A stretch of DNA of 64,000 nt. Source: an uncultured Verrucomicrobiae bacterium. GTDB taxonomy: Bacteria; Verrucomicrobiota; Verrucomicrobiia; Chthoniobacterales; UBA10450. The stretch spans positions 64,001 through 128,000 of the forward strand of contig CAVSDR010000002.1 in the NCBI GenBank assembly GCA_963726745.1, in the 5' to 3' direction. The position numbers were made by a program, and so were the translations under genes. Under the pieces are notes generated by a model, which was not told the DNA's origin, ran no database searches, and was given only the letters and a program-made list of their open reading frames with translations. Positions 1 to 64,000 of the stretch are shown here, piece by piece (within the stretch, counting starts at the first letter, position 1; each line of letters begins with the position of its first letter).

Positions 1-1
1 G

Positions 2-325
2 TTGCTCACCGGGAAATACAATGACGGCGACCCGGGCGACACCCGCATTTCCCTGAAGAATTACGAGTGGCTGCGGAAGGACTTTGAGAACGCGGAAGCG
101 CGTGCGCGCCTCGCGAAAGTGAAAGAGCTGGCAGGAGTAGCCAGCGATCTCGGGACCACGTTGCCGCGCCTCGCGCTCGCCTGGTGCCTCAGGAATCCGA
201 ACGTGAGCACGGTCATCACCGGCGCCTCGAAGCCGCAGCAGGTGCGCGAGAACATGCAGGCGAGCGAGCTCGTGCCGAAATTAACCGACGAGATCATGCA
301 GCGAATCGCTGCCATCCTCGGCTAA
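2..325 (+). CDS. Aldo/keto reductase (Kv-beta-like), C-terminal part; 5' truncated by the window edge
   Basis: LTGKY...LALAWCLRNPNVSTVITGASKPQQVRENM is the typical AKR C-terminal NADPH-binding region. Confidence 0.85.
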   Translation: MLTGKYNDGDPGDTRISLKNYEWLRKDFENAEARARLAKVKELAGVASDLGTTLPRLALAWCLRNPNVSTVITGASKPQQVRENMQASELVPKLTDEIMQRIAAILG

Positions 326-1182
326 CGAGAGGTCCAGCCGACTAGGAAAGCGTCGACTAATTCCGGCAGGTCATCGCTGTAGCCGCCTTCGAGGATCGCG
401 CCCACCGGCAGATCGAGTTCCGCGAGCCAGCGGCCGCATACCGCGAAGTCTTCCGCCTCGAGCGAGAGCTGTGTGATCGGGTCGCGCGCGTAGGCGTCGA
501 AGCCGGCGGAGACTAACAAGAGGTCCGGCTGGAACTCGAGCAGGGTGTCGAGCGCGCGCCGGATCACCGCCATGTGTTCCGCGCGCGGCGCCAGCGGTGG
601 CACAGGGAAGTTGTGGATGTTGCCGAACGACTCCAGCCCGGTCCCGGGATAGAGCGGCACCTGGTGGATCGAGGCGAAGCGCACGCCTTCGTTGTGGGCC
701 AGGATCGCCTCGGTGCCGTTGCCGTGGTGCGCGTCGAAATCCCAGATAGCCACGCGTTCAGCACCGTTAGCCAGCGCCTCGAGCGCGGCGACCGCGATGT
801 GATTGAAGTAGCAAAAGCCCATCGCCTGGTCGCGCGTGGCGTGGTGCCCCGGCGGTCGCATCAGGCTAAACGCGCGCTCACCACGTAGCGCGGCCTGCGC
901 CACTTCCACGGCTGCGCCAGTTGCCCGGGCGGCGTGGGCGTAGGTCTCGGGGTAAGCCGGGCAATCGGGATCGAAGTCGCCCGCGGCGGCGGCGATGTGT
1001 GCGAGGTGCTCTGCCGAGTGCGCCCGCAGGAGCATCTGCTCGTTCGCCGGTTGCGGCTCGCGCCACGCCCAATTCGGATGGCCCGCGCGCAGCAGCGCCG
1101 CCGTGTGCGCGACGCGTTCAGGGCGCTCGACGTGCCCGGCGCGGGCATACTCCGCCGCGCGCGGATCGTGAAAAATCAGCAC
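322..1182 (-). CDS. Histone deacetylase family (Zn-dependent) amidohydrolase
   Basis: Motifs RPPGHHA, GFCYFN, DFDAHHGNGT, SAGFDA, LEGGY. Confidence 0.93.
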   Translation of the reverse strand: MLIFHDPRAAEYARAGHVERPERVAHTAALLRAGHPNWAWREPQPANEQMLLRAHSAEHLAHIAAAAGDFDPDCPAYPETYAHAARATGAAVEVAQAALRGERAFSLMRPPGHHATRDQAMGFCYFNHIAVAALEALANGAERVAIWDFDAHHGNGTEAILAHNEGVRFASIHQVPLYPGTGLESFGNIHNFPVPPLAPRAEHMAVIRRALDTLLEFQPDLLLVSAGFDAYARDPITQLSLEAEDFAVCGRWLAELDLPVGAILEGGYSDDLPELVDAFLVGWTSR

Positions 1183-1204
1183 GCCGCCGCCTCCATCTCG
1201 CTGT

Positions 1205-1357
1205 CTAAGTGGTGAACTTCTTGAACAGCCAGATGGCCAGGAAGATGAGCGCCAGGACCCAGACGACGTGCAAGACCACGCTCGTAATCGCGAGGAAAAA
1301 CTTCAGGACGATCCACGCGATGATCAGAACGACGGCGAGCCAGATAAGGGAATTCAT
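1205..1357 (-). CDS. Small 50-aa two-helix membrane protein (missed by the ORF track)
   Basis: Read manually: ATG at 1357 to TAG at 1205, MNSLIWLAVVLIIAWIVLKFFLAITSVVLHVVWVLALIFLAIWLFKKFTT; co-oriented between the dcp-like and HDAC genes. Confidence 0.7.
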   Translation of the reverse strand: MNSLIWLAVVLIIAWIVLKFFLAITSVVLHVVWVLALIFLAIWLFKKFTT

Positions 1358-1399
1358 ACACCCTGATTCGCATGCGCCCGGGCGGCTGCGTGTCGCTCG

Positions 1400-3604
1400 T
1401 TAGCCCTTCTTCTCCGCGGGGGCTTCGCCCGTACCCGGCTCCGGACTCGTTAGGCCGCGGCGCTCGAGCAGTGGCTGAATGTCCGGGCCGCCGCCGGTGA
1501 AGTTCTTGAATTGTTCGAGCGGATCCTCGCTCCCGCCGCGCGAAAGCAAAGTCTTGCGGAACCGATCGCCGTTTTCCCGCGTCATCCCACCGTGTTCCTT
1601 GAACCATTTCACGGTGTCGGCATCGAGGACCTCGCTCCAGATATAGCTGTAGTAACCGGCCGAGTAGCCGCCCGCGAACGCGTGCGAGAAATACGGCGTG
1701 CGATAACGCGGCGGCACCGGCTCGTAGTCCAGGCCCACCTTCTTGAGCGCATCGGCCTCGAAGCCGAGGACGTCTTTCGGAATCTCGCCCGGCTTGAGCT
1801 GATGCCAGGCCTGGTCGAGCAGCGCCGCCGCAAGGTATTCGGTCGTCTTGAAGCCCTGGCCGAATTTTTCCGAGGCGGTCATCTTGTCGAGTAACTCCTT
1901 CGGCATCGGCTCGCCGGTTTGGTAATGCTTCGCGTAATTCTGCAGGACTTGCGGCCAGGTGGCCCACATCTCGTTCACCTGCGAGGGGAACTCGACGAAG
2001 TCGCGCGGGACGTTCGTCCCGGAAAAGCGCGGGTATTTTACGTTGGAAAACATCCCATGGAGCGCGTGGCCGAACTCGTGGAACATCGTCCGCACTTCAT
2101 CGAAGGTCAGGAGCGTGGGCTCGCCTTTTGGTGGCTTCGGGATGTTGAGGTGATTCGCCACCACCGGCTTGGTCTTGAAGAGATCACTCTGCGAGACGTA
2201 TTCGTTCATCCAGGCGCCGCCGCGTTTCGAGGGCCGGGCATACATGTCCGAGAGGAAGAGCGCGAGCGGCTCGCCGTTGGCGTCGAAGACTTCAAAGACG
2301 CGCACGTCCTCCTGGTAAACCGGCAGATCTTTCCGCTCCTTGAAGGTCAGCCCATAGATCTGGCCGGCGGCGTAGAAGACGCCGTCTCGCTGCACATGGT
2401 CCAGCTCGAAGTAGGGGCGCAGCTGCCCTTCGTCGAAGGCGTATTTATCCTTCCGCACCTTCTCTTCGTAAAGGCTCCAGTCCCACGACTTCAGCGGGAA
2501 CTTCTCATTCCCCTGGTCGATCTGCTGCTGGATATCGGCGCCTTCCTTCTTCGCGTTGGCCACCGCCGGCGGCGCGAGTTGGCCTAACAACTTGTTCACC
2601 GTCGGCACGTCCTTGGCCGTCTGATCCTCGAGCTGGTAGGCGGCGTGCGTCTCGTAGCCGAGCAGATTCGCGCGCTCCGCGCGCAGCTTTGCGATTTGCT
2701 TCACCGTCTCGCGCGTGTCGAACTGCCCGCCCTGGCTGTTGCGGTTGAGCGAGGCTTTCATTAAGCGCTCCCGCAGCGCGCGGTTTTGCAGCGATGAAAG
2801 GGCCGGCTGCCCGCTGGTGTTCTGCAGCGCGATGACAAACTTGCCCTCTTTCTTCTCCGCTTTCGCGGTGTTCGCGGCTGCGGCGATTTCGTTGTCGTCC
2901 ATGCCGGCGAGCTCCTCGCGCTTTTCCACCACCACGCCGTTGGCGTTTTTTTCCTTGAGCACGTGCTGGCTGAACTTTGTCTCCAGGCTCGCGAGCTCGC
3001 TGTTCATCTTCTTGAGCTTCTCCTTATCCGCGGCCGAGAGTTTTGCGCCCGCGCGCACGAAGTCCTTGTAGTAACGCTCGAGCAGGTAGGCCGATTCCGC
3101 GTCGAGCTGTAGCTCCGCTTTCTTGTCGTAGATCGCCTGCACGCGCTGGAAGAGTTTCGGGTTCAGGTAAATCGCGTCCTGATGCGCGGAAAGCTTCGGC
3201 GCCATTTCCGTCTCGGTCTTTTGCAGGACGTCGTCGGTGTTTGCGCCGGTGAGGTTGCCGAAGGTGTTGTTCACCCGGGTGAGCACCGTCCCGGATTTCT
3301 CCAGGGCCACGATCGTGTTTTCGAAGGTCGGCTCGTCGGTGCTGTTCGCGATCGCTTCCACTTCCTTCAAGTGCTCCGCGAGCGCGATTGCAAACGCGGG
3401 CGAGAACTGCTCGCTCTTGATCTTGTCGAAGGCCGGCATCTGATACGGCAGCGTGCTTTCGGCGAGTAGCGGATTGGCCGCGGTGGCCTCCTTATTATCC
3501 GGGACGGCGGGCGCTTTTTTAGGCGGAGCAGCATGCATGGATTGGAAAGTGAAGCTCGCCGCGAGGGCGACGAGCAGGAGGCGCGGAAGCAGATGCTTGG
3601 ACAT
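1400..3604 (-). CDS. dcp: M3 family metallopeptidase, peptidyl-dipeptidase Dcp-like, with signal peptide
   Basis: FHEFGHALH zinc motif, RDFVEFPSQVNE, KRGGAWM, YSAGYYSYIWSEVLDAD; N-terminal signal peptide. Confidence 0.92.
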   Translation of the reverse strand: MSKHLLPRLLLVALAASFTFQSMHAAPPKKAPAVPDNKEATAANPLLAESTLPYQMPAFDKIKSEQFSPAFAIALAEHLKEVEAIANSTDEPTFENTIVALEKSGTVLTRVNNTFGNLTGANTDDVLQKTETEMAPKLSAHQDAIYLNPKLFQRVQAIYDKKAELQLDAESAYLLERYYKDFVRAGAKLSAADKEKLKKMNSELASLETKFSQHVLKEKNANGVVVEKREELAGMDDNEIAAAANTAKAEKKEGKFVIALQNTSGQPALSSLQNRALRERLMKASLNRNSQGGQFDTRETVKQIAKLRAERANLLGYETHAAYQLEDQTAKDVPTVNKLLGQLAPPAVANAKKEGADIQQQIDQGNEKFPLKSWDWSLYEEKVRKDKYAFDEGQLRPYFELDHVQRDGVFYAAGQIYGLTFKERKDLPVYQEDVRVFEVFDANGEPLALFLSDMYARPSKRGGAWMNEYVSQSDLFKTKPVVANHLNIPKPPKGEPTLLTFDEVRTMFHEFGHALHGMFSNVKYPRFSGTNVPRDFVEFPSQVNEMWATWPQVLQNYAKHYQTGEPMPKELLDKMTASEKFGQGFKTTEYLAAALLDQAWHQLKPGEIPKDVLGFEADALKKVGLDYEPVPPRYRTPYFSHAFAGGYSAGYYSYIWSEVLDADTVKWFKEHGGMTRENGDRFRKTLLSRGGSEDPLEQFKNFTGGGPDIQPLLERRGLTSPEPGTGEAPAEKKG

Positions 3605-3632
3605 AAGTGTGAGTGAGACGATGGAGTGACTC

Positions 3633-4784
3633 GTGGGGAATGTAAACGAACGGAATCAATCGGTCCTGGCCACGCTCTTGCGTGAAAACCCGGTGGTCGT
3701 GACCGGCCTCGGGGCGCTCTCCGCCGCGGGCGGAAATGTGGCCGCGCTCTGGGCCGCGGCGGCGGCCGGACGCGTGCCCGCCAGTTATGCGGTCGCGAAG
3801 ATTCCGGAGACGCCGGCGCGTTTCCGGCGGCTCGATCGCGCGGCGCAGCTCGCCTGGTGCGCCGCGGCCGAGGCGCTGGCGCAGGCTGGCTTGGGGGAAG
3901 TGGGCACGCCCGAGCGCGTCGGCGTTTTCGTGGGCACCGCGGGCGTTCCGCAGCGCTCGTTAGGCCAGGCGCCCCGCCCTTCCACGGCGGCCGATCAATC
4001 GTTCAGCGCCATCGCCGGGGCGCTCGCGCGGGACTTCGGTTTCCGGGGGCCGTGCGTGACCGTGGCCGCGACCTGCGCCTCCGCGGCGGTGGCCATTGCG
4101 CAGGGCGCAGAGCAGATCTTGCTGGGTAAAATAGACGTCGCCCTGGTGGGTGGCGCCGAGGCGCCGCTTGCGCCGGGACGCATGGCGGAGTTCGCCGCGG
4201 CGGGCGTGCTCGCGCGGGAAAGTTGCCGGCCGTTTGATCGGGCGCGCGACGGCATGGTCCTGGGCGAGGGGAGCGGCTTCCTGGTCTTGGAGTCGTCGGG
4301 CCATGCCCGCGCGCGCGGGGTGAAGTGGCTGGCTAATTTCTCTGGCTGGGCCTACGCGAGCGATGCCCGCAGCCGCACGGCCAACGGCACCGCCGGCCTG
4401 GCCCGCGTCTTGCAAGAAGCTTGTGCGCTGGCGCCCGGCCCGATCGATTACCTCAATCTCCACGGCAACGGCACCGTGCGCGGCGATCGCGAGGAAGCCG
4501 AAGCCGTGGCCCAGCTTTTCCCGGGCGTCCCATGCAGTTCAACGAAGCCCATCACCGGTCATTGCCTGGGGGCCACGCCCGCGCTGGAAGCGATCATTGC
4601 CATCGCAGCGCTGCGCGCACAAACCATCCCGCCGAGCGCGCACTGCGACGCGCAGGACCCAGCCTGCGCCATCTCGCTGGCTAAAACCGCCCGGCCCGCA
4701 GAGCTGCGCACCATCCTTTCGAACTCGTTAGGCTTCTGGGGCCAAACCGCCGCGCTCCTTTTCGCGGCTCCGGCGACTCGTTAG
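3633..4784 (+). CDS. Beta-ketoacyl-ACP synthase (FabF/KAS-like), stand-alone
   Basis: VVVTGLG start, catalytic Cys in ATCAS, CRPFDRARDGMVLGEG, NLHGNGT, STKPITGHCLGA, SNSLGFWG. Confidence 0.85.
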   Translation: MGNVNERNQSVLATLLRENPVVVTGLGALSAAGGNVAALWAAAAAGRVPASYAVAKIPETPARFRRLDRAAQLAWCAAAEALAQAGLGEVGTPERVGVFVGTAGVPQRSLGQAPRPSTAADQSFSAIAGALARDFGFRGPCVTVAATCASAAVAIAQGAEQILLGKIDVALVGGAEAPLAPGRMAEFAAAGVLARESCRPFDRARDGMVLGEGSGFLVLESSGHARARGVKWLANFSGWAYASDARSRTANGTAGLARVLQEACALAPGPIDYLNLHGNGTVRGDREEAEAVAQLFPGVPCSSTKPITGHCLGATPALEAIIAIAALRAQTIPPSAHCDAQDPACAISLAKTARPAELRTILSNSLGFWGQTAALLFAAPATR

Positions 4785-4791
4785 GCGCGAG

Positions 4792-7152
4792 CTAGTCCGG
4801 CGCGAGCGTGGTGACCACGGCTTCGAACCCGGGATCGCCCCGGAGCGGGTCCCAGAATGGGTGCAGTTTAAGGTGCCCATAGCTCCAGTAGCTGTGCACT
4901 TGCGTGGCCTGGTGCAGTTCCTCCGCTGCGAGGTCTTTCTCGCCGGCCCAGCCGTAGATGATCGCGAGGTAGCCGTGGAGGAGGGGAGCATCGACCGCGT
5001 CTTGCGAGATGGGAGTGGCTTCCACGGCGCGGCGCCCTTCGGCGATCGCTTCCGCCTTCTGGCCGAGCGCCGCGCGCGCCATCGCGACGGCGCAAATCGC
5101 GCCGCCGTAGCGCGGCTCTTTCTCCAACTGCTCCTGCGAGAGTCGCAGGGCCTCGGTGAAGTGAGCGCGCGCTCCGGCTTCGTCGCCCGCGAGGCGCGCG
5201 ACCACGCCCTGGCACCAGCTCATGGGGAAGGGGACGCCTTCGGCATTGCAGCCCGTGGAACCGAAGGCCTCCATGGCGCGCTCCGCCTCGGCCGGCTTCC
5301 GTTCGCAGAGCGCCAGTTGGAACCAATACTCCGCGATCGCGCGCCCATCGCCCAGGCTTTGTTCCAGGACCTTTCGCACGGCCGCGCGCAGCGGCGCGGT
5401 GTCTGCATGCCAGTCCAGCTCGACCGCGGCCGCTTGCACCTGGGCCAGCGGATCCTCCGGCGCAAGGCGGAGGACGCGGCGCAGCACCGCGCCCATTTCG
5501 TGGTAGCGCCGCTGGCATTGATAACTGAGTGCAAGCTGGCGCAGGATCTCGAGATTTTCCGGATCCAATTCTGAAGCGCGCAAAAAATTAGCCGTGGAAT
5601 CGCGCCAGTGTCCCTCGCGTCGCTGGATGTAACCGAGGAGCAGCGGCACAAGCGGGTCGTTAGGCAGCTTTTTCTGCGCGTTTTCCAACTCGAGGCGCGC
5701 CTTCGGATGGTCGCCCAGGGCCCAGTAGTAATGTTTTGCCTTCGCCAGGTGGGTCTCCCCGGCATTTGGCTGCAGAGAATCGAGAACCTGCAATTGCGCC
5801 TCGGCCTGCCGGAGCCGCACCGCCCCTGGCTCGAAGCGCCGATAGAGCTGGTCGTAGGTATGGGCCAAAAGATAGTGCGCGAGAAAAAACTGCGGGTCTC
5901 GGGTGGTCGCCTCTTCCAGGTTGCGCGCGGCTCGCTGTAAATCTTCGTGGGCCGCAGAACTGAAGACGGCGTCGCTGATCAAGCCCCGGGCGTCGATGTA
6001 TTTCGAGTATGCCAGCTCGTCGCGTGTCGGGCGCTTCCTGAGCGCGGCCCGCTCCTGCGGCGAGAGCTGGACCTTGAGCTGCGCGGTGATGCGCTGGGCG
6101 ATCTCGCTTTGGATGCTGAAAAGGTCGGACTCGTTGCTGTCGTAGCGGTCGGACCACTGCTGGGTCTCGTGCTCCCCTTCGATCAATTGCACGAGCACAC
6201 GCACGTGCTCTCCCACCCGCTGGACATTCCCTTGCAGGAGGTATTGCACGTCCAAATCATGAGCAATCTTCCGCGTGTCCCGCGGCTGCCCGGGAGAGTA
6301 GCGCGCGCCCGACACGACCTTGAGTCCGGAGACGTGGCCGAGGTTGGTTACGATCTCCTCCTGGAGGCCGTTGACGAAATGCTCGTTGCCCTTTTCGTCG
6401 CTCGCGTTTCCGAAAGGGAGCACGGCGATGCTGGCCGGCTGATGGCGCACAGCATATAAGCCGAGGGCGGCCGCCGAGAGCGCAAGGAACGCGACCAGGG
6501 GCTTCCACCCCCAACGCTGGCCGGCGGTGGAAGGGTCTTTGCCGCGGGGCCACGCGGCCCAGCGGCGTTTCTGTTGCGCGAGTCGCGCGGGCACGGCGGG
6601 GTTGCCCAGGCCATCCTTGCAGACGTTCACCAGGCTGACGCGCAGCCCGTGTTTGACGACACATTCTCCGAGCTCGGTCAGGTGAGGATTCCAATGCCGA
6701 TACGGGCCGAGGTCGTCGGCGGTGCGCTTGGAAAGCAGAATGTGCCCGGCGTCGCCGCAATCGAGCACGCGTTGGGCGATGTTCAAAGCAGAGCCGACAT
6801 AGTTCTTGCTGCCGTTCACATCCTTCACTTCCCGGATGGGCCCGCTGTGCACGCCCATGCGCAGATGCAGTCCCGGCTCCTCCCGGAGCGCCTGCGCGAT
6901 TTCGAGCGCGCATTGCACCGGGGACTCCGGGCTGTCGAAGAAGAGCAAGGCCATGCCGTCGCCCGTGGGCAGCCGGACGAGGTGGCCGGCGCGCTCGCTT
7001 TGCAGCACCCGGCGCGTTTGCCTAACGAGTGCATTCATCCGCTCGACCAGGCGGATTTGTTCATCCACCAACAGCTTGGCGTAGGCGACGATGTCGAGCA
7101 GGAGGACGTGGGCGATCTCCGGCTCGAGATTTGGTTCTGGCTCAGTTGCCAT
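4792..7152 (-). CDS. Class III nucleotide cyclase domain + TM helix + TolB-like domain + TPR repeats
   Basis: HVLLLDIVAY, PTGDGMALLF, RMGVHSGP, NIAQRV (cyclase); SIAVLPF (TolB-like); helical repeats ending WDPLRGDPGF; start taken at ATG 7152. Confidence 0.88.
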   Translation of the reverse strand: MATEPEPNLEPEIAHVLLLDIVAYAKLLVDEQIRLVERMNALVRQTRRVLQSERAGHLVRLPTGDGMALLFFDSPESPVQCALEIAQALREEPGLHLRMGVHSGPIREVKDVNGSKNYVGSALNIAQRVLDCGDAGHILLSKRTADDLGPYRHWNPHLTELGECVVKHGLRVSLVNVCKDGLGNPAVPARLAQQKRRWAAWPRGKDPSTAGQRWGWKPLVAFLALSAAALGLYAVRHQPASIAVLPFGNASDEKGNEHFVNGLQEEIVTNLGHVSGLKVVSGARYSPGQPRDTRKIAHDLDVQYLLQGNVQRVGEHVRVLVQLIEGEHETQQWSDRYDSNESDLFSIQSEIAQRITAQLKVQLSPQERAALRKRPTRDELAYSKYIDARGLISDAVFSSAAHEDLQRAARNLEEATTRDPQFFLAHYLLAHTYDQLYRRFEPGAVRLRQAEAQLQVLDSLQPNAGETHLAKAKHYYWALGDHPKARLELENAQKKLPNDPLVPLLLGYIQRREGHWRDSTANFLRASELDPENLEILRQLALSYQCQRRYHEMGAVLRRVLRLAPEDPLAQVQAAAVELDWHADTAPLRAAVRKVLEQSLGDGRAIAEYWFQLALCERKPAEAERAMEAFGSTGCNAEGVPFPMSWCQGVVARLAGDEAGARAHFTEALRLSQEQLEKEPRYGGAICAVAMARAALGQKAEAIAEGRRAVEATPISQDAVDAPLLHGYLAIIYGWAGEKDLAAEELHQATQVHSYWSYGHLKLHPFWDPLRGDPGFEAVVTTLAPD

Positions 7153-7220
7153 GGGGGCCTGCGCGGGAGCTCTGTCGCGCCACTTTGGCGAACTAGCTCC
7201 CGTTTCGTCGAGGCGAAAGC

Positions 7221-8117
7221 TTATCTCGCCGCTGGTGCCGCCGTGGCTCCGCGCTCCGGCGCGAAGGCCGCGAGGTTCAGCACGATCATCGCGCTGGCAA
7301 AAAGCGGCATGCCCATGAGCAGGCCAATGCCGAGATGCAGCAGGCAAATTGCGGCCAGCCAAAAGGGTCGTGTCCGGCGGGGCCAGATCATGAGCGGGAA
7401 GGTTAATTCCAGCAGCCAGAGGGCGATTCCGGCTGCGGGGAGGAGAAAGCGCAGCGCCGCCAGCCCATCTGGCGGGAGCAGGTCAAAGGGCGGACGCACC
7501 AGCGCGCGCCAAAGACTGTTGCCGTTCCACCAGCCGGGTCCCAAGGCTTTTGCGAGCCCGCTGAAGAAATACAGCAGGCAAAGATGAATCTGCAGGGCAC
7601 GCCGGATGAGGATCGGGGCCGCGGGCGGCACCGCGCGGCCGAAGCGGTGGTCCAAGGTCCAGCGATCCGGCGTGGGCGCGAGCACGAGATAGAAGAGTCC
7701 GATGGTCATCGCGCTATCGACCCCATAGCTCAGCAGCCCGCTGCTTTTCGCCACCAGCAAATGGAGCAGCCAGCCGGAAATCGCGGCCCCGCGGGTGAAA
7801 AGTCCCAAGACCAGGAACAGCCCCGAAAGCAGGAGCAGAAGCCAGAGCCAGTGGAGCGCGGTCTCCGCGGGAAACTCCCCGAACGCTTTGGCCAGCCACC
7901 CGAGGTGCGGCACAAAGACTCCGCGCGCCTGCCACCACGCGCTGCTGATCTCGCTGCCTAAAAATCCGCGCCCACCCGCGCCCAAAAGAAAAATCCAGGA
8001 AGGCCGCAGCGCCAGGCAGAACAGGATCAGCTGCAAGCCCATGCCGCAGCGGAGGACCGCTACCCACGAGAGCGACGCCGGCGCAAAGAAGAACCGCTCG
8101 AGGGTCGCTCTACTCAC
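7221..8117 (-). CDS. HTTM-domain membrane protein (SdpB/vitamin K-dependent carboxylase-like)
   Basis: Multiple TM helices; LQIHLCLLYFFSGLAK..GPGWWNG, LLELTFP, LHLGIGLLMG are typical HTTM segments. Confidence 0.8.
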   Translation of the reverse strand: MSRATLERFFFAPASLSWVAVLRCGMGLQLILFCLALRPSWIFLLGAGGRGFLGSEISSAWWQARGVFVPHLGWLAKAFGEFPAETALHWLWLLLLLSGLFLVLGLFTRGAAISGWLLHLLVAKSSGLLSYGVDSAMTIGLFYLVLAPTPDRWTLDHRFGRAVPPAAPILIRRALQIHLCLLYFFSGLAKALGPGWWNGNSLWRALVRPPFDLLPPDGLAALRFLLPAAGIALWLLELTFPLMIWPRRTRPFWLAAICLLHLGIGLLMGMPLFASAMIVLNLAAFAPERGATAAPAAR

Positions 8118-8679
8118 CGTGCTCTTCCGCCGTCGTCAGGTCGTAAAGGCGCACCTCCTCGCGCCTGGGTCGCGCCCCGTCCGCATACTCGGCGGCAGTC
8201 GGCAGGCTCAGGCGGACCAAGGTCACGCGCACCGCGGTGGTGCCCAGGTGCTGGCCCAGCATCCAGGCAGCGGCTCTTTGCACGAGCAGCTCGCGAAATT
8301 CCTCCACCTCCGCGGAGCCGAGGGTGTCGAGCAAGGCCCCCAGACGCAGGTCGCCCTCGCGGGAACCGCTCGTTAGGCTGGGTCGCTCGAGATAACCGGT
8401 GGAATTGGTCAGGGCGAAATCGAGCCGGAAAGCTTCCGGGACATTCGGCGCGAAGTAGCTGGAGCCGGCCTCGCTCCCGAGATAATGCCCATAGCTTCGA
8501 AGCGGGCCGAGCTGCAACCCTCTCGCAAGGCTTTCCGCTACCTTGGCTGCGCCGCTCGCCACGGCTGCTGGCAGGACCGTTCCTCCCTGGCCCGTGACTC
8601 GAAGCAAATCCTCCAGCGCCGTCGCGAGGACGAAAGCAAAGTGGGCCAGGAAAGCCAGCAGGCAGAGGGTCCGTCCCAC
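8110..8679 (-). CDS. DUF5819/SdpA-like membrane-anchored protein
   Basis: N-terminal TM helix containing His (LAHF), then YFAPNVP matching the FFAP motif of SdpA-like HTTM partners; overlaps the HTTM gene start. Confidence 0.6.
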   Translation of the reverse strand: MGRTLCLLAFLAHFAFVLATALEDLLRVTGQGGTVLPAAVASGAAKVAESLARGLQLGPLRSYGHYLGSEAGSSYFAPNVPEAFRLDFALTNSTGYLERPSLTSGSREGDLRLGALLDTLGSAEVEEFRELLVQRAAAWMLGQHLGTTAVRVTLVRLSLPTAAEYADGARPRREEVRLYDLTTAEEHGE

Positions 8680-8682
8680 GCG

Positions 8683-9099
8683 CTACGGGCGCCGTGAGGC
8701 CGGGCGCGAGGAATCCTCGCCGTGCAGGCTTTTGTCCACTTGGGCGAAGAACGCCTTCATGGCTACGGTGCTGGGGAAGTTCGCCATTTGGGTGTGGTTG
8801 GTTCCGTTCAGCATGTGCATTTTTTGATTGAGCAGCGCGCAGTCGAAGTTATCCAGCGGCCAAATCTGAATGCCGTTGTACTTAATGAACGAGCCGTTTT
8901 TGATGGCGTACCTATCGAGCGCCTGTCGCAAGGCCTGGATTTGGGCGCAATCCGCAATTCTCAAGAAGCGCACTTTGACCGCGAAGGGGGCGGTGCTGTT
9001 GATCGGGAAGCAATTCAGGCAACCCTGGAAGCTCAGGGCAACGGCAAGGATGGCCGCGGCTAAAGCCGCGCGTTTTCCGGGTCGGATGGAGTTTTTCAT
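8683..9099 (-). CDS. Hypothetical lipoprotein, 138 aa, 4 Cys; candidate precursor for the SdpAB-like pair
   Basis: ATG at 9099 (MKNSIRPGKRAALAAAILAVALSFQGC, lipobox-like FQGC); stop lies 3 nt before the next gene. The long upstream extension in the ORF track is antisense to 9214..10731. Confidence 0.65.
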   Translation of the reverse strand: MKNSIRPGKRAALAAAILAVALSFQGCLNCFPINSTAPFAVKVRFLRIADCAQIQALRQALDRYAIKNGSFIKYNGIQIWPLDNFDCALLNQKMHMLNGTNHTQMANFPSTVAMKAFFAQVDKSLHGEDSSRPASRRP

Positions 9100-9213
9100 A
9101 TTCTGAGGGAGGGGATGTAAGACTGCTGCTAACCGTTTATACGGAATTGCGGCTTCCGGGTTCCGAAAAACTTCGCGGGAGCCTGGGCCATTGAATAACA
9201 TGAAGGCCCCAGC

Positions 9214-10731
9214 GTGAACTACCGAAATTTTCTTCTCGCGATCGGCCTGGCCGCCCACGCCTCCGCCCAGAGTATTGCCCTGCCCTGGAGTGGGCATGGG
9301 CACGATCCGCAACACAGCGGCATCTCGCGTTTTCCGGCGCAAAGTTTGGAGCAGGTGCGCTGGCAGATGCCGGTGGATCTCGACCGCACTTATTGGGGCA
9401 CGCGTCTTCTCATTCACTACGGCTCCGCGGTCGTGACCCGGGCGAATACGGTCATCGTGCCGGTGAAAACCGGCGCCGACGATGGCTTCCGCCTCGAGGC
9501 GCGGGCCGCGGCCGATGGCGCGGTGCGGTGGATCCTGCCGACCGATTACTCGCTCCCGCCGCATAGTTGGGTCCCGGCCTGCGGGATCGCTTTGACGCCA
9601 AAGGGCCGGCTGTTTTTCCCTGCGGCCGGCGGGACGGTCCGCTTCCGCGACGATCCCGACGCGGCCAGCGGCGCGACCGGGCAGATCGCGTTCTATGGCG
9701 CGGCGCAGTACGCCGCAGCGCCCGCCACCTTCAACAGCAACGTTAAGATCTCTACCCCGATCACCACCGATCGCTACGGGAACCTCTTCTTCGGCTTTGT
9801 GGTCCTGGGTCCGAACCCAGCCAATCTCCAAAGCGGGCTCGCCCGCATCGGGGAAGATGGCGTCGCCACTTGGATTTCCGCCGCCACCGCGGCCGCAGAC
9901 AGCAACATCACCCGCGTGCTCATGAATTGCGCCCCCGCCTTGAGCCACGATCAAAAAACGCTCTACCTCGCCGTCACCACGGCCGGCGACTACGGCAGCG
10001 GCTACCTCGTCGCCTTCGACAGCCGCACGCTTGCGCCGCTCCACCGCGTGCTCTTGAAGGACGCCCGGGACCCCACGCGCAATGCCATCTTGCCCGTCGA
10101 TGGGAGCAGCTCGCCCACCGTCGGGCCGGATGGCGATGTCTATTTTGGCGTGCTCGAGCAGCCGTTCTACTCGAATAACCTCCGCGGCTGGCTGCTGCAT
10201 TTCGACAGCTCGTTAGGCGAGACCCGCACGCCGGGCGCCTTCGGTTGGGACGATACCGCCACGATCGTGCCCGCGAGCAGCGTCCCCGGCTACGCCGGCG
10301 CCTCCTCCTATCTCGTGATGACAAAGTCGAACAACTACGTCTCCGGCGGCGGCGATGGGGTGAATCGCCTCGCGCTTCTCGACCCGCAAGCGACCATGAC
10401 CGACCCGGTCACAGGCATCGCCGTCATGCAGGAAATCCTCACCGTCGCCGGGCCCACGCCGGATTGGGAATATCCAAACGTTCCCGGCGCCGTTCGCGAA
10501 TGGTGCGTCAATGCCGCCGCCTACGACCCCGTGACCAGCTCGGTCTTCGCCGCAAATGAAGATGGCAAGCTCTACCGCTGGGACCTCGCGAGTAACACCC
10601 TCGCGCAGGTCCTGACCCTCACCGATGGCATCGGCGAGGCCTACACGCCCACGGTCATCGGCGTGGATGGCACCGTCTACGCCGTAGCCAATGGCCTCCT
10701 CTTCGCCGCCGGGACCGCCGCCTCCCCATGA
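9214..10731 (+). CDS. Secreted beta-propeller (PQQ-like repeat) protein
   Basis: Signal peptide (AHASAQ), WSGHGHDPQHSG, repeated blade motifs SSPTVGPDGDVYFG and YTPTVIGVDGTVY. Confidence 0.7.
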   Translation: MNYRNFLLAIGLAAHASAQSIALPWSGHGHDPQHSGISRFPAQSLEQVRWQMPVDLDRTYWGTRLLIHYGSAVVTRANTVIVPVKTGADDGFRLEARAAADGAVRWILPTDYSLPPHSWVPACGIALTPKGRLFFPAAGGTVRFRDDPDAASGATGQIAFYGAAQYAAAPATFNSNVKISTPITTDRYGNLFFGFVVLGPNPANLQSGLARIGEDGVATWISAATAAADSNITRVLMNCAPALSHDQKTLYLAVTTAGDYGSGYLVAFDSRTLAPLHRVLLKDARDPTRNAILPVDGSSSPTVGPDGDVYFGVLEQPFYSNNLRGWLLHFDSSLGETRTPGAFGWDDTATIVPASSVPGYAGASSYLVMTKSNNYVSGGGDGVNRLALLDPQATMTDPVTGIAVMQEILTVAGPTPDWEYPNVPGAVREWCVNAAAYDPVTSSVFAANEDGKLYRWDLASNTLAQVLTLTDGIGEAYTPTVIGVDGTVYAVANGLLFAAGTAASP

Positions 10732-11874
10732 GCCGCCACGCGCCAAAGTGCTGCCTCTTTTTCCTCTTGGCCGCGGCCACGCTGGCGCGCGCCGAACTCA
10801 CGGTCGCGTTAACCGCAGCGGTGCAGAATAGCGCCCGCGGCCGCGAGGTCGTCCTTCGCGGCACGCTCATCAACACGAGCGCGTCCGGGAAGCTTTACCT
10901 CAACAACATCGACGTCACCTGGAGCGGCCAGGCCGCGGCCCAACTGAGCCTGCTGCCTAACGAGTTCTTCGCCAATGTGCCCGGCGTGCTCCTTCCCGGC
11001 GAAGCCTACACCGCCTCCGATCTGGTCCACGTTTCCCTCAGTCCGACCGCGCCTGCCGGCGACTACAGTGGCACACTCTCGCTAAGCGGCGGCAGCTCGA
11101 TCTCCGCGGAGGACGAGCTCGCGGTCGCCGCTTTCACCGTGCTCTCGCCGGAGCGTGAGCGTCGCTGCCACGGATGCGAGCGCGGCCGAGTTTCCCCTCG
11201 ATCCGGGCACATTCACGCTCACGCGCACCGGGGGCACCGCGATCGAGTTGCCGGTTGTCTTCGAGCTTGCCGGGAGTGCGCTCAACGGCGTCGCCTACCA
11301 GGCGCTTCCGGCGCAGTGGGTTATTCCCGCCGGCAGCAGCACGGCCACGCTCACGGTCATGCCGATTCCCAATCAGCTCGCCGAGGGCGACCGCCTGGCC
11401 GCGCTCAGCCTCACGGCGACGCCGGCTTACAACCGCGCCGCGGCTGCCGGCGCCAGCGCCACGATCACGATCCACGACAAGCCAGCCGACGCCTGGCGTT
11501 TTGCCCACTTCGGCGCGCAGGCGAACGATCCCGCCGCGGCCGATGCCGCCGATTGGGACGGCGATGGCCTAACGAACCTGGAGGAGTTCGCGCTCGCGCT
11601 CGATCCGAAAGTGCCTGGCCGCGCAGGCCTGCCCGAGGCCGCGAAGAGCGCTGGCTATTTCACTTTGTCTTTCCTCCCGAATCCCGCGGCCATAGACGTC
11701 CTCTTCCTCGTCGAAGGCTCCGCCGAGCTCGGGAGCTGGAGCGTGACGCGCGCCCAGCAGCTTCTCCTCGTGGACCCGCAGCCGCCCGGCCTCCGGGTCT
11801 ACCGTTACGTCGACCCCATCAACGTCGCACCCCGCGGCTTCCTGCGCCTGCGCCTCGACCGGCTCGACCTCTAA
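10728..11874 (+). CDS. Secreted multidomain protein (Ig-like + Calx-beta-like + DxDGDG Ca-loop + C-terminal RGFLRLRL); one +1 frameshift near 11151
   Basis: The 10728 frame (signal peptide) joins the 11155..11874 frame at VLSP/SVSVAATD; VSVAATDASAAE..GTFTLTRTG (Calx-beta-like), DWDGDGLTNLEEFA. Confidence 0.7.
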
Positions 11875-11982
11875 GCCGTCTGCCGGCAACATGTAGCCGC
11901 CCGCGGCGTCGGTGCGCTCCTCTTCCGCGCCCCCGTTTTTCCTCTGGAAAGCGCCCGACGTGCGTCTATCTTCGACGCCTTT

Positions 11983-12057
11983 GCGCGATTAGCTCAGTGG
12001 TAGAGCGCTTGCTTCACACGCAAGAAGTCGCAGGTTCGAACCCTGCATCGCGCACCA
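11983..12057 (+). tRNA. tRNA-Val (anticodon CAC)
   Basis: GCGCGAT acceptor stem pairing with ATCGCGC + ACCA; D-arm AGCTCAGTGGTAGAGC; anticodon arm CTTGC-TTCACAC-GCAAG; T-loop GGTTCGAACC. Confidence 0.97.
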
Positions 12058-12080
12058 TCTCCCGGCCGAGAAGTTGCCGC

Positions 12081-12425
12081 CTATTCTCCGCCGAGCGCAT
12101 TTCGCGCCGCGATCCATTCCTCGACTGGCTTCCCGCCCAGCAGATGCTCCTGCACGATCCGCTCGAAGCGTTTCGGGGTGACCTTTCCATACCAGACGCC
12201 CTCCGGGTAGACCACCAGCCACGGCCCGGAGTGGCAAATGCGAAAGCAGGCTGCCTTGGTTCGCAGGAGCGGCAGATCGAGTTCCTTCGTCCGTTGTTTG
12301 ATGTATTCCCAAGTGGCCTGCCCCTTCTCCAGCGCACAACAATCCGGCCCCAGGCAGAGAAACAAATGCCGCGTGGCCCGGGCCACCTGCGCTTTGCGCA
12401 AACCTTGCTCTACCTGCGGATTCAT
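12081..12425 (-). CDS. Thioredoxin-like [2Fe-2S] ferredoxin
   Basis: HLFLC..PDCC, TKAACFRICHSGPWLVVYPEGVWY..V..IVQEHL.GG.PV. Confidence 0.88.
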   Translation of the reverse strand: MNPQVEQGLRKAQVARATRHLFLCLGPDCCALEKGQATWEYIKQRTKELDLPLLRTKAACFRICHSGPWLVVYPEGVWYGKVTPKRFERIVQEHLLGGKPVEEWIAARNALGGE

Positions 12426-12502
12426 TGCCCGAAGCTTACCGCTTCCTCCTTTTGCCGAAAGCGTCGGTTGTTCAAGAGAAAGGGAACTGGAAACGAAACG
12501 CC

Positions 12503-13009
12503 CTAGGTGAACGGCTCGCCGCCGGCCCGTTCACGAGCACTCTCGGCGGCCATCCGCGCCGCGAAGGCCTCGAATTCCCGGAGGTCTGCCTCCTCTTCTT
12601 CCGGGGTTAAGACTCGCGGAAAAGTCCGCCCGGGATGAAAGAGGTCGGTGCCGTCTGGACGGCGCAGGTAAGAATCGCAATCGCAGCAGAACACGCAGGA
12701 GTAATGTTTTCCCGTCGCCTCCAGCTCGTCCCAAAGATCATAACTCTCCTGATCCATCTCGTGGAGAAACGTCCCGGGGACCTCGAGCAGCGGGAGGCGT
12801 TCCCGGTCGTTCTCGTCGAACCGCATCACGCTCACCGGGCTCCGGTTGAGCGTCGGTTGTGCGATCCACCAGGCTTCTATTTGGGCCGCCGTCTGCGGCA
12901 CGATCCAGAAGTCGCGGTCGTAATCCGCTTTGTTGATCCGAAGGACGACCAGCTTGTCCGGATTGGCCAAGGCTCGGCGCACCTTCTCCGCGGTGAAGGA
13001 TTCGCTCAT
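12503..13009 (-). CDS. Hypothetical protein with a Cys cluster (CVFCCDC)
   Basis: ATG-started ORF with protein-like composition; no family recognised. Confidence 0.6.
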   Translation of the reverse strand: MSESFTAEKVRRALANPDKLVVLRINKADYDRDFWIVPQTAAQIEAWWIAQPTLNRSPVSVMRFDENDRERLPLLEVPGTFLHEMDQESYDLWDELEATGKHYSCVFCCDCDSYLRRPDGTDLFHPGRTFPRVLTPEEEEADLREFEAFAARMAAESARERAGGEPFT

Positions 13010-13485
13010 GGGGCGGGGATGGTCGGACGACCGAGGGTTCCTTGCAAGCGCGAAAATGACAAGCCCACCTCTCCCGGCAGGCAGTGAGCGAATGTGCTAA
13101 TGAATCCAAGCCTGGGCCGCGTAACCCGCCGAGACTTACTGACTCGTTAGCTGCCGGGAGTATGCGCTAGGGTTGCGTGCGCTCTTTGATCAAACGGCGC
13201 TGCGCGTTGGCAAACTTGGCGCTCGCCCCGCCGACGCCCGCTCTTCCTCGGCGCCGGGCCGCTCGGCCGCCCGCGCGCGCGGGGCGAGGGGAACACAAGA
13301 GCGTTCTGCCGCTCTTTAGTGGAAACGCTCGGCCGCGACCTGCGCCTTGCTCTACCCTTAGATCCGGTGATTCTGCGTGCTCCCTTCGCGAACGAAAGCG
13401 GAGGGAGGAAGATCGAGATCGGTGGAAGGTGACCCGCTTCGCTAAGCTTAGCTTACTCCCTATGATCGGGGTCTGGTTTTCGAAC

Positions 13486-13992
13486 TCATCTGCCTACCTC
13501 ATTTCGCTGGTCGTCCCTTTCTGAAGCCTTAGCTCCATTGAGTTGCCACAGTTGGTAGCTCCACCACGCGGCGAATATTAGGTAGCCGCCATAGATGAGG
13601 AATAACCCCGCGCCGAAAGGATAGGCGGACCTCAGAAAGCCGACGAGGACCGCGACAAGGAGGGCGTAGGGAATGAAGGCACGAAAGCTGAGCCGAAGGT
13701 CGCGCCAACGAAAGAAGAAGACGTTCCAAAGCGCGTTCGCGAGGAGCACAAGCAAGAGCAGGCAAAAGGCCGTGCGCGCTCCCGGCGTGAAGGCGCTCGC
13801 CAGGAGCGAATGGAGGACGATAAAGCCGAAGGCGTAGAACGCGCCGCCAATTGCAAGCCAGAGCGGAAATGGCGGGGAGTAGGGCGGGAGGCGCAACTCC
13901 GCGAAGCGTTGCCGTACTCCTCGACCAGCTGCCGCGCCCTCCAAGGCAGCCGCCACCAGGCAAATGAGGAGAGCGATAAGCGTGGCTTTCAC
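13486..13992 (-). CDS. TspO/MBR family tryptophan-rich sensory membrane protein
   Basis: ELRLPPYSPPFPLW, NALWNVFFF, final PY/WW..YQLWQLN-type helix; start taken at GTG 13992. Confidence 0.75.
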   Translation of the reverse strand: MKATLIALLICLVAAALEGAAAGRGVRQRFAELRLPPYSPPFPLWLAIGGAFYAFGFIVLHSLLASAFTPGARTAFCLLLLVLLANALWNVFFFRWRDLRLSFRAFIPYALLVAVLVGFLRSAYPFGAGLFLIYGGYLIFAAWWSYQLWQLNGAKASERDDQRNEVGR

Positions 13993-14285
13993 TTGGTGCT
14001 CGCTATTCCGCGCGCGGGGCATGGAGCGACGCTGTCCGAAAAGTCCTCGCGCCGGCGGCAAACCTCGAGCGCCGGCCATGCCATGCCCAAGCATGGGCGC
14101 CGACGACCTCGGCTGGATATCGATCCGTCGGCACAGGCTTCATTTAGATTCGAGTGCAGGCGGCTCGTGCGCCGGCAACGTAAGCCGCGCGCCGTCAACG
14201 AACGTCCAGGTAGCACCGTGGTTTCCAGAGACGGTCACGAGCGGGTTGCGAGCGGCCCGGGGCGTTGGTTCCGGCAAGGATGCGC

Positions 14286-14771
14286 TCAAAAGAGTAAAGG
14301 CTTGATCAGCTCGGTGCGCCAGTTTGCAGGGTCGGGGCTCGACTCCGGTCCGGTAAGGTAACACTGGTAGAGGTCGGCCGCGGGGTTGTGGCCGTGGGCC
14401 TCGATCCAATCGAGGAATTCGCTCCAAGCCACGCCGAGTTCCTCGTAGTCGCCATGAAAGACCGTGCGGGCGGCGCGCATGGCGGGCCACTGGCCGGACT
14501 GGACACGGCCGGCTGGGGCGACCGGCGCGCTCAGGGGGACGCCGATCTCGAAATCCCAGTGGTCGGGGGCGATGGCGAAATGGTGGTCGAACCATGATCC
14601 AGTGGGCTGGAGGCCCTGAGCAGAAACGGTGGACATGAGTTCGCGGAGGCTTGGACCCATCACGTTTCGGATTTCATCCTTCGGGATGGTGAGATGAATC
14701 AGGGCGATAAGGCGAGTTTCTGTCTGGATGATCTGGGGCTGGTCGAGCATGAGCGATGAGTGGGTCGGCAT
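14286..14771 (-). CDS. GyrI-like small-molecule-binding domain protein
   Basis: DFEIGVP, ARTVFHGDYEELGVAW, YLTGPESSPDPANWRTEL. Confidence 0.85.
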   Translation of the reverse strand: MPTHSSLMLDQPQIIQTETRLIALIHLTIPKDEIRNVMGPSLRELMSTVSAQGLQPTGSWFDHHFAIAPDHWDFEIGVPLSAPVAPAGRVQSGQWPAMRAARTVFHGDYEELGVAWSEFLDWIEAHGHNPAADLYQCYLTGPESSPDPANWRTELIKPLLF

Positions 14772-14863
14772 TTTTTAAGTGGATTGGGAACGGCTAACGA
14801 AATGAGTAACTAAAGCTGGCAAGCAAGAGTAAGGTAGAACGCACCAGCGGAGTCCGGGCATGG

Positions 14864-15526
14864 CTACGGTTCGCTCATCGGCTGTCGCAGGATGGTTCTC
14901 CAATTCAAGGGGTTCGCACGCCGGATATCGCTAAGGTAGATCTCGTGGTGCTTTCCGGCCAGGCTGGCGCGGGTCTCGATATGGGCATGCAGTTTCGCGA
15001 TCGTAGGACCTTCCGTGGTGAACGGGCCGACGTGAAGAATTTGCGCACAGCGTCCTTCGGCGAACTCCTGCAGCCGCAGTTTCTCGAGCGCGGGAAGGTT
15101 CTTCTTTCGCCGGACGGCGGCGATGGCTTCCGTGATGGTGCCCTCCCGGACGAACGAAGGCTGCAGGATCATCATGGTCCACTGCCAGTGCGTCTTATCT
15201 CCTGTGAGGAAAGCGGACATGTCGTCGGCCCACCAAAGTCCTTCGAGCGGCATGACTGCGTAGTCAATTTTCTGCGGCCCTTTCTTCACGGCAAACTTCG
15301 CCGTGTAGGAGACGCTGAATAAGGCTTCCACCGCCTGCGCATAGTCGGGCGAAGTGTTCGGATCGCCGCAGCCGTCGAGCATGAGATAACGCAGCGGCGG
15401 GAGGGTGACTTCCGCGACTTCCCTGGCTGAGACTTGGTAGAACTCTTTTAGCTCCTTCTTCAGGTCGATCTTTCCCGTCGAGGCTGCGGCATTGACGCGC
15501 CCACCCTTCTCAGCGCGCGTAATCAT
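14864..15526 (-). CDS. GyrI-like domain protein (Lin2189-like)
   Basis: KIDLKKELKEFY, DGCGDPN, YAVMPLEGLWW, CAQILHVGPF, HHEIYLSDIRR..WRTILRQP. Confidence 0.88.
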   Translation of the reverse strand: MITRAEKGGRVNAAASTGKIDLKKELKEFYQVSAREVAEVTLPPLRYLMLDGCGDPNTSPDYAQAVEALFSVSYTAKFAVKKGPQKIDYAVMPLEGLWWADDMSAFLTGDKTHWQWTMMILQPSFVREGTITEAIAAVRRKKNLPALEKLRLQEFAEGRCAQILHVGPFTTEGPTIAKLHAHIETRASLAGKHHEIYLSDIRRANPLNWRTILRQPMSEP

Positions 15527-15839
15527 TCGGCGTCTGATGCGGGAAGGCTCCGTCGCCGTAGGAGCGAAGCACCTCGGAGATGACGATATGGTAGCCCTTA
15601 TACCAGCGGGAATACTGGCGCTTTGCCTCCAGGTGGGCGGGGTGATTAGAGAATTCTTTTAACGATTCGAGATCATCCCAGTAGTAGGTGGCATTCCGGC
15701 GCCGGCCGTCGGGCGAGACCCAGGAATCCACTCCGCGGAAAGCGCGCAGGGAACGGGCGACTTCGTCGATAAGGGCGTTCAGCCGATGAAACTCTTCGTC
15801 GTAGTCGCCCGGCTCGAAGATGAAGGCGGCGGAATACAT
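15510..15839 (-). CDS. Antibiotic biosynthesis monooxygenase (ABM) family protein
   Basis: YYWDDLESLKEFSNHPAHLEAK..WYKGY..ISEVLRSY; start taken at ATG 15839. Confidence 0.8.
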   Translation of the reverse strand: MYSAAFIFEPGDYDEEFHRLNALIDEVARSLRAFRGVDSWVSPDGRRRNATYYWDDLESLKEFSNHPAHLEAKRQYSRWYKGYHIVISEVLRSYGDGAFPHQTPNDYAR

Positions 15840-15923
15840 CGGCGGAAGGGAAGACAAGGTCGTCGGGCGAACAATCTCTCAAGGTAGCGCCACGCTGCAA
15901 GTGCTCTGGGATTTCCGCGGAGC

Positions 15924-17627
15924 CTACGGTGCCTTTGACGGCGGGATGTCTTCCTCGTGCACACCGGGCTCGGTGGAGCCGCGCTCGTGTTCTTTCCCGC
16001 GCGTGACCGAAGCATCCGCGGGCCGGGTTTCCTCTTCGTGCAGGCGCTCGAGCGCGAGGCGGGTACGGGGGAGACTGCCGGGGTGATGTTGCCGGATAAA
16101 TTCGATCAAGCCCTCGCGCACCTCGCAGCGGAGGTCGAAGGTTTTCCCTGGGCTGGAGCTGCTGACGACGGCGCGGACCTGGACGGTGCGCTCGTTCGCC
16201 TCGGTCACCTGGAGGGCGCAGACTTTCCGGTCCCACTTATCGTTGCTTTCGAGGAGGCGCTTGAGCTCCCGGCGCAATTCGCCCAGCGGCACCTGGTAAT
16301 CGAGATGGAGAAAGACAGTACCTAACAAGTCGGTAGAGACGCGGCTCCAGTTCTGGAAAGGCTTCTCGACAAAGTAAGTAATGGGCAGAACCAGGCGGCG
16401 CAGGTCCCAGGTGCGCACGGTCACGTAGGTCAAGGTGATCTCTTCGATCTGCCCGTACTCGCCTTCGACCAGGACGAGATCGTCGAGGAGGAACGGTTGA
16501 GTTAAGGCGATCTGGATGCCGGCGAGTAAATTACCCAGCGTTTTCTGCGCGGCGAAGCCAAGGACCACGCCGGCGATACCCGCGGAAGCGAGAATGCTGG
16601 TGCCGAATTGCCGGACCGGGTCGAAGAGCATGAGGATGGAGCCGACGGAAAGCACGACCACGGCGGCGACGACGATCTTCCGGATGACAGAGACCTGGGT
16701 GTAAATGCGGCGCGCGGAGAGATTGTCGGCGACATCGAGGCGATGCTTCCGCAGGAGCGCGCGCTGGACCGAGCGGACCCCGCGGATGATGAGGAAGGAA
16801 AGTCCGGCGATGAGGACCATGGCGAAACCCTTTTGCGTGACCCAGGCCCATTCAGCCGGCAATTTCAGCAGCGGCAGGAGAAGGATCACCGCCAGCAGCG
16901 GGACGGCGAGACGCAGCGTTTGGCCAAGGACAGGGGCGAGAACATTGTTGAGCACGCTGCCGCTGCGCTCGGCCCATTGCCGGAGCTTTTTCTCGACCAC
17001 GCGCGCGCCGCGCCAGAGGACCCAGAAGACCGCGATGACGTTTCCCGCATAGAGAATCCCGGTGAGGAGGCCGGCGAGGAAGAGCTTGGTCGAGCGGGGC
17101 TCCATGCCCTCGACCACCGGGATGAGCGCGAAGAAACCGCCCACCAGACAGGCGAAAAGCGCGAACGGCTTTCGCACCGCGGCCGCGGTTAAGGCGAGCC
17201 AGGTCTGGTGCTCGGGCGATTCGATCCGCCCGGCGCGCCACCGGACGAACCAGAGGAACAACGACGTCAGCCCGGCGAGCAGCGCCAGCAGACCGCCGCT
17301 CGCGAACAGGCGCATCCAGGTCACGCGCCCGCAAACGCGCTGCTGGAGGAAAGGGCGGCCGCTTTCCTTCGCCAGGCGGTCGAGCCAGCGGCTAAACTCG
17401 ACCCCGCGCTCGTAGGTTTTGGTGCGCTCGGCCGCAGCCCGCTCGGCCGAGAGCTCGGCCAGGGGTGGGACGAGGAAGGATTCCTCGGTGGACGTCCCCG
17501 GCGAGGGTGAAGGATTCGGCTCCGCCGCGAAAGCCACGGCGCAGGACGACAAAAAAAGAACCGAGACGACGAGCAGCGGGCCGGCAATCGCCCCGCAGTG
17601 AACGCGGACGGTGCGCGAGAGATGCAT
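15924..17627 (-). CDS. Small-conductance mechanosensitive channel (MscS family)
   Basis: SILASAGIAGVVLGFAAQKTLGNLLAG, GQIEEITLTYVTVRTWDLRRLVLP. Confidence 0.9.
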   Translation of the reverse strand: MHLSRTVRVHCGAIAGPLLVVSVLFLSSCAVAFAAEPNPSPSPGTSTEESFLVPPLAELSAERAAAERTKTYERGVEFSRWLDRLAKESGRPFLQQRVCGRVTWMRLFASGGLLALLAGLTSLFLWFVRWRAGRIESPEHQTWLALTAAAVRKPFALFACLVGGFFALIPVVEGMEPRSTKLFLAGLLTGILYAGNVIAVFWVLWRGARVVEKKLRQWAERSGSVLNNVLAPVLGQTLRLAVPLLAVILLLPLLKLPAEWAWVTQKGFAMVLIAGLSFLIIRGVRSVQRALLRKHRLDVADNLSARRIYTQVSVIRKIVVAAVVVLSVGSILMLFDPVRQFGTSILASAGIAGVVLGFAAQKTLGNLLAGIQIALTQPFLLDDLVLVEGEYGQIEEITLTYVTVRTWDLRRLVLPITYFVEKPFQNWSRVSTDLLGTVFLHLDYQVPLGELRRELKRLLESNDKWDRKVCALQVTEANERTVQVRAVVSSSSPGKTFDLRCEVREGLIEFIRQHHPGSLPRTRLALERLHEEETRPADASVTRGKEHERGSTEPGVHEEDIPPSKAP

Positions 17628-17783
17628 CGTTCATCCATCACACAGAGGCAGGCTCAATGCACCTGCGCAGGGAGAGACAAAACTCGCGGCCCGGAAAAGA
17701 GGCTCCTCTTTTGGTGGCCCAGTCCTTCCCCCGTCGCTTCGAGGTCGGGTTGCGCAGCGAGGGGCGCATCTTTATAGAGACGA

Positions 17784-18227
17784 ATGTCCGAACACAAAGT
17801 TTCTCTGAAGTGGGAACGCGGCGAGGCCGAGTTCTCCTATCAAAAATATCCGCGCGATCACACCTGGACCTTTGATGGCGGCCATTCGATGACGGCGACC
17901 GCGGCCCCGGCCTACCTGGGCAATCCGGCGAATGTGGACCCGGAGGAAGCCTTTGTAGCTTCGCTTTCGAGCTGCCACATGCTCACCTTCCTGGCGATCG
18001 CGTGTAAGCAGAAGTTCGTGCTCGAGTCCTACGAGGACGAGGCGGTGGGCCACATGGAAAAGAACGCCGACGGCAAAATGGCGATCACGCGCGTGGAGCT
18101 GCACCCGAAGATCAAGTGGGGCGGCGAGCGGGAGCCGACGGCCGAGGAGCTGGAGAAGATCCACCACGCGGCGCACGACAATTGTTTCATCGCGAACTCG
18201 GTCAAAACCGAAGTCACGGTGAAATAG
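17784..18227 (+). CDS. OsmC/Ohr family peroxiredoxin-like protein
   Basis: DPEEAFVASLSSCHMLTFL and HDNCFIANSVK (two conserved Cys). Confidence 0.9.
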   Translation: MSEHKVSLKWERGEAEFSYQKYPRDHTWTFDGGHSMTATAAPAYLGNPANVDPEEAFVASLSSCHMLTFLAIACKQKFVLESYEDEAVGHMEKNADGKMAITRVELHPKIKWGGEREPTAEELEKIHHAAHDNCFIANSVKTEVTVK

Positions 18228-18253
18228 CCAGCGCTTTCACTTATCCCCAAACG

Positions 18254-18292
18254 ACGGCCGGCACGCTCTCGGGTGTGCCGGCCGTTTGCTTT
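18254..18292 (+). terminator. Intrinsic terminator between convergent OsmC and cupin genes (possibly bidirectional)
   Basis: Perfect 11-bp stem ACGGCCGGCAC (18254-18264) / GTGCCGGCCGT (18275-18285) followed by TTGCTTT. Confidence 0.7.
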
Positions 18293-18791
18293 ACGGCTTC
18301 GGCTTGCGCGGATCTTCGGCTGCGTTGGAGTACTCCATCCCGAAGGGGCCCATGGTGGTGATCTGGACGACCGTCGGGCCGGTAAAGCGGGCGTAGTGCG
18401 GGAGATTAGCCGGCAGGACGGCGTAGTCGCCGGCTTTCATCTCGGTGCCTGCGCCCGACGTTGCGCCCATGCCGAGATGCGCGGTGCCGGAAAGGACGGT
18501 GACGTGCTCGCTCGCAACATGTTGGTGCGCCGGAATCTGGTAGTCGCCAGTGGTCTGCAGGCGAATGGTGAAGAGGCCGGCCTTGCCGGGGTCGCCCTCG
18601 AGCACGGTCATCTTCGCGCCGGGCGGAAGGGCCGGCGGGACGTCGCCCCATTTGAGATCGGCGGCCTTGAGCATGATCGGCTGCGCGCTGGCAGCGGTGG
18701 TCGGGGCGGACGTTGCTTTTTCTTCGGAGGCGCGGGCGCAGAGCGCGCCCGCGAACGAGAGGGCGAGGATGGTGAGGAGGCGTAGTTTCAT
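18291..18791 (-). CDS. Secreted cupin-domain protein (DUF4437-like)
   Basis: Signal peptide; VLEGDPGKAGLFTIR, PAHQH..EHVTVLSG, PANLPHYA. Confidence 0.82.
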   Translation of the reverse strand: MKLRLLTILALSFAGALCARASEEKATSAPTTAASAQPIMLKAADLKWGDVPPALPPGAKMTVLEGDPGKAGLFTIRLQTTGDYQIPAHQHVASEHVTVLSGTAHLGMGATSGAGTEMKAGDYAVLPANLPHYARFTGPTVVQITTMGPFGMEYSNAAEDPRKPKP

Positions 18792-18914
18792 GGGAACCTT
18801 TCGGGTTGAGTGGCGACTGCCCTCTTTTGACCTGCCGGAAAGAATTTCCGCGGACAGGCAGCCGGTCGGGAGCATCTGCTGGCCGACGTGCGAACGAATG
18901 AACCTCGCACACAT

Positions 18915-19805
18915 ATGACCAGACCCAACCTTGAAGACCCGACGACGAAATATCCCCGGCCTCCTTTCCAAGAGCAAAAGCAGCCCTGGCCGGGATTAGC
19001 CGGCAAGATGGAGCCGCGGCCGGATCACGGCGAGGAGAGCTACCGCGGCTCGGGCCGGCTCCAGGGACGGAAGGCGCTCATCACCGGCGGCGACTCTGGG
19101 ATGGGGCGTGCAGCCGCGATCGCCTATGCGCGGGAAGGCGCAGACGTGGCGATCAATTATTTCCCGACCGAGGAGCCGGACGCGCAGGAGGTGATCGCGC
19201 TCATGAAAGAGGCGGGCGTCAAAGCCATCGCGCTGCCGGGCGATTTACGCGAGGAAGCGTTTTGCCGAAAGCTGATCGCCGATGCGGTCGAACAGCTGGG
19301 CGGGCTGGACATTCTCGTTTGCAACGCCGCGCGCCAGCAAACCGCGGAATCGATCCTCGATATCACCAGCGAGGAGTTCGACGCCACCATGAAGACGAAC
19401 ATTTATGCGCCCTTTTGGATGATCAAAGCCGCGCTGCCGCACTTACCGCCGGGATCATCGATCATCGGCACGACCTCGGAGCAAGCGTCCGATCCGTCGC
19501 CGGAACTTTACGATTACGCACAAACCAAAGCCGCGACGACGAACTACGTGAGGTCGCTGGCAAAACAGCTCGCCTCCAAAGGCATTCGCGTGAATGGCGT
19601 CGCGCCGGGGCCGATCTGGACGCCGCTGCAGGTGAGCGGCGGTGCGACGATGGAGAAGCTAAAGCAATTTGGCGGGCAGACGCCGCTGGGTCGCCCCGGA
19701 CAGCCCGTGGAGCTGGCTTCGATCTATGTGCAGCTGGCCGCGAATGACGCCAGCTACGCGACCGGCCAGGTCTACGGTGCAGCCGGTGGCGCCGGGCAAC
19801 CGTAG
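18915..19805 (+). CDS. Short-chain dehydrogenase/reductase (YghA/YhxC-like)
   Basis: PDHGEESYRGSGRL, ITGGDSGMGRA, YAQTK catalytic motif, VAPGPIWTPLQ. Confidence 0.92.
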   Translation: MTRPNLEDPTTKYPRPPFQEQKQPWPGLAGKMEPRPDHGEESYRGSGRLQGRKALITGGDSGMGRAAAIAYAREGADVAINYFPTEEPDAQEVIALMKEAGVKAIALPGDLREEAFCRKLIADAVEQLGGLDILVCNAARQQTAESILDITSEEFDATMKTNIYAPFWMIKAALPHLPPGSSIIGTTSEQASDPSPELYDYAQTKAATTNYVRSLAKQLASKGIRVNGVAPGPIWTPLQVSGGATMEKLKQFGGQTPLGRPGQPVELASIYVQLAANDASYATGQVYGAAGGAGQP

Positions 19806-19857
19806 CGCGCGCCCCAAATCGTTTGCGTTCGGCGGAGCGCTGTCCCATTGATTCGCG

Positions 19858-21228
19858 ATGAGCGCCGAGAAGCAGCCGACCGACCCGCAGCGGATGGAAC
19901 GAATCGTGAGCCTGTGCAAGCGGCGCGGGTTCATCTTCCAGGCAGGCGAAGTTTACGGCGGGCTCAATGGCGTCTGGGACTTCGGCCCGCTGGGCGCCGA
20001 GCTGAAGCGGAACCTGAAGGACTATTGGTGGCGCACGATGGTGCGCGAGCGCGAGGACGTGGTCGGGCTCGATGGCTCAATCCTGACGCACCCGGCGGTG
20101 CTCAAGGCCAGCGGGCATGTGGATACTTTCAGCGATCCGATGGTCGATTGCCGCACCTGCAAGGCGCGGCTGCGGGCGGACCAGATTCCCGAAAAGCATG
20201 GCGCCAAACAGTGCCCGCATTGTGGCGGCCAGGACCTGACGGAAGCGCGCCCGTTCAATCTCATGTTCTCCACGCAAATGGGCGCATCGGCCGATCCGGA
20301 GTCGATCGCTTATCTGCGCCCGGAGACGGCGCAGTCGATCTTCGTCCAGTTCCGCAACGTCCTCGACACCTCGCGCAAGAAGTTGCCGTTTGGGATCGCG
20401 CAGATCGGGAAAGCGTTTCGCAACGAAATCAATCCGCGCAATTTCATCTTCCGCTCGCGCGAGTTCGAGCAGATGGAGCTGGAGTATTTTTGCGCGCCGG
20501 AAGATGGCGCGAAGTTGCTCGATTACTGGCTCGAGGAACGGCTGAAGTTTTACGAGAACATCGGGATTCCGCGCGCGAAACTGCACGTGCTCACGGTGCC
20601 GGAGGCAGACCGGGCGTTTTATAGCAAGGGCACCTACGACATCGAATACGCCTTCCCTTTCGGCGTGCAGGAACTCGAAGGCGTCGCCTACCGGACCGAC
20701 TACGATTTGACCCAGCATCAAAACGGGAGCGGCAAGCCGCTGGATTATTTCGACGAGGAAAACAAACAGCGCTTTGTCCCGCACGTGGTTGAGCCAAGTG
20801 CCGGAGTCGATCGCACGCTGCTCGCGCTTATCTGCGAAGCCTACGACGAGGAAACGGTCACGGACGAGAAGGGCAAGGCCGAGACGCGCACGGTCATGCG
20901 TTTCCATCCGCGGATGGCGCCGATCAAAGTGGGCGTCTTTCCGTTGCTCAAGAACAAGCCGGAACTGGTCGCGAAAGCGCGCGAAGTGCACGACCTGCTG
21001 AAGCGCCACATGATGTCGTTCTATGATGAGAGCGGCGCGATCGGGCGGCGCTACCGCCGGCAGGACGAAGCGGGCACGCCCTTTGGCCTAACGATCGATT
21101 TCGAAACGCTCGGCGAACGTGGCGATGAACTGCGCGACACCGTGACCTTGCGGCATCGCGATTCGATGAAGCAGGAGCGGGTAAAAATAGCCGACCTCCT
21201 GGGGATGCTCCTGCCGCAGGTGGTGTGA
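19858..21228 (+). CDS. glyQS: Glycine--tRNA ligase (homodimeric type)
   Basis: SLCKRRGF, LRPETAQ, GKAFRNEINP..FRSREFEQME, IGRRYRRQDEAGTPF. Confidence 0.96.
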   Translation: MSAEKQPTDPQRMERIVSLCKRRGFIFQAGEVYGGLNGVWDFGPLGAELKRNLKDYWWRTMVREREDVVGLDGSILTHPAVLKASGHVDTFSDPMVDCRTCKARLRADQIPEKHGAKQCPHCGGQDLTEARPFNLMFSTQMGASADPESIAYLRPETAQSIFVQFRNVLDTSRKKLPFGIAQIGKAFRNEINPRNFIFRSREFEQMELEYFCAPEDGAKLLDYWLEERLKFYENIGIPRAKLHVLTVPEADRAFYSKGTYDIEYAFPFGVQELEGVAYRTDYDLTQHQNGSGKPLDYFDEENKQRFVPHVVEPSAGVDRTLLALICEAYDEETVTDEKGKAETRTVMRFHPRMAPIKVGVFPLLKNKPELVAKAREVHDLLKRHMMSFYDESGAIGRRYRRQDEAGTPFGLTIDFETLGERGDELRDTVTLRHRDSMKQERVKIADLLGMLLPQVV

Positions 21229-21578
21229 TGCAGGCGGATAATTTCCGCGAGTATTGCCTGGCGAAACCAGGCGCGACCGAGGAGATGCCGTTCGGGCCGG
21301 ATAACATCGTTTTCAAGGTAGGCGGCAAGATGTTCGCGCTCCTGCCATTGGATGAGATTCCGCCCTCGGTAAACTTGAAGTGCGATCCCGATCGGGCGCT
21401 TGAATTACGCGACCGCTTCGAGGAGGTGCAGCCGGGTTATCACATGAACAAGCGGCACTGGAATACCGTGCAAATTTCTGGAGCGATCCCGGAAAGCGAG
21501 CTGCGGGCGATGATCGACCACTCCTACGAGTTGGTCGTGGCCAGCTTGCCGAAGGCGGCGCGTGAGCGGCTCGGCTAG
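21228..21578 (+). CDS. MmcQ/YjbR family DNA-binding protein
   Basis: PFGPD..VFKVGGKMFA, NLKCDP, PGYHMNKRHWNTV, IDHSYELVV. Confidence 0.92.
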   Translation: MQADNFREYCLAKPGATEEMPFGPDNIVFKVGGKMFALLPLDEIPPSVNLKCDPDRALELRDRFEEVQPGYHMNKRHWNTVQISGAIPESELRAMIDHSYELVVASLPKAARERLG

Positions 21579-22387
21579 CTGACTTTGCGCAGCTGCACTT
21601 CGCCGATCTCGAGCGCAAGCGCGGCGTGCGCGATCTCGAGAAAAGCGTCCGGCGGATCCGTGAGCGCAACCTGCAATTTGCCCTCGCCCGCGGGCGCCTC
21701 CAGGCCTTCGCGGCCTAACAAGTCGTGCACGGCGCGGGCGCAATTCTCGGCGGAGTCGACCAGCGTGATCGCGCTGCCTAAAAGCCGTCCGATCGCGGGA
21801 CGGAGCAGGGGATAATGGGTGCAGCCGAGGACAAGCGTGTCGATCCCGTCGTCCAGTAGCGGCTGCAAGTATTGCCGGAGAATTTCGTCGGTCACTGCGC
21901 GGTCGAGCCAACCTTCCTCGATCAAGGGCACAAGCAGCGGGCAGGCCCGCGCGGTCACCCGCACGCCAGGGTTAAGCGCGCGAAGCGCACGTTCGTAGGC
22001 GCCACTTTTGATCGTGGCGCGCGTGCCGATGACGCCAATGTGCTGGTTGCGCGTAGCCGCGATCGCGGCCTGCGCGCCGGGTGCGATCACGCCCACGACC
22101 GGCACCGGCAAAGTCGTCTCCAAAACTGCCAGCGCATTGGCGGAAGCGGTGTTGCAGGCGACCACGATCGCCTTGGCCTGCTCGCCCAAGAGCAGCGCGG
22201 CGATCTCCTGGCTGTAACGCTGGACCGTGCTCGGGCTTTTCCCGCCATACGGGACCCGGGCGGTGTCGCCTAAATAATAAATCGACTCGTTAGGCAAGGC
22301 CCGCCGCAGGGCGCTGACGACGGTGAGCCCGCCGATGCCGGAATCGAACACGCCGATCGGCCGGGCATCGTGCCTACGGTCCGGCAT
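21575..22387 (-). CDS. murI: Glutamate racemase
   Basis: IGVFDSGIGGLTV, DTARVPYG, ACNTAS, LGCTHYP. Confidence 0.96.
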   Translation of the reverse strand: MPDRRHDARPIGVFDSGIGGLTVVSALRRALPNESIYYLGDTARVPYGGKSPSTVQRYSQEIAALLLGEQAKAIVVACNTASANALAVLETTLPVPVVGVIAPGAQAAIAATRNQHIGVIGTRATIKSGAYERALRALNPGVRVTARACPLLVPLIEEGWLDRAVTDEILRQYLQPLLDDGIDTLVLGCTHYPLLRPAIGRLLGSAITLVDSAENCARAVHDLLGREGLEAPAGEGKLQVALTDPPDAFLEIAHAALALEIGEVQLRKVS

Positions 22388-23495
22388 TGATGGAGATGGA
22401 AGGGGTTTGCGCCGGGCGCTCCGCCGGCGGCTCGGGAGCGCGCAGCGGCTCGGCAATGGAACGGCGGTGAAGCGGCAAAGTCATGCGCACGGCGGCGAAG
22501 GTGGCATTGGAAGCGCGGTAGTTCACGGCCGCATTGTAACTTTGCACGCCCTGGGCAATGGCGGCGCCGAGCTGCTGACGATATTGCGCGGTCGCGATCC
22601 GCATTCCCTCGGTGGGATCGTTGAGAAACCCGGCCTCAAGGAGAATTGCGGGGAGGTGCAGATTGCGCAGGACCTTGAAGCGCGCGTGCCGGACGCCGCG
22701 ATCATAGGCGGCCACTTTCGAGAGCACACTGGCATGGACCGCGGCCGCGAGGGCGATGTTCTGGCTGTCCTGGAGGTTGCCGGCATCAGGCTCATTCTCG
22801 TTTGCGGCCGCGTGGTGCTCGCCGCCGGTGGCCGCATTCGAGGGCACGCCCTCGGGCGCAAGCGCGTAACTTTCCACGCCGGCCCCGCCGCTTCCGGAGT
22901 TGAAATGGATGCTCACATAGACAGCATTTTGGAAGCGGTTCGCGAACGCGATCCGATTCTCGAGCGAAACCAGGTTGTCCCCAGCGCGGGTCATCTCGAC
23001 CTTAAAGCCGGCGCGCTCGAGCTCCCGGCGCGCGTGCCAGGCCACATCGAGCGCGAAACTTTTCTCGCTGCCCCAGCGGCTCGAGGTGCCCTGGTCCATC
23101 CCGCCGTGGCCGGGGTCGAGGATCACCGTCTCGACCGGCTGCGCGTTCTCGATGCGGCTCGGCCGCAGAACTGGCTCGATAATTTTGCCGACATCCGTCG
23201 CGGAAATAAGCTGGCCTTCGCTCCGCTCGAGCAACGGGTAATGCGTGAAGAAGCGCACTCCGTTAATGAAGATGTCGCTGGTGCCGACTTGCGCGCGGAT
23301 GGTGCGATGCTCGCCGCGCAGGGAGATGGTGCGATTGCCGTGGCTGTAATCGGGGAAGCGATAGAACTCGGCCACGTTCTGGAAGCTGACGTAATCGCGA
23401 CCATTGTATTTCAGCACCTGCCACTCCGCGGCCCGGGCCGGCAGGGCCAGCGCGCCGGCGAAAACAAGCAGCAAGATGTGGAGCCCAGCCTTCAA
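22374..23495 (-). CDS. N-acetylmuramoyl-L-alanine amidase (Amidase_3)
   Basis: Signal peptide; VILDPGHGG, SEKSFAL, VSIHFNS, AILLEAGFL; TTG start at 23495 is inferred. Confidence 0.9.
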   Translation of the reverse strand: MKAGLHILLLVFAGALALPARAAEWQVLKYNGRDYVSFQNVAEFYRFPDYSHGNRTISLRGEHRTIRAQVGTSDIFINGVRFFTHYPLLERSEGQLISATDVGKIIEPVLRPSRIENAQPVETVILDPGHGGMDQGTSSRWGSEKSFALDVAWHARRELERAGFKVEMTRAGDNLVSLENRIAFANRFQNAVYVSIHFNSGSGGAGVESYALAPEGVPSNAATGGEHHAAANENEPDAGNLQDSQNIALAAAVHASVLSKVAAYDRGVRHARFKVLRNLHLPAILLEAGFLNDPTEGMRIATAQYRQQLGAAIAQGVQSYNAAVNYRASNATFAAVRMTLPLHRRSIAEPLRAPEPPAERPAQTPSISINAGP

Positions 23496-23564
23496 GCGCG
23501 GGCACCCTACCAGCCTTCCCGGCAATTTGCATTCAAGGCCGTCGCTCTCGATGATTGCCTCCCT

Positions 23565-26174
23565 GTGGCCGAACTTTCCAAGACCTACGATCCCACCGCG
23601 GTGGAGCCAAAGTGGTATCAGCGCTGGCTGGACCGCGGCGATTACCGCGCGGACGCGCATTCGCCGAAGCCGGCGTTCTCGATCGTCATCCCGCCGCCGA
23701 ACATCACCGGCATGCTCACTCTGGGCCACGTGCTCAACAACACCATCCAGGACATCCTCGCGCGGCGGGCGCGCATGACCGGGCACGAAGTGCTCTGGCT
23801 TCCGGGAATGGATCACGCAGGCGTGGCCACGCAGACCGCGGTGGAGAAGCACCTTTGGAAGACCGAGAAGAAAGCGCGCCGGGAGATCGGGCGGGAGGAA
23901 TTTCTCCGCCGCGTAGTCGAGTGGCAGGATAAGCACGGCGGGATCATCATCGAGCAGCTGAAACGCCTGGGCGCTTCCTGCGATTGGTCCCGGCAGCGCT
24001 ACACGCTCGACCAGGATTACCTGCGCGCGGTCCAGCAGGTCTTCGTGGACCTTTACGCGAAAGGATTGATCTATCGCGGCCGGCGCATGATCAACTGGGA
24101 TCCGGCAGCCTTGACCGCGCTCTCCGACGAGGAAGTCATCCCGACAAAACAAAAGGGCAGCCTCTACTACGTGCGCTACGAGCTGGTCGATGAGCCCGGG
24201 CGTTTCCTCGAGGTCGCGACCACGCGGCCGGAGACGATCATGGCCGATGTCGCCCTGGCGGTGCATCCGCAGGATCCACGTTACCAGGACTTGTTAGGCA
24301 AAATGGTCTGGCGCCCGCTGGATCGCGCGCAGATCCCGGTGATCGGCGACGAGGTGATCGACCGCGAGTTTGGCACCGGCGTGCTCAAGGTCACCCCGGC
24401 GCACGACAAAGTGGACTTCGAAATCGGCCAGCGGCACCAGCTTCCGATCATCGAGGCGCTGCACCCCGACGGCCGGATCCATGCCCCCGGCGTGCCGGAG
24501 CTGGACGGGGTCGAGCGCTTCGCCGCGCGGAAATTAGCCGGCGAGATGCTGGCCGCGCAGGGCTCGTTAGGCCGGGAGGAGCCGTATGAAAATACCGTCG
24601 GCTTTAGCGAGCGCGCGGGCGTGCCGATCGAGCCGCGCTTGAGCGAGCAATGGTTCCTGCGTTATCCGAAAACCGAGGAAGCGCTCGCGGTGGTGCGCGA
24701 ACACCTGGTGCGTTTTTTCCCGGCGCACTGGGAGAAGGTCTACGCGCAATGGCTGGAGAAGATCCAGGATTGGTGCATCAGCCGGCAGGTTTGGTGGGGC
24801 CATCGCATCCCGGCTTGGTATGGCGACAACGGCGAGATCCGCGTGCAGCTCGAATCGCCCGGAAGCGGTTGGCGGCAGGATGAGGATACGCTCGACACCT
24901 GGTTTTCCTCCTGGCTCTGGGCCTACGAGACGATGGACCCGGAGACGCGGGCGAAATTTTACCCGACCTCGGTGCTGGTGACCGCGCCCGACATCATCTT
25001 CTTCTGGGTCGCGCGCATGATCATCGCCGGGCTCGAGTTCCAGCCGGGGAAAGATGCCAGCGTCGAGGCCAACATCCCGTTTCGCGACGTCTTCTTCACC
25101 GGACTGATCCGCGACCCGAAGGGCCGGAAAATGTCGAAGTCGCTGGGTAATTCACCCGATCCGCTGGAGCTGATGGCGCGCTTCGGCGCGGATGGTTTGC
25201 GCTTCGGGCTGATGCGGATCGCGCCCAGCGGGCAAGACATTCGCTTCGACGAAAAGCAGATCGAGGAAGGCCGGAATTTTGCCACCAAGCTCTGGAACGC
25301 GGCGCGTTTCCGCCAGATGCACGGGCCGAGCGAAGCCGCGCCGGACCTCGGTGCGCATCGGCTTTCGATCTACGCCACGGAGGTGCTGGCGCGGTTGAAT
25401 GAAACCATCGCAACGGTCGCGGCGGCTTACGAAGGCTATCGCTTCAACGAAGTGGCGCAGGCGCTCTACGATTTCTTTTGGAACGACTACTGCGACTGGT
25501 TCGTGGAAGCGTCGAAGACGGAAATCTTCAGCGAAGATCCGGCGCGGAAAGCCTCGACGCTCGCGGTGATGGATCACGTCCTCTCCGCGGTCTTGCGGCT
25601 CCTGCATCCGCTCATGCCGCACATCACCGAAGAGCTTTGGTCGGTGCTCGCGCTCGGCGGGGAGACGATCCAGTTCCAGGCGCCTCCGAGGGCGCTGGAG
25701 AATTTAGACAGCAACTTCCGCGGTCGCGTGGCCGCGGTTTACGACACCGTGCGCGCGGGGCGTAACCTGCGCGCCGAGACGGGCGTGGCCTCGAACAAGA
25801 AAGCGCAGTTTGTCCTGCGCACTTCGGTCGACTGGCTCGCGGCGGAATTGCCGACGCTTTCACGCCTCTTGAACGCCGAGGAGATCGTGTGCGACGCCCA
25901 TTTCCAGGCGGAAAGCGGGATGCCGCTGGCGCCGACGCCGCTGGGTCAATTGCACCTGCGGATCGCCGCGAGCGACAAGGCCGCGGAGCGCGAACGCCTC
26001 GAGAAAGAGATCGCGAAAATCCAGGAGGAACTGCGCACGGTGAACATGAAGCTGGCGAATTCCTCCTTCATCGACCGCGCGCCCGCGGCGGTGGTCGAGG
26101 AGCATCACCGCCGAAAGAAAGACTTCGCGGAAAAGCTGGCCACGCTCACGCAAGCGCGCGCGGCCATGGAGTGA
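23565..26174 (+). CDS. valS: Valine--tRNA ligase
   Basis: PPPNITG..LGH, ATTRPET, DWCISRQ, KMSKS, C-terminal coiled coil; GTG start at 23565. Confidence 0.96.
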   Translation: MAELSKTYDPTAVEPKWYQRWLDRGDYRADAHSPKPAFSIVIPPPNITGMLTLGHVLNNTIQDILARRARMTGHEVLWLPGMDHAGVATQTAVEKHLWKTEKKARREIGREEFLRRVVEWQDKHGGIIIEQLKRLGASCDWSRQRYTLDQDYLRAVQQVFVDLYAKGLIYRGRRMINWDPAALTALSDEEVIPTKQKGSLYYVRYELVDEPGRFLEVATTRPETIMADVALAVHPQDPRYQDLLGKMVWRPLDRAQIPVIGDEVIDREFGTGVLKVTPAHDKVDFEIGQRHQLPIIEALHPDGRIHAPGVPELDGVERFAARKLAGEMLAAQGSLGREEPYENTVGFSERAGVPIEPRLSEQWFLRYPKTEEALAVVREHLVRFFPAHWEKVYAQWLEKIQDWCISRQVWWGHRIPAWYGDNGEIRVQLESPGSGWRQDEDTLDTWFSSWLWAYETMDPETRAKFYPTSVLVTAPDIIFFWVARMIIAGLEFQPGKDASVEANIPFRDVFFTGLIRDPKGRKMSKSLGNSPDPLELMARFGADGLRFGLMRIAPSGQDIRFDEKQIEEGRNFATKLWNAARFRQMHGPSEAAPDLGAHRLSIYATEVLARLNETIATVAAAYEGYRFNEVAQALYDFFWNDYCDWFVEASKTEIFSEDPARKASTLAVMDHVLSAVLRLLHPLMPHITEELWSVLALGGETIQFQAPPRALENLDSNFRGRVAAVYDTVRAGRNLRAETGVASNKKAQFVLRTSVDWLAAELPTLSRLLNAEEIVCDAHFQAESGMPLAPTPLGQLHLRIAASDKAAERERLEKEIAKIQEELRTVNMKLANSSFIDRAPAAVVEEHHRRKKDFAEKLATLTQARAAME

Positions 26175-26868
26175 AGACCACGCGGTGGTGATCGATGGTC
26201 GCGCCGCGCTCGAGGAAAAACGCCCGCAGCTCCGGGGTGAAATAACCGTAGCCCTCCGGGTTTAATTCCAGCCAAAGCTTGCCGCCTGTTTTCATGCGGC
26301 TGGCGACGTCGTCGAGGAAGAACGACCACTCCTCCGGCCCCCAGACATCGGGGCGATGGTGGTTGTTGAAACAGATCATGTAGGCCGTGACCACGTCGAA
26401 GCGCGCGCCGAGATCGGGCAGGGGAGTGAATGGCGCGATCCGCCAGACTTTGCGCGGGACGCCGAGCGCGCGCGAGAGGTCGGTGAACATGGGCAGCTCA
26501 TCGATGTCGAGTCCGAGGACGTCGTGCCCGAGCCACCGGCAGATCCAGAGAAAATAGCCGACGCCCATGCCGAGATCGAGCACGCGGCGGCGCGGCCCGA
26601 AGTCGAGCTCGAGCTCGCGCACGCGGCGAAGATTGACCTTCAGCCAATGCGCGAGATCGACGTATTTGCGCGAGGTTTTGCCGGGATTCGCCTCGCGATA
26701 GCGGGCGGCGAGCGCGGGAAATTCCGTCTGCTCGATCTCCCGCTGCAGGAGCTCCGGCGTAAGCCGCGCGACGAAGCGGCGCGGGCGAAAGGTGCGCGCG
26801 GTGCGCCGGCGCGCGCTGGTGAAGGCGCGAGGCGTGGCGGCTTTCAAGAGCTTGTCGAGCAGGCGCAA
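26146..26868 (-). CDS. Class I SAM-dependent methyltransferase
   Basis: RVLDLGMGVG motif I, GLDID, FDVVTA. Confidence 0.8.
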   Translation of the reverse strand: MRLLDKLLKAATPRAFTSARRRTARTFRPRRFVARLTPELLQREIEQTEFPALAARYREANPGKTSRKYVDLAHWLKVNLRRVRELELDFGPRRRVLDLGMGVGYFLWICRWLGHDVLGLDIDELPMFTDLSRALGVPRKVWRIAPFTPLPDLGARFDVVTAYMICFNNHHRPDVWGPEEWSFFLDDVASRMKTGGKLWLELNPEGYGYFTPELRAFFLERGATIDHHRVVFTPWPRALA

Positions 26869-26957
26869 GCCGTATCGCTACGAGGCGCCCTCCGGCGCGT
26901 CAACCAAGAGCGCTCTGGTCGGGCGCGGGTGCTTTGTGTAATTTCCCGCGCGTCGCC

Positions 26958-28976
<2,019 letters not shown>

Positions 28977-28991
28977 TCGGGCGGCGAGGGA

Positions 28992-29444
28992 CTAGCGACG
29001 GTGGAGCGGCACGGCGATTTCTTCATCGCGGCGGCCGAGCACGACCTGGCCATCCTCGATCGCCTTGACCGTCATCTGGAAGGTCTGGTTGCCGAGTTGC
29101 AAGCCGAAGACCTGGCCTTCGCTCATGACTTTGCCGTTGATAATCGCGTAGCGGCCGGAAGCGTCGACGGTGATGGAGCTGACGACAAAAGCCTCGGGCG
29201 AGATATCGGGGCCACTATGGTCGTTTGGGTTGGCCGCGGCGTTTGCTTTGGCGGCCGGCTTCCAGCCGATCGGCCAGAAGGGATTGCGGCCGCTTTCACC
29301 GAGCTCGAAGGAGGAGCGGTGCTTCAGCTCGAGCGGCGGCGTCTCGGATTTGCCGGCCTCTTCGGCGGCGGGAGTCTCGGAGGCAGCGCCGGCGCAGGCG
29401 AGGCCGAGGCAAAGGGTGAGGAGGCTGAGGGAGAAAACTTTCAT
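28992..29444 (-). CDS. Secreted protein, PilP/GspC-like last gene of the pilMNO block
   Basis: Signal peptide; RNPFWP motif and AIINGK beta-domain typical of PilP-like proteins; ATGA overlap with the upstream gene. Confidence 0.55.
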   Translation of the reverse strand: MKVFSLSLLTLCLGLACAGAASETPAAEEAGKSETPPLELKHRSSFELGESGRNPFWPIGWKPAAKANAAANPNDHSGPDISPEAFVVSSITVDASGRYAIINGKVMSEGQVFGLQLGNQTFQMTVKAIEDGQVVLGRRDEEIAVPLHRR

Positions 29445-30010
29445 CGCTTCAAGATGGCGGTGTTGGCCATGAGGGTGACCTGCTGGAACTCGGGGTTTTC
29501 GTTGACCGGACGGATGGTGACGTGGCTGACGTAGAGCAGGGGCTCGGAATTTTCCAGCTCGGCAATGGCTTTGCCTAACGAGGCGTAGTCCACCTGCGGA
29601 AGTTCGACCGTCCAGGAGTAGCGATTCCAATTGGCCAGCTCGGCCTCGGGGTAAGACGAAGTGTTGGCGAGGCGGGCCGAGGCTTTGTCGATCTCCTTTT
29701 GGGCGAAGAACGCTTTCAGGTGCGGCGGGAACCAGGCAATGGGCGCGCCTTCGGGAGAAAGTTTCTCGAAGAGGGCGTAGCGGGTGGTCGCGGCGCTGGC
29801 TTCGGTCTCGAGCCGGGTGGCCTTGGAGATATTCGTCTTCGAGGAAGCGAGCTTGCCCTGGAGATCTTCGATCGATTTTTCGACCGTGGCCCGGGTCTTG
29901 GCGAGCGGGGCGAGGAAGAAATTCAGGTAAACGTAGATCAGGACGATGAAGCCCATCCCGCTAAGGACGATTTTCTGGAGCTGGTCTTTGCTGAGCTTTG
30001 ATTTGGTCAT
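29441..30010 (-). CDS. PilO-like type IV pilus/T2SS inner-membrane assembly protein
   Basis: N-terminal TM, coiled coil, ferredoxin-like C-terminus (YASLGKAIAELEN); position after PilN-like gene. Confidence 0.65.
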   Translation of the reverse strand: MTKSKLSKDQLQKIVLSGMGFIVLIYVYLNFFLAPLAKTRATVEKSIEDLQGKLASSKTNISKATRLETEASAATTRYALFEKLSPEGAPIAWFPPHLKAFFAQKEIDKASARLANTSSYPEAELANWNRYSWTVELPQVDYASLGKAIAELENSEPLLYVSHVTIRPVNENPEFQQVTLMANTAILKR

Positions 30011-30651
30011 CGCTTGGTGCGGGGGGCTGGAGTGGGAGTAGGGGCGGCGCCAGCCTGGCTGAAGGTGGCGGTGAGGGTGAAGTGGGCCATGGCCATGTTC
30101 GCGCCCGAGACTTTGACGATCGTGTCGAGGTCCTCGAGGACGCGGAACTCGACTTTCACCGCGGTGTAATCCTGGGCGAATTGCTCGTTCAAGAGTTGGC
30201 GCAATTCCTCGGCCGCAGCGCGCGGCTCGCGCCCGGCAGCGGTGCCTTCGACCGTGAGGGTGACGGTGTGATTGTCGTCACTGACGACGCCGTCGATCGC
30301 GGTGAGCTGGACATTCGGGGCGACGCAACGCGAAACGCGCTGGAGGATGGGGCCCCAGTAGAAGCGGCCCTCGATGATCTGGTCGAGCACCTTGGTGGTG
30401 CCGATGATGCTGGTTAATTCCGTGGAGCGCTTCTGCGCGGCGGTCACTTTTGGTTCCACCTGGCTCCACTGCCGCTGGACGTCGGCCAGGCGGTGCTTGA
30501 CCTCGAGCGTCTGGTAGCCGCGGATCATGTAAAAGCCAACCATGACCACGCCGATGGCGACCGCGGCATACATGCTGAGCTTGAGCGGGTCGCGTTGCCG
30601 CTGCCGCTTTTCGGCGATCTGCTCGTGAAGGAGATTGAGTTGGAGGGGCAT
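30007..30651 (-). CDS. PilN-like assembly protein
   Basis: N-terminal LNLL (INLL-type PilM-binding motif), TM, coiled coil, TVEGTA. Confidence 0.7.
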   Translation of the reverse strand: MPLQLNLLHEQIAEKRQRQRDPLKLSMYAAVAIGVVMVGFYMIRGYQTLEVKHRLADVQRQWSQVEPKVTAAQKRSTELTSIIGTTKVLDQIIEGRFYWGPILQRVSRCVAPNVQLTAIDGVVSDDNHTVTLTVEGTAAGREPRAAAEELRQLLNEQFAQDYTAVKVEFRVLEDLDTIVKVSGANMAMAHFTLTATFSQAGAAPTPTPAPRTKR

Positions 30652-30660
30652 GACGGAGAT

Positions 30661-31743
30661 TTAGTTCCGGAGGTATTCGAGGGCCGCGCCGCAGGCGACG
30701 TTGAGGGAGACGAATTCACTCGGAAGCGCCTGGCGCTTGGCCGCGGGCAGGGCGACTTCGCAAGTCTCGAGCGGGTCCCAGATTTCGCAGGGCAAGCCGA
30801 GTTCGTCGCTCATGCTTTGCAGGACCAGCTCAGTGCGGGCGAGGCCGCCGGAAACAAAGATGCGGTGAATGCTTTCCTCGCTCTGGCCTTCGAAGAAGCC
30901 GATCGAGTTGCGCACTTCGGTAGCGAGGCGGGCGAGGGAAGCGCGGCAGAGCCCGGCCAGGCCGGCATCGCCCTGTTCCAGGAGGACGTTGGCCGCGGCG
31001 GCATCCATCGCGCCATCGGCGGTGAGCATTTCCATGAGCGCTTTGCCGCCGTAATCAATGCTGCGCACGAGCACGAGCTCGCCCTTGTTGCCGATGAGGA
31101 CGGAGCTTTGCAGGTGGCCGAGGTCGAGCAGGAGGAAAGCGTCGTTCGTGAAGATCTGCGGGTAGGCGAACTCGAAAGCATTGAAGGAGCAGATCGGCGC
31201 GAGTTGGAGAACCTCCGCGGAGATGCGGCTCTTGGTGACCGCTTCGGTGATTTGCTTCACGCTCGGGCGGAGCATGCCGGCAACGAGATACTTCGTGGCT
31301 GTGAGCGTGGCGTATTGCACTGCGGTATTGCCCTCGCCGGCGCTGTCGCCGGAGACCGCGGGCGCGGTGGTCGAGGCGGCGGCGGAGAGCGGGGCGCAAT
31401 CGAGCACGAAGTTTTTGCAGTCCTGGTTCAGCATGGTCATGCCATTGAGCTGCAGGGCGCTGCGGAGAAGCTCCACGGGCGTCTCCGGCTGCTCGATGAT
31501 GCGGAGGAGCGCATCCGGGTCGGAAACGGCGAGCGCACAGGCTTTGCCGGAGCCGCCGAGTTCTTTAACCAGCGACTTCAACTCCTGCGCGAGGGCATCG
31601 GGATTGCTCAAGTCCTCGGGCACAGGGCGCGAGGCGTAGTTGGTGAGGACGAAACGTGCGTCGCCCTTTCGCTGCAAGAGGACGCCCTTGAAGGCGTGCT
31701 TGCCAAGGTCGATGCCGATAACGGAAGTGCCGCGCTTTGCCAT
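30661..31743 (-). CDS. pilM: PilM-like actin-fold pilus assembly protein
   Basis: IGIDLG, LLDLGH, RSIDYGG, EVRNSIGFF, IFVSGG, ACGAAL. Confidence 0.82.
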   Translation of the reverse strand: MAKRGTSVIGIDLGKHAFKGVLLQRKGDARFVLTNYASRPVPEDLSNPDALAQELKSLVKELGGSGKACALAVSDPDALLRIIEQPETPVELLRSALQLNGMTMLNQDCKNFVLDCAPLSAAASTTAPAVSGDSAGEGNTAVQYATLTATKYLVAGMLRPSVKQITEAVTKSRISAEVLQLAPICSFNAFEFAYPQIFTNDAFLLLDLGHLQSSVLIGNKGELVLVRSIDYGGKALMEMLTADGAMDAAAANVLLEQGDAGLAGLCRASLARLATEVRNSIGFFEGQSEESIHRIFVSGGLARTELVLQSMSDELGLPCEIWDPLETCEVALPAAKRQALPSEFVSLNVACGAALEYLRN

Positions 31744-31820
31744 GGTGGTGCCTTCCCTAAAGCGGGAAGCGTGCCGCCCACCGCGGTCGCCCGGAAAAAG
31801 CTCCCGCTGCCCGGGGAAAC

Positions 31821-33233
31821 CTAACCCTCCGCGCTCCGCCGATAGCCGAAGAACTCCCGCGCCTTGATGATCTCCGCGACCTCCCGCGGGACCATGTGTT
31901 CCCAGCCACCGTCGCCCTTCTGGATGCGCGCCAGGACTTCCGGCGGGTGAATCCGCAGATACTCCGGATTGAACTCCGAGACCTCCTGGATGAACTCGTT
32001 GTCGATCAGGTATTCGAAAAGCGCGCGCAGGTTCGGCGCGACCTCGATCTTCTTCGCCGTGATCAAGGCGCCGCTGGCGTCGTCGATCATCGGGTAGACG
32101 TAAAGCTTGAGCCCGCTCTTAAACATTCGCCCGAGCGCCTCAAGGATGCCGCCCTCGAGGTTCAGGTAATATTTCTCGTCGAAGATCTCGAGCAATGAGG
32201 GCACACCCATGACCAGGCCGATCATCTTGTTCGTGTAACGCGAGAGATAGGCCGCGAGCCGGTAGTATTCGCCAAACTTCGAGATCAAGACCGTGCGCCC
32301 GAGCGACCCCAGGATGTCGACCCGCGCGAGGAAATCGGCGTGGTTCAGTTGCCCTTCCGAGAGCAAATTTTCCAGCGTCATCTCCATGAGCACGATCGTC
32401 TCTTCCTCGGAATACTTGTGCTGCTCGAGGAAAACGCGGCGCGCGCCGTTGAGCATGTCGTTGGTCGCGTAGGTCACCGGGCGGAAGCTGCCGCGCTCCA
32501 CGATGATCGCTTTTTTGTAGAAGACTTCCGCCGGCTGCACCGTCTCGCCCTGCGGGTCGAACATGATCGCGTTCGTCAGGCCCTGGCTCACCAGCTGCAG
32601 GCTCATGAGGCGATTGTCCACCTGCGCATAGGCCGGGCCGGAAAACTTGATCATGTCCACCTGGATACGATTCTCCGCCAGGTTCTCCTGGAGCGAGGCG
32701 ATCAGCTTCTCCGGCTGCTGATGGTAGAACGCGCCGTAGACCAGGTTAACCCCGACGACGCCGAGCGCTTCCTGCTGGTCGACGTTGGCCTCGTCGAGCA
32801 TGCGCACGTGGACGATGATCTGGCTCGGTTCGCCGCGCGTTTCCGTCTGGAAACGCACCCCCAGCCAGCCGTGCGATTCATTGTGCTGCTTAAAACTCCG
32901 TGCGGCCACGGTGTCGGCAAAAACGAAGAAGGTTCGCTCGCTGCCGAGCTTTGCGTCCAGACGCTCGACCAGCAGATTGTATTCGTGGTCGAGCATGCGC
33001 GTGAGCCGTCCGCGGCTCACGTAGCGGTCGGCGGTCCCGTAGATCGCATCGCTGAAAGTCATGTCGTAGGCCGACATGGTTTTCGCGATCGTCCCGGCGG
33101 CGCCGCCCACGTGAAAGAAACGCCGTGCGACTTCCTGCCCCGCGCCGATCTCCGCGAAAGTCCCGTATTTCTTCAGGTCGAGATTGATCTGGAACGCCTT
33201 CTTGTTGGTTCCGACATCCATCTCCGCGTTCAT
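31821..33233 (-). CDS. Conserved cytoplasmic protein: CinA/PncC-like N-domain + nucleotidyltransferase-like C-domain
   Basis: YGTFAEIGAGQEVAR..GGAAGTIAKTMSAYD and ERGSFRPVT; no signal peptide or barrel; start at ATG 33233. Confidence 0.7.
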   Translation of the reverse strand: MNAEMDVGTNKKAFQINLDLKKYGTFAEIGAGQEVARRFFHVGGAAGTIAKTMSAYDMTFSDAIYGTADRYVSRGRLTRMLDHEYNLLVERLDAKLGSERTFFVFADTVAARSFKQHNESHGWLGVRFQTETRGEPSQIIVHVRMLDEANVDQQEALGVVGVNLVYGAFYHQQPEKLIASLQENLAENRIQVDMIKFSGPAYAQVDNRLMSLQLVSQGLTNAIMFDPQGETVQPAEVFYKKAIIVERGSFRPVTYATNDMLNGARRVFLEQHKYSEEETIVLMEMTLENLLSEGQLNHADFLARVDILGSLGRTVLISKFGEYYRLAAYLSRYTNKMIGLVMGVPSLLEIFDEKYYLNLEGGILEALGRMFKSGLKLYVYPMIDDASGALITAKKIEVAPNLRALFEYLIDNEFIQEVSEFNPEYLRIHPPEVLARIQKGDGGWEHMVPREVAEIIKAREFFGYRRSAEG

Positions 33234-33264
33234 AGGCGGACCATGCCGGACAACGCCGCGCTTC

Positions 33265-34316
33265 TCAACCGGCCGGCTCAGGAATCTCGATCGTGGCCGG
33301 CTCCTCCGGAATCGCGGCAGGAATTTCGAGCCCGAAACGCCGGGCCACTTCGGGCGCGTAACGCTGGAGATCGCGCCGGAGCCGCAGGAGCGCGAGATCC
33401 TTTGATTTCGCTTCCAGCATGACGTCAAACTCCAGGCCTGCGAGCGCGCGCATCATCGCGATGAACTCAAAGGGCTGGCAAAAATCCGCGTGCCCGGTCC
33501 AGACCGGCGGCTGGAGCACGAGCTTCGTCTTTCGGCTGCCGCGCACCTTGCGCTTGAGCAGACGCAGCTCCGTCCGGGGCGAGGAAAAGTGAAGTTTCGG
33601 CCGCACGCCGCGCGGCCAACTGCGGAGGAATTGCTCCACCGTCGGGCGCAGTTCGAGCTGCTCGGGGTTGAGGCAGCAGAAGTGTTGATGATCGAAGACG
33701 AGGGGCACGCCGCAGGCCTGGTGAATCCGCAAGACTTCCGCCGCGCTGTAGCGCAGATCGTCATTTTCCAAGACAAGTCGCTGTCTAATTTCCGGCGAAA
33801 GCCGGCGGTAGGTTTCAATCCAGCGTGCGCTGCCCGAGGCAACATCGCCATAGGTCCCACCGGCATGGACGATCAAGACCGCTTCAGGCCCCAACCCCAT
33901 CAGATCGAGCATGCGCGTCTGCGCCGTGAGATCAGCAATGCTCTTTTCCACCAACACCGGGTCCGGGCTGTTCAAGACGATGAACTGCGACGGATGAAAC
34001 GAGAGCCGCAGCCCGCTGCCGTCGCGCGCGCGCCCCGAGCGCGGCCAGTTCCTCCGCGCATTCCTCGATCATGCCGTGGAACTGCGGCATCTCCGGATGC
34101 GTCGCATACGGCGCGATGTCCGAAGACATCCGGTAGACCCGGATGGCGTTGGCCTCGAGGTAATCGAAGATCTTCGCCAGATAACCGAGCGAAACGCGCA
34201 GGTGCGGCTCCTTGTTGCCAGCGCCGGCTGTCGTTACTCTTCAGCCCGGGCGCGCCCAGCACTTTGACGGCGAAGCCAAGCTCGAGCGGCGCGGCGGCTT
34301 TGGCTTTTTTCGGCAA
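33265..34316 (-). CDS. uvsE: UV DNA damage endonuclease; +1 frameshifts near 34214 and 34022
   Basis: Joined frames give YRMSSD, RLSFHPSQFIVLNS, RLVLENDD, VFDHQH, KLHFSS, HADF, MLEAKSKD. Confidence 0.88.
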
Positions 34317-34319
34317 AAT

Positions 34320-35052
34320 CTAGAGACGCACGCGTTCCGCGCTCTCCGCCGGGATCCAGCCGCGGAGGTCGTTTGGCAAGCACGGCGTAACTCCAGCCGC
34401 CGCGGGTGCTCAGGATTTTCACTTCGCTTCCCGGCGGCAAAGTGAGAACCGTTCCGGCGCTTTCCGCCGTCGCCAGGCGCGCATCGACTTGCTTCCCCAC
34501 GATGATCGCCAGCCCGCGGCCGTTTGGCCCCTGCTCGAGTGCGTAGAGCCCGTAGCCCGCGCCCGCGAAAAGCGCGAGCCCAAGCAGGCAGCCCACGACC
34601 GCCAACGCCGAACGCCGGAAGAGAAACCAACCCGCAAGCGCGAAGACCGCGAGCCAAAAACCGAGCGCGGCCACACTCGCGAGCATCGTCGGCGAGGTCC
34701 GGGCGAGCGCTTGCTCCAGGCGATTCCCGCGCAGCTCCAGCGCGCGCGCTTTCTCGCGCACCAGGCGCAGATTCGCGACCGCTTCCGGTTGCTGCGGCTC
34801 GAGCGCGAGCGCGCGCTCGTAGTTCAAGATCGCCGCGCCCAATTCATTAAGCCGGTAATGGGCATTGCCGAGATTATAGAAGAGGGCCGCGCTGGTTTCG
34901 CCGGCTTCGACCAATTGGGTGTAACCCGAGACCGCGGCCCGGAAGTCGCCGGCCGCATATTTCGCATTCGCTTCCGCCCAGCGATCCTGCGCTTGGGCCT
35001 GGGAAGCGGCGAGAAAAAGGAGGCCAATGAAAATTAGCCAGCGACTTCTCAT
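34320..35052 (-). CDS. batE: BatE-like TPR + SH3 protein; +1 frameshift near 34378
   Basis: YNLGNAHYR..GAAILNYERAL, two TM helices, SH3-like end (LPPGSEVKI..GW...RGWIP after correction). Confidence 0.8.
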
Positions 35053-36915
35053 GACCGCAGTTCCTCCACCAGCGCGCGGATTTCTTCGCGTCGTTCGGCG
35101 GAGAGCTCCGCCCCGCCGTTGCGCCCACCGCTGTAGCGCAGCTCATCGCTTTCGGCGAACAAGCGCTGCAGCCGCATCCGTTGGTCCGCATTTGCCTGGA
35201 ACGCCTCCGCTGCCACCTCGGCATCCACCGCATCGGGATCGACCTCGCGCGCGAGCGCGGTCTTCAATTGCACCGCGCGCGCCGCGCTGGCGACATACTC
35301 GCGCGGGCTTTCGCCATTGCGCCGCAGCTTCCGCTGCAACTCCGCGGCTTCCTGCTGCAGCCGCGCGATGCGCTGCGCGGCGCGATTCCCGGCGCGAGCC
35401 TGGCGCATTTTCCAACCGACCAAGCCCGCGAGCGCGAGCAGCGGCAAAAGCTGCGCCGCCCAGAAGGCCGGACGTTGATAAATCGGCGTAAAACTCTCGG
35501 GATGCGCGGGACGCTCGGCCAGTTGGTAGAGGATGTCCTGCTCGGTTTTTGCCGGCGCGGGGATGGCTGGAGGTTGCTGGCTATTTGGCGACGCGGAAGC
35601 AACCGCGGGCGTGGGCGTGGAAAGGGGCGCGCCTTCGATCTGCAGCGGGATTGGGTCGCTCTTGAGCGCGACGTAAGTCTCCTTGATCGGGTCAAAGAAG
35701 GCAAAGCTGACCGGCGGCAGTTGCGTCTTCCGCTCCTTTGCGCTCAGCACGGTCTCAAACGTCTTGGTGCCGCTAATCCCGACGTCGTCGTCCTGCTTAA
35801 ACTTGTCGGAAGGCGGATAGCTGTGCCAACCCTCGTCATTCGTTAGGCTGGGCGCGGTCACGCGGTCGAAATTGCCGCGGCCATTGATCGTGGAGACGAC
35901 CGTGATCGGGTCGCCCACCTGCGCTTTCTTCGGATTGGCCTCGGTCTTGAGGCTGAAGTTGCCGACCGCGCCGGAGAATCCCGCGGGCGCGTTCGGAGGC
36001 AGCGCTTTCACTTCCAGGGTCGTGCCTTCGCTTTGCAGTTTCACCTCGCGCGGAATCGAAGGGGCGAAGGCCGGGATCGTTGAAAAATTGGTTAAAGAAA
36101 GGGTCGTCAAACATGTCGCGCGGGACCGCCGGATTCCGTCCGGGGCGGGCCACGCGCACCGTGGGATTGATCTCTGCCGGGCCGATCTCCAATTGTCCCG
36201 CGCGCACCGGCGAGATCGCGGTATTGAAGATGAAGACCTGGTAAGTGCGGCCGTTCACCGTCTCCATCGTCTGCCGCGGCTCGGTCATCTTTTGGGTGGT
36301 GAAGCCTTGTCCGGAAATTTGCACCCCGCTGCCTAACGACTCCACCGGCGCGCGCGTATTCAGCCCCACGCGCACCTGCACCGGGATCATCTCGCCGATG
36401 TAGGCGTTCTGCTTCGGCAGGATCATTTCCACGAAGCCGATCTGCGACGGATCGATCTTCACGTCGCGGCCGGCGTTGCTGTTCCCGCCGCCGCCGCGCG
36501 GGCCGCGCGAACTCTGCGCGCCCTGCGAATTAGCCACGTTTAAGGTCAGCTCCGGCGTCTGCAGAGTCTGGCCGCCGGCCTCCACTCGCTGCGGCGGGAT
36601 GCGGAAGGTGCCCGGTTTTAGGGGCATGATCGTGTAGCTAAAGGTGAAGCTGTAGCTCACGCTGAAATTCCGCATCTCATACTGCCGCGAAGTCCCGGCC
36701 GCGCGGATGTCGAGGCCGTCGATCGTGATCTCACCGGGCGGCCGGGGATTTGAGGTGCCGGTCACTTGAATCTGCAATTGCACCGGACGTCCGACGACCG
36801 TTTCGCTCTCGGTCAGGACCGCGGTCACACTCGGGTTTTCCGCCCGCGCCGGGGCGAGCCACGTCCAGCAGACGAGCGCGACCAAAAGCGGGATGCGGGT
36901 GCGAGTGAACATCAT
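35049..36915 (-). CDS. batD: BatD-like protein; +1 frameshift near 36074
   Basis: Signal peptide, repeated Ig-like domains, VKALP..FSGAVGNF, VSFAFFDP, C-terminal TM. Confidence 0.82.
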
Positions 36916-36957
36916 CTTCTCATCAACTATCAACGCGGCGGCATCAACTCAGCCGGC

Positions 36958-39105
36958 CTACCAGTCCTTATAGACACGGCGTACCGCCTTGCGTTCATCG
37001 AGCTGCACGCGGGCTTCCTCGTCTTTCATCGAACGGAGCAAGCGCTCGGCTTGTTGGGCGTTCATCGTGCCCTCTTCGGTCGGTTCGGCTTCGGCGGCTG
37101 ACTCTTCCTTCGGCGGTTCCTTCGGTTGCTCTTCGCCCGCGCCTTTTACGTCGCCGCTCGGCTTTTTGTCCGGGGTCCCGGAAGGCGTCGCGGTCGGAGT
37201 GGGCTGCTCGCCGCCCTCGCCATTCTCGCCTTCGCCAGGTGACGGCGTGGGCGAGGCGCCCTGCTGATCTTGGCCCGGAGAAGGCGAGGGGCTGGCGCCA
37301 TTTTCGCCTGGGCTGGGGCTGGGCGACGCGCCGCTTTCGCCGGGGGATGGCGAAGGTGAAGGCGTCGGCTGATTTTCGCCGGGGCTGGGAGAAGGCGACG
37401 GGCTGGGCGATTGGCCCGGTTGGTTTTGTTGCGGCTGTTTTTGATCCTGCCCTTCGCCAGATTGGTCCTTTTGCTCCTGCTGCTTCTCTTTGTCCTGATC
37501 CTGCTTTTGCTGATCCTGCGGCTGCTGCTTCTGGTCCTTGTTTTTGTCGTCTTTCTTCTGGTCTTTGGGCGAGGGAGAAGGGGAGGGCGACGGAGTGGGC
37601 GTGGGCGTGGGCGTCGGCTTTTGTTCCTCTTCCCGCTTCAGCTCTTCGATCTTCTTTTTGACGTAGTCGCGATTCTCCTGCGCTTCCTTGTTCTCGGGCT
37701 GGAGCTTCAGGGTCTGCTCGTAATGCTCGAGGGCGCCGGTCCAATCCTTCAGCTTCGACTCCGGCGTTTTCTGGCCTTCGCCACGCTGGTAAAGCGTGTT
37801 TCCGAGGTTGTAATGACTCTGGCCTTGGAGCTGCAGATCCTTCGAAAGCAACGCCTGGCTAAAGGACTCAAGCGCCTTCCCGTAATCCTTCAATTTGTAA
37901 GCCGCCGCGCCGGCATCGAAGTGCAGCTTGTCGGCCGCGTGCGAATCCGGATGCGCCTCGAGCGTTTGCTGAAAGCGCTGGAGCGCCTCCTGATATTTCT
38001 CGTCGCGATATTCGTCGAGGCCAGGCGCCGCGGCCTGCGCGCCCTGCGCAAAAATAAGCAGCAAGATGGCGCCCGCGAGCGCGCGCTTCGGCTCGCGAGC
38101 GGTCGCGCGCACCGGCCGGCGTTCGCTGATCAAGAGCGACGCCATGAGCGCGAGAATCGCGGCGCCGAGCGGCCATTGATAGCGCTCGATCGGCTGGCGC
38201 GAAGCGCGCGCATCGATCTCCGCCGCCTGCATGTGCGCCAGTCCTTCGTCGTAGAGCCGGCGCATCGTCGCCGGGCCATGCGCCAGCGGTAGGTAAATGC
38301 CGCCGGTCGCTTCCGCGATTTCGCGCAGCCGCTTTTCGTCGAGTTTCGACTTCACCACCTGGCCGCCTTGGTCCTTCACAAACGCAGTCCCGTTCGTCGC
38401 CTGCAGGGGAATCAACGAGCCTTCCGGCGTGCCTACGCCGATTGTGAAAATGCGCACGCCGGCGTCGGCCGCGGCCTTCGCGACCTTGGCGGAATCGCCC
38501 GCAAGCTCCTCGCCATCGGTGAAGACGATCAAGGCGCGATTGCCCACGGCGGATTTGCCGAAGGTCTGGACCGCGAGATCGATCGCCGCGGAGATGTTGG
38601 TCCCGCCTTCCGGGATGATGTTGGTGTCTAATTCAGTCACGGCCTCGGCCGCGGCGCCGTAGTCGATCGTGAGCGGCGCTTGCAGAAACGCGCGCCCGGC
38701 AAACGCGATCAAGCCGACGCGGTCGCCGCGCAGTTCGCCCATCAGATCCTGCACCGCCAGCTTCACCTGCGTGAGGCGATTCGGCGGCACGTCGTTCGCC
38801 AGCATGCTGCGCGAAGTATCGACCGCCACGAGCAGGTCGAGCCCTTTGCGCTTCACCTCCTCGTAGCTGTAGCCGTAGCGCGGCTTGGCCAGACTAACGA
38901 GTGCCAGGCCGATCCCCAGGAGCAACAAGCCGAAGCGGAAAAGCCGGCGTCCGCGGCTGACGGTCGCCCCGAGTTCGCCGAGCAGACGCGGCGAAACAAA
39001 TTGCCGCAAACGCGCCGCGCTGCGCGCTTCTGCCTGCCAGAAGAGGAGCGCGAGCACCGGCAGCAGCAGCAAGCTCCAAAGCCAGAGAGGTGCGCCGAAG
39101 CTCAT
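36958..39105 (-). CDS. BatB-BatC fusion: vWA domain + TPR + low-complexity tail
   Basis: DTSRSM MIDAS motif, FTDGE, YNLGNTLY TPRs, ends AERLL...YKDW. Confidence 0.85.
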   Translation of the reverse strand: MSFGAPLWLWSLLLLPVLALLFWQAEARSAARLRQFVSPRLLGELGATVSRGRRLFRFGLLLLGIGLALVSLAKPRYGYSYEEVKRKGLDLLVAVDTSRSMLANDVPPNRLTQVKLAVQDLMGELRGDRVGLIAFAGRAFLQAPLTIDYGAAAEAVTELDTNIIPEGGTNISAAIDLAVQTFGKSAVGNRALIVFTDGEELAGDSAKVAKAAADAGVRIFTIGVGTPEGSLIPLQATNGTAFVKDQGGQVVKSKLDEKRLREIAEATGGIYLPLAHGPATMRRLYDEGLAHMQAAEIDARASRQPIERYQWPLGAAILALMASLLISERRPVRATAREPKRALAGAILLLIFAQGAQAAAPGLDEYRDEKYQEALQRFQQTLEAHPDSHAADKLHFDAGAAAYKLKDYGKALESFSQALLSKDLQLQGQSHYNLGNTLYQRGEGQKTPESKLKDWTGALEHYEQTLKLQPENKEAQENRDYVKKKIEELKREEEQKPTPTPTPTPSPSPSPSPKDQKKDDKNKDQKQQPQDQQKQDQDKEKQQEQKDQSGEGQDQKQPQQNQPGQSPSPSPSPSPGENQPTPSPSPSPGESGASPSPSPGENGASPSPSPGQDQQGASPTPSPGEGENGEGGEQPTPTATPSGTPDKKPSGDVKGAGEEQPKEPPKEESAAEAEPTEEGTMNAQQAERLLRSMKDEEARVQLDERKAVRRVYKDW
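37170..37620 (-). repeat. Coding low-complexity repeats (PT/PS dipeptides, Q/K/D-rich stretch, about five PSPSPG(E/Q) units)
   Basis: Translation PTPTPTPTPSPSPSPSP...QSPSPSPSPSPGE, SPSPSPGE repeated; DNA such as GGGCGTGGGCGTGGGCGT. Confidence 0.8.
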
Positions 39106-40166
39106 GGCAATTTTTTCCAGATGGTTTGCCCGAGGAGCATCTGTGCAATTAACAGACCGCAGCCCGCGGCGATGCACGCCGGGAAGAGATCGCGATACTC
39201 CTGATATTTGTGCACGCTCACAGTCGACTTCTCGAGCTGGTCGATCTCGCGATAAATTTTCTCGAGCGATTCGGTGTCGGTCGCGCGGTAGAACTTCCCA
39301 TCCGCGATCTGCGCGACCTCCTTCAGGCCCTCCTCGTTGAAATGTACCGGCTGGTTCTGGTAGAGGAGATTGCCGCCGAGATCGGTCAGGAAGCCGCCGC
39401 GCCGATCGGGCACCGGCGCAGGCGCGACGCCGTTGATCCCCGCGCCGATGGCGTAGAAGTGAACCTTGAGCGCCTTGAGCGCTTCCGCCGCGGTCTTCGG
39501 CGGGATTTTGCCGGCATTATTCTCGCCATCAGTCAGCAAGACGAGCACGTGGCTCTTGGACTTTTTGTCGTTCAAACGGCTCGCGGCCGCGGCAATCCCG
39601 GAGCCGATCGCGGTGCCATCTTCGACCAGGCCAATCCGGAGACGGTCGAGGTTTTTCATCAGCCAATCGTGATCCAGGGTCATCGGACTAACGACATAAG
39701 GCCGGCCGGCGAAAGCGATCAGGCCGATGCGATCGTTCGGCCGCGCCTCGATGAATTTCCGCGTCACTTCGCGCACCGCGTCCACCCGCGTCGCCGGATC
39801 GCCGCCGACGGTGAAATCCTTGATCAACATCGAGCCCGAGACGTCGATCGCGAGCATGATGTCGATCCCGCTGGCTTCGACTTGCGTGAGGCTTTTGCCG
39901 AGGCGCGGACGAGCGAGCGCGATGATGAAGCAGGCCAGGCTAACGAACAGCAGCGCGCGCAAAAACTTGCCCGCGCGGCTGGTGCTGCGCTTGCCGAGCC
40001 CGCGCAAGATCGTGGTCGACGAAAAGACGAGCGCCGCGGCCGGGCCACGCTGTCCGCGCAGGTAAGCGAGCAAGGGCAACGTGAGCAACAGCAGCAAGAG
40101 CCACGGCTGCGCGAAGGTCAGGCCGCTGTCCTGCGGCCACCAGGCGCGCCAATCAGGCAGCCGCAA
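39102..40166 (-). CDS. batA: BatA-like vWA protein
   Basis: N-terminal FAQPWLLLLL, DVSGSM, DGTAIG, LLTDGENNAG, IYREIDQLEK. Confidence 0.88.
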   Translation of the reverse strand: MRLPDWRAWWPQDSGLTFAQPWLLLLLLTLPLLAYLRGQRGPAAALVFSSTTILRGLGKRSTSRAGKFLRALLFVSLACFIIALARPRLGKSLTQVEASGIDIMLAIDVSGSMLIKDFTVGGDPATRVDAVREVTRKFIEARPNDRIGLIAFAGRPYVVSPMTLDHDWLMKNLDRLRIGLVEDGTAIGSGIAAAASRLNDKKSKSHVLVLLTDGENNAGKIPPKTAAEALKALKVHFYAIGAGINGVAPAPVPDRRGGFLTDLGGNLLYQNQPVHFNEEGLKEVAQIADGKFYRATDTESLEKIYREIDQLEKSTVSVHKYQEYRDLFPACIAAGCGLLIAQMLLGQTIWKKLP

Positions 40167-40653
40167 GTTGGCCTCCCTTCACGAAACGCATCGCCTCATC
40201 GAGCAAGAGTTCGCTGTCGGCGGTGGTCGCGTCGTAGCGCGCGAACTTGATCAAGTCGCAGCGGTTCAGGAAATCGCCCAGCAGCTCGCGCTCGCCGTCA
40301 TTGAAAGTCCGCGCCTTCGAGATTGCCTCGAGAAATTCCACCGAGGTCTGGCGGGTGATCGGCAGGGCGTATTCCTCGACGACGTAGCGCCGCAGGATAT
40401 CCGAAACGCGGATGCTGAACTCATACGGCGTCTCGCGGGCGATCTCCGGTCGCGCCGCTTCCAGCAACTCGAGCGCGCGCACTCGCGGCGGGCGCGGTGG
40501 AACCGGTTTGCGCTTTCGGCGCAGGAAGGCCCAGACGAGCAACCCGAGAATCGTTAGGCCAACGAAAGCGCCGGCAAACACGACCCACGGCGGCAGGAGC
40601 GAATACTCCACCGGCGGCGCGATATCGTGAAATTCCTGGGCGAGGATGAACAT
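40153..40653 (-). CDS. DUF4381-like membrane protein of the bat operon
   Basis: DIAPP, TM helix, SDILRRYV, TSVEFL, CDLIKFA. Confidence 0.7.
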   Translation of the reverse strand: MFILAQEFHDIAPPVEYSLLPPWVVFAGAFVGLTILGLLVWAFLRRKRKPVPPRPPRVRALELLEAARPEIARETPYEFSIRVSDILRRYVVEEYALPITRQTSVEFLEAISKARTFNDGERELLGDFLNRCDLIKFARYDATTADSELLLDEAMRFVKGGQLAAA

Positions 40654-40668
40654 CTTGCTGGCTAAATT

Positions 40669-41581
40669 TTAGCGGATCGCGAGGCGGCGTTCGCGTTGCT
40701 TGAAGAAAGCGCGCAAGCCCGGGAGGTAATCCTCGCCGGTCTGGAGCGCGATCGTGTCGATGTTGTTCCGGCGCAGGGTGCGCTTCAGATCGGCCGCCTG
40801 CGCTTCGGCTAATTCCGCAGAAATGCCGGCGGAGCGAGCGGTCGCCGGTGTTGATCTCGATCTGCTCGCCGGTCTCGGCGTCCTCGAGCGTGATGATCCC
40901 GATATCAGGCAGCACTTTCTCGCGCTCGTCCTGCACATGGAGCGCGATGAAATCGTGCCGCCGGCCGGTGATCGCGAGCTCGCGCGAGAAGTCGCCCGCC
41001 TGGAAGTCGGAGACGAAAAACACGACCGCGCGACGCGTTTGCACTTTGTTCAAGTATCGCAGCGCCAGCGCCGGATCGGTCCCGCGGCTTTGCGGTTCGA
41101 AGAAGAGAATTTCGCGGATCAAACGGAGCGTGTGCGAGCGGCCTTTCTTCGCCGGGATGTAGAGCTCCACCTGGTCGGTGAAGAGGAGCAGCCCGACCTT
41201 GTCGTTATTCCGGATGGCGCTGAAGGCGAGCAGGCAGGCCACTTCCGCCGCGAGTTCGCGCTTCGATTGCGAGACGCTGCCAAAACTGCCGGAGGCGCTC
41301 ACGTCGACCACGAGCATGACTGTGAGCTCGCGCTCTTCGGTGAACTTTTTCACAAAGGGCACGCCGAGGCGCGCGGTCACATTCCAATCGATCGCGCGAA
41401 TCTCGTCGCCCGGCTGATACTCGCGGACTTCGTCGAAATTCATCCCGCGCCCCTTGAAGACGCTGTGATAATCCCCCGCAAAAACCGTCTGCACCAACCC
41501 GCGGGTCTTGATCTCGAGCGCGCGGATTTTGGCGAGGATTTCGGCGGGCGTCTGCTGGCCTGCGGCGTCGCCGTTTTTCAT
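40669..41581 (-). CDS. DUF58 domain protein; +1 frameshift near 40819
   Basis: YHSVFKGRGMNFDEVREYQPGDEIRAIDWNVTAR, DVSAS, SDF, EDAETGE. Confidence 0.9.
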
Positions 41582-42567
41582 CACGGGACCGGCAAGCCGG
41601 CGAAGATCCGGTCAATGATCGTTTCGCTCGAGATAGTCTCGGCCTCGGCTTCGTAGCTCACGATGATGCGGTGGCGGAGGACGTCGTGGCCGATGCTCTT
41701 CACGTCCTGCGGCGTGACATAGCCGCGGCCGTTGAGGAAGGCGTGCGCGCGCGCCGCGAGAGCGAGGAAGATGGTCGCGCGCGGCGAGGCGCCGTAGCGG
41801 ATGAGGCCGTCGAGTTGCAGGTTGTAGGTCGCCGGTTCGCGCGTGGCCCAGACGACGTCAACGATGTAGTCCTTCACCCGATCGTCGATGTAGATGCTGT
41901 TCACCACCTGGCGGGCGGCGACGATGTCCTTCGGGTCGACCACGGGCGAGACCTGGAGATTCGGCGCGGAGGTGGCCATGAGGTCGAGGATCTGGCGTTC
42001 CTCGGATTTCTGCGGGTAGCCGACGTTAAGCTTCAACATGAAGCGGTCGAGCTGCGCCTCCGGAAGTTGGTAAGTGCCTTCCTGCTCGAGCGGGTTTTGC
42101 GTCGCGAGGACGAGAAAAGGATCGGGCAGGGGATAGCTTTGGTCGCCGAGCGTGACCTGGCGTTCCTGCATCGCCTCGAGGAGCGCGCTCTGCACCTTGG
42201 CCGGCGCGCGGTTGATCTCGTCGGCTAAAATTAAGTTGGAAAAGAGCGGGCCGAACTTGGTGGTGAATTCGCCGCTGCGCGGGTTGTAGATCAAAGTGCC
42301 GACTAAATCCGCGGGCAGGAGATCGGGGGTGAACTGCAACCGCTGAAAGCCGGTCTGGATGGCATTAGCCAGCGTCTTGATCGTGAGCGTCTTCGCCAGG
42401 CCGGGCACGCCCTCGAGCAGGAGGTGGCCATTAGCCAGCAGGCCGAGGAGCAAGCGGTCGACCAGGTATTTCTGGCCAATAACCACGCGGCCGACTTGCT
42501 CGCGCAGCGCAGGAATCCACTGACCGAGCTGCTGCACTTCCTGGGTGATTTCCTGCGTAGATTTCAT
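41581..42567 (-). CDS. moxR: MoxR family AAA+ ATPase
   Basis: EGVPGLAKT, QFTPDLLPAD, DEINRAPAKVQSALLEAMQE, GASPRA. Confidence 0.95.
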   Translation of the reverse strand: MKSTQEITQEVQQLGQWIPALREQVGRVVIGQKYLVDRLLLGLLANGHLLLEGVPGLAKTLTIKTLANAIQTGFQRLQFTPDLLPADLVGTLIYNPRSGEFTTKFGPLFSNLILADEINRAPAKVQSALLEAMQERQVTLGDQSYPLPDPFLVLATQNPLEQEGTYQLPEAQLDRFMLKLNVGYPQKSEERQILDLMATSAPNLQVSPVVDPKDIVAARQVVNSIYIDDRVKDYIVDVVWATREPATYNLQLDGLIRYGASPRATIFLALAARAHAFLNGRGYVTPQDVKSIGHDVLRHRIIVSYEAEAETISSETIIDRIFAGLPVP

Positions 42568-42609
42568 AGAGATGGTTGAGACAGGCGACCGCGCGGAATG
42601 TTCGAATTC

Positions 42610-43989
42610 CTACTTTTCTTCGCTGGTGCGCGCGCGGCAGGTGAGCAGCACCGGCAAGCCGGGATACGGCTCGAGCTCGCGAATCCGTCGCTCGAGGTAA
42701 CGCCCGTAGGTATCGCTCAGGAGTTTCGGCTGATTCACGAAAAGGATGAACTTGGGCGGATCGATCGCGCGCTCATTATCGCCGCCGGCCTGGGTGGCGT
42801 AGAACAACTTGAGCCGCTTGTTCCCGATCGTCGGAGGAAGGGTGGTGTCGAGCGCCGCGCGGAGCATGCGATTGAGCACGCCGGTGCCGATGTGTTTCCC
42901 GGCCGCGGTCTGCACTTCGTCGATCAACTTGAAGAGGCGGTCGACGTTCTCACCGGTTACGGCGGAGGTGATCAGCACTGGGGCGTAGTCGAGGAAGAAG
43001 AGATTCGCGCGTGTCTGGCTAACGAGTTCTTCCTGCGAGGCCTTGGCCCCGCGCTCCGGTTTCACCAGGTCCCATTTGTTCAGGACGATGATCGACGGTT
43101 TGCGCGACTCCTGGATCAGGCCGGCTATTTTTTTGTCCTGCGAGGTCACCCCGCAGGTGACGTCAATCACGAGCACGCAGAGGTCGGCGCGGCGAATGGT
43201 GCGCTCGGCGCGCATGACGCTGAAGACTTCCACCGAAGTGGAATGCTTACTCCGCTGCCGCATCCCGGCGGTATCAATCAAGAGATAAGACTGACCGTTG
43301 CGCTCGTAGGAAATGTCGACCGCGTCGCGCGTGGTCCCGGGGATGTTGCTCACGATCGTGCGCTGATCCTGGAGGACGGCGTTGATCAGGGAACTCTTGC
43401 CGGCGTTTGGCCGGCCGATGATCGCGAGCGCGAGCGGTGGCTTGGCCTCCTCCCTGGGCGTGTCGCTTTCGGTCGCAGTCTCGGCCGGGAGCAGTCGCTC
43501 GATCACCCCTAACAAGTCATTAATCCCGCGACCGTGCGCGGCGCTGATCGGGACGGTGCGCTGGAAGCCGAGCTGCGAGAACTCCGCCTCGAGCGGTTCG
43601 TGGTTCGGATGGTCAATCTTGTTCACCACCAACACGACGGGTCGCTTCGATTTCCGCAGCATGCTGGCTAATTCCTGGTCGATCGGCGCAAGTCCATGCT
43701 GCGCATCGACCACGAAGAGGATGACCTCGCTCTCGCGCATGGCGGCGTCGGCCGCGGCGCGGACCTCGGAGTTGAGCTCGGTCTCACCGGCGCCGCCGAT
43801 GCCGCCGGTATCCCAGATGACGAAGGGCCGCGCACCTTTGTTGCAGGGCGCAGCCAGGCGATCGCGCGTGATCCCCGGCTGGTCGTGGACGATCGCGATG
43901 TTGCGCCCGGCCAGGCGATTGAAGAGCGCGGATTTCCCCACGTTCGGACGGCCGACAATGGCGACGCGTAATTGCGGGGAATCTTCCAT
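42610..43989 (-). CDS. der: Ribosome biogenesis GTPase Der (EngA)
   Basis: Two G domains (GRPNVGKS..NKID; GRPNAGKS..NKWD) plus KH-like C-terminus; alternative ATG at 44031. Confidence 0.95.
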   Translation of the reverse strand: MEDSPQLRVAIVGRPNVGKSALFNRLAGRNIAIVHDQPGITRDRLAAPCNKGARPFVIWDTGGIGGAGETELNSEVRAAADAAMRESEVILFVVDAQHGLAPIDQELASMLRKSKRPVVLVVNKIDHPNHEPLEAEFSQLGFQRTVPISAAHGRGINDLLGVIERLLPAETATESDTPREEAKPPLALAIIGRPNAGKSSLINAVLQDQRTIVSNIPGTTRDAVDISYERNGQSYLLIDTAGMRQRSKHSTSVEVFSVMRAERTIRRADLCVLVIDVTCGVTSQDKKIAGLIQESRKPSIIVLNKWDLVKPERGAKASQEELVSQTRANLFFLDYAPVLITSAVTGENVDRLFKLIDEVQTAAGKHIGTGVLNRMLRAALDTTLPPTIGNKRLKLFYATQAGGDNERAIDPPKFILFVNQPKLLSDTYGRYLERRIRELEPYPGLPVLLTCRARTSEEK

Positions 43990-44008
43990 AAGCTTGCGGG
44001 GCGCGCCG

Positions 44009-44608
44009 TTATTGGGCGCTTGATTGTCCATGCGCTCCGAGCTGCCGGAAGCCATCCATCACATAGAGGATGCCGGAGACGAGGGTGAAGAACCCGGCCG
44101 CGAACACCACATAGATCAACGGGATGACCATTAACTGCAACATCACCCATGCGATCGCCGTCATTTGCAGGAAGGTCGCCACCTTCCCGGTCCAGCTCGG
44201 CTGCACGTGCACTTTCCCCACGAGAAGATGCAGGATCGCGCTCCCGACGAGGATAACCACGTCGCGGCTGATCACGAGCACCGGGAACCAGGCAGGGAAG
44301 CGGCCGTATTGCGGGTCGACATCGCTCCAGTTGCTGATGCTCAACGTAATGAGCGCGCTCAGGAGCAGGCCCTTGTCGGCGATCGGGTCGAGGATCACGC
44401 CGAGCGCGCTCCGCTGGTTGTAACGCCGGGCAATGTAGCCATCGAGCCCGTCGCTCACCGCCGCGACCAGGAAAATGGCGATCGCGGTGAAGCGCTGCCA
44501 TTCCTCCGGCTCGCCGCGGCGAATACTCTCGCCGTAGTAGATCGCCATCATGACGAACGCCGGGATCATCAGGATGCGGGCGAGCGTGATTTTGTTGGCT
44601 GTGGTCAT
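44009..44608 (-). CDS. pgsA: CDP-diacylglycerol--glycerol-3-phosphate 3-phosphatidyltransferase-like
   Basis: NKITLARI, DGLDGYIAR..G.ILDPIADK signature. Confidence 0.82.
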   Translation of the reverse strand: MTTANKITLARILMIPAFVMMAIYYGESIRRGEPEEWQRFTAIAIFLVAAVSDGLDGYIARRYNQRSALGVILDPIADKGLLLSALITLSISNWSDVDPQYGRFPAWFPVLVISRDVVILVGSAILHLLVGKVHVQPSWTGKVATFLQMTAIAWVMLQLMVIPLIYVVFAAGFFTLVSGILYVMDGFRQLGAHGQSSAQ

Positions 44609-44702
44609 GGGGGCGCGCCGTGCGACTTGAAATTGCCTGCGGCCTTGCGGCCCGCAAATCATTTGGTCTCGGGCAGTGATTGGGTAAAGGTGGGGCCGCA
44701 CC

Positions 44703-44787
44703 GCCGCTGTGGCGAAATGGCAGACGCAACGGACTTAAAATCCGTTTCCATTCACGTGGAGTGCGGGTTCGAGTCCCGCCAGCGGTA
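44703..44787 (+). tRNA. tRNA-Leu (anticodon TAA); CCA not encoded
   Basis: GCCGCTG/CAGCGGT acceptor stem, GGCGAAATGGCAGACGC D-arm, ACGGA-CTTAAAA-TCCGT anticodon arm, long variable arm, GGTTCGAGTCC. Confidence 0.95.
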
Positions 44788-44874
44788 GGGCCCTGAGCGC
44801 TCGTTAGGCGGCAGGTTCCGGGGCTGCGAAACGGTGGTCGTTTTTTCTATTCTTCGCATGCGGTCCTTTTCTCC

Positions 44875-46038
44875 ATGAGCTTCGGCCTGGCGCTCCCGCC
44901 GCAGCACCGGGTCTACGCCGGTTTTTTCATTTACGCCTTCTGCATGGGGAGCCTGCCGCCGCGTTTTCCCGCGCTGCAGCGGATGATGCAGGTGGAGGAA
45001 GGGGCGTTCGGCCTGGGTTTGATCGGGGTTGCGGCCGGGACGCTTGTCTCCCTGAGCGTGGCCGGGCCGTGGCTCGAACGGCTGGGCTACCGGCGCGCGC
45101 TCCTGGGCCTGATTCCGCTGCTTGCGCTCCTCTACGCCGGCGCCACCTGGGCCACCGGACCGCTCTCGTTTTTCCTGCTCCTGTTTCCAGCCGGGCTGGT
45201 GGTCGGCGGGATCGAAATCATCCTCAATCTCGAGGCCGACCGGACCGAGCACCTGGTCGGTCGACGGATCATGAACCGCGCGCACGCCTTCTGGAGCTTC
45301 GGCTTTTTCACGGCCGGCATTTTCTCCGCCTTAATCGCGCAGCTCGGCGTGCCGCCGCGCGTGCATTTGAGTTTGATGGTCCTGTTGGTGGCCGCGGTGG
45401 TCGCCCTCCTGCTTGGGCGCTTCCAGGCAGCGCCGCATCGCCCGGTGCTGGAAACGGTGAAGCCGCCGCCGTTTGCCCGGCCGACGCGCGCAATCCTCCT
45501 GCTGGTGGGGGTGACGCTCAGCGCGATGATCATGGAAGGAGCGGGGATCGACTGGTCGGCGATCTACATGCGCGACTTGTTCGGGGTGTCCCCATTTCTC
45601 TCCGGGTTTGCCGTGGCGCTGGGCGCGGGGGCGCAGGCGCTCACGCGTTTCTTTGCCGATCCTTTCGTGGAGCGCTATTCCCCGACCACGGTTTCGCGCT
45701 TTCTGCTCGCAGTGCTCGGGGCCGGCGTGGTGGTCGTCTTCTGCGCGCCGCTTGGCGGAATCGCCCTGCTGGGCTTCGCGCTCATCGGCGCCGGGACTGC
45801 GGTCATCTTTCCGCTGGCGATGTCTGCCGCGGCGCAACTGACCGACCGCGCGCCGGCGACCAATGTAGCTTCGCTCGCGCAAATTTCCTTTGTCGCTTTC
45901 CTTCTCGGTCCGCCGCTCCTCGGTTACGTGGCCCAGCATTGGGGTATCCGCTGGTCTTTCGGCATCGGCTTGCCCTTGATCCTCCTGAGTTTCGCATGCG
46001 CCGGCATTCTCCGGGCCCGGCCGCACGCTTCTGCCTAA
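44875..46038 (+). CDS. MFS transporter
   Basis: About 12 hydrophobic segments; HAFWSFG, EGAGIDWSAIY, LGPPLLG. Confidence 0.88.
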   Translation: MSFGLALPPQHRVYAGFFIYAFCMGSLPPRFPALQRMMQVEEGAFGLGLIGVAAGTLVSLSVAGPWLERLGYRRALLGLIPLLALLYAGATWATGPLSFFLLLFPAGLVVGGIEIILNLEADRTEHLVGRRIMNRAHAFWSFGFFTAGIFSALIAQLGVPPRVHLSLMVLLVAAVVALLLGRFQAAPHRPVLETVKPPPFARPTRAILLLVGVTLSAMIMEGAGIDWSAIYMRDLFGVSPFLSGFAVALGAGAQALTRFFADPFVERYSPTTVSRFLLAVLGAGVVVVFCAPLGGIALLGFALIGAGTAVIFPLAMSAAAQLTDRAPATNVASLAQISFVAFLLGPPLLGYVAQHWGIRWSFGIGLPLILLSFACAGILRARPHASA

Positions 46039-47546
46039 CGAGCGGAAAGACCCGCGAAAAGGGCGGCGAAAATCTCGATCCCTTCCCAGAGATTCTGCAG
46101 GCGCAGGTTTTCGTCCGCCGCGTGCTGATTGTCGTCGTGATTGGCGATCGGTAGGCCGATCGCTGGAGTGTCGCCCGGTTGCTGGAAAAGATACATCGGG
46201 ATGCTGCCGCCGATCGTCGGCAAGAGCACGGGTTCGCGGCCGGTGGCGCCCAAAAGCGCGATGATCTCGCGCGAAAGCGGGGAATCCAGCGCGGTGCGCG
46301 CCGGCGGGTAGCCTTGCCCCCATTGCACGCGCACGAGCTTGGGAAACTTCCGCCGCGCTGCGGCATCCGGAATTTCGCGCACAACTTCGTAGCCCTGCGC
46401 GCGCAGGTGCGCTTCCACCAGCGGCTGGATCGACTCCGGGGTCTGCGCCGGCACCAGGCGGAAATCGAGCGAAGCGCGCGCCTCGGGCGGGATCGTGTTG
46501 GTCGCCTGCGCGCCGACGTGGCCTGCTTCCAGGCCGCGCACATTCAAGGCAGGCTGCAGCAGGAGTTCGTTCAACGGTCGGCCGCCCCCTTCGGTTCCAG
46601 CGATTTGGAATTCCGCGCGCAGCTCTGCTTCGACCCCGGGGATTTTAGCCAGCGCTTTGCGCTCTGCCTCCGTCGGCGGCCGGACGTCTTCGGCAAATCC
46701 TTTGATCAAGATGCGCCCTTGCTCGTCCCGCATGGAGGCGAGCAGATGCGCCAGCCGCACCGCCGGATTCGGCACCCAATTTCCGTAGTGTCCATCGTGC
46801 AACCCACGGATCGGGCCGTAGAGCGTCAGCTCGAGATCGACCGTTCCGCGCGCGCCAAAGTAGAGCAGCGGCCGGCGGCTTTGATGCACCGGGCCGTCGC
46901 AAAGAATCCAGCCATCCGCCTGCAGCGCCGCGGCGTTTTTCGTCAAATAGCCAGCAAGATGAGGCGAGCCGGATTCCTCTTCGCCTTCGAAAACAAAGCG
47001 TAAATTCACCGCCGGTTTGGTCTTCGCTGCCTGGAGCGCGTCGAGCCCGGCGAGCAGGGCCACGATCGGCCCCTTGTCGTCGCCCGAGCCGCGCGCGTAG
47101 AGCCGCCACTCGGGGTCGATCGCTTTCTCGTCGGTCCAATCGATCTCCTGCCCGGTGGCGTCGCGCATCACTGGCTGCCAGGGATCGCTTTGCCAGCGAG
47201 CCGGGTCGACTGGCTGCCCGTCGTAATGGGCGTAAAACGCGACTGTGCGCGTGGCTCCCGGCACCCGCAGATCGGCCACGACCAATGGCGGCGCGCCTTC
47301 CATCCGGAGCACTTGCACCGCCAGGCCGCGGCGGGCGCACATCGCCTGCAAATGCTCGGCATTCCGCTCGAGCCCCGCGCTGTCGGCGGCCACATTCGGC
47401 AGCCGGAGGAAGTCGGAGAACTCGCCGAGAATTTCGCGCTCATGCGCCGCGCGCCATTCCGCCGCCGGCGAGGCCGGGGCGTGGTTTGCCAGGGCAAAAG
47501 TGACCATCGAGCAGACCAGCAAAGCCTCGTATTTCCATCTGCGCAT
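46035..47546 (-). CDS. M20/M25/M40 family metallopeptidase (secreted)
   Basis: YAHYDGQP, ARGSGDDKG, FEGEEESGS, NQHAADEN. Confidence 0.9.
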   Translation of the reverse strand: MRRWKYEALLVCSMVTFALANHAPASPAAEWRAAHEREILGEFSDFLRLPNVAADSAGLERNAEHLQAMCARRGLAVQVLRMEGAPPLVVADLRVPGATRTVAFYAHYDGQPVDPARWQSDPWQPVMRDATGQEIDWTDEKAIDPEWRLYARGSGDDKGPIVALLAGLDALQAAKTKPAVNLRFVFEGEEESGSPHLAGYLTKNAAALQADGWILCDGPVHQSRRPLLYFGARGTVDLELTLYGPIRGLHDGHYGNWVPNPAVRLAHLLASMRDEQGRILIKGFAEDVRPPTEAERKALAKIPGVEAELRAEFQIAGTEGGGRPLNELLLQPALNVRGLEAGHVGAQATNTIPPEARASLDFRLVPAQTPESIQPLVEAHLRAQGYEVVREIPDAAARRKFPKLVRVQWGQGYPPARTALDSPLSREIIALLGATGREPVLLPTIGGSIPMYLFQQPGDTPAIGLPIANHDDNQHAADENLRLQNLWEGIEIFAALFAGLSAR

Positions 47547-47650
47547 GCCGCAAGCTCCCGCGCCCGACCGGCTTCGTCGAGCCCGCGCGAAAAACTTTGC
47601 TGCCGGCAGCCGCTGTCCTCGTTAGCTTGTCGGCTAATAACCCCAAGCCG

Positions 47651-48211
47651 ATGAAGAAACTCTACCTCCCGATCCTCCTCGGTACCCCGCGCCAGGGCCG
47701 CCAGAGCGAGCACGTGGCGCATTTCCTCCTCGAGGAAATGCGGAAGCGACCAGAGATCGAAACCGAACTGATCGATGTGCGCGCCCTGAAGATGTCGCTC
47801 GAGGATGCCGGCACCCAAATGCAAGATCCCGAGTATGCGCAGCGGATGGCGCGCGCCGACGGACTCGTGATCGTGGCGCCGGAATACAACCACTCGTTTC
47901 CCGGCCCCCTAAAGCACGCGCTCGACATGTGTCTCGAGGAATACATTCACAAGGCGGTCGCGTTTTGCGGCGTCTCCGCCGGGCCGTTCGGCGGCGCGCG
48001 CGTGATCGAGTCGCTGGTCAATGTCGTCCGCGAGCTCGGCCTGGTCGCGACCTTCACCGACCTCAATTTCAGCCGCGTGCAGGATGCCTTCGATGAAAAC
48101 GGCGCGCTCACGGACGAAAAATACGTCGGCCGCGCGGCCAAGTTCATCAACGAACTCGTCTGGATGGCGCGCGTCCTCCGCGAAGGGCGCGCGCAGGTGC
48201 CGCCGCTGTAA
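47651..48211 (+). CDS. NADPH-dependent FMN reductase
   Basis: [36 protein letters not shown]. Confidence 0.9.
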
Positions 48212-48216
48212 GCGCC

Positions 48217-48567
48217 ATGGTCTTGCGCGAGGAGGATCTGGAGGAATCGTTCGCCCGCTCCAGCGGCCCGGGCGGGCAGAACGTGAACAAGGTTTCCACC
48301 GCGGTCACGCTCCGCCATCGGCCCAGCGGGCTGAGCGTGACCGTGCAGGACTCGCGCTCGCAGGCGACGAATCGCAAGCTCGCGCGCGAGCGTCTCGCGG
48401 CGGCAATCGACGCGGCGCGCGCGCGTTTCTTCGCCGCGAAAAAAGCCGAGCGCGAAAAGAAACGCCGCCAAAACGCGCCCCGCCCGCGCGGGGTCAAGCG
48501 CCGCATCCTGGAGGACAAGCGGAAGCATTCCACGCTCAAAAAACTGCGCAGCGGTCCGGTCGAGTGA
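48217..48567 (+). CDS. Codon-independent peptidyl-tRNA hydrolase-like release factor (ArfB/C12orf65-type)
   Basis: [15 protein letters not shown] motif, RSQATNR, basic C-terminal tail. Confidence 0.88.
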
Positions 48568-48619
48568 GCTTGCTGGCTGATTGACAAGCGCACAGCTTTC
48601 CGCTCCTCATCTGCCGCAG

Positions 48620-49255
48620 ATGGCGCATCTCCAACAGTTGCTGATCTTGCTCCTGCTTTTCGGCAGCGCGCCAGCCCGCGCGGGGATGGATTCCGCCCTG
48701 CAGGCGCGCGGCACCGCCGAGGCCGACGCGGCCTTCGCGCGCGGAACGCTCGAGCTGCAGAATGTCACCGGCGCGTTCTTCTTCTTCGACACCACTCGCA
48801 ATCACCGGCCTTCGGTCGACTTCGCGATCAACAGCCTGCGTCTCGGCACCATGCTCTCCAGCCCGGCCGGCCCGGGACTCCTGCGTGGCAACCTCGAGTT
48901 CCTCGGGGAAGCTTTTGCCGGCGGCATCTTCACTGGCCCGGGCCACGTGCTTGCAGGCGCGACCATGCTCCTGCGCTACAACTTGGTGCAACCCGGCGCA
49001 CGCCTCGTTCCTTACGGCCAGGTCGGCGCTGGCCTGGTCTACACCGACATTCCGGAAGGCGCTTCCGGCGGGCTCATCAGCCTCCCGGTGGAGTTCAATC
49101 TCCAGGCCTCGCTCGGCGCGCGCTGGATGCTCGACCGCACCTGGTCGCTCGTCGGCGAGGTGACCTACCGGCACATTTCCAACGCCACCATCCGGCTGCC
49201 TAATTACGGTATCGACTCGTTAGGCGGCAGCCTCGGCTTTGGCCGGTCCTTCTAG
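48620..49255 (+). CDS. Outer-membrane beta-barrel, PagL/acyloxyacyl hydrolase-like
   Basis: Signal peptide, amphipathic strands, YRHISNA..NYGID (PagL-type HxSN), terminal Phe. Confidence 0.8.
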   Translation: MAHLQQLLILLLLFGSAPARAGMDSALQARGTAEADAAFARGTLELQNVTGAFFFFDTTRNHRPSVDFAINSLRLGTMLSSPAGPGLLRGNLEFLGEAFAGGIFTGPGHVLAGATMLLRYNLVQPGARLVPYGQVGAGLVYTDIPEGASGGLISLPVEFNLQASLGARWMLDRTWSLVGEVTYRHISNATIRLPNYGIDSLGGSLGFGRSF

Positions 49256-50306
49256 ATGGGGCCAAGCGTTCGCCTGGGAGTCATCGGCACCGGCTGGCCG
49301 GGGCAGCAACATGCGCGGGTCATGCCGGCCGTGCCGGGCGCGATTCTGCACGCCTGCGCTGATCTCGAGGAAACGCGCCGCCGCGCTTTCGTGCAGGACT
49401 ACGCGCCCGCGAAATCCTTTGCCGATTACACGGAGATGCTGCGCGATCCGGACGCTCGATGCGGTCATGATTTGCCTGCCAAATTTCCTCCATTTTCCGG
49501 CCTCGCTCGCGGCGCTGGAAGCGGGGAAGCATGTCTTCTGCGAGAAGCCGCCGACGATGAATGCGGCCGAGATGAAGGTGCTCCAGGAACAGGCAGCCAG
49601 TCGTGGCCTGGTTTACTTCTTCGGGCGGCAATTTCGTTTCACCCCGGCGATGCGCGCAGCCAAGGAATTGATCGAGGCCGGCCGGCTTGGGAAGATCTAT
49701 CACGCGAAAGCCACCTGGGTGCGCTCGCGCGGGATTCCGCAGGGAATCGGCGGCTGGTTCACCGAGAAGCAGCGCTCTGGCGGCGGCGCCTTGATCGACA
49801 TCGGGGTGCACGCGCTCGATTCCGTCTGGTATCTCATGGGCACGCCGCGGCCGATCTCGGTGAGCGCGCAGGTTTACCGAAACTTCGAGCATCTCGTCGC
49901 GGGGTCGAAGTTCGATGTCGACGACGCAGCCTTTGGTTTCATCCGTTTCGCCAATGGCGCCGTCGTCGCCCTGGAAACTTCCTGGGCCGGGAATTTAACC
50001 GACGACATCCCGCAAGGCGATGTCTTCGGGCGCGAGCTGAACAACTCTGTCGTTTTCGGCACCAAGGGCACCATCCGGCTGAAGCCGCTGACTCTTTTTG
50101 AAGACCGGGAGGGCGCGCTGGAGACGGTCGCGATCGCGCCCCCGGATGCGGCCGATAGTTTCCAGCTGCAGCTCCAGAATTTTGTCGACGCGATCAGCGG
50201 TCGAGCGGCGCCTGTGAACAGCGCCGAGCAGGCTTACCAGCTCATGGAAATGCTGGACGCGATCTACGCCTCGAGCGCGCTCGGCCGCGAAGTGCCGATC
50301 GCCTAA
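49256..50306 (+). CDS. Gfo/Idh/MocA oxidoreductase; +1 frameshift near 49451
   Basis: LGVIGTGWPG, AGKHVFCEKP, GGGALIDIGVH. Confidence 0.88.
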
Positions 50307-50431
50307 CGAAGCGAGCGCGCGCTCGCTGCGCGCTTCGGGCCGGGGCCATCGCAAATTAGCCAGCAACTTGACCCGGAACGTATTGGTGGAAATCCAGGCT
50401 CGCTTGGAGCAACGTCCTGCCCCTTCCGCCG

Positions 50432-52034
50432 ATGCTCCTCGACCAGATCAAACGCCGCCGCACCTTCGCGATCATCTCGCACCCGGATGCCGGCAAAACC
50501 ACCCTCACGGAGAAGCTCCTGCTTTACGGCGGCGCGGTGCAGCTGGCCGGCTCGGTGACCGCGCGGAAGAAGCAGCGCGCGACCACTTCCGACTGGATGG
50601 AGCTGGAGAAGCAGCGCGGCATTTCCGTGAGCTCGACCGTGCTGCAATTCGAGTATCGCGATTGCGTGGTCAACCTCCTGGACACGCCTGGCCACAAGGA
50701 TTTCTCCGAGGACACCTACCGCGTGCTCACCGCGGTCGATGCCGCGATCATGGTGATCGACGCCGGCAAAGGCATCGAGTCGCAAACGCGGAAGCTCTTC
50801 GAAGTTTGCCGGCGCCGCGGGGTGCCGATCTTCACGTTCATGAACAAGCTCGATCGCCCCGCGCGCGATCCGCTGGCCTTGATCGATGAACTCGAGAGCG
50901 TCCTCGGGATTGGCGCCAGCGCGATGAACTGGCCGCTCGGCCAGGGGCCGCAATTTGCCGGCGTCTACGATCGCCTCCGCCGCGAGGTCCACGTCTTCGA
51001 GCGCTCGGCGCACGGGACCTATCGCGCGCCGGTTTCTGTCGGCGGGATGGACGACCAGTTTGTGAAGGATCGCGTGGATGAAGCGTCACGTCTGCTCGCG
51101 GTCGAGGAGATGGCGATGCTCGATGGCGCGGGCCATGAGTTCGATCCGGCAGCGCTGGCGCGCGGCGAGCTGACGCCGGTTTTCTTCGGGAGCGCGGCGA
51201 ACAACTTCGGCGTGCAGCTGCTGCTCGACGCGTTTCTCGACTACGCGCCGCCGCCGCAGCCGCGGCCTTCGCGCGGCGTGATGGTCGAACCCGGCGACCG
51301 ACAGCTTTTCCGGCTTCGTTTTCAAGATCCAGGCGAACATGGACCCGCGGCATCGCGACCGGATTTGCTTCATCCGGATCGTCTCCGGCCGCTTCGAGCG
51401 CGACATGCAGGTGACCTTAACGCGCACAGGCAAGATCGTGCGGCTCTCGAATTCGCAGAAGCTCTTTGCGCGTGAGCGCGAGACGGTGGACGAGGCTTTC
51501 GCCGGTGACGTCATCGGCATCGTGGGCAATCACGGCTTCCAAATAGGCGACACTTTGGCCGCCGATCCGACGCTCGCGTTTGACGAGATTCCGCGCTTCC
51601 CGCCGGAGTGTTTCGCCTACCTGCGAAACACGAACACGGCGAAGTCGAAGCGCTTCCGCGAAGGCCTCGAGCAGCTTCTCCAGGAAGGCGTGGTCCAGAG
51701 TTTTTCGTTCCCGCATGCGGCGCAGCGTGTGCCGTTGCTGGGGGCGGTCGGGCCGTTGCAATTCGAGGTGGTGCAGGCGCGGCTCGAGGGCGAATACGGC
51801 GCGGAGGCGAAGGTGGAAACCGCGCCCTGGCAGATCGTGCGCTGGCTGCGCCGGAAAGACGATCAGCCGGTCGCCAACGGGATCGCGCTGCCGACGGGCA
51901 CGACCCTCGCGGTCGATGAAAACAATCGCCCGGTGGTGTTGTTCCCTGATTCCTGGCCGCTGCGCTTTTTCCCGGAGCGCAACCCGGAGGTTGAGCTCTC
52001 CGAGTTGCCCTTCGGCGCAGTTGCCGCGGAATAA
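50432..52034 (+). CDS. prfC: Peptide chain release factor 3; +1 frameshift near 51298
   Basis: RRTFAIISHPDAGKTTLTEK, DTPGHKDFSEDTYR, NKLD; second frame FKIQANMDPRHRDR, GAVGPLQFEV. Confidence 0.93.
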
Positions 52035-52055
52035 ATCGCCGCTAGAAGTCGCTGG

Positions 52056-54650
52056 CTAATTCGCGTCCGCTTCCGTTTCGACTTCCGCCTCGTCGATCAC
52101 GTCGCTCACCACCGGCGCGATCGCCTGGAGCTTCTCGCCCGATTTCAGGTCCATCAATTTTACGCCCATGGTGTTCCGGCCGACGGCGCGGATCTCCTTG
52201 ATCCGCGTGCGCACCATCTGGCCCTTGGTCGTAATCAGCATGAGCTCGTCGGCGTCGGTCACGGTGAGAGCGCCGACGACTTTGCCGGTCTTGTCGCCCG
52301 TTTTCATCGTGATGATGCCTTTGCCTCCGCGGGACTGCGTGCGGTAATCGTCGAACGGCGTCCGTTTGCCGATGCCGTTCTCGCCGGCCACGAGCAACAT
52401 GGCATCCGTGTTCACGATCGCACTCGCGACCACGTGATCGCCTTTCACCGGGCGAATGCCCCAGACGCCCACGGTGTTGCGCCCCTGGTCGCGCAGCTGA
52501 TCCTCATGGAAACGCAGGCTCATGCCGTTGCGCGTGATCAGGACGATCTGGTCGTCGCCGGTGGTTAGTTGCGCGTCGATCAGGCAATCGTCTTCCTCGA
52601 TCTGGATGGCAATGATGCCGCCTTTCCGGACGTTGGAGTAATCGGAAAGGTTCGACTTCTTCACGATGCCGGTGCGGGTGGCGAAGACGATGTGCAGGTT
52701 TTCGTCCCAAGTAGTGTCAACCGCGTTCGCGCCGATGCCGGTGCGCTTCGACTGGATGCGGATGGTCGCGGCGATTTTCTCGTCGCTCCGCAGTTCGAGC
52801 AGGTTCGCGATCGAGCGACCTTTGGCGGCGCGGCCCATCTCCGGAATCTCGTAGACTTTCTCCACGTAGCAGCGGCCGCTCTCGGTGAAGAACATCAGGT
52901 AATCGTGCGTCGTCGCGGTGAAGAGATGCTCCACGAAGTCGCCCTCGTCCTCGTCGCGCGCGCCTTCGCGGGCGACCATGCCGATGACGCCTTTGCCGCC
53001 GCGACGCTGCGCGCGGAAGGCGCTCACCGCGGTCCGCTTGATGAAGCCGCCGTGGGTAATGGTGATGATCGTCCCTTCGTTGGCGATCAAGTCTTCCATG
53101 TTGATCTCGCCCTCGTCGGGGACAAGCTGCGTCAGGCGCGGGCCGGCGTACTTCGTCTGGATTTCGCGCAGCTCGGCCTTGATGATCTCGAGCACGCGCG
53201 ACTCCTTCGCGAGGATGTCGCGCAGGTCCTTGATCCGCTCGATCAACTCGTTGTACTCCGCCTGGAGCTTCTCGCGCTCGAGACCGGTCAGCTGGTAAAG
53301 GCGGAGATCGAGGATCTGATTCGCCTGGTGTTCGCTGAAGGCGTAACGGCCGTCGACCAGGCGCGCTTCGTTGCGGATCAGGATGCCGATCTGTTCGACC
53401 TGTTTGCGGGTGAACTCGAAGGCTAAAAGTTTGACCCGCGCTTCTTCGCGGTTGGCCGAGTTGCGGATGATGCGGATGAACTCGTCGAGATTAGCCAGCG
53501 CGATCAGGTAACCTTCGAGGGTCTCGGCGCGGTCCTCGGCTTTGCGCAATTCGAAGCGCGTCCGGCGCAGCACGACCTCGCGGCGATGCTCGATGTAAGC
53601 CGTGTTCGCGTCCTTCAGGTTGAGCAGCTTCGGCCGGCCGTGATCGATCGCGAGCATCGAGGCGGCGAACGAACTCTCGAGCGCGGTGTGCTTGTAAAGA
53701 TTGTTGATGACGACCTTGGGATTGCCGTCGCGCTTGAGCTCGATGACCACGCGCGTGTTCTCATCGGACTCGTCGCGGATCGCGCTGATATCAGTCAGCA
53801 CTTTGTCGTTCACCAGCGAGGCGATCCGTTCCACGAGAGTGGCGCGGTTCACGTTGTAGGGAATCTCGGTGATCACGATCTGCTCGCGATTGCCCTTGAG
53901 CTCCTCGACGCCGGCTTTGCCGCGCACTTTCATGCTCCCGCGGCCGGTCTCGAGGTATTGCTTGATCCCGCTCAACCCGCAAAGGGCGCAGCCGGTCGGA
54001 AAGTCCGGGCCCTTCACGTATTTCATCAGGCCTTCGACCGTGATGTCAGGATCGTCGATCTGCGCGCAGATGCCGTCGATGACTTCGCCGAGGTTATGCG
54101 GCGGGATGTTCGTGGCCATGCCGACGGCGATGCCGGTGCCGCCGTTAACCAGCAGGTTCGGGAAAGCGCTCGGGAAGACCGTCGGCTCGGTGCGGGTCTC
54201 GTCGTAGTTCGGGACGAAGTCGACCGTGTCCTTGTCCATGTCGACCATGAGCGCGGCGCCCAGGTGCGTCATGCGCGCCTCGGTGTAACGCATCGCGGCC
54301 GGCGGATCGCCTTCCACGGAACCAAAGTTGCCCTGGCCGTCGACCAGGGTCTCGCGCATGGCCCAGTCCTGCGCCATGTGCACCAGCGTCGGGTAAATTA
54401 CCGCCTCGCCGTGCGGGTGATAGTTACCGCTGGTGTCGCCGCAAATCTTGGCGCACTTACGATGCTGCCGGTTCGGGAAGAGCGAGAGGTCGTGCATCGC
54501 AAACAGGATGCGACGCTGCGAAGGCTTGAGCCCGTCGCGCGCATCGGGGAGCGCGCGCGAGATGATGACCGACATGGAGTAATCGAGGAATGACCTCGAG
54601 ACTTCTTCGGCGACGTTGATGGGCTCGATCTTTTCGTTGGGGTTATACAC
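52056..54650 (-). CDS. gyrA: DNA gyrase subunit A
   Basis: RALPDARDGLKP, YHPHGE, AAMRYTE, GyrA-box QRRGGKG, C-terminal pinwheel repeats. Confidence 0.97.
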   Translation of the reverse strand: MYNPNEKIEPINVAEEVSRSFLDYSMSVIISRALPDARDGLKPSQRRILFAMHDLSLFPNRQHRKCAKICGDTSGNYHPHGEAVIYPTLVHMAQDWAMRETLVDGQGNFGSVEGDPPAAMRYTEARMTHLGAALMVDMDKDTVDFVPNYDETRTEPTVFPSAFPNLLVNGGTGIAVGMATNIPPHNLGEVIDGICAQIDDPDITVEGLMKYVKGPDFPTGCALCGLSGIKQYLETGRGSMKVRGKAGVEELKGNREQIVITEIPYNVNRATLVERIASLVNDKVLTDISAIRDESDENTRVVIELKRDGNPKVVINNLYKHTALESSFAASMLAIDHGRPKLLNLKDANTAYIEHRREVVLRRTRFELRKAEDRAETLEGYLIALANLDEFIRIIRNSANREEARVKLLAFEFTRKQVEQIGILIRNEARLVDGRYAFSEHQANQILDLRLYQLTGLEREKLQAEYNELIERIKDLRDILAKESRVLEIIKAELREIQTKYAGPRLTQLVPDEGEINMEDLIANEGTIITITHGGFIKRTAVSAFRAQRRGGKGVIGMVAREGARDEDEGDFVEHLFTATTHDYLMFFTESGRCYVEKVYEIPEMGRAAKGRSIANLLELRSDEKIAATIRIQSKRTGIGANAVDTTWDENLHIVFATRTGIVKKSNLSDYSNVRKGGIIAIQIEEDDCLIDAQLTTGDDQIVLITRNGMSLRFHEDQLRDQGRNTVGVWGIRPVKGDHVVASAIVNTDAMLLVAGENGIGKRTPFDDYRTQSRGGKGIITMKTGDKTGKVVGALTVTDADELMLITTKGQMVRTRIKEIRAVGRNTMGVKLMDLKSGEKLQAIAPVVSDVIDEAEVETEADAN

Positions 54651-54658
54651 GGCGGGTT

Positions 54659-55147
54659 CGAACTAGACAGGATTTACAGGATTGTTTGGATGAACAGGAT
54701 GATGCAGATCGACTCCCTCGGGAGCAGACGTTTGCCGGCGATGCTTGCGTTTGAACTGCAGGCTGGGAGTTCCGAAATTCAAGAGGAGACCGATGTCGTG
54801 CTGAGTCGCGGTCAGGTAGTTCACTAGCTGCACTTCATCGGCTTTGCTTAAGGCACTCGCTGCTTTCAGTTCGCAAAGGATGAAGCCATTCACGACGACG
54901 TCCGCGATGAAGTCGCCCACAATGACGTGCTCGTATTTGACCGTAATCCGTTTTTCCAGTTCGACGGAAAGGCCAGCGCGCCGGAGCTCAAAGGCGAACG
55001 CGTTTCGATAGACGGATTCAAGGAACCCCGAGCCTAGTCCCCGGTGCACCTTCATGGCGCATCCGATGATCCTTTCGGTGAGCGCGTGATCTTCAGTGAA
55101 ATCCAATCCAGTAAATCCTTTGAATCCCATCAATCCTGTCTAGTTCG
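54659..55147. mobile_element. Inverted-repeat-bounded cassette carrying a GxxExxY gene, between gyrB and gyrA
   Basis: CGAACTAGACAGGATT (54659-54674) and AATCCTGTCTAGTTCG (55132-55147) are perfect reverse complements; each continues inward as four 9-nt-spaced GGAT units; interior is visibly more AT-rich. Confidence 0.6.
54663..55130 (-). CDS. GxxExxY protein (PD-(D/E)XK nuclease superfamily)
   Basis: IIGCAMKVHRGLGSGFLESVYRNA, ADVVV..ILCELKA, QLVNYL, GLLLNFG. Confidence 0.92.
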   Translation of the reverse strand: MGFKGFTGLDFTEDHALTERIIGCAMKVHRGLGSGFLESVYRNAFAFELRRAGLSVELEKRITVKYEHVIVGDFIADVVVNGFILCELKAASALSKADEVQLVNYLTATQHDIGLLLNFGTPSLQFKRKHRRQTSAPEGVDLHHPVHPNNPVNPV

Positions 55148-57760
<2,613 letters not shown>

Positions 57761-57943
57761 CTAGAGGAGAAAGCGTTGGGCAACAACGGATTTTTCCGGT
57801 TTGGAACCCGGTATTTTCCGCAACAAATAGTGCCCGGGACCACGGCGAGCGCGCTATCTTGTGCCCCGTCGAGGTTTGGCCCTGCCGGCTCGGAGAGGAC
57901 GCTTGACCGTCTCCGTTCCGCCCTCGAACCTGTGGGCGAAATT

Positions 57944-58573
57944 ATGCGCTGGCAGACACTTTATGAAGGCCGTTGGATCTTCGCCATTCTCGCCCTGCTG
58001 GCGCTCATCTCGCTGTTTATTTTTCCGTGGCTCGCGCTGCTTTTCGTGGCGCTGATTGTTTACACGCTGGCCTTCTTTCGCGACCCCGAGCGAACCACGC
58101 CGCCGGATGCGCAGATCGTGGTCGCCGCGGCCGATGGTGTGGTTGCCGACATCATGGAAATCGAGGAGCCGGAAGTGCTCAGGGCGTCAATGAAGCGCGT
58201 CGGCATTTTCCTCTCCGTCTTCGACGTGCACACGAACCGCGCGCCGGTCGAAGGCCGGGTCAGTTATCGGCAACATCACGAAGGTCTTTGCCTCGATGCG
58301 CGCAGCCCGGAGTGTTCCGGCAAAAACGAAGCCATGACCTGGGCGTTTGAGAATCCGCGCGCGGTCGTGGTCGTGCGCCAGCTCACCGGCGCGATTGCCC
58401 GGCGCATCGTCGGCTGGTCCGAGGTGGGCGATTACCTCGCGAAGGGCGAACGCTTCGGGATGATCCGCTTTGGCTCGCGCACGGAAGTCTACCTGCCGCT
58501 CGAGGCGGAGATCACGGTGAAGGTCGGCGAGCGCGTCGTCGGCGGAGCCTCGATCATCGCGCGGCTTCCCTAA
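57944..58573 (+). CDS. psd: Phosphatidylserine decarboxylase proenzyme
   Basis: FFRDPER, IFLSVFDVHTNRAP, IARRI, FGMIRFGSR (GS cleavage site). Confidence 0.9.
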   Translation: MRWQTLYEGRWIFAILALLALISLFIFPWLALLFVALIVYTLAFFRDPERTTPPDAQIVVAAADGVVADIMEIEEPEVLRASMKRVGIFLSVFDVHTNRAPVEGRVSYRQHHEGLCLDARSPECSGKNEAMTWAFENPRAVVVVRQLTGAIARRIVGWSEVGDYLAKGERFGMIRFGSRTEVYLPLEAEITVKVGERVVGGASIIARLP

Positions 58574-58576
58574 CGC

Positions 58577-59414
58577 ATGTCCGACGAGCAATACCCGAAG
58601 ATCTACCTGCTGCCGAACTTGATGACGGCGGGTAACCTCTTTTGTGGGTTCGCGGCCACGCTGAAGATCGTCCAGGGCGCGCTTTTGCAATCGACGCAGC
58701 CGGATGCCGCTTCCGCGCTCTTCCATGCGGCGATTTGGTTCATCCTCGGCGCCTGCGTCTTCGACTTGCTCGATGGCCGCCTCGCACGGCTCGGCGGGCA
58801 GGATAGCCCGTTCGGGCGGGAGTTCGACTCGTTAGCCGACATTGTCTCGTTCGGCCTGGCGCCGGCGCTGATGGTTTACCGGATTGTCTTGATCGACTTT
58901 CCGCCGGCAGCCGGCTCGGTGATTGCGTTTGTCTATCTCGTTTGCGGCGCCTTGCGCCTGGCGCGTTTTAATTGCATCGCCGCGGCCGGGAGCTCCGGTG
59001 GACGGGACAAAAACTTCCGCGGCTTTCCGATTCCTGCGGCTGCGGGAGTGATCGCGTCGCTGACGCTTTTCATGCTCTGGTGGACTGGGGAGCGCGACCA
59101 CGAGATCGGTCGCTGGAAGTGGGTCCTGCCGCCGCTGATGGTCTTCCTTTCGTTCATGATGTTCAGCAAGTTCAGCTACCCGAGCTTCAAGGGAGTGAAC
59201 TGGCGGACAACACGCTCGGTGCCCGCGTTTCCTCGCGATCAGCCTCATCCTCATCCTGACGGTGATGAACTACGAGTGGATGCCGGCGGTCCTCTTCCTC
59301 GCGTATCTGCTCTACGGCTTCCTGCGGCCCTGGCTTTCGAAAGCCTGGCGGCGCGAAATCGAGGAAGAGATCGGCGAGGAGATCCCCGGCGAGTCGGCCG
59401 ATGACGCTGTCTAG
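58577..59414 (+). CDS. pssA: CDP-diacylglycerol--serine O-phosphatidyltransferase; +1 frameshift near 59229
   Basis: LPNLMTAGNLFCG, DLLDGRLAR..DSLADIVSFG, RLARFN; corrected frame ends at TAG 59414. Confidence 0.9.
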
Positions 59415-60124
59415 CCGTTGAGCTGGGCGAGAACTTCCGGGTCGCGCACGTCGGCCCAATCGCCCGTCAGCTCGAGCGCCTGAACTTTGCGGCCAGAATG
59501 CGCCAGGGCGCGGATGGCGTCGGTTAGTTCGTATTCGCCGCGGGGCGAACGCTCCAGCTTGGCGGTGAACTCGAAAATGCTCGGGCGAAAGGCGTAGACG
59601 CCGGCGTTATACCAGGGGCTCGTTGGCTCGCCCGGGAGCGGTTTCTCGCGCAGGTCGGTGAGCTCGAATTTGTCATTCACAAAGACCGCGCCGCCCTGGC
59701 TGACGTCGTCGGAATGCTTCACCGACACGATCGCCTCGGTCTCGTTAGGCAGCGAGATCAGGCGTAGGTAATTCTCCGGGTCGAGCAGGATGTCGCCGTA
59801 GCTCAAGAGAAATGGATTCGACCCGCAAAAGTCGCGCGCTAATTCGACCACGCGGCCGGTGCCGTCCTGCGTCTCCTGGATGGCGTAGCTCACCCGCGCG
59901 CCGAGTTTCCCGCCATCGCCAAAGAATTCCCGCACGACCTCCGCGCGCCAGCCGACGATCATGAGAACGTCGGCAATGCCTGCGGCCTGCATGCCCTCGA
60001 GGATGTGCTGCAGGATCGGCTTCCCGCGCACCGACAGCATCGGCTTTGGCAAAGCGCTCGTTAGTTCGCGCATGCGCGTGCCCCGGCCGGCGGCGAGAAG
60101 GACAGCTTTGCGGATCGCGCTCAT
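59411..60124 (-). CDS. Sugar-phosphate nucleotidyltransferase (RmlA/GlmU-like)
   Basis: AVLLAAGRGTRM..LPKPML, YGD, EKP, SPRGEYELTDA. Confidence 0.9.
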   Translation of the reverse strand: MSAIRKAVLLAAGRGTRMRELTSALPKPMLSVRGKPILQHILEGMQAAGIADVLMIVGWRAEVVREFFGDGGKLGARVSYAIQETQDGTGRVVELARDFCGSNPFLLSYGDILLDPENYLRLISLPNETEAIVSVKHSDDVSQGGAVFVNDKFELTDLREKPLPGEPTSPWYNAGVYAFRPSIFEFTAKLERSPRGEYELTDAIRALAHSGRKVQALELTGDWADVRDPEVLAQLNG

Positions 60125-60190
60125 CCTCGAACGCTTCGACGCGCTCCGTTTCATTTGCAATCTCTCTTTGGATTCGCCAGCGTCCGCCCC

Positions 60191-60595
60191 ATGCGCATGC
60201 AATTCCTGGCGAAATACCGTGAGACCGGCCTCCTCCTGATGCGCCTTGGGCTGGGCGTGCTCTTTATCATCCTCACCGGACCGGTGCTGCTCGGCGGGCC
60301 AAGCCGCTGGGCCGCTTTTGGCAACGGCATCCGGCATCTTGGCTTGCACTCGCATTATCAGTTCTGGGGCTTCCTCGGTGCGCTCATGGGCTGCGCCGGC
60401 GGCGCCTTGATGATTTTTGGGCTGTTCTTCCGGCCGGCGGTGCTGCTCGTTTTTGCGCTCACGTGCATCCACTTGTTAGGCGCGCTCGACGGCGCAAGCG
60501 CGTGGCGGGCAAACCTGGCCGCGGTGGAGCTCGCCCTTATGCTCCTCGGCCTGCTCTTCGTGGGCCCAGGGAAGTACAGCGTGGATAAATCCTAG
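60191..60595 (+). CDS. DoxX family membrane protein
   Basis: GLLLMRLGLG, GLFFRPA, GPGKYSVD. Confidence 0.82.
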   Translation: MRMQFLAKYRETGLLLMRLGLGVLFIILTGPVLLGGPSRWAAFGNGIRHLGLHSHYQFWGFLGALMGCAGGALMIFGLFFRPAVLLVFALTCIHLLGALDGASAWRANLAAVELALMLLGLLFVGPGKYSVDKS

Positions 60596-61830
60596 CGCGC
60601 CGGTGCCGGTGCGAGCCCGACCGGGGCCGCGACTGGCGCGATCCGTGGAACCGCCACGGCCACGGGCGCAGCTGGCGCAGCTTTGGTCACCGTCTGCAAG
60701 CCGAGACCAGACGGCGCCTCGACATCGGACAAGCCCTGGATCTTCTTGGAGGCGTCGAGACGCTGCAGCATCCGGCTCTTGTTTGAGCAATAGAGCAGGG
60801 TGGCTTCCTCGGAGATCTCGCCGGCCTCGAAGGCGCGCAGCAGCGATTGGTCAAACGAATGCCAGCCCATGGTGCCGCCGGCTTCGATAATGTCGACAAA
60901 CGTCCGGTTTTCATTTTCCCCGTAGAGGATCACTTCGCGCGTGCGCAGGCTGCTGCCCATGATCTCGCTGACCATGAGCCGACCACCGCCGACCTTGCTG
61001 ACAAGGCGCTGGCTAACGACATACCGCACGGTCTCGGCAAGGCGCTGGCGCAATTGTTGTTCTTCCTCGCGCCCGAACATGCCGAGGATGCGGTTGATCG
61101 TCTGACCGGCATTGATCGTGTGCAGGGTCGAGTAAACCACGTGGCCGGTTTCCGCCGCGGTCATGGCGATCTCCATCGTCTCGCGGTCGCGAATTTCACC
61201 GACAAGGATGACTTTGGGCGCTTGCCGGAGCGCGGCCCGGAGGCCGTCGGCAAAAGTGAAGAAATCCTTCCCGAGTTCGCGCTGGCTCATGGCGGCCATG
61301 CGGTGTGGATGCAGGAATTCGATTGGGTCCTCCAGGGTAAGGATGTGAATTCCTTGGGTCACGTTCAGCTCGTTCAGCATCGCGGCCAGGGTGGTCGTCT
61401 TGCCGCTGCCGGTGCCGCCGGTCACGAAAACGATCCCGTTCTTGGCCTTGATAATCTCGCGGAAAATAGGGGCCATCCCAAGCGCGTCGAGGCTGGGGAT
61501 CTCGGATTGCAGCTTCCGCATCACAATCGCGTGGCGGCCGCATTGCTTAAAGACATTGACGCGGAACCGAGCCACCGGCTCGAGCGAGTAACTGCAATCG
61601 CAGGAGCCAGTGTTGCGCAAGTCGGCTTGCAGGCGCTCGCTCCCGTCGAGGATCAGGTCGGTGATTTGCTGGATGATCACGCCGTCGAGATCGCGATCGG
61701 TGGGGAAGGGTTGCAGCTGGCCATGGCGCTCGATCAAAGGCGGCTTGCCGGAGATAAAAAGTAGATCTGAAACCCCCGGGCCGCTCTCCAGCATTCCCGC
61801 CAACAACCCGTCGAGCGTCTCTTTCCTCAT
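60592..61830 (-). CDS. pilT: PilT/PilU family type IV pilus retraction ATPase
   Basis: RFRVNVF, TGGTGSGKTTT, TLEDPIEF, LRQAPKVILVGEIRD, AETGH..STLHT. Confidence 0.88.
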   Translation of the reverse strand: MRKETLDGLLAGMLESGPGVSDLLFISGKPPLIERHGQLQPFPTDRDLDGVIIQQITDLILDGSERLQADLRNTGSCDCSYSLEPVARFRVNVFKQCGRHAIVMRKLQSEIPSLDALGMAPIFREIIKAKNGIVFVTGGTGSGKTTTLAAMLNELNVTQGIHILTLEDPIEFLHPHRMAAMSQRELGKDFFTFADGLRAALRQAPKVILVGEIRDRETMEIAMTAAETGHVVYSTLHTINAGQTINRILGMFGREEEQQLRQRLAETVRYVVSQRLVSKVGGGRLMVSEIMGSSLRTREVILYGENENRTFVDIIEAGGTMGWHSFDQSLLRAFEAGEISEEATLLYCSNKSRMLQRLDASKKIQGLSDVEAPSGLGLQTVTKAAPAAPVAVAVPRIAPVAAPVGLAPAPAR

Positions 61831-61882
61831 CTTGCAGGAAAAGAGCTAAGAACGTGCCGAAGCCGCGGGTAAAATCGGACCG

Positions 61883-62182
61883 TTAAGGAGCCCCTGAAGC
61901 CAGGAGATAAGAGGTGACTGCCTGCTCTTGCGTTGGAGTTAATCCGGAACGTTTGGCCATTTTCGCGACCAGTCCCGGCCATGCTTGCGGGCTATGGTCA
62001 GCCACGGCCGGAAGCGCATGACATTTCGCGCAGCGCGAGAGGTAAAGCTGCCGGCCCTGGGCTAGCGCCGGACGGCCACTGACCGCGGGCGCCGCGACGT
62101 TAGAGGTGGCGGGGCCGCTGGATTCACATCCGACAAAAACAGCCGACAAGATCACCACCGCGAGCACGAGCGCCGGTCGCAT
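61883..62182 (-). CDS. Monoheme c-type cytochrome lipoprotein
   Basis: Lipobox FVGC; CAKCH heme-binding motif; distal Met candidate in W...VAKM. Confidence 0.82.
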   Translation of the reverse strand: MRPALVLAVVILSAVFVGCESSGPATSNVAAPAVSGRPALAQGRQLYLSRCAKCHALPAVADHSPQAWPGLVAKMAKRSGLTPTQEQAVTSYLLASGAP

Positions 62183-62185
62183 GCG

Positions 62186-62908
62186 CTAGAATGAGTAACC
62201 GGCAATCGTACGCACCTGGAAATCGGTTTCGTCTTCCACGCCGGTGAGCTGCGCGAGGGCGGTCGCGGTAAGCCACCAATTGCCCGCGCGCACCGACAGG
62301 TTCGGCCCGGCGTAGACCACGTTGTCGCCGCGACGTTCCCATTCGGGGAAGCCGACTTCGTGGAGCAACTCGCCGCCGACAAAAAATCGCGGCGACACCT
62401 GGTAGCTCAAGCCGGCGGTTTGCTGGAACTCGCCGTTGCGCTCCTCGTAGTTGTGGCCTTCCCACTCGCCCTCGAGCGTGGCGTTATAGGCGAGCATAAA
62501 GCGGCCAAGATTTCTCTGCAGGATCACCTTGCCCTCGAGTTCGACCAGCTCGTCGCCTACCTTGATCTCGCCATAAATGGCCGAGCCAAGCGCGGAGGTC
62601 TCGGGATTGGTTAGATTATACATCACCTCGACCGCAGCATCGTGGAAGCGCGCGCGATCATCCCGGGTGAAGTAACTCCAGTCGGCCACGTAGAGCGCGA
62701 GCTGCAGGCGGTCAGTCAGGCCGAACTCGATCTCGTGCCGGAAGTCGAAGCGATGCTCCTTCCAGGTGACCCAAGTTTCGAGCTCGACCGTGCCGGGGGC
62801 GGCGGTGGTCGATTCGTAGACGTAGGTGAAACGGCGATTGTTCGCCTGCGCCGGGAGCGCGCAGACGCAGGCCAGAGCGAGGACAACAAATAGACGCAGT
62901 GGTTTCAT
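62186..62908 (-). CDS. Putative outer-membrane beta-barrel (DUF6662-like)
   Basis: Signal peptide, FTYVYE, EIEFGLTDRLQL, amphipathic strands, terminal GYSF. Confidence 0.72.
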   Translation of the reverse strand: MKPLRLFVVLALACVCALPAQANNRRFTYVYESTTAAPGTVELETWVTWKEHRFDFRHEIEFGLTDRLQLALYVADWSYFTRDDRARFHDAAVEVMYNLTNPETSALGSAIYGEIKVGDELVELEGKVILQRNLGRFMLAYNATLEGEWEGHNYEERNGEFQQTAGLSYQVSPRFFVGGELLHEVGFPEWERRGDNVVYAGPNLSVRAGNWWLTATALAQLTGVEDETDFQVRTIAGYSF

Positions 62909-62941
62909 GATTAAGGAACTGATCGTTAGGGAAAGCGCGCG

Positions 62942-64000
62942 CTAAACCAGCTTGGCCGGCTCGGATTCGAGCGCTTCCGGAATGACGACATCGCCCTCGG
63001 GCGTGCCGCCGCTGAGCATCTGCGCGCCATAGTAGGAACCAACGACGAGGATGGCCGCGATCGCCTGGGCGAGGAGCGTTTCAACCGTCGGGAAGACAGC
63101 GAACCACATCCCCATCCAGCCGGGGATGACGTTTTCGAGTGCCGGGATCGGCGTGGTGCCGATCCAATGCGCCAGCTGCATTTCCTGCGCTTGCTCGCCC
63201 ACCATGACCAGAAGGACGACACCCAGCAAGATGCCGGTGGTGATGAGCATTTTCCGGTAAGGCAGCCGCTGTTGCAGCGCGAAGGTGAGGATGGCGACGA
63301 AACCGGTGAGCGTGAGGCCAAGCAGCGCCCCTTTGAGAACGACGCCGCCACCAAGGCGCAGGTTGTAGCTTTGCAGGAAGAGGACAACTTCGAAGCCTTC
63401 GCGATAGAGCGAGGTGAAGCCGAGGAGAATGAAGCCCCACCAGAGACGCCGCGGGGTGATCACGGTGGCACCGGCATTGGCCAGCAACGCCTTGCGCCGG
63501 CGATTGTGCGCCTTGATCCAGCCGCCCCAGTAAATCTTGTGGAAGAACCAGTTCATGATCACGAGCAGGACAATGACCGCGAGCAAGCCGGTGGCGGCCT
63601 GCAAATCGAGCGCAGGCACGCTTTCGGTCAGCTGGCCCATGATCCCGACGGCGATGAACCAGGTGACCAGCGACGCACCAAAAGCGATCGCCGCGCCGAG
63701 CGCGACCGGCCGGCGGTGCGCGCGTTTCGCGCCGACCATGCTCGCGGTGATCGCGGCGAGCACCAGAATGCACTCCAACCCTTCGCGAAAGACGAGCACG
63801 CCGATGTCGAGAAAAGCGACGGTCGAGGAAGTGCGCGGGCGGAGCGGATCGGGCTCGCCATGCGAGTGGATGCCTTGCCAGACGAGCACGCCCACGATCG
63901 AGAGCATGGCGACGGAAAGGAAAATTTTGACCGCGAGACGGTAGGGAGACTTCGCTTTTTTCGGCGAACGCGCGGCGGTAGGCGGAGGAGTGGAGGTCAT
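62942..64000 (-). CDS. FTR1/EfeU family iron permease (ATG at the window edge; may extend beyond it)
   Basis: Two RExxE motifs (FREGLE, YREGFE) and about 7-8 TM helices. Confidence 0.9.
   Translation of the reverse strand: MTSTPPPTAARSPKKAKSPYRLAVKIFLSVAMLSIVGVLVWQGIHSHGEPDPLRPRTSSTVAFLDIGVLVFREGLECILVLAAITASMVGAKRAHRRPVALGAAIAFGASLVTWFIAVGIMGQLTESVPALDLQAATGLLAVIVLLVIMNWFFHKIYWGGWIKAHNRRRKALLANAGATVITPRRLWWGFILLGFTSLYREGFEVVLFLQSYNLRLGGGVVLKGALLGLTLTGFVAILTFALQQRLPYRKMLITTGILLGVVLLVMVGEQAQEMQLAHWIGTTPIPALENVIPGWMGMWFAVFPTVETLLAQAIAAILVVGSYYGAQMLSGGTPEGDVVIPEALESEPAKLV

What the first reader, a model, noticed from the sequence alone, without database searches (positions are those of the whole stretch)
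1446..60481. Highly iterated, non-palindromic 10-mer CTCGTTAGGC dispersed through core genes: candidate DNA-uptake sequence or other genome-wide signal
Seen: 16 exact copies by manual count. + strand: 1446, 3956, 4724, 4777, 8369, 10209, 22286, 24563, 44800, 49216, 59741. - strand: 7020, 10955, 29573, 46033, 55937. Twelve more keep the GTTAGGC core (2582, 5656, 11567, 21086, 21713, 24290, 28424, 35839, 36331, 40550, 50301, 60472), and variants such as CTCGTTAGCC/T occur at 320, 1396, 13143, 43017, 47618 and 58828. A zero-order estimate at about 65% GC gives roughly 0.15 expected exact copies over both strands, so enrichment is about 100-fold. It is not a protein motif: it is read in different frames and orientations, as S-L-G (TCG TTA GGC; valS, gyrB, KAS, PagL-like), L-L-G, G/S-L-T (CTA ACG; dcp, glyQS), L-P-N-E (murI, nucleotidyltransferase) and L-V-R. 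It forces TTA/CTA codons that are otherwise rare here, and it also sits intergenically 12 nt after tRNA-Leu. Established: Neisseria DUS and Pasteurellaceae USS show this pattern (about 10 bp, non-palindromic, both strands, within core and DNA-maintenance genes), whereas Chi and KOPS are strand-polarised and HIP1 is palindromic. Inference: an uptake-sequence-like or nucleoid-protein-binding signal that I do not know to be described for this lineage. The pilMNO and pilT genes in the same window fit a competence link.
Basis: partly seen in the sequence, partly recalled or inferred. Interest (0 to 1): 0.9.

Follow-up and report, generated by a model that had tools for sequence, protein, structure and literature searches.

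The report
Genome-wide DNA words in soil Verrucomicrobia
An uncultured soil bacterium has a 9-10 letter DNA word, plus a second, younger one, written thousands of times through unrelated genes, which is the pattern of the 'self' tags a few other bacteria use to recognise their own DNA and has not been described for this group.

Summary
CTCGTTAGGC occurs 16 times in the window against 0.14 expected. It occurs 820 times in the 3.4 Mb genome and is the commonest 10-mer there. The 9-mer core TCGTTAGGC ("word A") has 1312 copies.

Word A lies on both strands without polarity and in all four stop-free frames plus spacers. A synonymous-codon shuffle gives 9.2 copies of the 10-mer in genes against 628 observed. 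It is enriched in 89 of 121 genomes of one Chthoniobacterales family. It is not enriched in 221 genomes of 15 sister families.

- This genome carries a second, almost species-specific word B (TTAGNCRRC-N4-TS), with 1492 copies against 55 for the control.
- Other genera carry an unrelated word C (AAGATCGACA), with up to 4653 copies. Words co-exist in one genome.
- A family-wide orphan methyltransferase does not track any word.

My best reading, at about 0.5, is a DNA-uptake or transformation "self" tag spread by molecular drive. Function is untested. This scan had already reported word A in at least six other genomes of the clade. I found nothing on it in print.

The parts
1446..1455 (+). word A, exact 10-mer CTCGTTAGGC, antisense in dcp
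3956..3965 (+). word A, exact 10-mer, in the fabF-like gene
4724..4733 (+). word A, exact 10-mer
4777..4786 (+). word A, exact 10-mer, at the end of the fabF-like gene
5657..5665 (+). word A 9-mer TCGTTAGGC, position 1 not C; overlaps a word B match at 5660-5674
7020..7029 (-). word A, exact 10-mer
8369..8378 (+). word A, exact 10-mer
10209..10218 (+). word A, exact 10-mer
10955..10964 (-). word A, exact 10-mer; overlaps a word B match at 10946-10960
11567..11575 (-). word A 9-mer
21086..21094 (-). word A 9-mer, in glyQS
22286..22295 (+). word A, exact 10-mer, just upstream of valS
24563..24572 (+). word A, exact 10-mer, in valS (S-L-G)
29573..29582 (-). word A, exact 10-mer, next to the pilM-linked genes
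35840..35848 (+). word A 9-mer
36331..36339 (-). word A 9-mer; overlaps a word B match at 36322-36336
40551..40559 (+). word A 9-mer
44800..44809 (+). word A, exact 10-mer, intergenic, 12 nt after tRNA-Leu(taa) at 44703-44787; overlaps word B at 44804-44818
46033..46042 (-). word A, exact 10-mer
49216..49225 (+). word A, exact 10-mer, in the PagL-like gene; overlaps word B at 49220-49234
50301..50309 (-). word A 9-mer
55937..55946 (-). word A, exact 10-mer, in gyrB (S-L-G). The exact 9-mer stands at this orthologous site in 39 of 67 gyrB orthologues.
59741..59759 (+). composite site: word A 10-mer (59741-59750) running into word B (59745-59759)
320..58837 (.). six CTCGTTAGCY variants (position 9 G>C) at 320(-), 1396(+), 13143(+), 43017(-), 47618(+), 58828(+); five further GTTAGGC cores without TCG at 2582(-), 21713(-), 24293(+), 28427(+), 60475(+)
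346..61016 (.). 31 copies of word B (TTAGNCRRCNNNNTS), both strands, against 0.44 expected. Starts: 346, 1194, 4322, 4670, 5660, 7947, 10946, 18996, 21767, 24534, 25704, 28215, 33774, 35034, 36322, 40651, 42214, 42292, 42365, 43657, 44804, 46645, 49189, 49220, 50356, 52045, 53491, 57086, 58832, 59745, 61002
30661..31743 (-). pilM-like gene (context only; not shown to be linked to the words)
60592..61830 (-). pilT/pilU-family retraction ATPase (context only)

Best explanation
CTCGTTAGGC (core TCGTTAGGC, word A) is a DNA-level recognition word of one family of uncultured soil Chthoniobacterales. It is read as double-stranded DNA by a lineage-specific protein. It has been spread and kept in native DNA by molecular drive: DNA fragments carrying the word are preferentially taken up, or preferentially survive and recombine, during natural transformation, so word-bearing alleles replace word-free ones. 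In other words it works like the DNA uptake sequences of Neisseriaceae and Pasteurellaceae, or like cyanobacterial HIP1 as recently reinterpreted. In this genome a second word with the same TTAG core but other flanks (word B, W-TTAG-[C>G]-C-RRC-RMNWTS) has arisen recently and appears to be the one now spreading. Word A is inherited from the family ancestor.

Shown: abundance, DNA-level nature, lack of polarity, phylogenetic distribution, site conservation, origin by substitution, and absence from islands.

For: 1. Abundance and sharpness. There are 820 10-mers and 1312 9-mers in 3.4 Mb, against 6.1 and 19.7 under an order-3 Markov model. The core TCGTTAG tolerates almost no one-letter variants (0-28 copies each, except C3>T with 93), while positions 1, 9 and 10 are looser.

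2. DNA level, not protein. All four stop-free frames, both orientations and spacers are used. 433 of 753 S-L-G tripeptides use TCG TTA GGC, against 4.2 expected from codon usage. S-L-G (753 against 477 expected) and P-N-E (241 against 101) are themselves in excess, so the word has changed proteins. The codon shuffle gives 9.2 against 628.

3. No polarity. 656 of 1305 neighbours share orientation and the 50-kb bins are balanced. Over 121 genomes the totals are 40,109 forward and 40,298 reverse.

4. Lineage restriction with heritable strength. The word is at least 3x its control in 89 of 121 family genomes (28 of 36 genera). It has 0-45 copies in 221 genomes of 15 other families of the order.

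5. Dialect-like turnover. Word B shares TTAG with A and is essentially private to this genome: TTAGCCAGC has 479 copies here, 127 and 136 in two others, and 3-49 in the other 118. Word C dominates other genera.

6. Conservation at an orthologous site. In gyrB the exact word stands in 39 of 67 orthologues, and 71% of S-L-G encodings there use it, against a median of 31% for the commonest encoding over 583 conserved tripeptide windows. Third codon positions are only 58% identical. The aligned columns at word sites have no gaps in gyrB, and a gyrB site private to G000 differs from its orthologues only by synonymous letters. So copies arise by substitution.

7. Absence from likely foreign or diversifying DNA. 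The four longest A-free stretches (103 kb in all, where about 40 copies would be expected) are O-antigen, EPS, exosortase and secreted-protease clusters, the first two with lower G+C. Treangen et al. 2008 report the same for DUS (PMC2397512, abstract and passages).

8. Copies of the same word avoid each other at short range. A-A gaps under 200 bp number 32 against 97.8 +- 9.4 for random placement. This is expected if one copy per fragment is enough.

9. The uptake machinery is encoded: a ComEC-like gene, DprA, three secretins, PilT, PilM, 13 prepilin-type ORFs and a T2SS/T4P-like pseudopilin operon just beyond the window.

10. Precedent outside Proteobacteria. HIP1 raises transformation efficiency in Synechococcus and has been proposed as an uptake recognition sequence (abstracts of 10.1101/2024.09.10.611283 and PMC13756078).
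Against: - No uptake, binding or transformation data exist. The organisms are uncultured, and I found no paper that links Chthoniobacterales with natural transformation.
- The competence genes do not discriminate. ComEC-like genes are in 41 of 41 relatives, including 16 genomes of families without the word. ComEC and DprA are intact in 5 of 5 genomes of the word-poor genus g29. The GspH/FimT-like minor pilin is in 5 of 5 genomes tested, whatever their words. TIGR00426 (ComEA) was not found in this genome; there is only a 29-bit HHH_3 match.
- Two or three unrelated words co-exist at high density in one genome. This genome has A at 1312 and B at about 1500. G062 has A at 1803 and C at 4653. As far as I recall, the described DUS and USS systems have one word per genome.
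- A and B do not avoid each other: 154 A sites have a B site within 100 bp, against 119.5 +- 10.3 for random placement. They would be expected to avoid each other if they were redundant tags for one process.
- There are no inverted-repeat terminator pairs. Only 11 pairs lie closer than 100 bp, and 5 of those are inverted. DUS often form such pairs (PMC2397512 passage).
- One-mismatch core variants are near chance level, a sharper profile than I would expect from a soft uptake bias. I have no figures for the known systems to compare with.
Confidence: 0.5

Rival explanations
1. The words are binding sites of abundant, lineage-specific chromosomal DNA-binding proteins (nucleoid organisation, condensin loading, segregation, or a strand or repair signal). 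They are kept by selection on chromosome function, not by uptake.
For: Distribution along the genome is even and orientation-free. Same-word copies avoid each other at short range, as footprints or a spacing rule would produce. The word is strongly conserved at an orthologous site. Xu et al. 2018 drew this conclusion for HIP1 from conservation and periodicity (PMC5861425, abstract). Several words in one genome are natural if several proteins are involved. Competence genes do not track the words.
Against: Selection site by site would have to create about 1500 copies of a nearly species-private word B quickly, and would have to override codon and amino-acid preferences. A drive does this more easily. 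Whole genera of the same family (g29, 8 genomes; G227 sampled over 215 kb with no word above 4.4x) manage without any such word. No candidate protein was identified.
Confidence: 0.2
2. The words result from a modification-linked or otherwise sequence-specific repair or gene-conversion bias acting inside the cell (the older model for HIP1). This might involve the family-wide orphan DNA methyltransferase. It would need no uptake.
For: An orphan beta-class N6/N4 methyltransferase (C3:981068-982039, SPPY motif) has housekeeping neighbours and no restriction gene beside it. Its closest solved relative is the orphan M.BceJIV, E 1e-19. It is found in 22 of 24 same-genus and 5 of 5 other-genus family members tested. 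Among 16 genomes of other families only two matched: G039 with two pieces at 61% and 44% identity, and G035 at 28%. So it shares the family-level distribution of the word phenomenon. HIP1 is also tied to two orphan methylases (abstracts). Copies arise by substitution. Word B stands at 76% of its genome-wide density in islands that have no word A, as an in-situ process would give.
Against: The methyltransferase is intact in genomes with no word (G227), with word C only (G050) and with word A only (G098). It is uniformly conserved along its whole length across them, so it probably has one specificity and cannot set three different words. It has about 265 residues, which by my recollection of the class is too small to read 9-15 bp. 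The other methyltransferases of this genome are not conserved in the genus (C5-MTase in 4 of 24) or lie at contig ends. I know of no repair system with a contiguous non-palindromic 9-15 bp specificity.
Confidence: 0.12
3. The words are Chi-like signals that switch a helicase-nuclease from degradation to recombination on linear DNA. That DNA could be incoming by any route or could come from two-ended breaks. Word-bearing DNA would then survive and recombine. This is a drive after entry rather than at uptake.
For: The density of about one per 2.6-4 kb, the non-palindromic form, the species-specific identity and the absence from foreign DNA resemble Chi (this comparison is from recollection). The HIP1 preprint proposes a Chi-like component next to an uptake component (abstract). 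Both orientations are useful on a fragment with two ends.
Against: There is no co-orientation at all: 656 of 1305 neighbours share orientation, with no runs in contigs up to 1.18 Mb. As I recall, the Chi sites described so far are strongly co-oriented with replication. The enrichment is 65-130 fold and the length 9-15 bp, both well above what I recall for Chi. I did not search for RecBCD or AddAB.
Confidence: 0.1
4. It is an artefact or an ordinary feature: a basecalling or assembly error, a protein motif, a codon-usage effect, or a miniature mobile element.
For: Several genes in the window look split (cstA, prfC), which suggests some indel errors in the assembly.
Against: The same word is hyper-abundant in 89 of 121 independently assembled genomes of the family and absent from 221 genomes of sister families. 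It stands at the same gyrB codon triplet in 39 of 67 records whose contig names come from several assemblers. Four frames and both strands are used. The codon shuffle gives 9.2 against 628. Flanks carry no conserved sequence, and the gyrB sites align to orthologues without gaps.
Confidence: 0.02

Closest known systems
DNA uptake sequences (DUS) of Neisseriaceae, read by the minor pilin ComP, with their dialects (PMC3630211 abstract; PMC2397512 abstract and passages)
   Same: Both are non-palindromic words of about 10-12 bp in hundreds to thousands of copies, on both strands, inside core genes, and highly conserved as DNA. Both are absent from recently acquired or diversifying regions. Both have lineage-specific variants that keep a small common core: CTG in DUS, TTAG for words A and B here.
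   Different: The phylum is different (Verrucomicrobiota). Uptake has not been tested and no ComP-type receptor has been identified. There are no inverted-repeat terminator pairs. Two unrelated or half-related words are abundant in one genome. Word C shares no core with A or B.
Uptake signal sequences (USS) of Pasteurellaceae (PMC1626085, PMC3458573: search listing and abstract starts only)
   Same: Both have a 9-bp core with weaker flanking preferences, are written into coding DNA in several frames at a cost to the proteins, and come in distinct types in different genera of one family.
   Different: Word B has its flanking information on one side only, with a T 13 bp from the core start. The receptor is unknown in both systems as far as I recall. 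There is no functional test here.
HIP1 (GCGATCGC) of cyanobacteria (PMC5861425, PMC4390886, PMC13756078, 10.1101/2024.09.10.611283: abstracts)
   Same: Both are 15-300-fold over-represented words, clade-wide, conserved within and between genes, and accompanied by orphan methyltransferases conserved at clade level. HIP1 has recently been linked to natural transformation.
   Different: HIP1 is a palindrome whose inner letters are the methylase targets. The words here are non-palindromic, 9-15 bp long and several per family, and the conserved orphan methylase does not co-vary with them.
Chi sites and polar motifs such as KOPS and AIMS (recalled, not read here)
   Same: They are short, non-palindromic, species-specific, over-represented words in native DNA.
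   Different: Those are co-oriented with replication. Here orientation is random at every scale examined.

Membership tests
DNA uptake sequences (DUS/USS type) | Short non-palindromic word present in hundreds to thousands of copies, far above chance | tested here: met
   820 and 1312 copies against 6.1 and 19.7 expected (order-3 Markov); commonest 10-mer of the genome
DNA uptake sequences (DUS/USS type) | Both orientations, no replication polarity, dispersed over the whole chromosome | tested here: met
   375 forward and 445 reverse; 656 of 1305 neighbours share orientation; every 50-kb bin but one holds copies
DNA uptake sequences (DUS/USS type) | Maintained as DNA, in any usable frame, at a cost to codon and amino-acid usage | tested here: met
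DNA uptake sequences (DUS/USS type) | Over-represented in core DNA, absent from recently acquired or diversifying regions, conserved at orthologous sites | tested here: met
   No interior copy in 103 kb of polysaccharide and secreted-protein islands, where about 40 would be expected; gyrB site kept in 39 of 67 orthologues. I did not make a formal core/accessory partition.
DNA uptake sequences (DUS/USS type) | Lineage-specific variants (dialects or types) within one family | tested here: met
   Words A, B and C have different phylogenetic ranges
DNA uptake sequences (DUS/USS type) | Word-bearing DNA is preferentially taken up or transforms better | not testable with these tools
DNA uptake sequences (DUS/USS type) | A cognate surface receptor (ComP-type minor pilin in Neisseria) | tested here: inconclusive
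   13 prepilin-type ORFs and a pseudopilin operon are present. The one candidate I tested, a GspH/FimT-like pilin, is present in 5 of 5 genomes whatever their words.
DNA uptake sequences (DUS/USS type) | Competence machinery encoded (ComEC, DprA, type IV pilus, ComEA) | tested here: inconclusive
   A ComEC-like gene (below the TIGR00361 cut-off), DprA, PilT, PilM and three secretins were found. ComEA was not found with TIGR00426. All of these are equally present in word-free relatives.
DNA uptake sequences (DUS/USS type) | Frequent close inverted pairs that act as terminators | tested here: not met
   11 pairs closer than 100 bp, 5 of them inverted, against 49 close pairs expected at random
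DNA uptake sequences (DUS/USS type) | One dominant word per genome | tested here: not met
   A plus B in this genome; A plus C in G062, G166, G075 and others
HIP1-type highly iterated palindromes | Palindromic octamer | tested here: not met
   Words A, B and C are not palindromes
HIP1-type highly iterated palindromes | Orphan methyltransferases that recognise the word's inner letters and share its phylogenetic range | tested here: inconclusive
   A family-wide orphan methyltransferase exists. Its target is unknown, and it is intact and unchanged in genomes without the word.
HIP1-type highly iterated palindromes | Periodic spacing at 10-90 kb | not tested
   I analysed only short-range spacing
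Chi / KOPS / AIMS polar motifs | Co-orientation with replication | tested here: not met
Miniature mobile or repetitive elements (REP/MITE-like) | Conserved flanks or terminal repeats; copies appear as insertions | tested here: not met
   Flanks carry only codon periodicity. No gaps at the aligned sites of 67 gyrB orthologues; at the 3 dcp sites the commonest letters of the 30 orthologues are ungapped.

The most novel reading that the evidence does not exclude
One family of soil Verrucomicrobia runs a multi-word, fast-evolving 'self-DNA' code. At least three different hyper-abundant recognition words exist: A is family-wide and ancient, C is found in 18 of 36 genera, and B is nearly private to this species. 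They are read by interchangeable, heritable readers of the uptake or recombination pathway. Several readers can be active in one cell, and new words overwrite the genome within the lifetime of a species. This would be the first uptake-sequence system in the PVC superphylum, and the first in which birth, co-existence and replacement of such words can be followed across hundreds of genomes.
Probability: 0.35. Interest if true: 0.92.

Novelty: new variant of a known kind. Interest (0 to 1): 0.8.

Why it matters
To my knowledge, sequence-specific recognition of 'own' DNA has been shown experimentally in only two proteobacterial families, with cyanobacterial HIP1 as a recent candidate. How such words arise, change and are read is an open question. 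Here a very abundant, uncultured soil lineage shows the same genomic signature with three features that make the question tractable.

- There are natural negative controls inside the family: genus g29 has no word.
- One word is nearly private to a single species.
- Some genomes carry two words at once.

The words could also serve as markers of native against acquired DNA and of gene flow barriers in soil Verrucomicrobia. If uptake is not involved, the pattern points to an undescribed sequence-specific process that rewrites thousands of sites.

Tried and rejected
1. Public reads. One soil study held only low-depth contigs (share of words 0.16, 0.08 and 0.00). No listed difference falls inside the eight exact sites of window 1-20000, but cover at those sites could not be verified, so this adds nothing.

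2. An alternative word in the low-density congener G002 (254 kb). The top words were protein repeats and tandem repeats, and no dispersed word exceeded about 10x.

3. A hidden third word in G227 (215 kb). Nothing exceeded 4.4x.

4. A and C as halves of one composite motif. There is no fixed A-C spacing in 263 kb of G062. I dropped my idea of shifting half-sites (A = TCG + TTAGSC, B = TTAGSC + GC-RAGATS, C = GCAAGATC + GAC) as unsupported.

5. Methyltransferases as word-setters. The C5-MTase sits in a word-free island and is found in only 4 of 24 congeners. The conserved N6/N4 enzyme does not co-vary with the words.

6. Competence genes as discriminators. ComEC, DprA and a GspH/FimT-like pilin are present whatever the words.

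7. The dcp alignment gave too few copies to say much: 8 copies at 3 aligned sites in 30 orthologues.

8. Gene calls come from my own crude codon-score caller, which marks 86% of the genome as coding. The intergenic share of 27% is therefore only approximate.

9. Literature. The word strings occur in 130 papers. The 20 listed are unrelated by title and none of them has the string in its title or abstract; I did not see the other 110. 'DNA uptake sequence' plus Verrucomicrobia gave 3 unrelated papers by title. Chthoniobacterales plus natural transformation gave 0. Udaeobacter/competence/DNA uptake gave 1 paper with all three terms (PMC13755416), which I did not read.

Full report
**Observation.** The 10-mer CTCGTTAGGC is present 16 times in the window at exactly the coordinates and strands given. 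Dinucleotide-preserving shuffles give 0.14 on average and never more than 2. The 12 further GTTAGGC cores, the six CTCGTTAGCY variants and the copy 12 nt behind tRNA-Leu(taa) are also as described. The 9-mer TCGTTAGGC occurs 23 times.

**Genome-wide.** The window is C2:64001-128000 of a 3.41 Mb assembly in 7 contigs with 64% G+C. The 10-mer has 820 copies, 375 forward and 445 reverse, while the reversed word has 33. It is the most frequent 10-mer of the genome; the next, a GC-rich simple word, has 519. An order-3 Markov model expects 6.1.

The per-position table defines the motif. Position 1 is C 820, G 237, T 226, A 29. The core TCGTTAG has 0-28 copies of each one-letter variant, except C3>T with 93. 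Position 9 is G 820, C 166, T 81, A 54. Position 10 is C 820, G 99. The 9-mer TCGTTAGGC ("word A") has 1312 copies. Flanks carry only the three-base periodicity of coding DNA, so the word is not part of a longer repeat.

**It is a DNA word, not a peptide or codon effect.** I used my own crude gene calls, which mark 86% of the genome as coding. Of the 1312 copies, 433 are read S-L-G, 225 x-L-T-x, 206 P-N-E/D and 89 V-R, and 359 are intergenic or only partly in a gene. The two remaining frames contain TAG or TAA.

- 433 of 753 S-L-G tripeptides are spelled TCG TTA GGC, where codon usage predicts 4.2.
- S-L-G (753 against 477 from amino-acid frequencies) and P-N-E (241 against 101) are in excess. 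The controls G-L-S (417 against 477) and T-L-G (397 against 460) are not.
- 433 of 2981 TTA codons and 225 of 1545 CTA codons lie in the word.
- Shuffling synonymous codons within each gene, 20 times, leaves 9.2 +- 3.5 copies of the 10-mer against 628 observed in genes.

**No polarity; same-word spacing.** Forward and reverse copies are balanced in 50-kb bins along contigs of up to 1.18 Mb. 656 of 1305 neighbouring copies share orientation. This excludes a Chi/KOPS-type polar signal.

Copies avoid each other at short range. Gaps under 200 bp number 32 against 97.8 +- 9.4 for random placement, and gaps under 400 bp number 120 against 186. Only 11 pairs lie within 100 bp, 5 of them inverted. So the terminator-like inverted pairs known from DUS (PMC2397512 passage) are missing.

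**Word-free stretches.** Gaps over 10 kb are in excess, 38 against 26.9 +- 4.4. The four longest together span 103 kb, where about 40 copies would be expected. They are:
- an O-antigen-type cluster at C7:60-95 kb, G+C 0.593;
- a second polysaccharide cluster at C6:414-438 kb, G+C 0.600;
- an exosortase/EPS locus at C3:2.7-25 kb;
- a cluster of secreted subtilases at C5:118-140 kb.

These are loci that typically diversify or are exchanged between lineages.

**Whose word is it?** Record titles of 79 gyrB relatives place the genome among uncultured Chthoniobacterales (Verrucomicrobiota, "Spartobacteria") from soils. Word A is enriched in 24 of 24 congeners first drawn, with 138-2412 copies against reversed controls of 30-118.

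In an order-wide draw of 251 genomes, 221 genomes of 15 other families hold 0-45 copies. In the rows I inspected that is below their own control. In 121 genomes of the family (36 genera) the word is at least 3x its control in 89 genomes (28 genera) and at least 10x in 35. The strength is similar within a genus: g21 is 20-56x, g23 24-47x, g24 about 3.5x and g29 0.5-2.6x. The trait is therefore heritable and confined to the family.

**Conservation and origin of copies.** In a codon alignment of 67 gyrB orthologues, the copy at window 55937 has the exact 9-mer in 39.
- 55 orthologues have S-L-G there. 71% of these spell it with the word, and 5 more differ only in the last letter.
- The commonest spelling of 583 other conserved tripeptide windows has a median share of 31%.
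- Third codon positions are 58% identical to this genome.
- Orthologues without the word mostly have CTC, CTT or CTG for the leucine. No TTG intermediate occurs, and a CTA occurs only once (AACCTAGGC).
- The aligned columns at the sites have no gaps, so copies arise by substitution.

In 30 dcp orthologues there are only 8 copies at 3 aligned sites. At one of them the commonest letters are TCGCTCGGC (8), TCGTTAGGC (4) and TCGTTCGGC (2).

**New: a second word in this genome.** After masking nothing and ranking all 8-10-mers against an order-3 Markov model, a second family stands out:
- TTAGCCAGC, 479 copies against 15.7 expected;
- TTAGCCGGC, 318;
- TTAGCCGAC, 315;
- TTAGGCAGC, 219;
- TTAGACAGC, 122.

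Aligning all 2035 TTAGNCRRC sites shows more information downstream: R at +9, A/C at +10, W at +12, T at +13 (78%) and S at +14 (93%). This is "word B", W-TTAG-[C>G>A>T]-C-RRC-R-M-N-W-T-S.

The pattern TTAGNC(AG|GG|GA)C-N4-TS has 1492 copies against 55 for its reversed control. It has 31 copies in the window against 0.44 expected. The codon shuffle gives 56.7 against 1157. Like A, it lies in several frames, both orientations and spacers, and evenly along genes.

A and B share TTAG but are partly exclusive. 32% of all 6288 TTAG are preceded by TCG, but only 19% of TTAGNCRRC are. After TCGTTAG the next letters are GC (1312) far more often than CC (240). Without TCG they are CC (1485) far more often than GC (412).

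**Word B is young and behaves independently of A.** TTAGCCAGC has 479 copies here. It has 127 in one congener (G015) and 136 in G206 (an unpublished genome of g29). It has 3-49 in the other 118 family genomes, below their controls.
- A copy in gyrB private to this genome differs from the orthologues' CTGGCCAGC or CTCGCCAGC only by the synonymous change of leucine to TTA.
- B-B pairs avoid each other mildly: 104 gaps under 200 bp against 142.7 +- 10.8.
- A-B pairs do not avoid each other: 154 within 100 bp against 119.5 +- 10.3.
- In the four A-free islands B stands at 33 per 100 kb, against 43.8 genome-wide and 1.0 for the control.

The simplest reading is inference only. A is inherited from the family ancestor and no longer gains sites here. 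B is being written now, including into DNA that arrived after A stopped spreading.

**New: a third, unrelated word in other genera.** A 287-kb sample of G050, which belongs to the same family and has no A, revealed AAGATCGACA ("word C"). Its copy numbers in the family draw are as follows:
- It has at least 100 copies in 46 of 121 family genomes (18 genera), with reversed controls of 0-8.
- Genus g18 has 2673-4653 copies, about one per 650 bp in G062.
- This genome has 22.
- Cross-tabulated, 60 genomes are A only, 29 are A and C, 17 are C only and 15 are neither.
- G062 holds 1803 A and 4653 C, with no fixed spacing between them.
- A 215-kb sample of G227 (g29) has no word above 4.4x.

So the family has internal negative controls.

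**Candidate readers and writers.** The genome encodes the following:
- a ComEC-like protein, whose two-part match sums below the TIGR00361 cut-off;
- DprA at 252 bits;
- three secretins;
- PilT at 345 bits, and PilM;
- 13 prepilin-type ORFs;
- directly beyond the window, a pseudopilin operon with GspG/H/I/J/K-like, PilM/N-like and GspF genes.

ComEA was not found with TIGR00426; there is only a 29-bit HHH_3 match. None of these discriminates. ComEC-like genes are in 41 of 41 relatives, including families without words. ComEC and DprA are intact in 5 of 5 g29 genomes. The GspH/FimT-like pilin is in 5 of 5 genomes with differing words.

**The orphan methyltransferase.** An orphan N6/N4 DNA methyltransferase looked promising. 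It lies at C3:981068-982039, has an SPPY motif, and has housekeeping neighbours with no restriction gene beside it. Its closest solved relative is the orphan M.BceJIV, which targets GTWWAC (PMC11380664 abstract). It is found in 22 of 24 congeners. Among 16 genomes of other families only two matched, one in two pieces (61% and 44% identity) and one at 28%. However, it is also intact in family members with no word, with C only and with A only. It is uniformly conserved along its length across them. It therefore cannot set the different words. At most it is a shared accessory.

**Interpretation.** The computable hallmarks match those reported for DUS: over-representation in the core, absence from recently acquired and diversifying regions, high conservation of the sites, and dialects that keep a small core (abstracts and passages of PMC2397512 and PMC3630211).

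A drive explains two things better than site-by-site selection. One is how a nearly species-private word can reach about 1500 copies. The other is how words can override codon and amino-acid preferences. The established drive is biased uptake or survival of word-bearing DNA followed by homologous recombination. HIP1 of cyanobacteria shows that such words exist outside Proteobacteria and can act in transformation (abstracts).

Four things argue against a simple transfer of the Neisseria model:
- several words co-exist in one genome;
- A and B do not avoid each other;
- there are no terminator pairs;
- competence genes do not co-vary with the words.

I therefore give the uptake or transformation reading about 0.5. 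I give a chromosomal binding-site function about 0.2, an intracellular modification- or repair-linked conversion about 0.12, and a Chi-like post-entry signal about 0.1.

**Novelty.** I found no description of these words, nor of uptake specificity or natural transformation, in this lineage. Of the 130 papers that hold the word strings I saw only the 20 listed, which are unrelated by title. The one paper holding all three terms (PMC13755416) I did not read.

The present scan had already reported the 9-mer in at least six other genomes of the clade, and one of those notes mentions a different word in sister lineages. I confirmed both points independently.
- word B;
- the co-existence and cross-tabulation of A and C over 121 genomes;
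- the contrast between A-free and B-bearing islands;
- the same-word spacing rule;
- the gyrB site conservation;
- the negative result for the orphan methyltransferase.

Claims that rest on unpublished genomes: the G206 figures, and the rows of G001, G008, G285 and G291 in the count tables.

Noticed in passing
window 346-61016 (31 sites); genome-wide 1492: There is a second hyper-abundant DNA-level motif, W-TTAG-[C>G]-C-RRC-RMNWTS (word B). It is nearly private to this genome and shares only TTAG with the reported 10-mer.
   Followed up: yes
G050, G062 and 44 other family genomes (loci L060-L076, L163-L176): An unrelated non-palindromic word, AAGATCGACA[A/T], reaches up to 4653 copies per genome. 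In several genera it co-exists with TCGTTAGGC.
   Followed up: yes
G000:C3:981068-982039 (L049:1252-2226): A family-restricted orphan beta-class DNA methyltransferase with an SPPY motif sits in a housekeeping neighbourhood. It is a relative of the epigenetic regulator M.BceJIV. Its target is unknown.
   Followed up: partly
G000:C7:60030-95400; C6:413728-437792; C3:2759-24943; C5:118309-139559: Polysaccharide, exosortase and subtilase clusters lack word A entirely but carry word B at near-normal density. The first two have lower G+C.
   Followed up: partly
G000:C2:128189-136230 (L177:4189-12230), just right of the window: A T2SS/T4P-like pseudopilin operon (two N-methyl minor pilins, GspJ-like, GspK-like, PilM/N-like, GspM-like, GspG, GspF) lies directly after pilT and the FTR1-like gene.
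   Followed up: partly
window 22323-26174: The valS ORF has 1283 aa, but the ValRS profile matches only from residue about 420. Either there is a long N-terminal extension or the start is mis-called.
   Followed up: no
window 26934-29068 and 50432-52034: cstA (419 aa, matching positions 5-396 of a 701-position profile) and prfC (347 aa, matching 6-295 of 529) look truncated, with a further ORF following each. These may be frameshifts or assembly indels.
   Followed up: no
genome-wide: Hexamer and heptamer tandem arrays (GCCAAC)n and (CCGACTC)n account for the commonest 12-14-mers, with about 140 and about 55 copies. They show a strand imbalance (43-47 against 95-100).
   Followed up: no
window 44703-44787: The tRNA-Leu(taa), which reads TTA, sits 12 nt before a composite A+B site. 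About a third of all in-frame TTA codons of the genome lie inside words: 433 of 2981 in word A and 542 in the non-G forms of word B (TTAG[ACT]C[AG][AG]C).
   Followed up: partly
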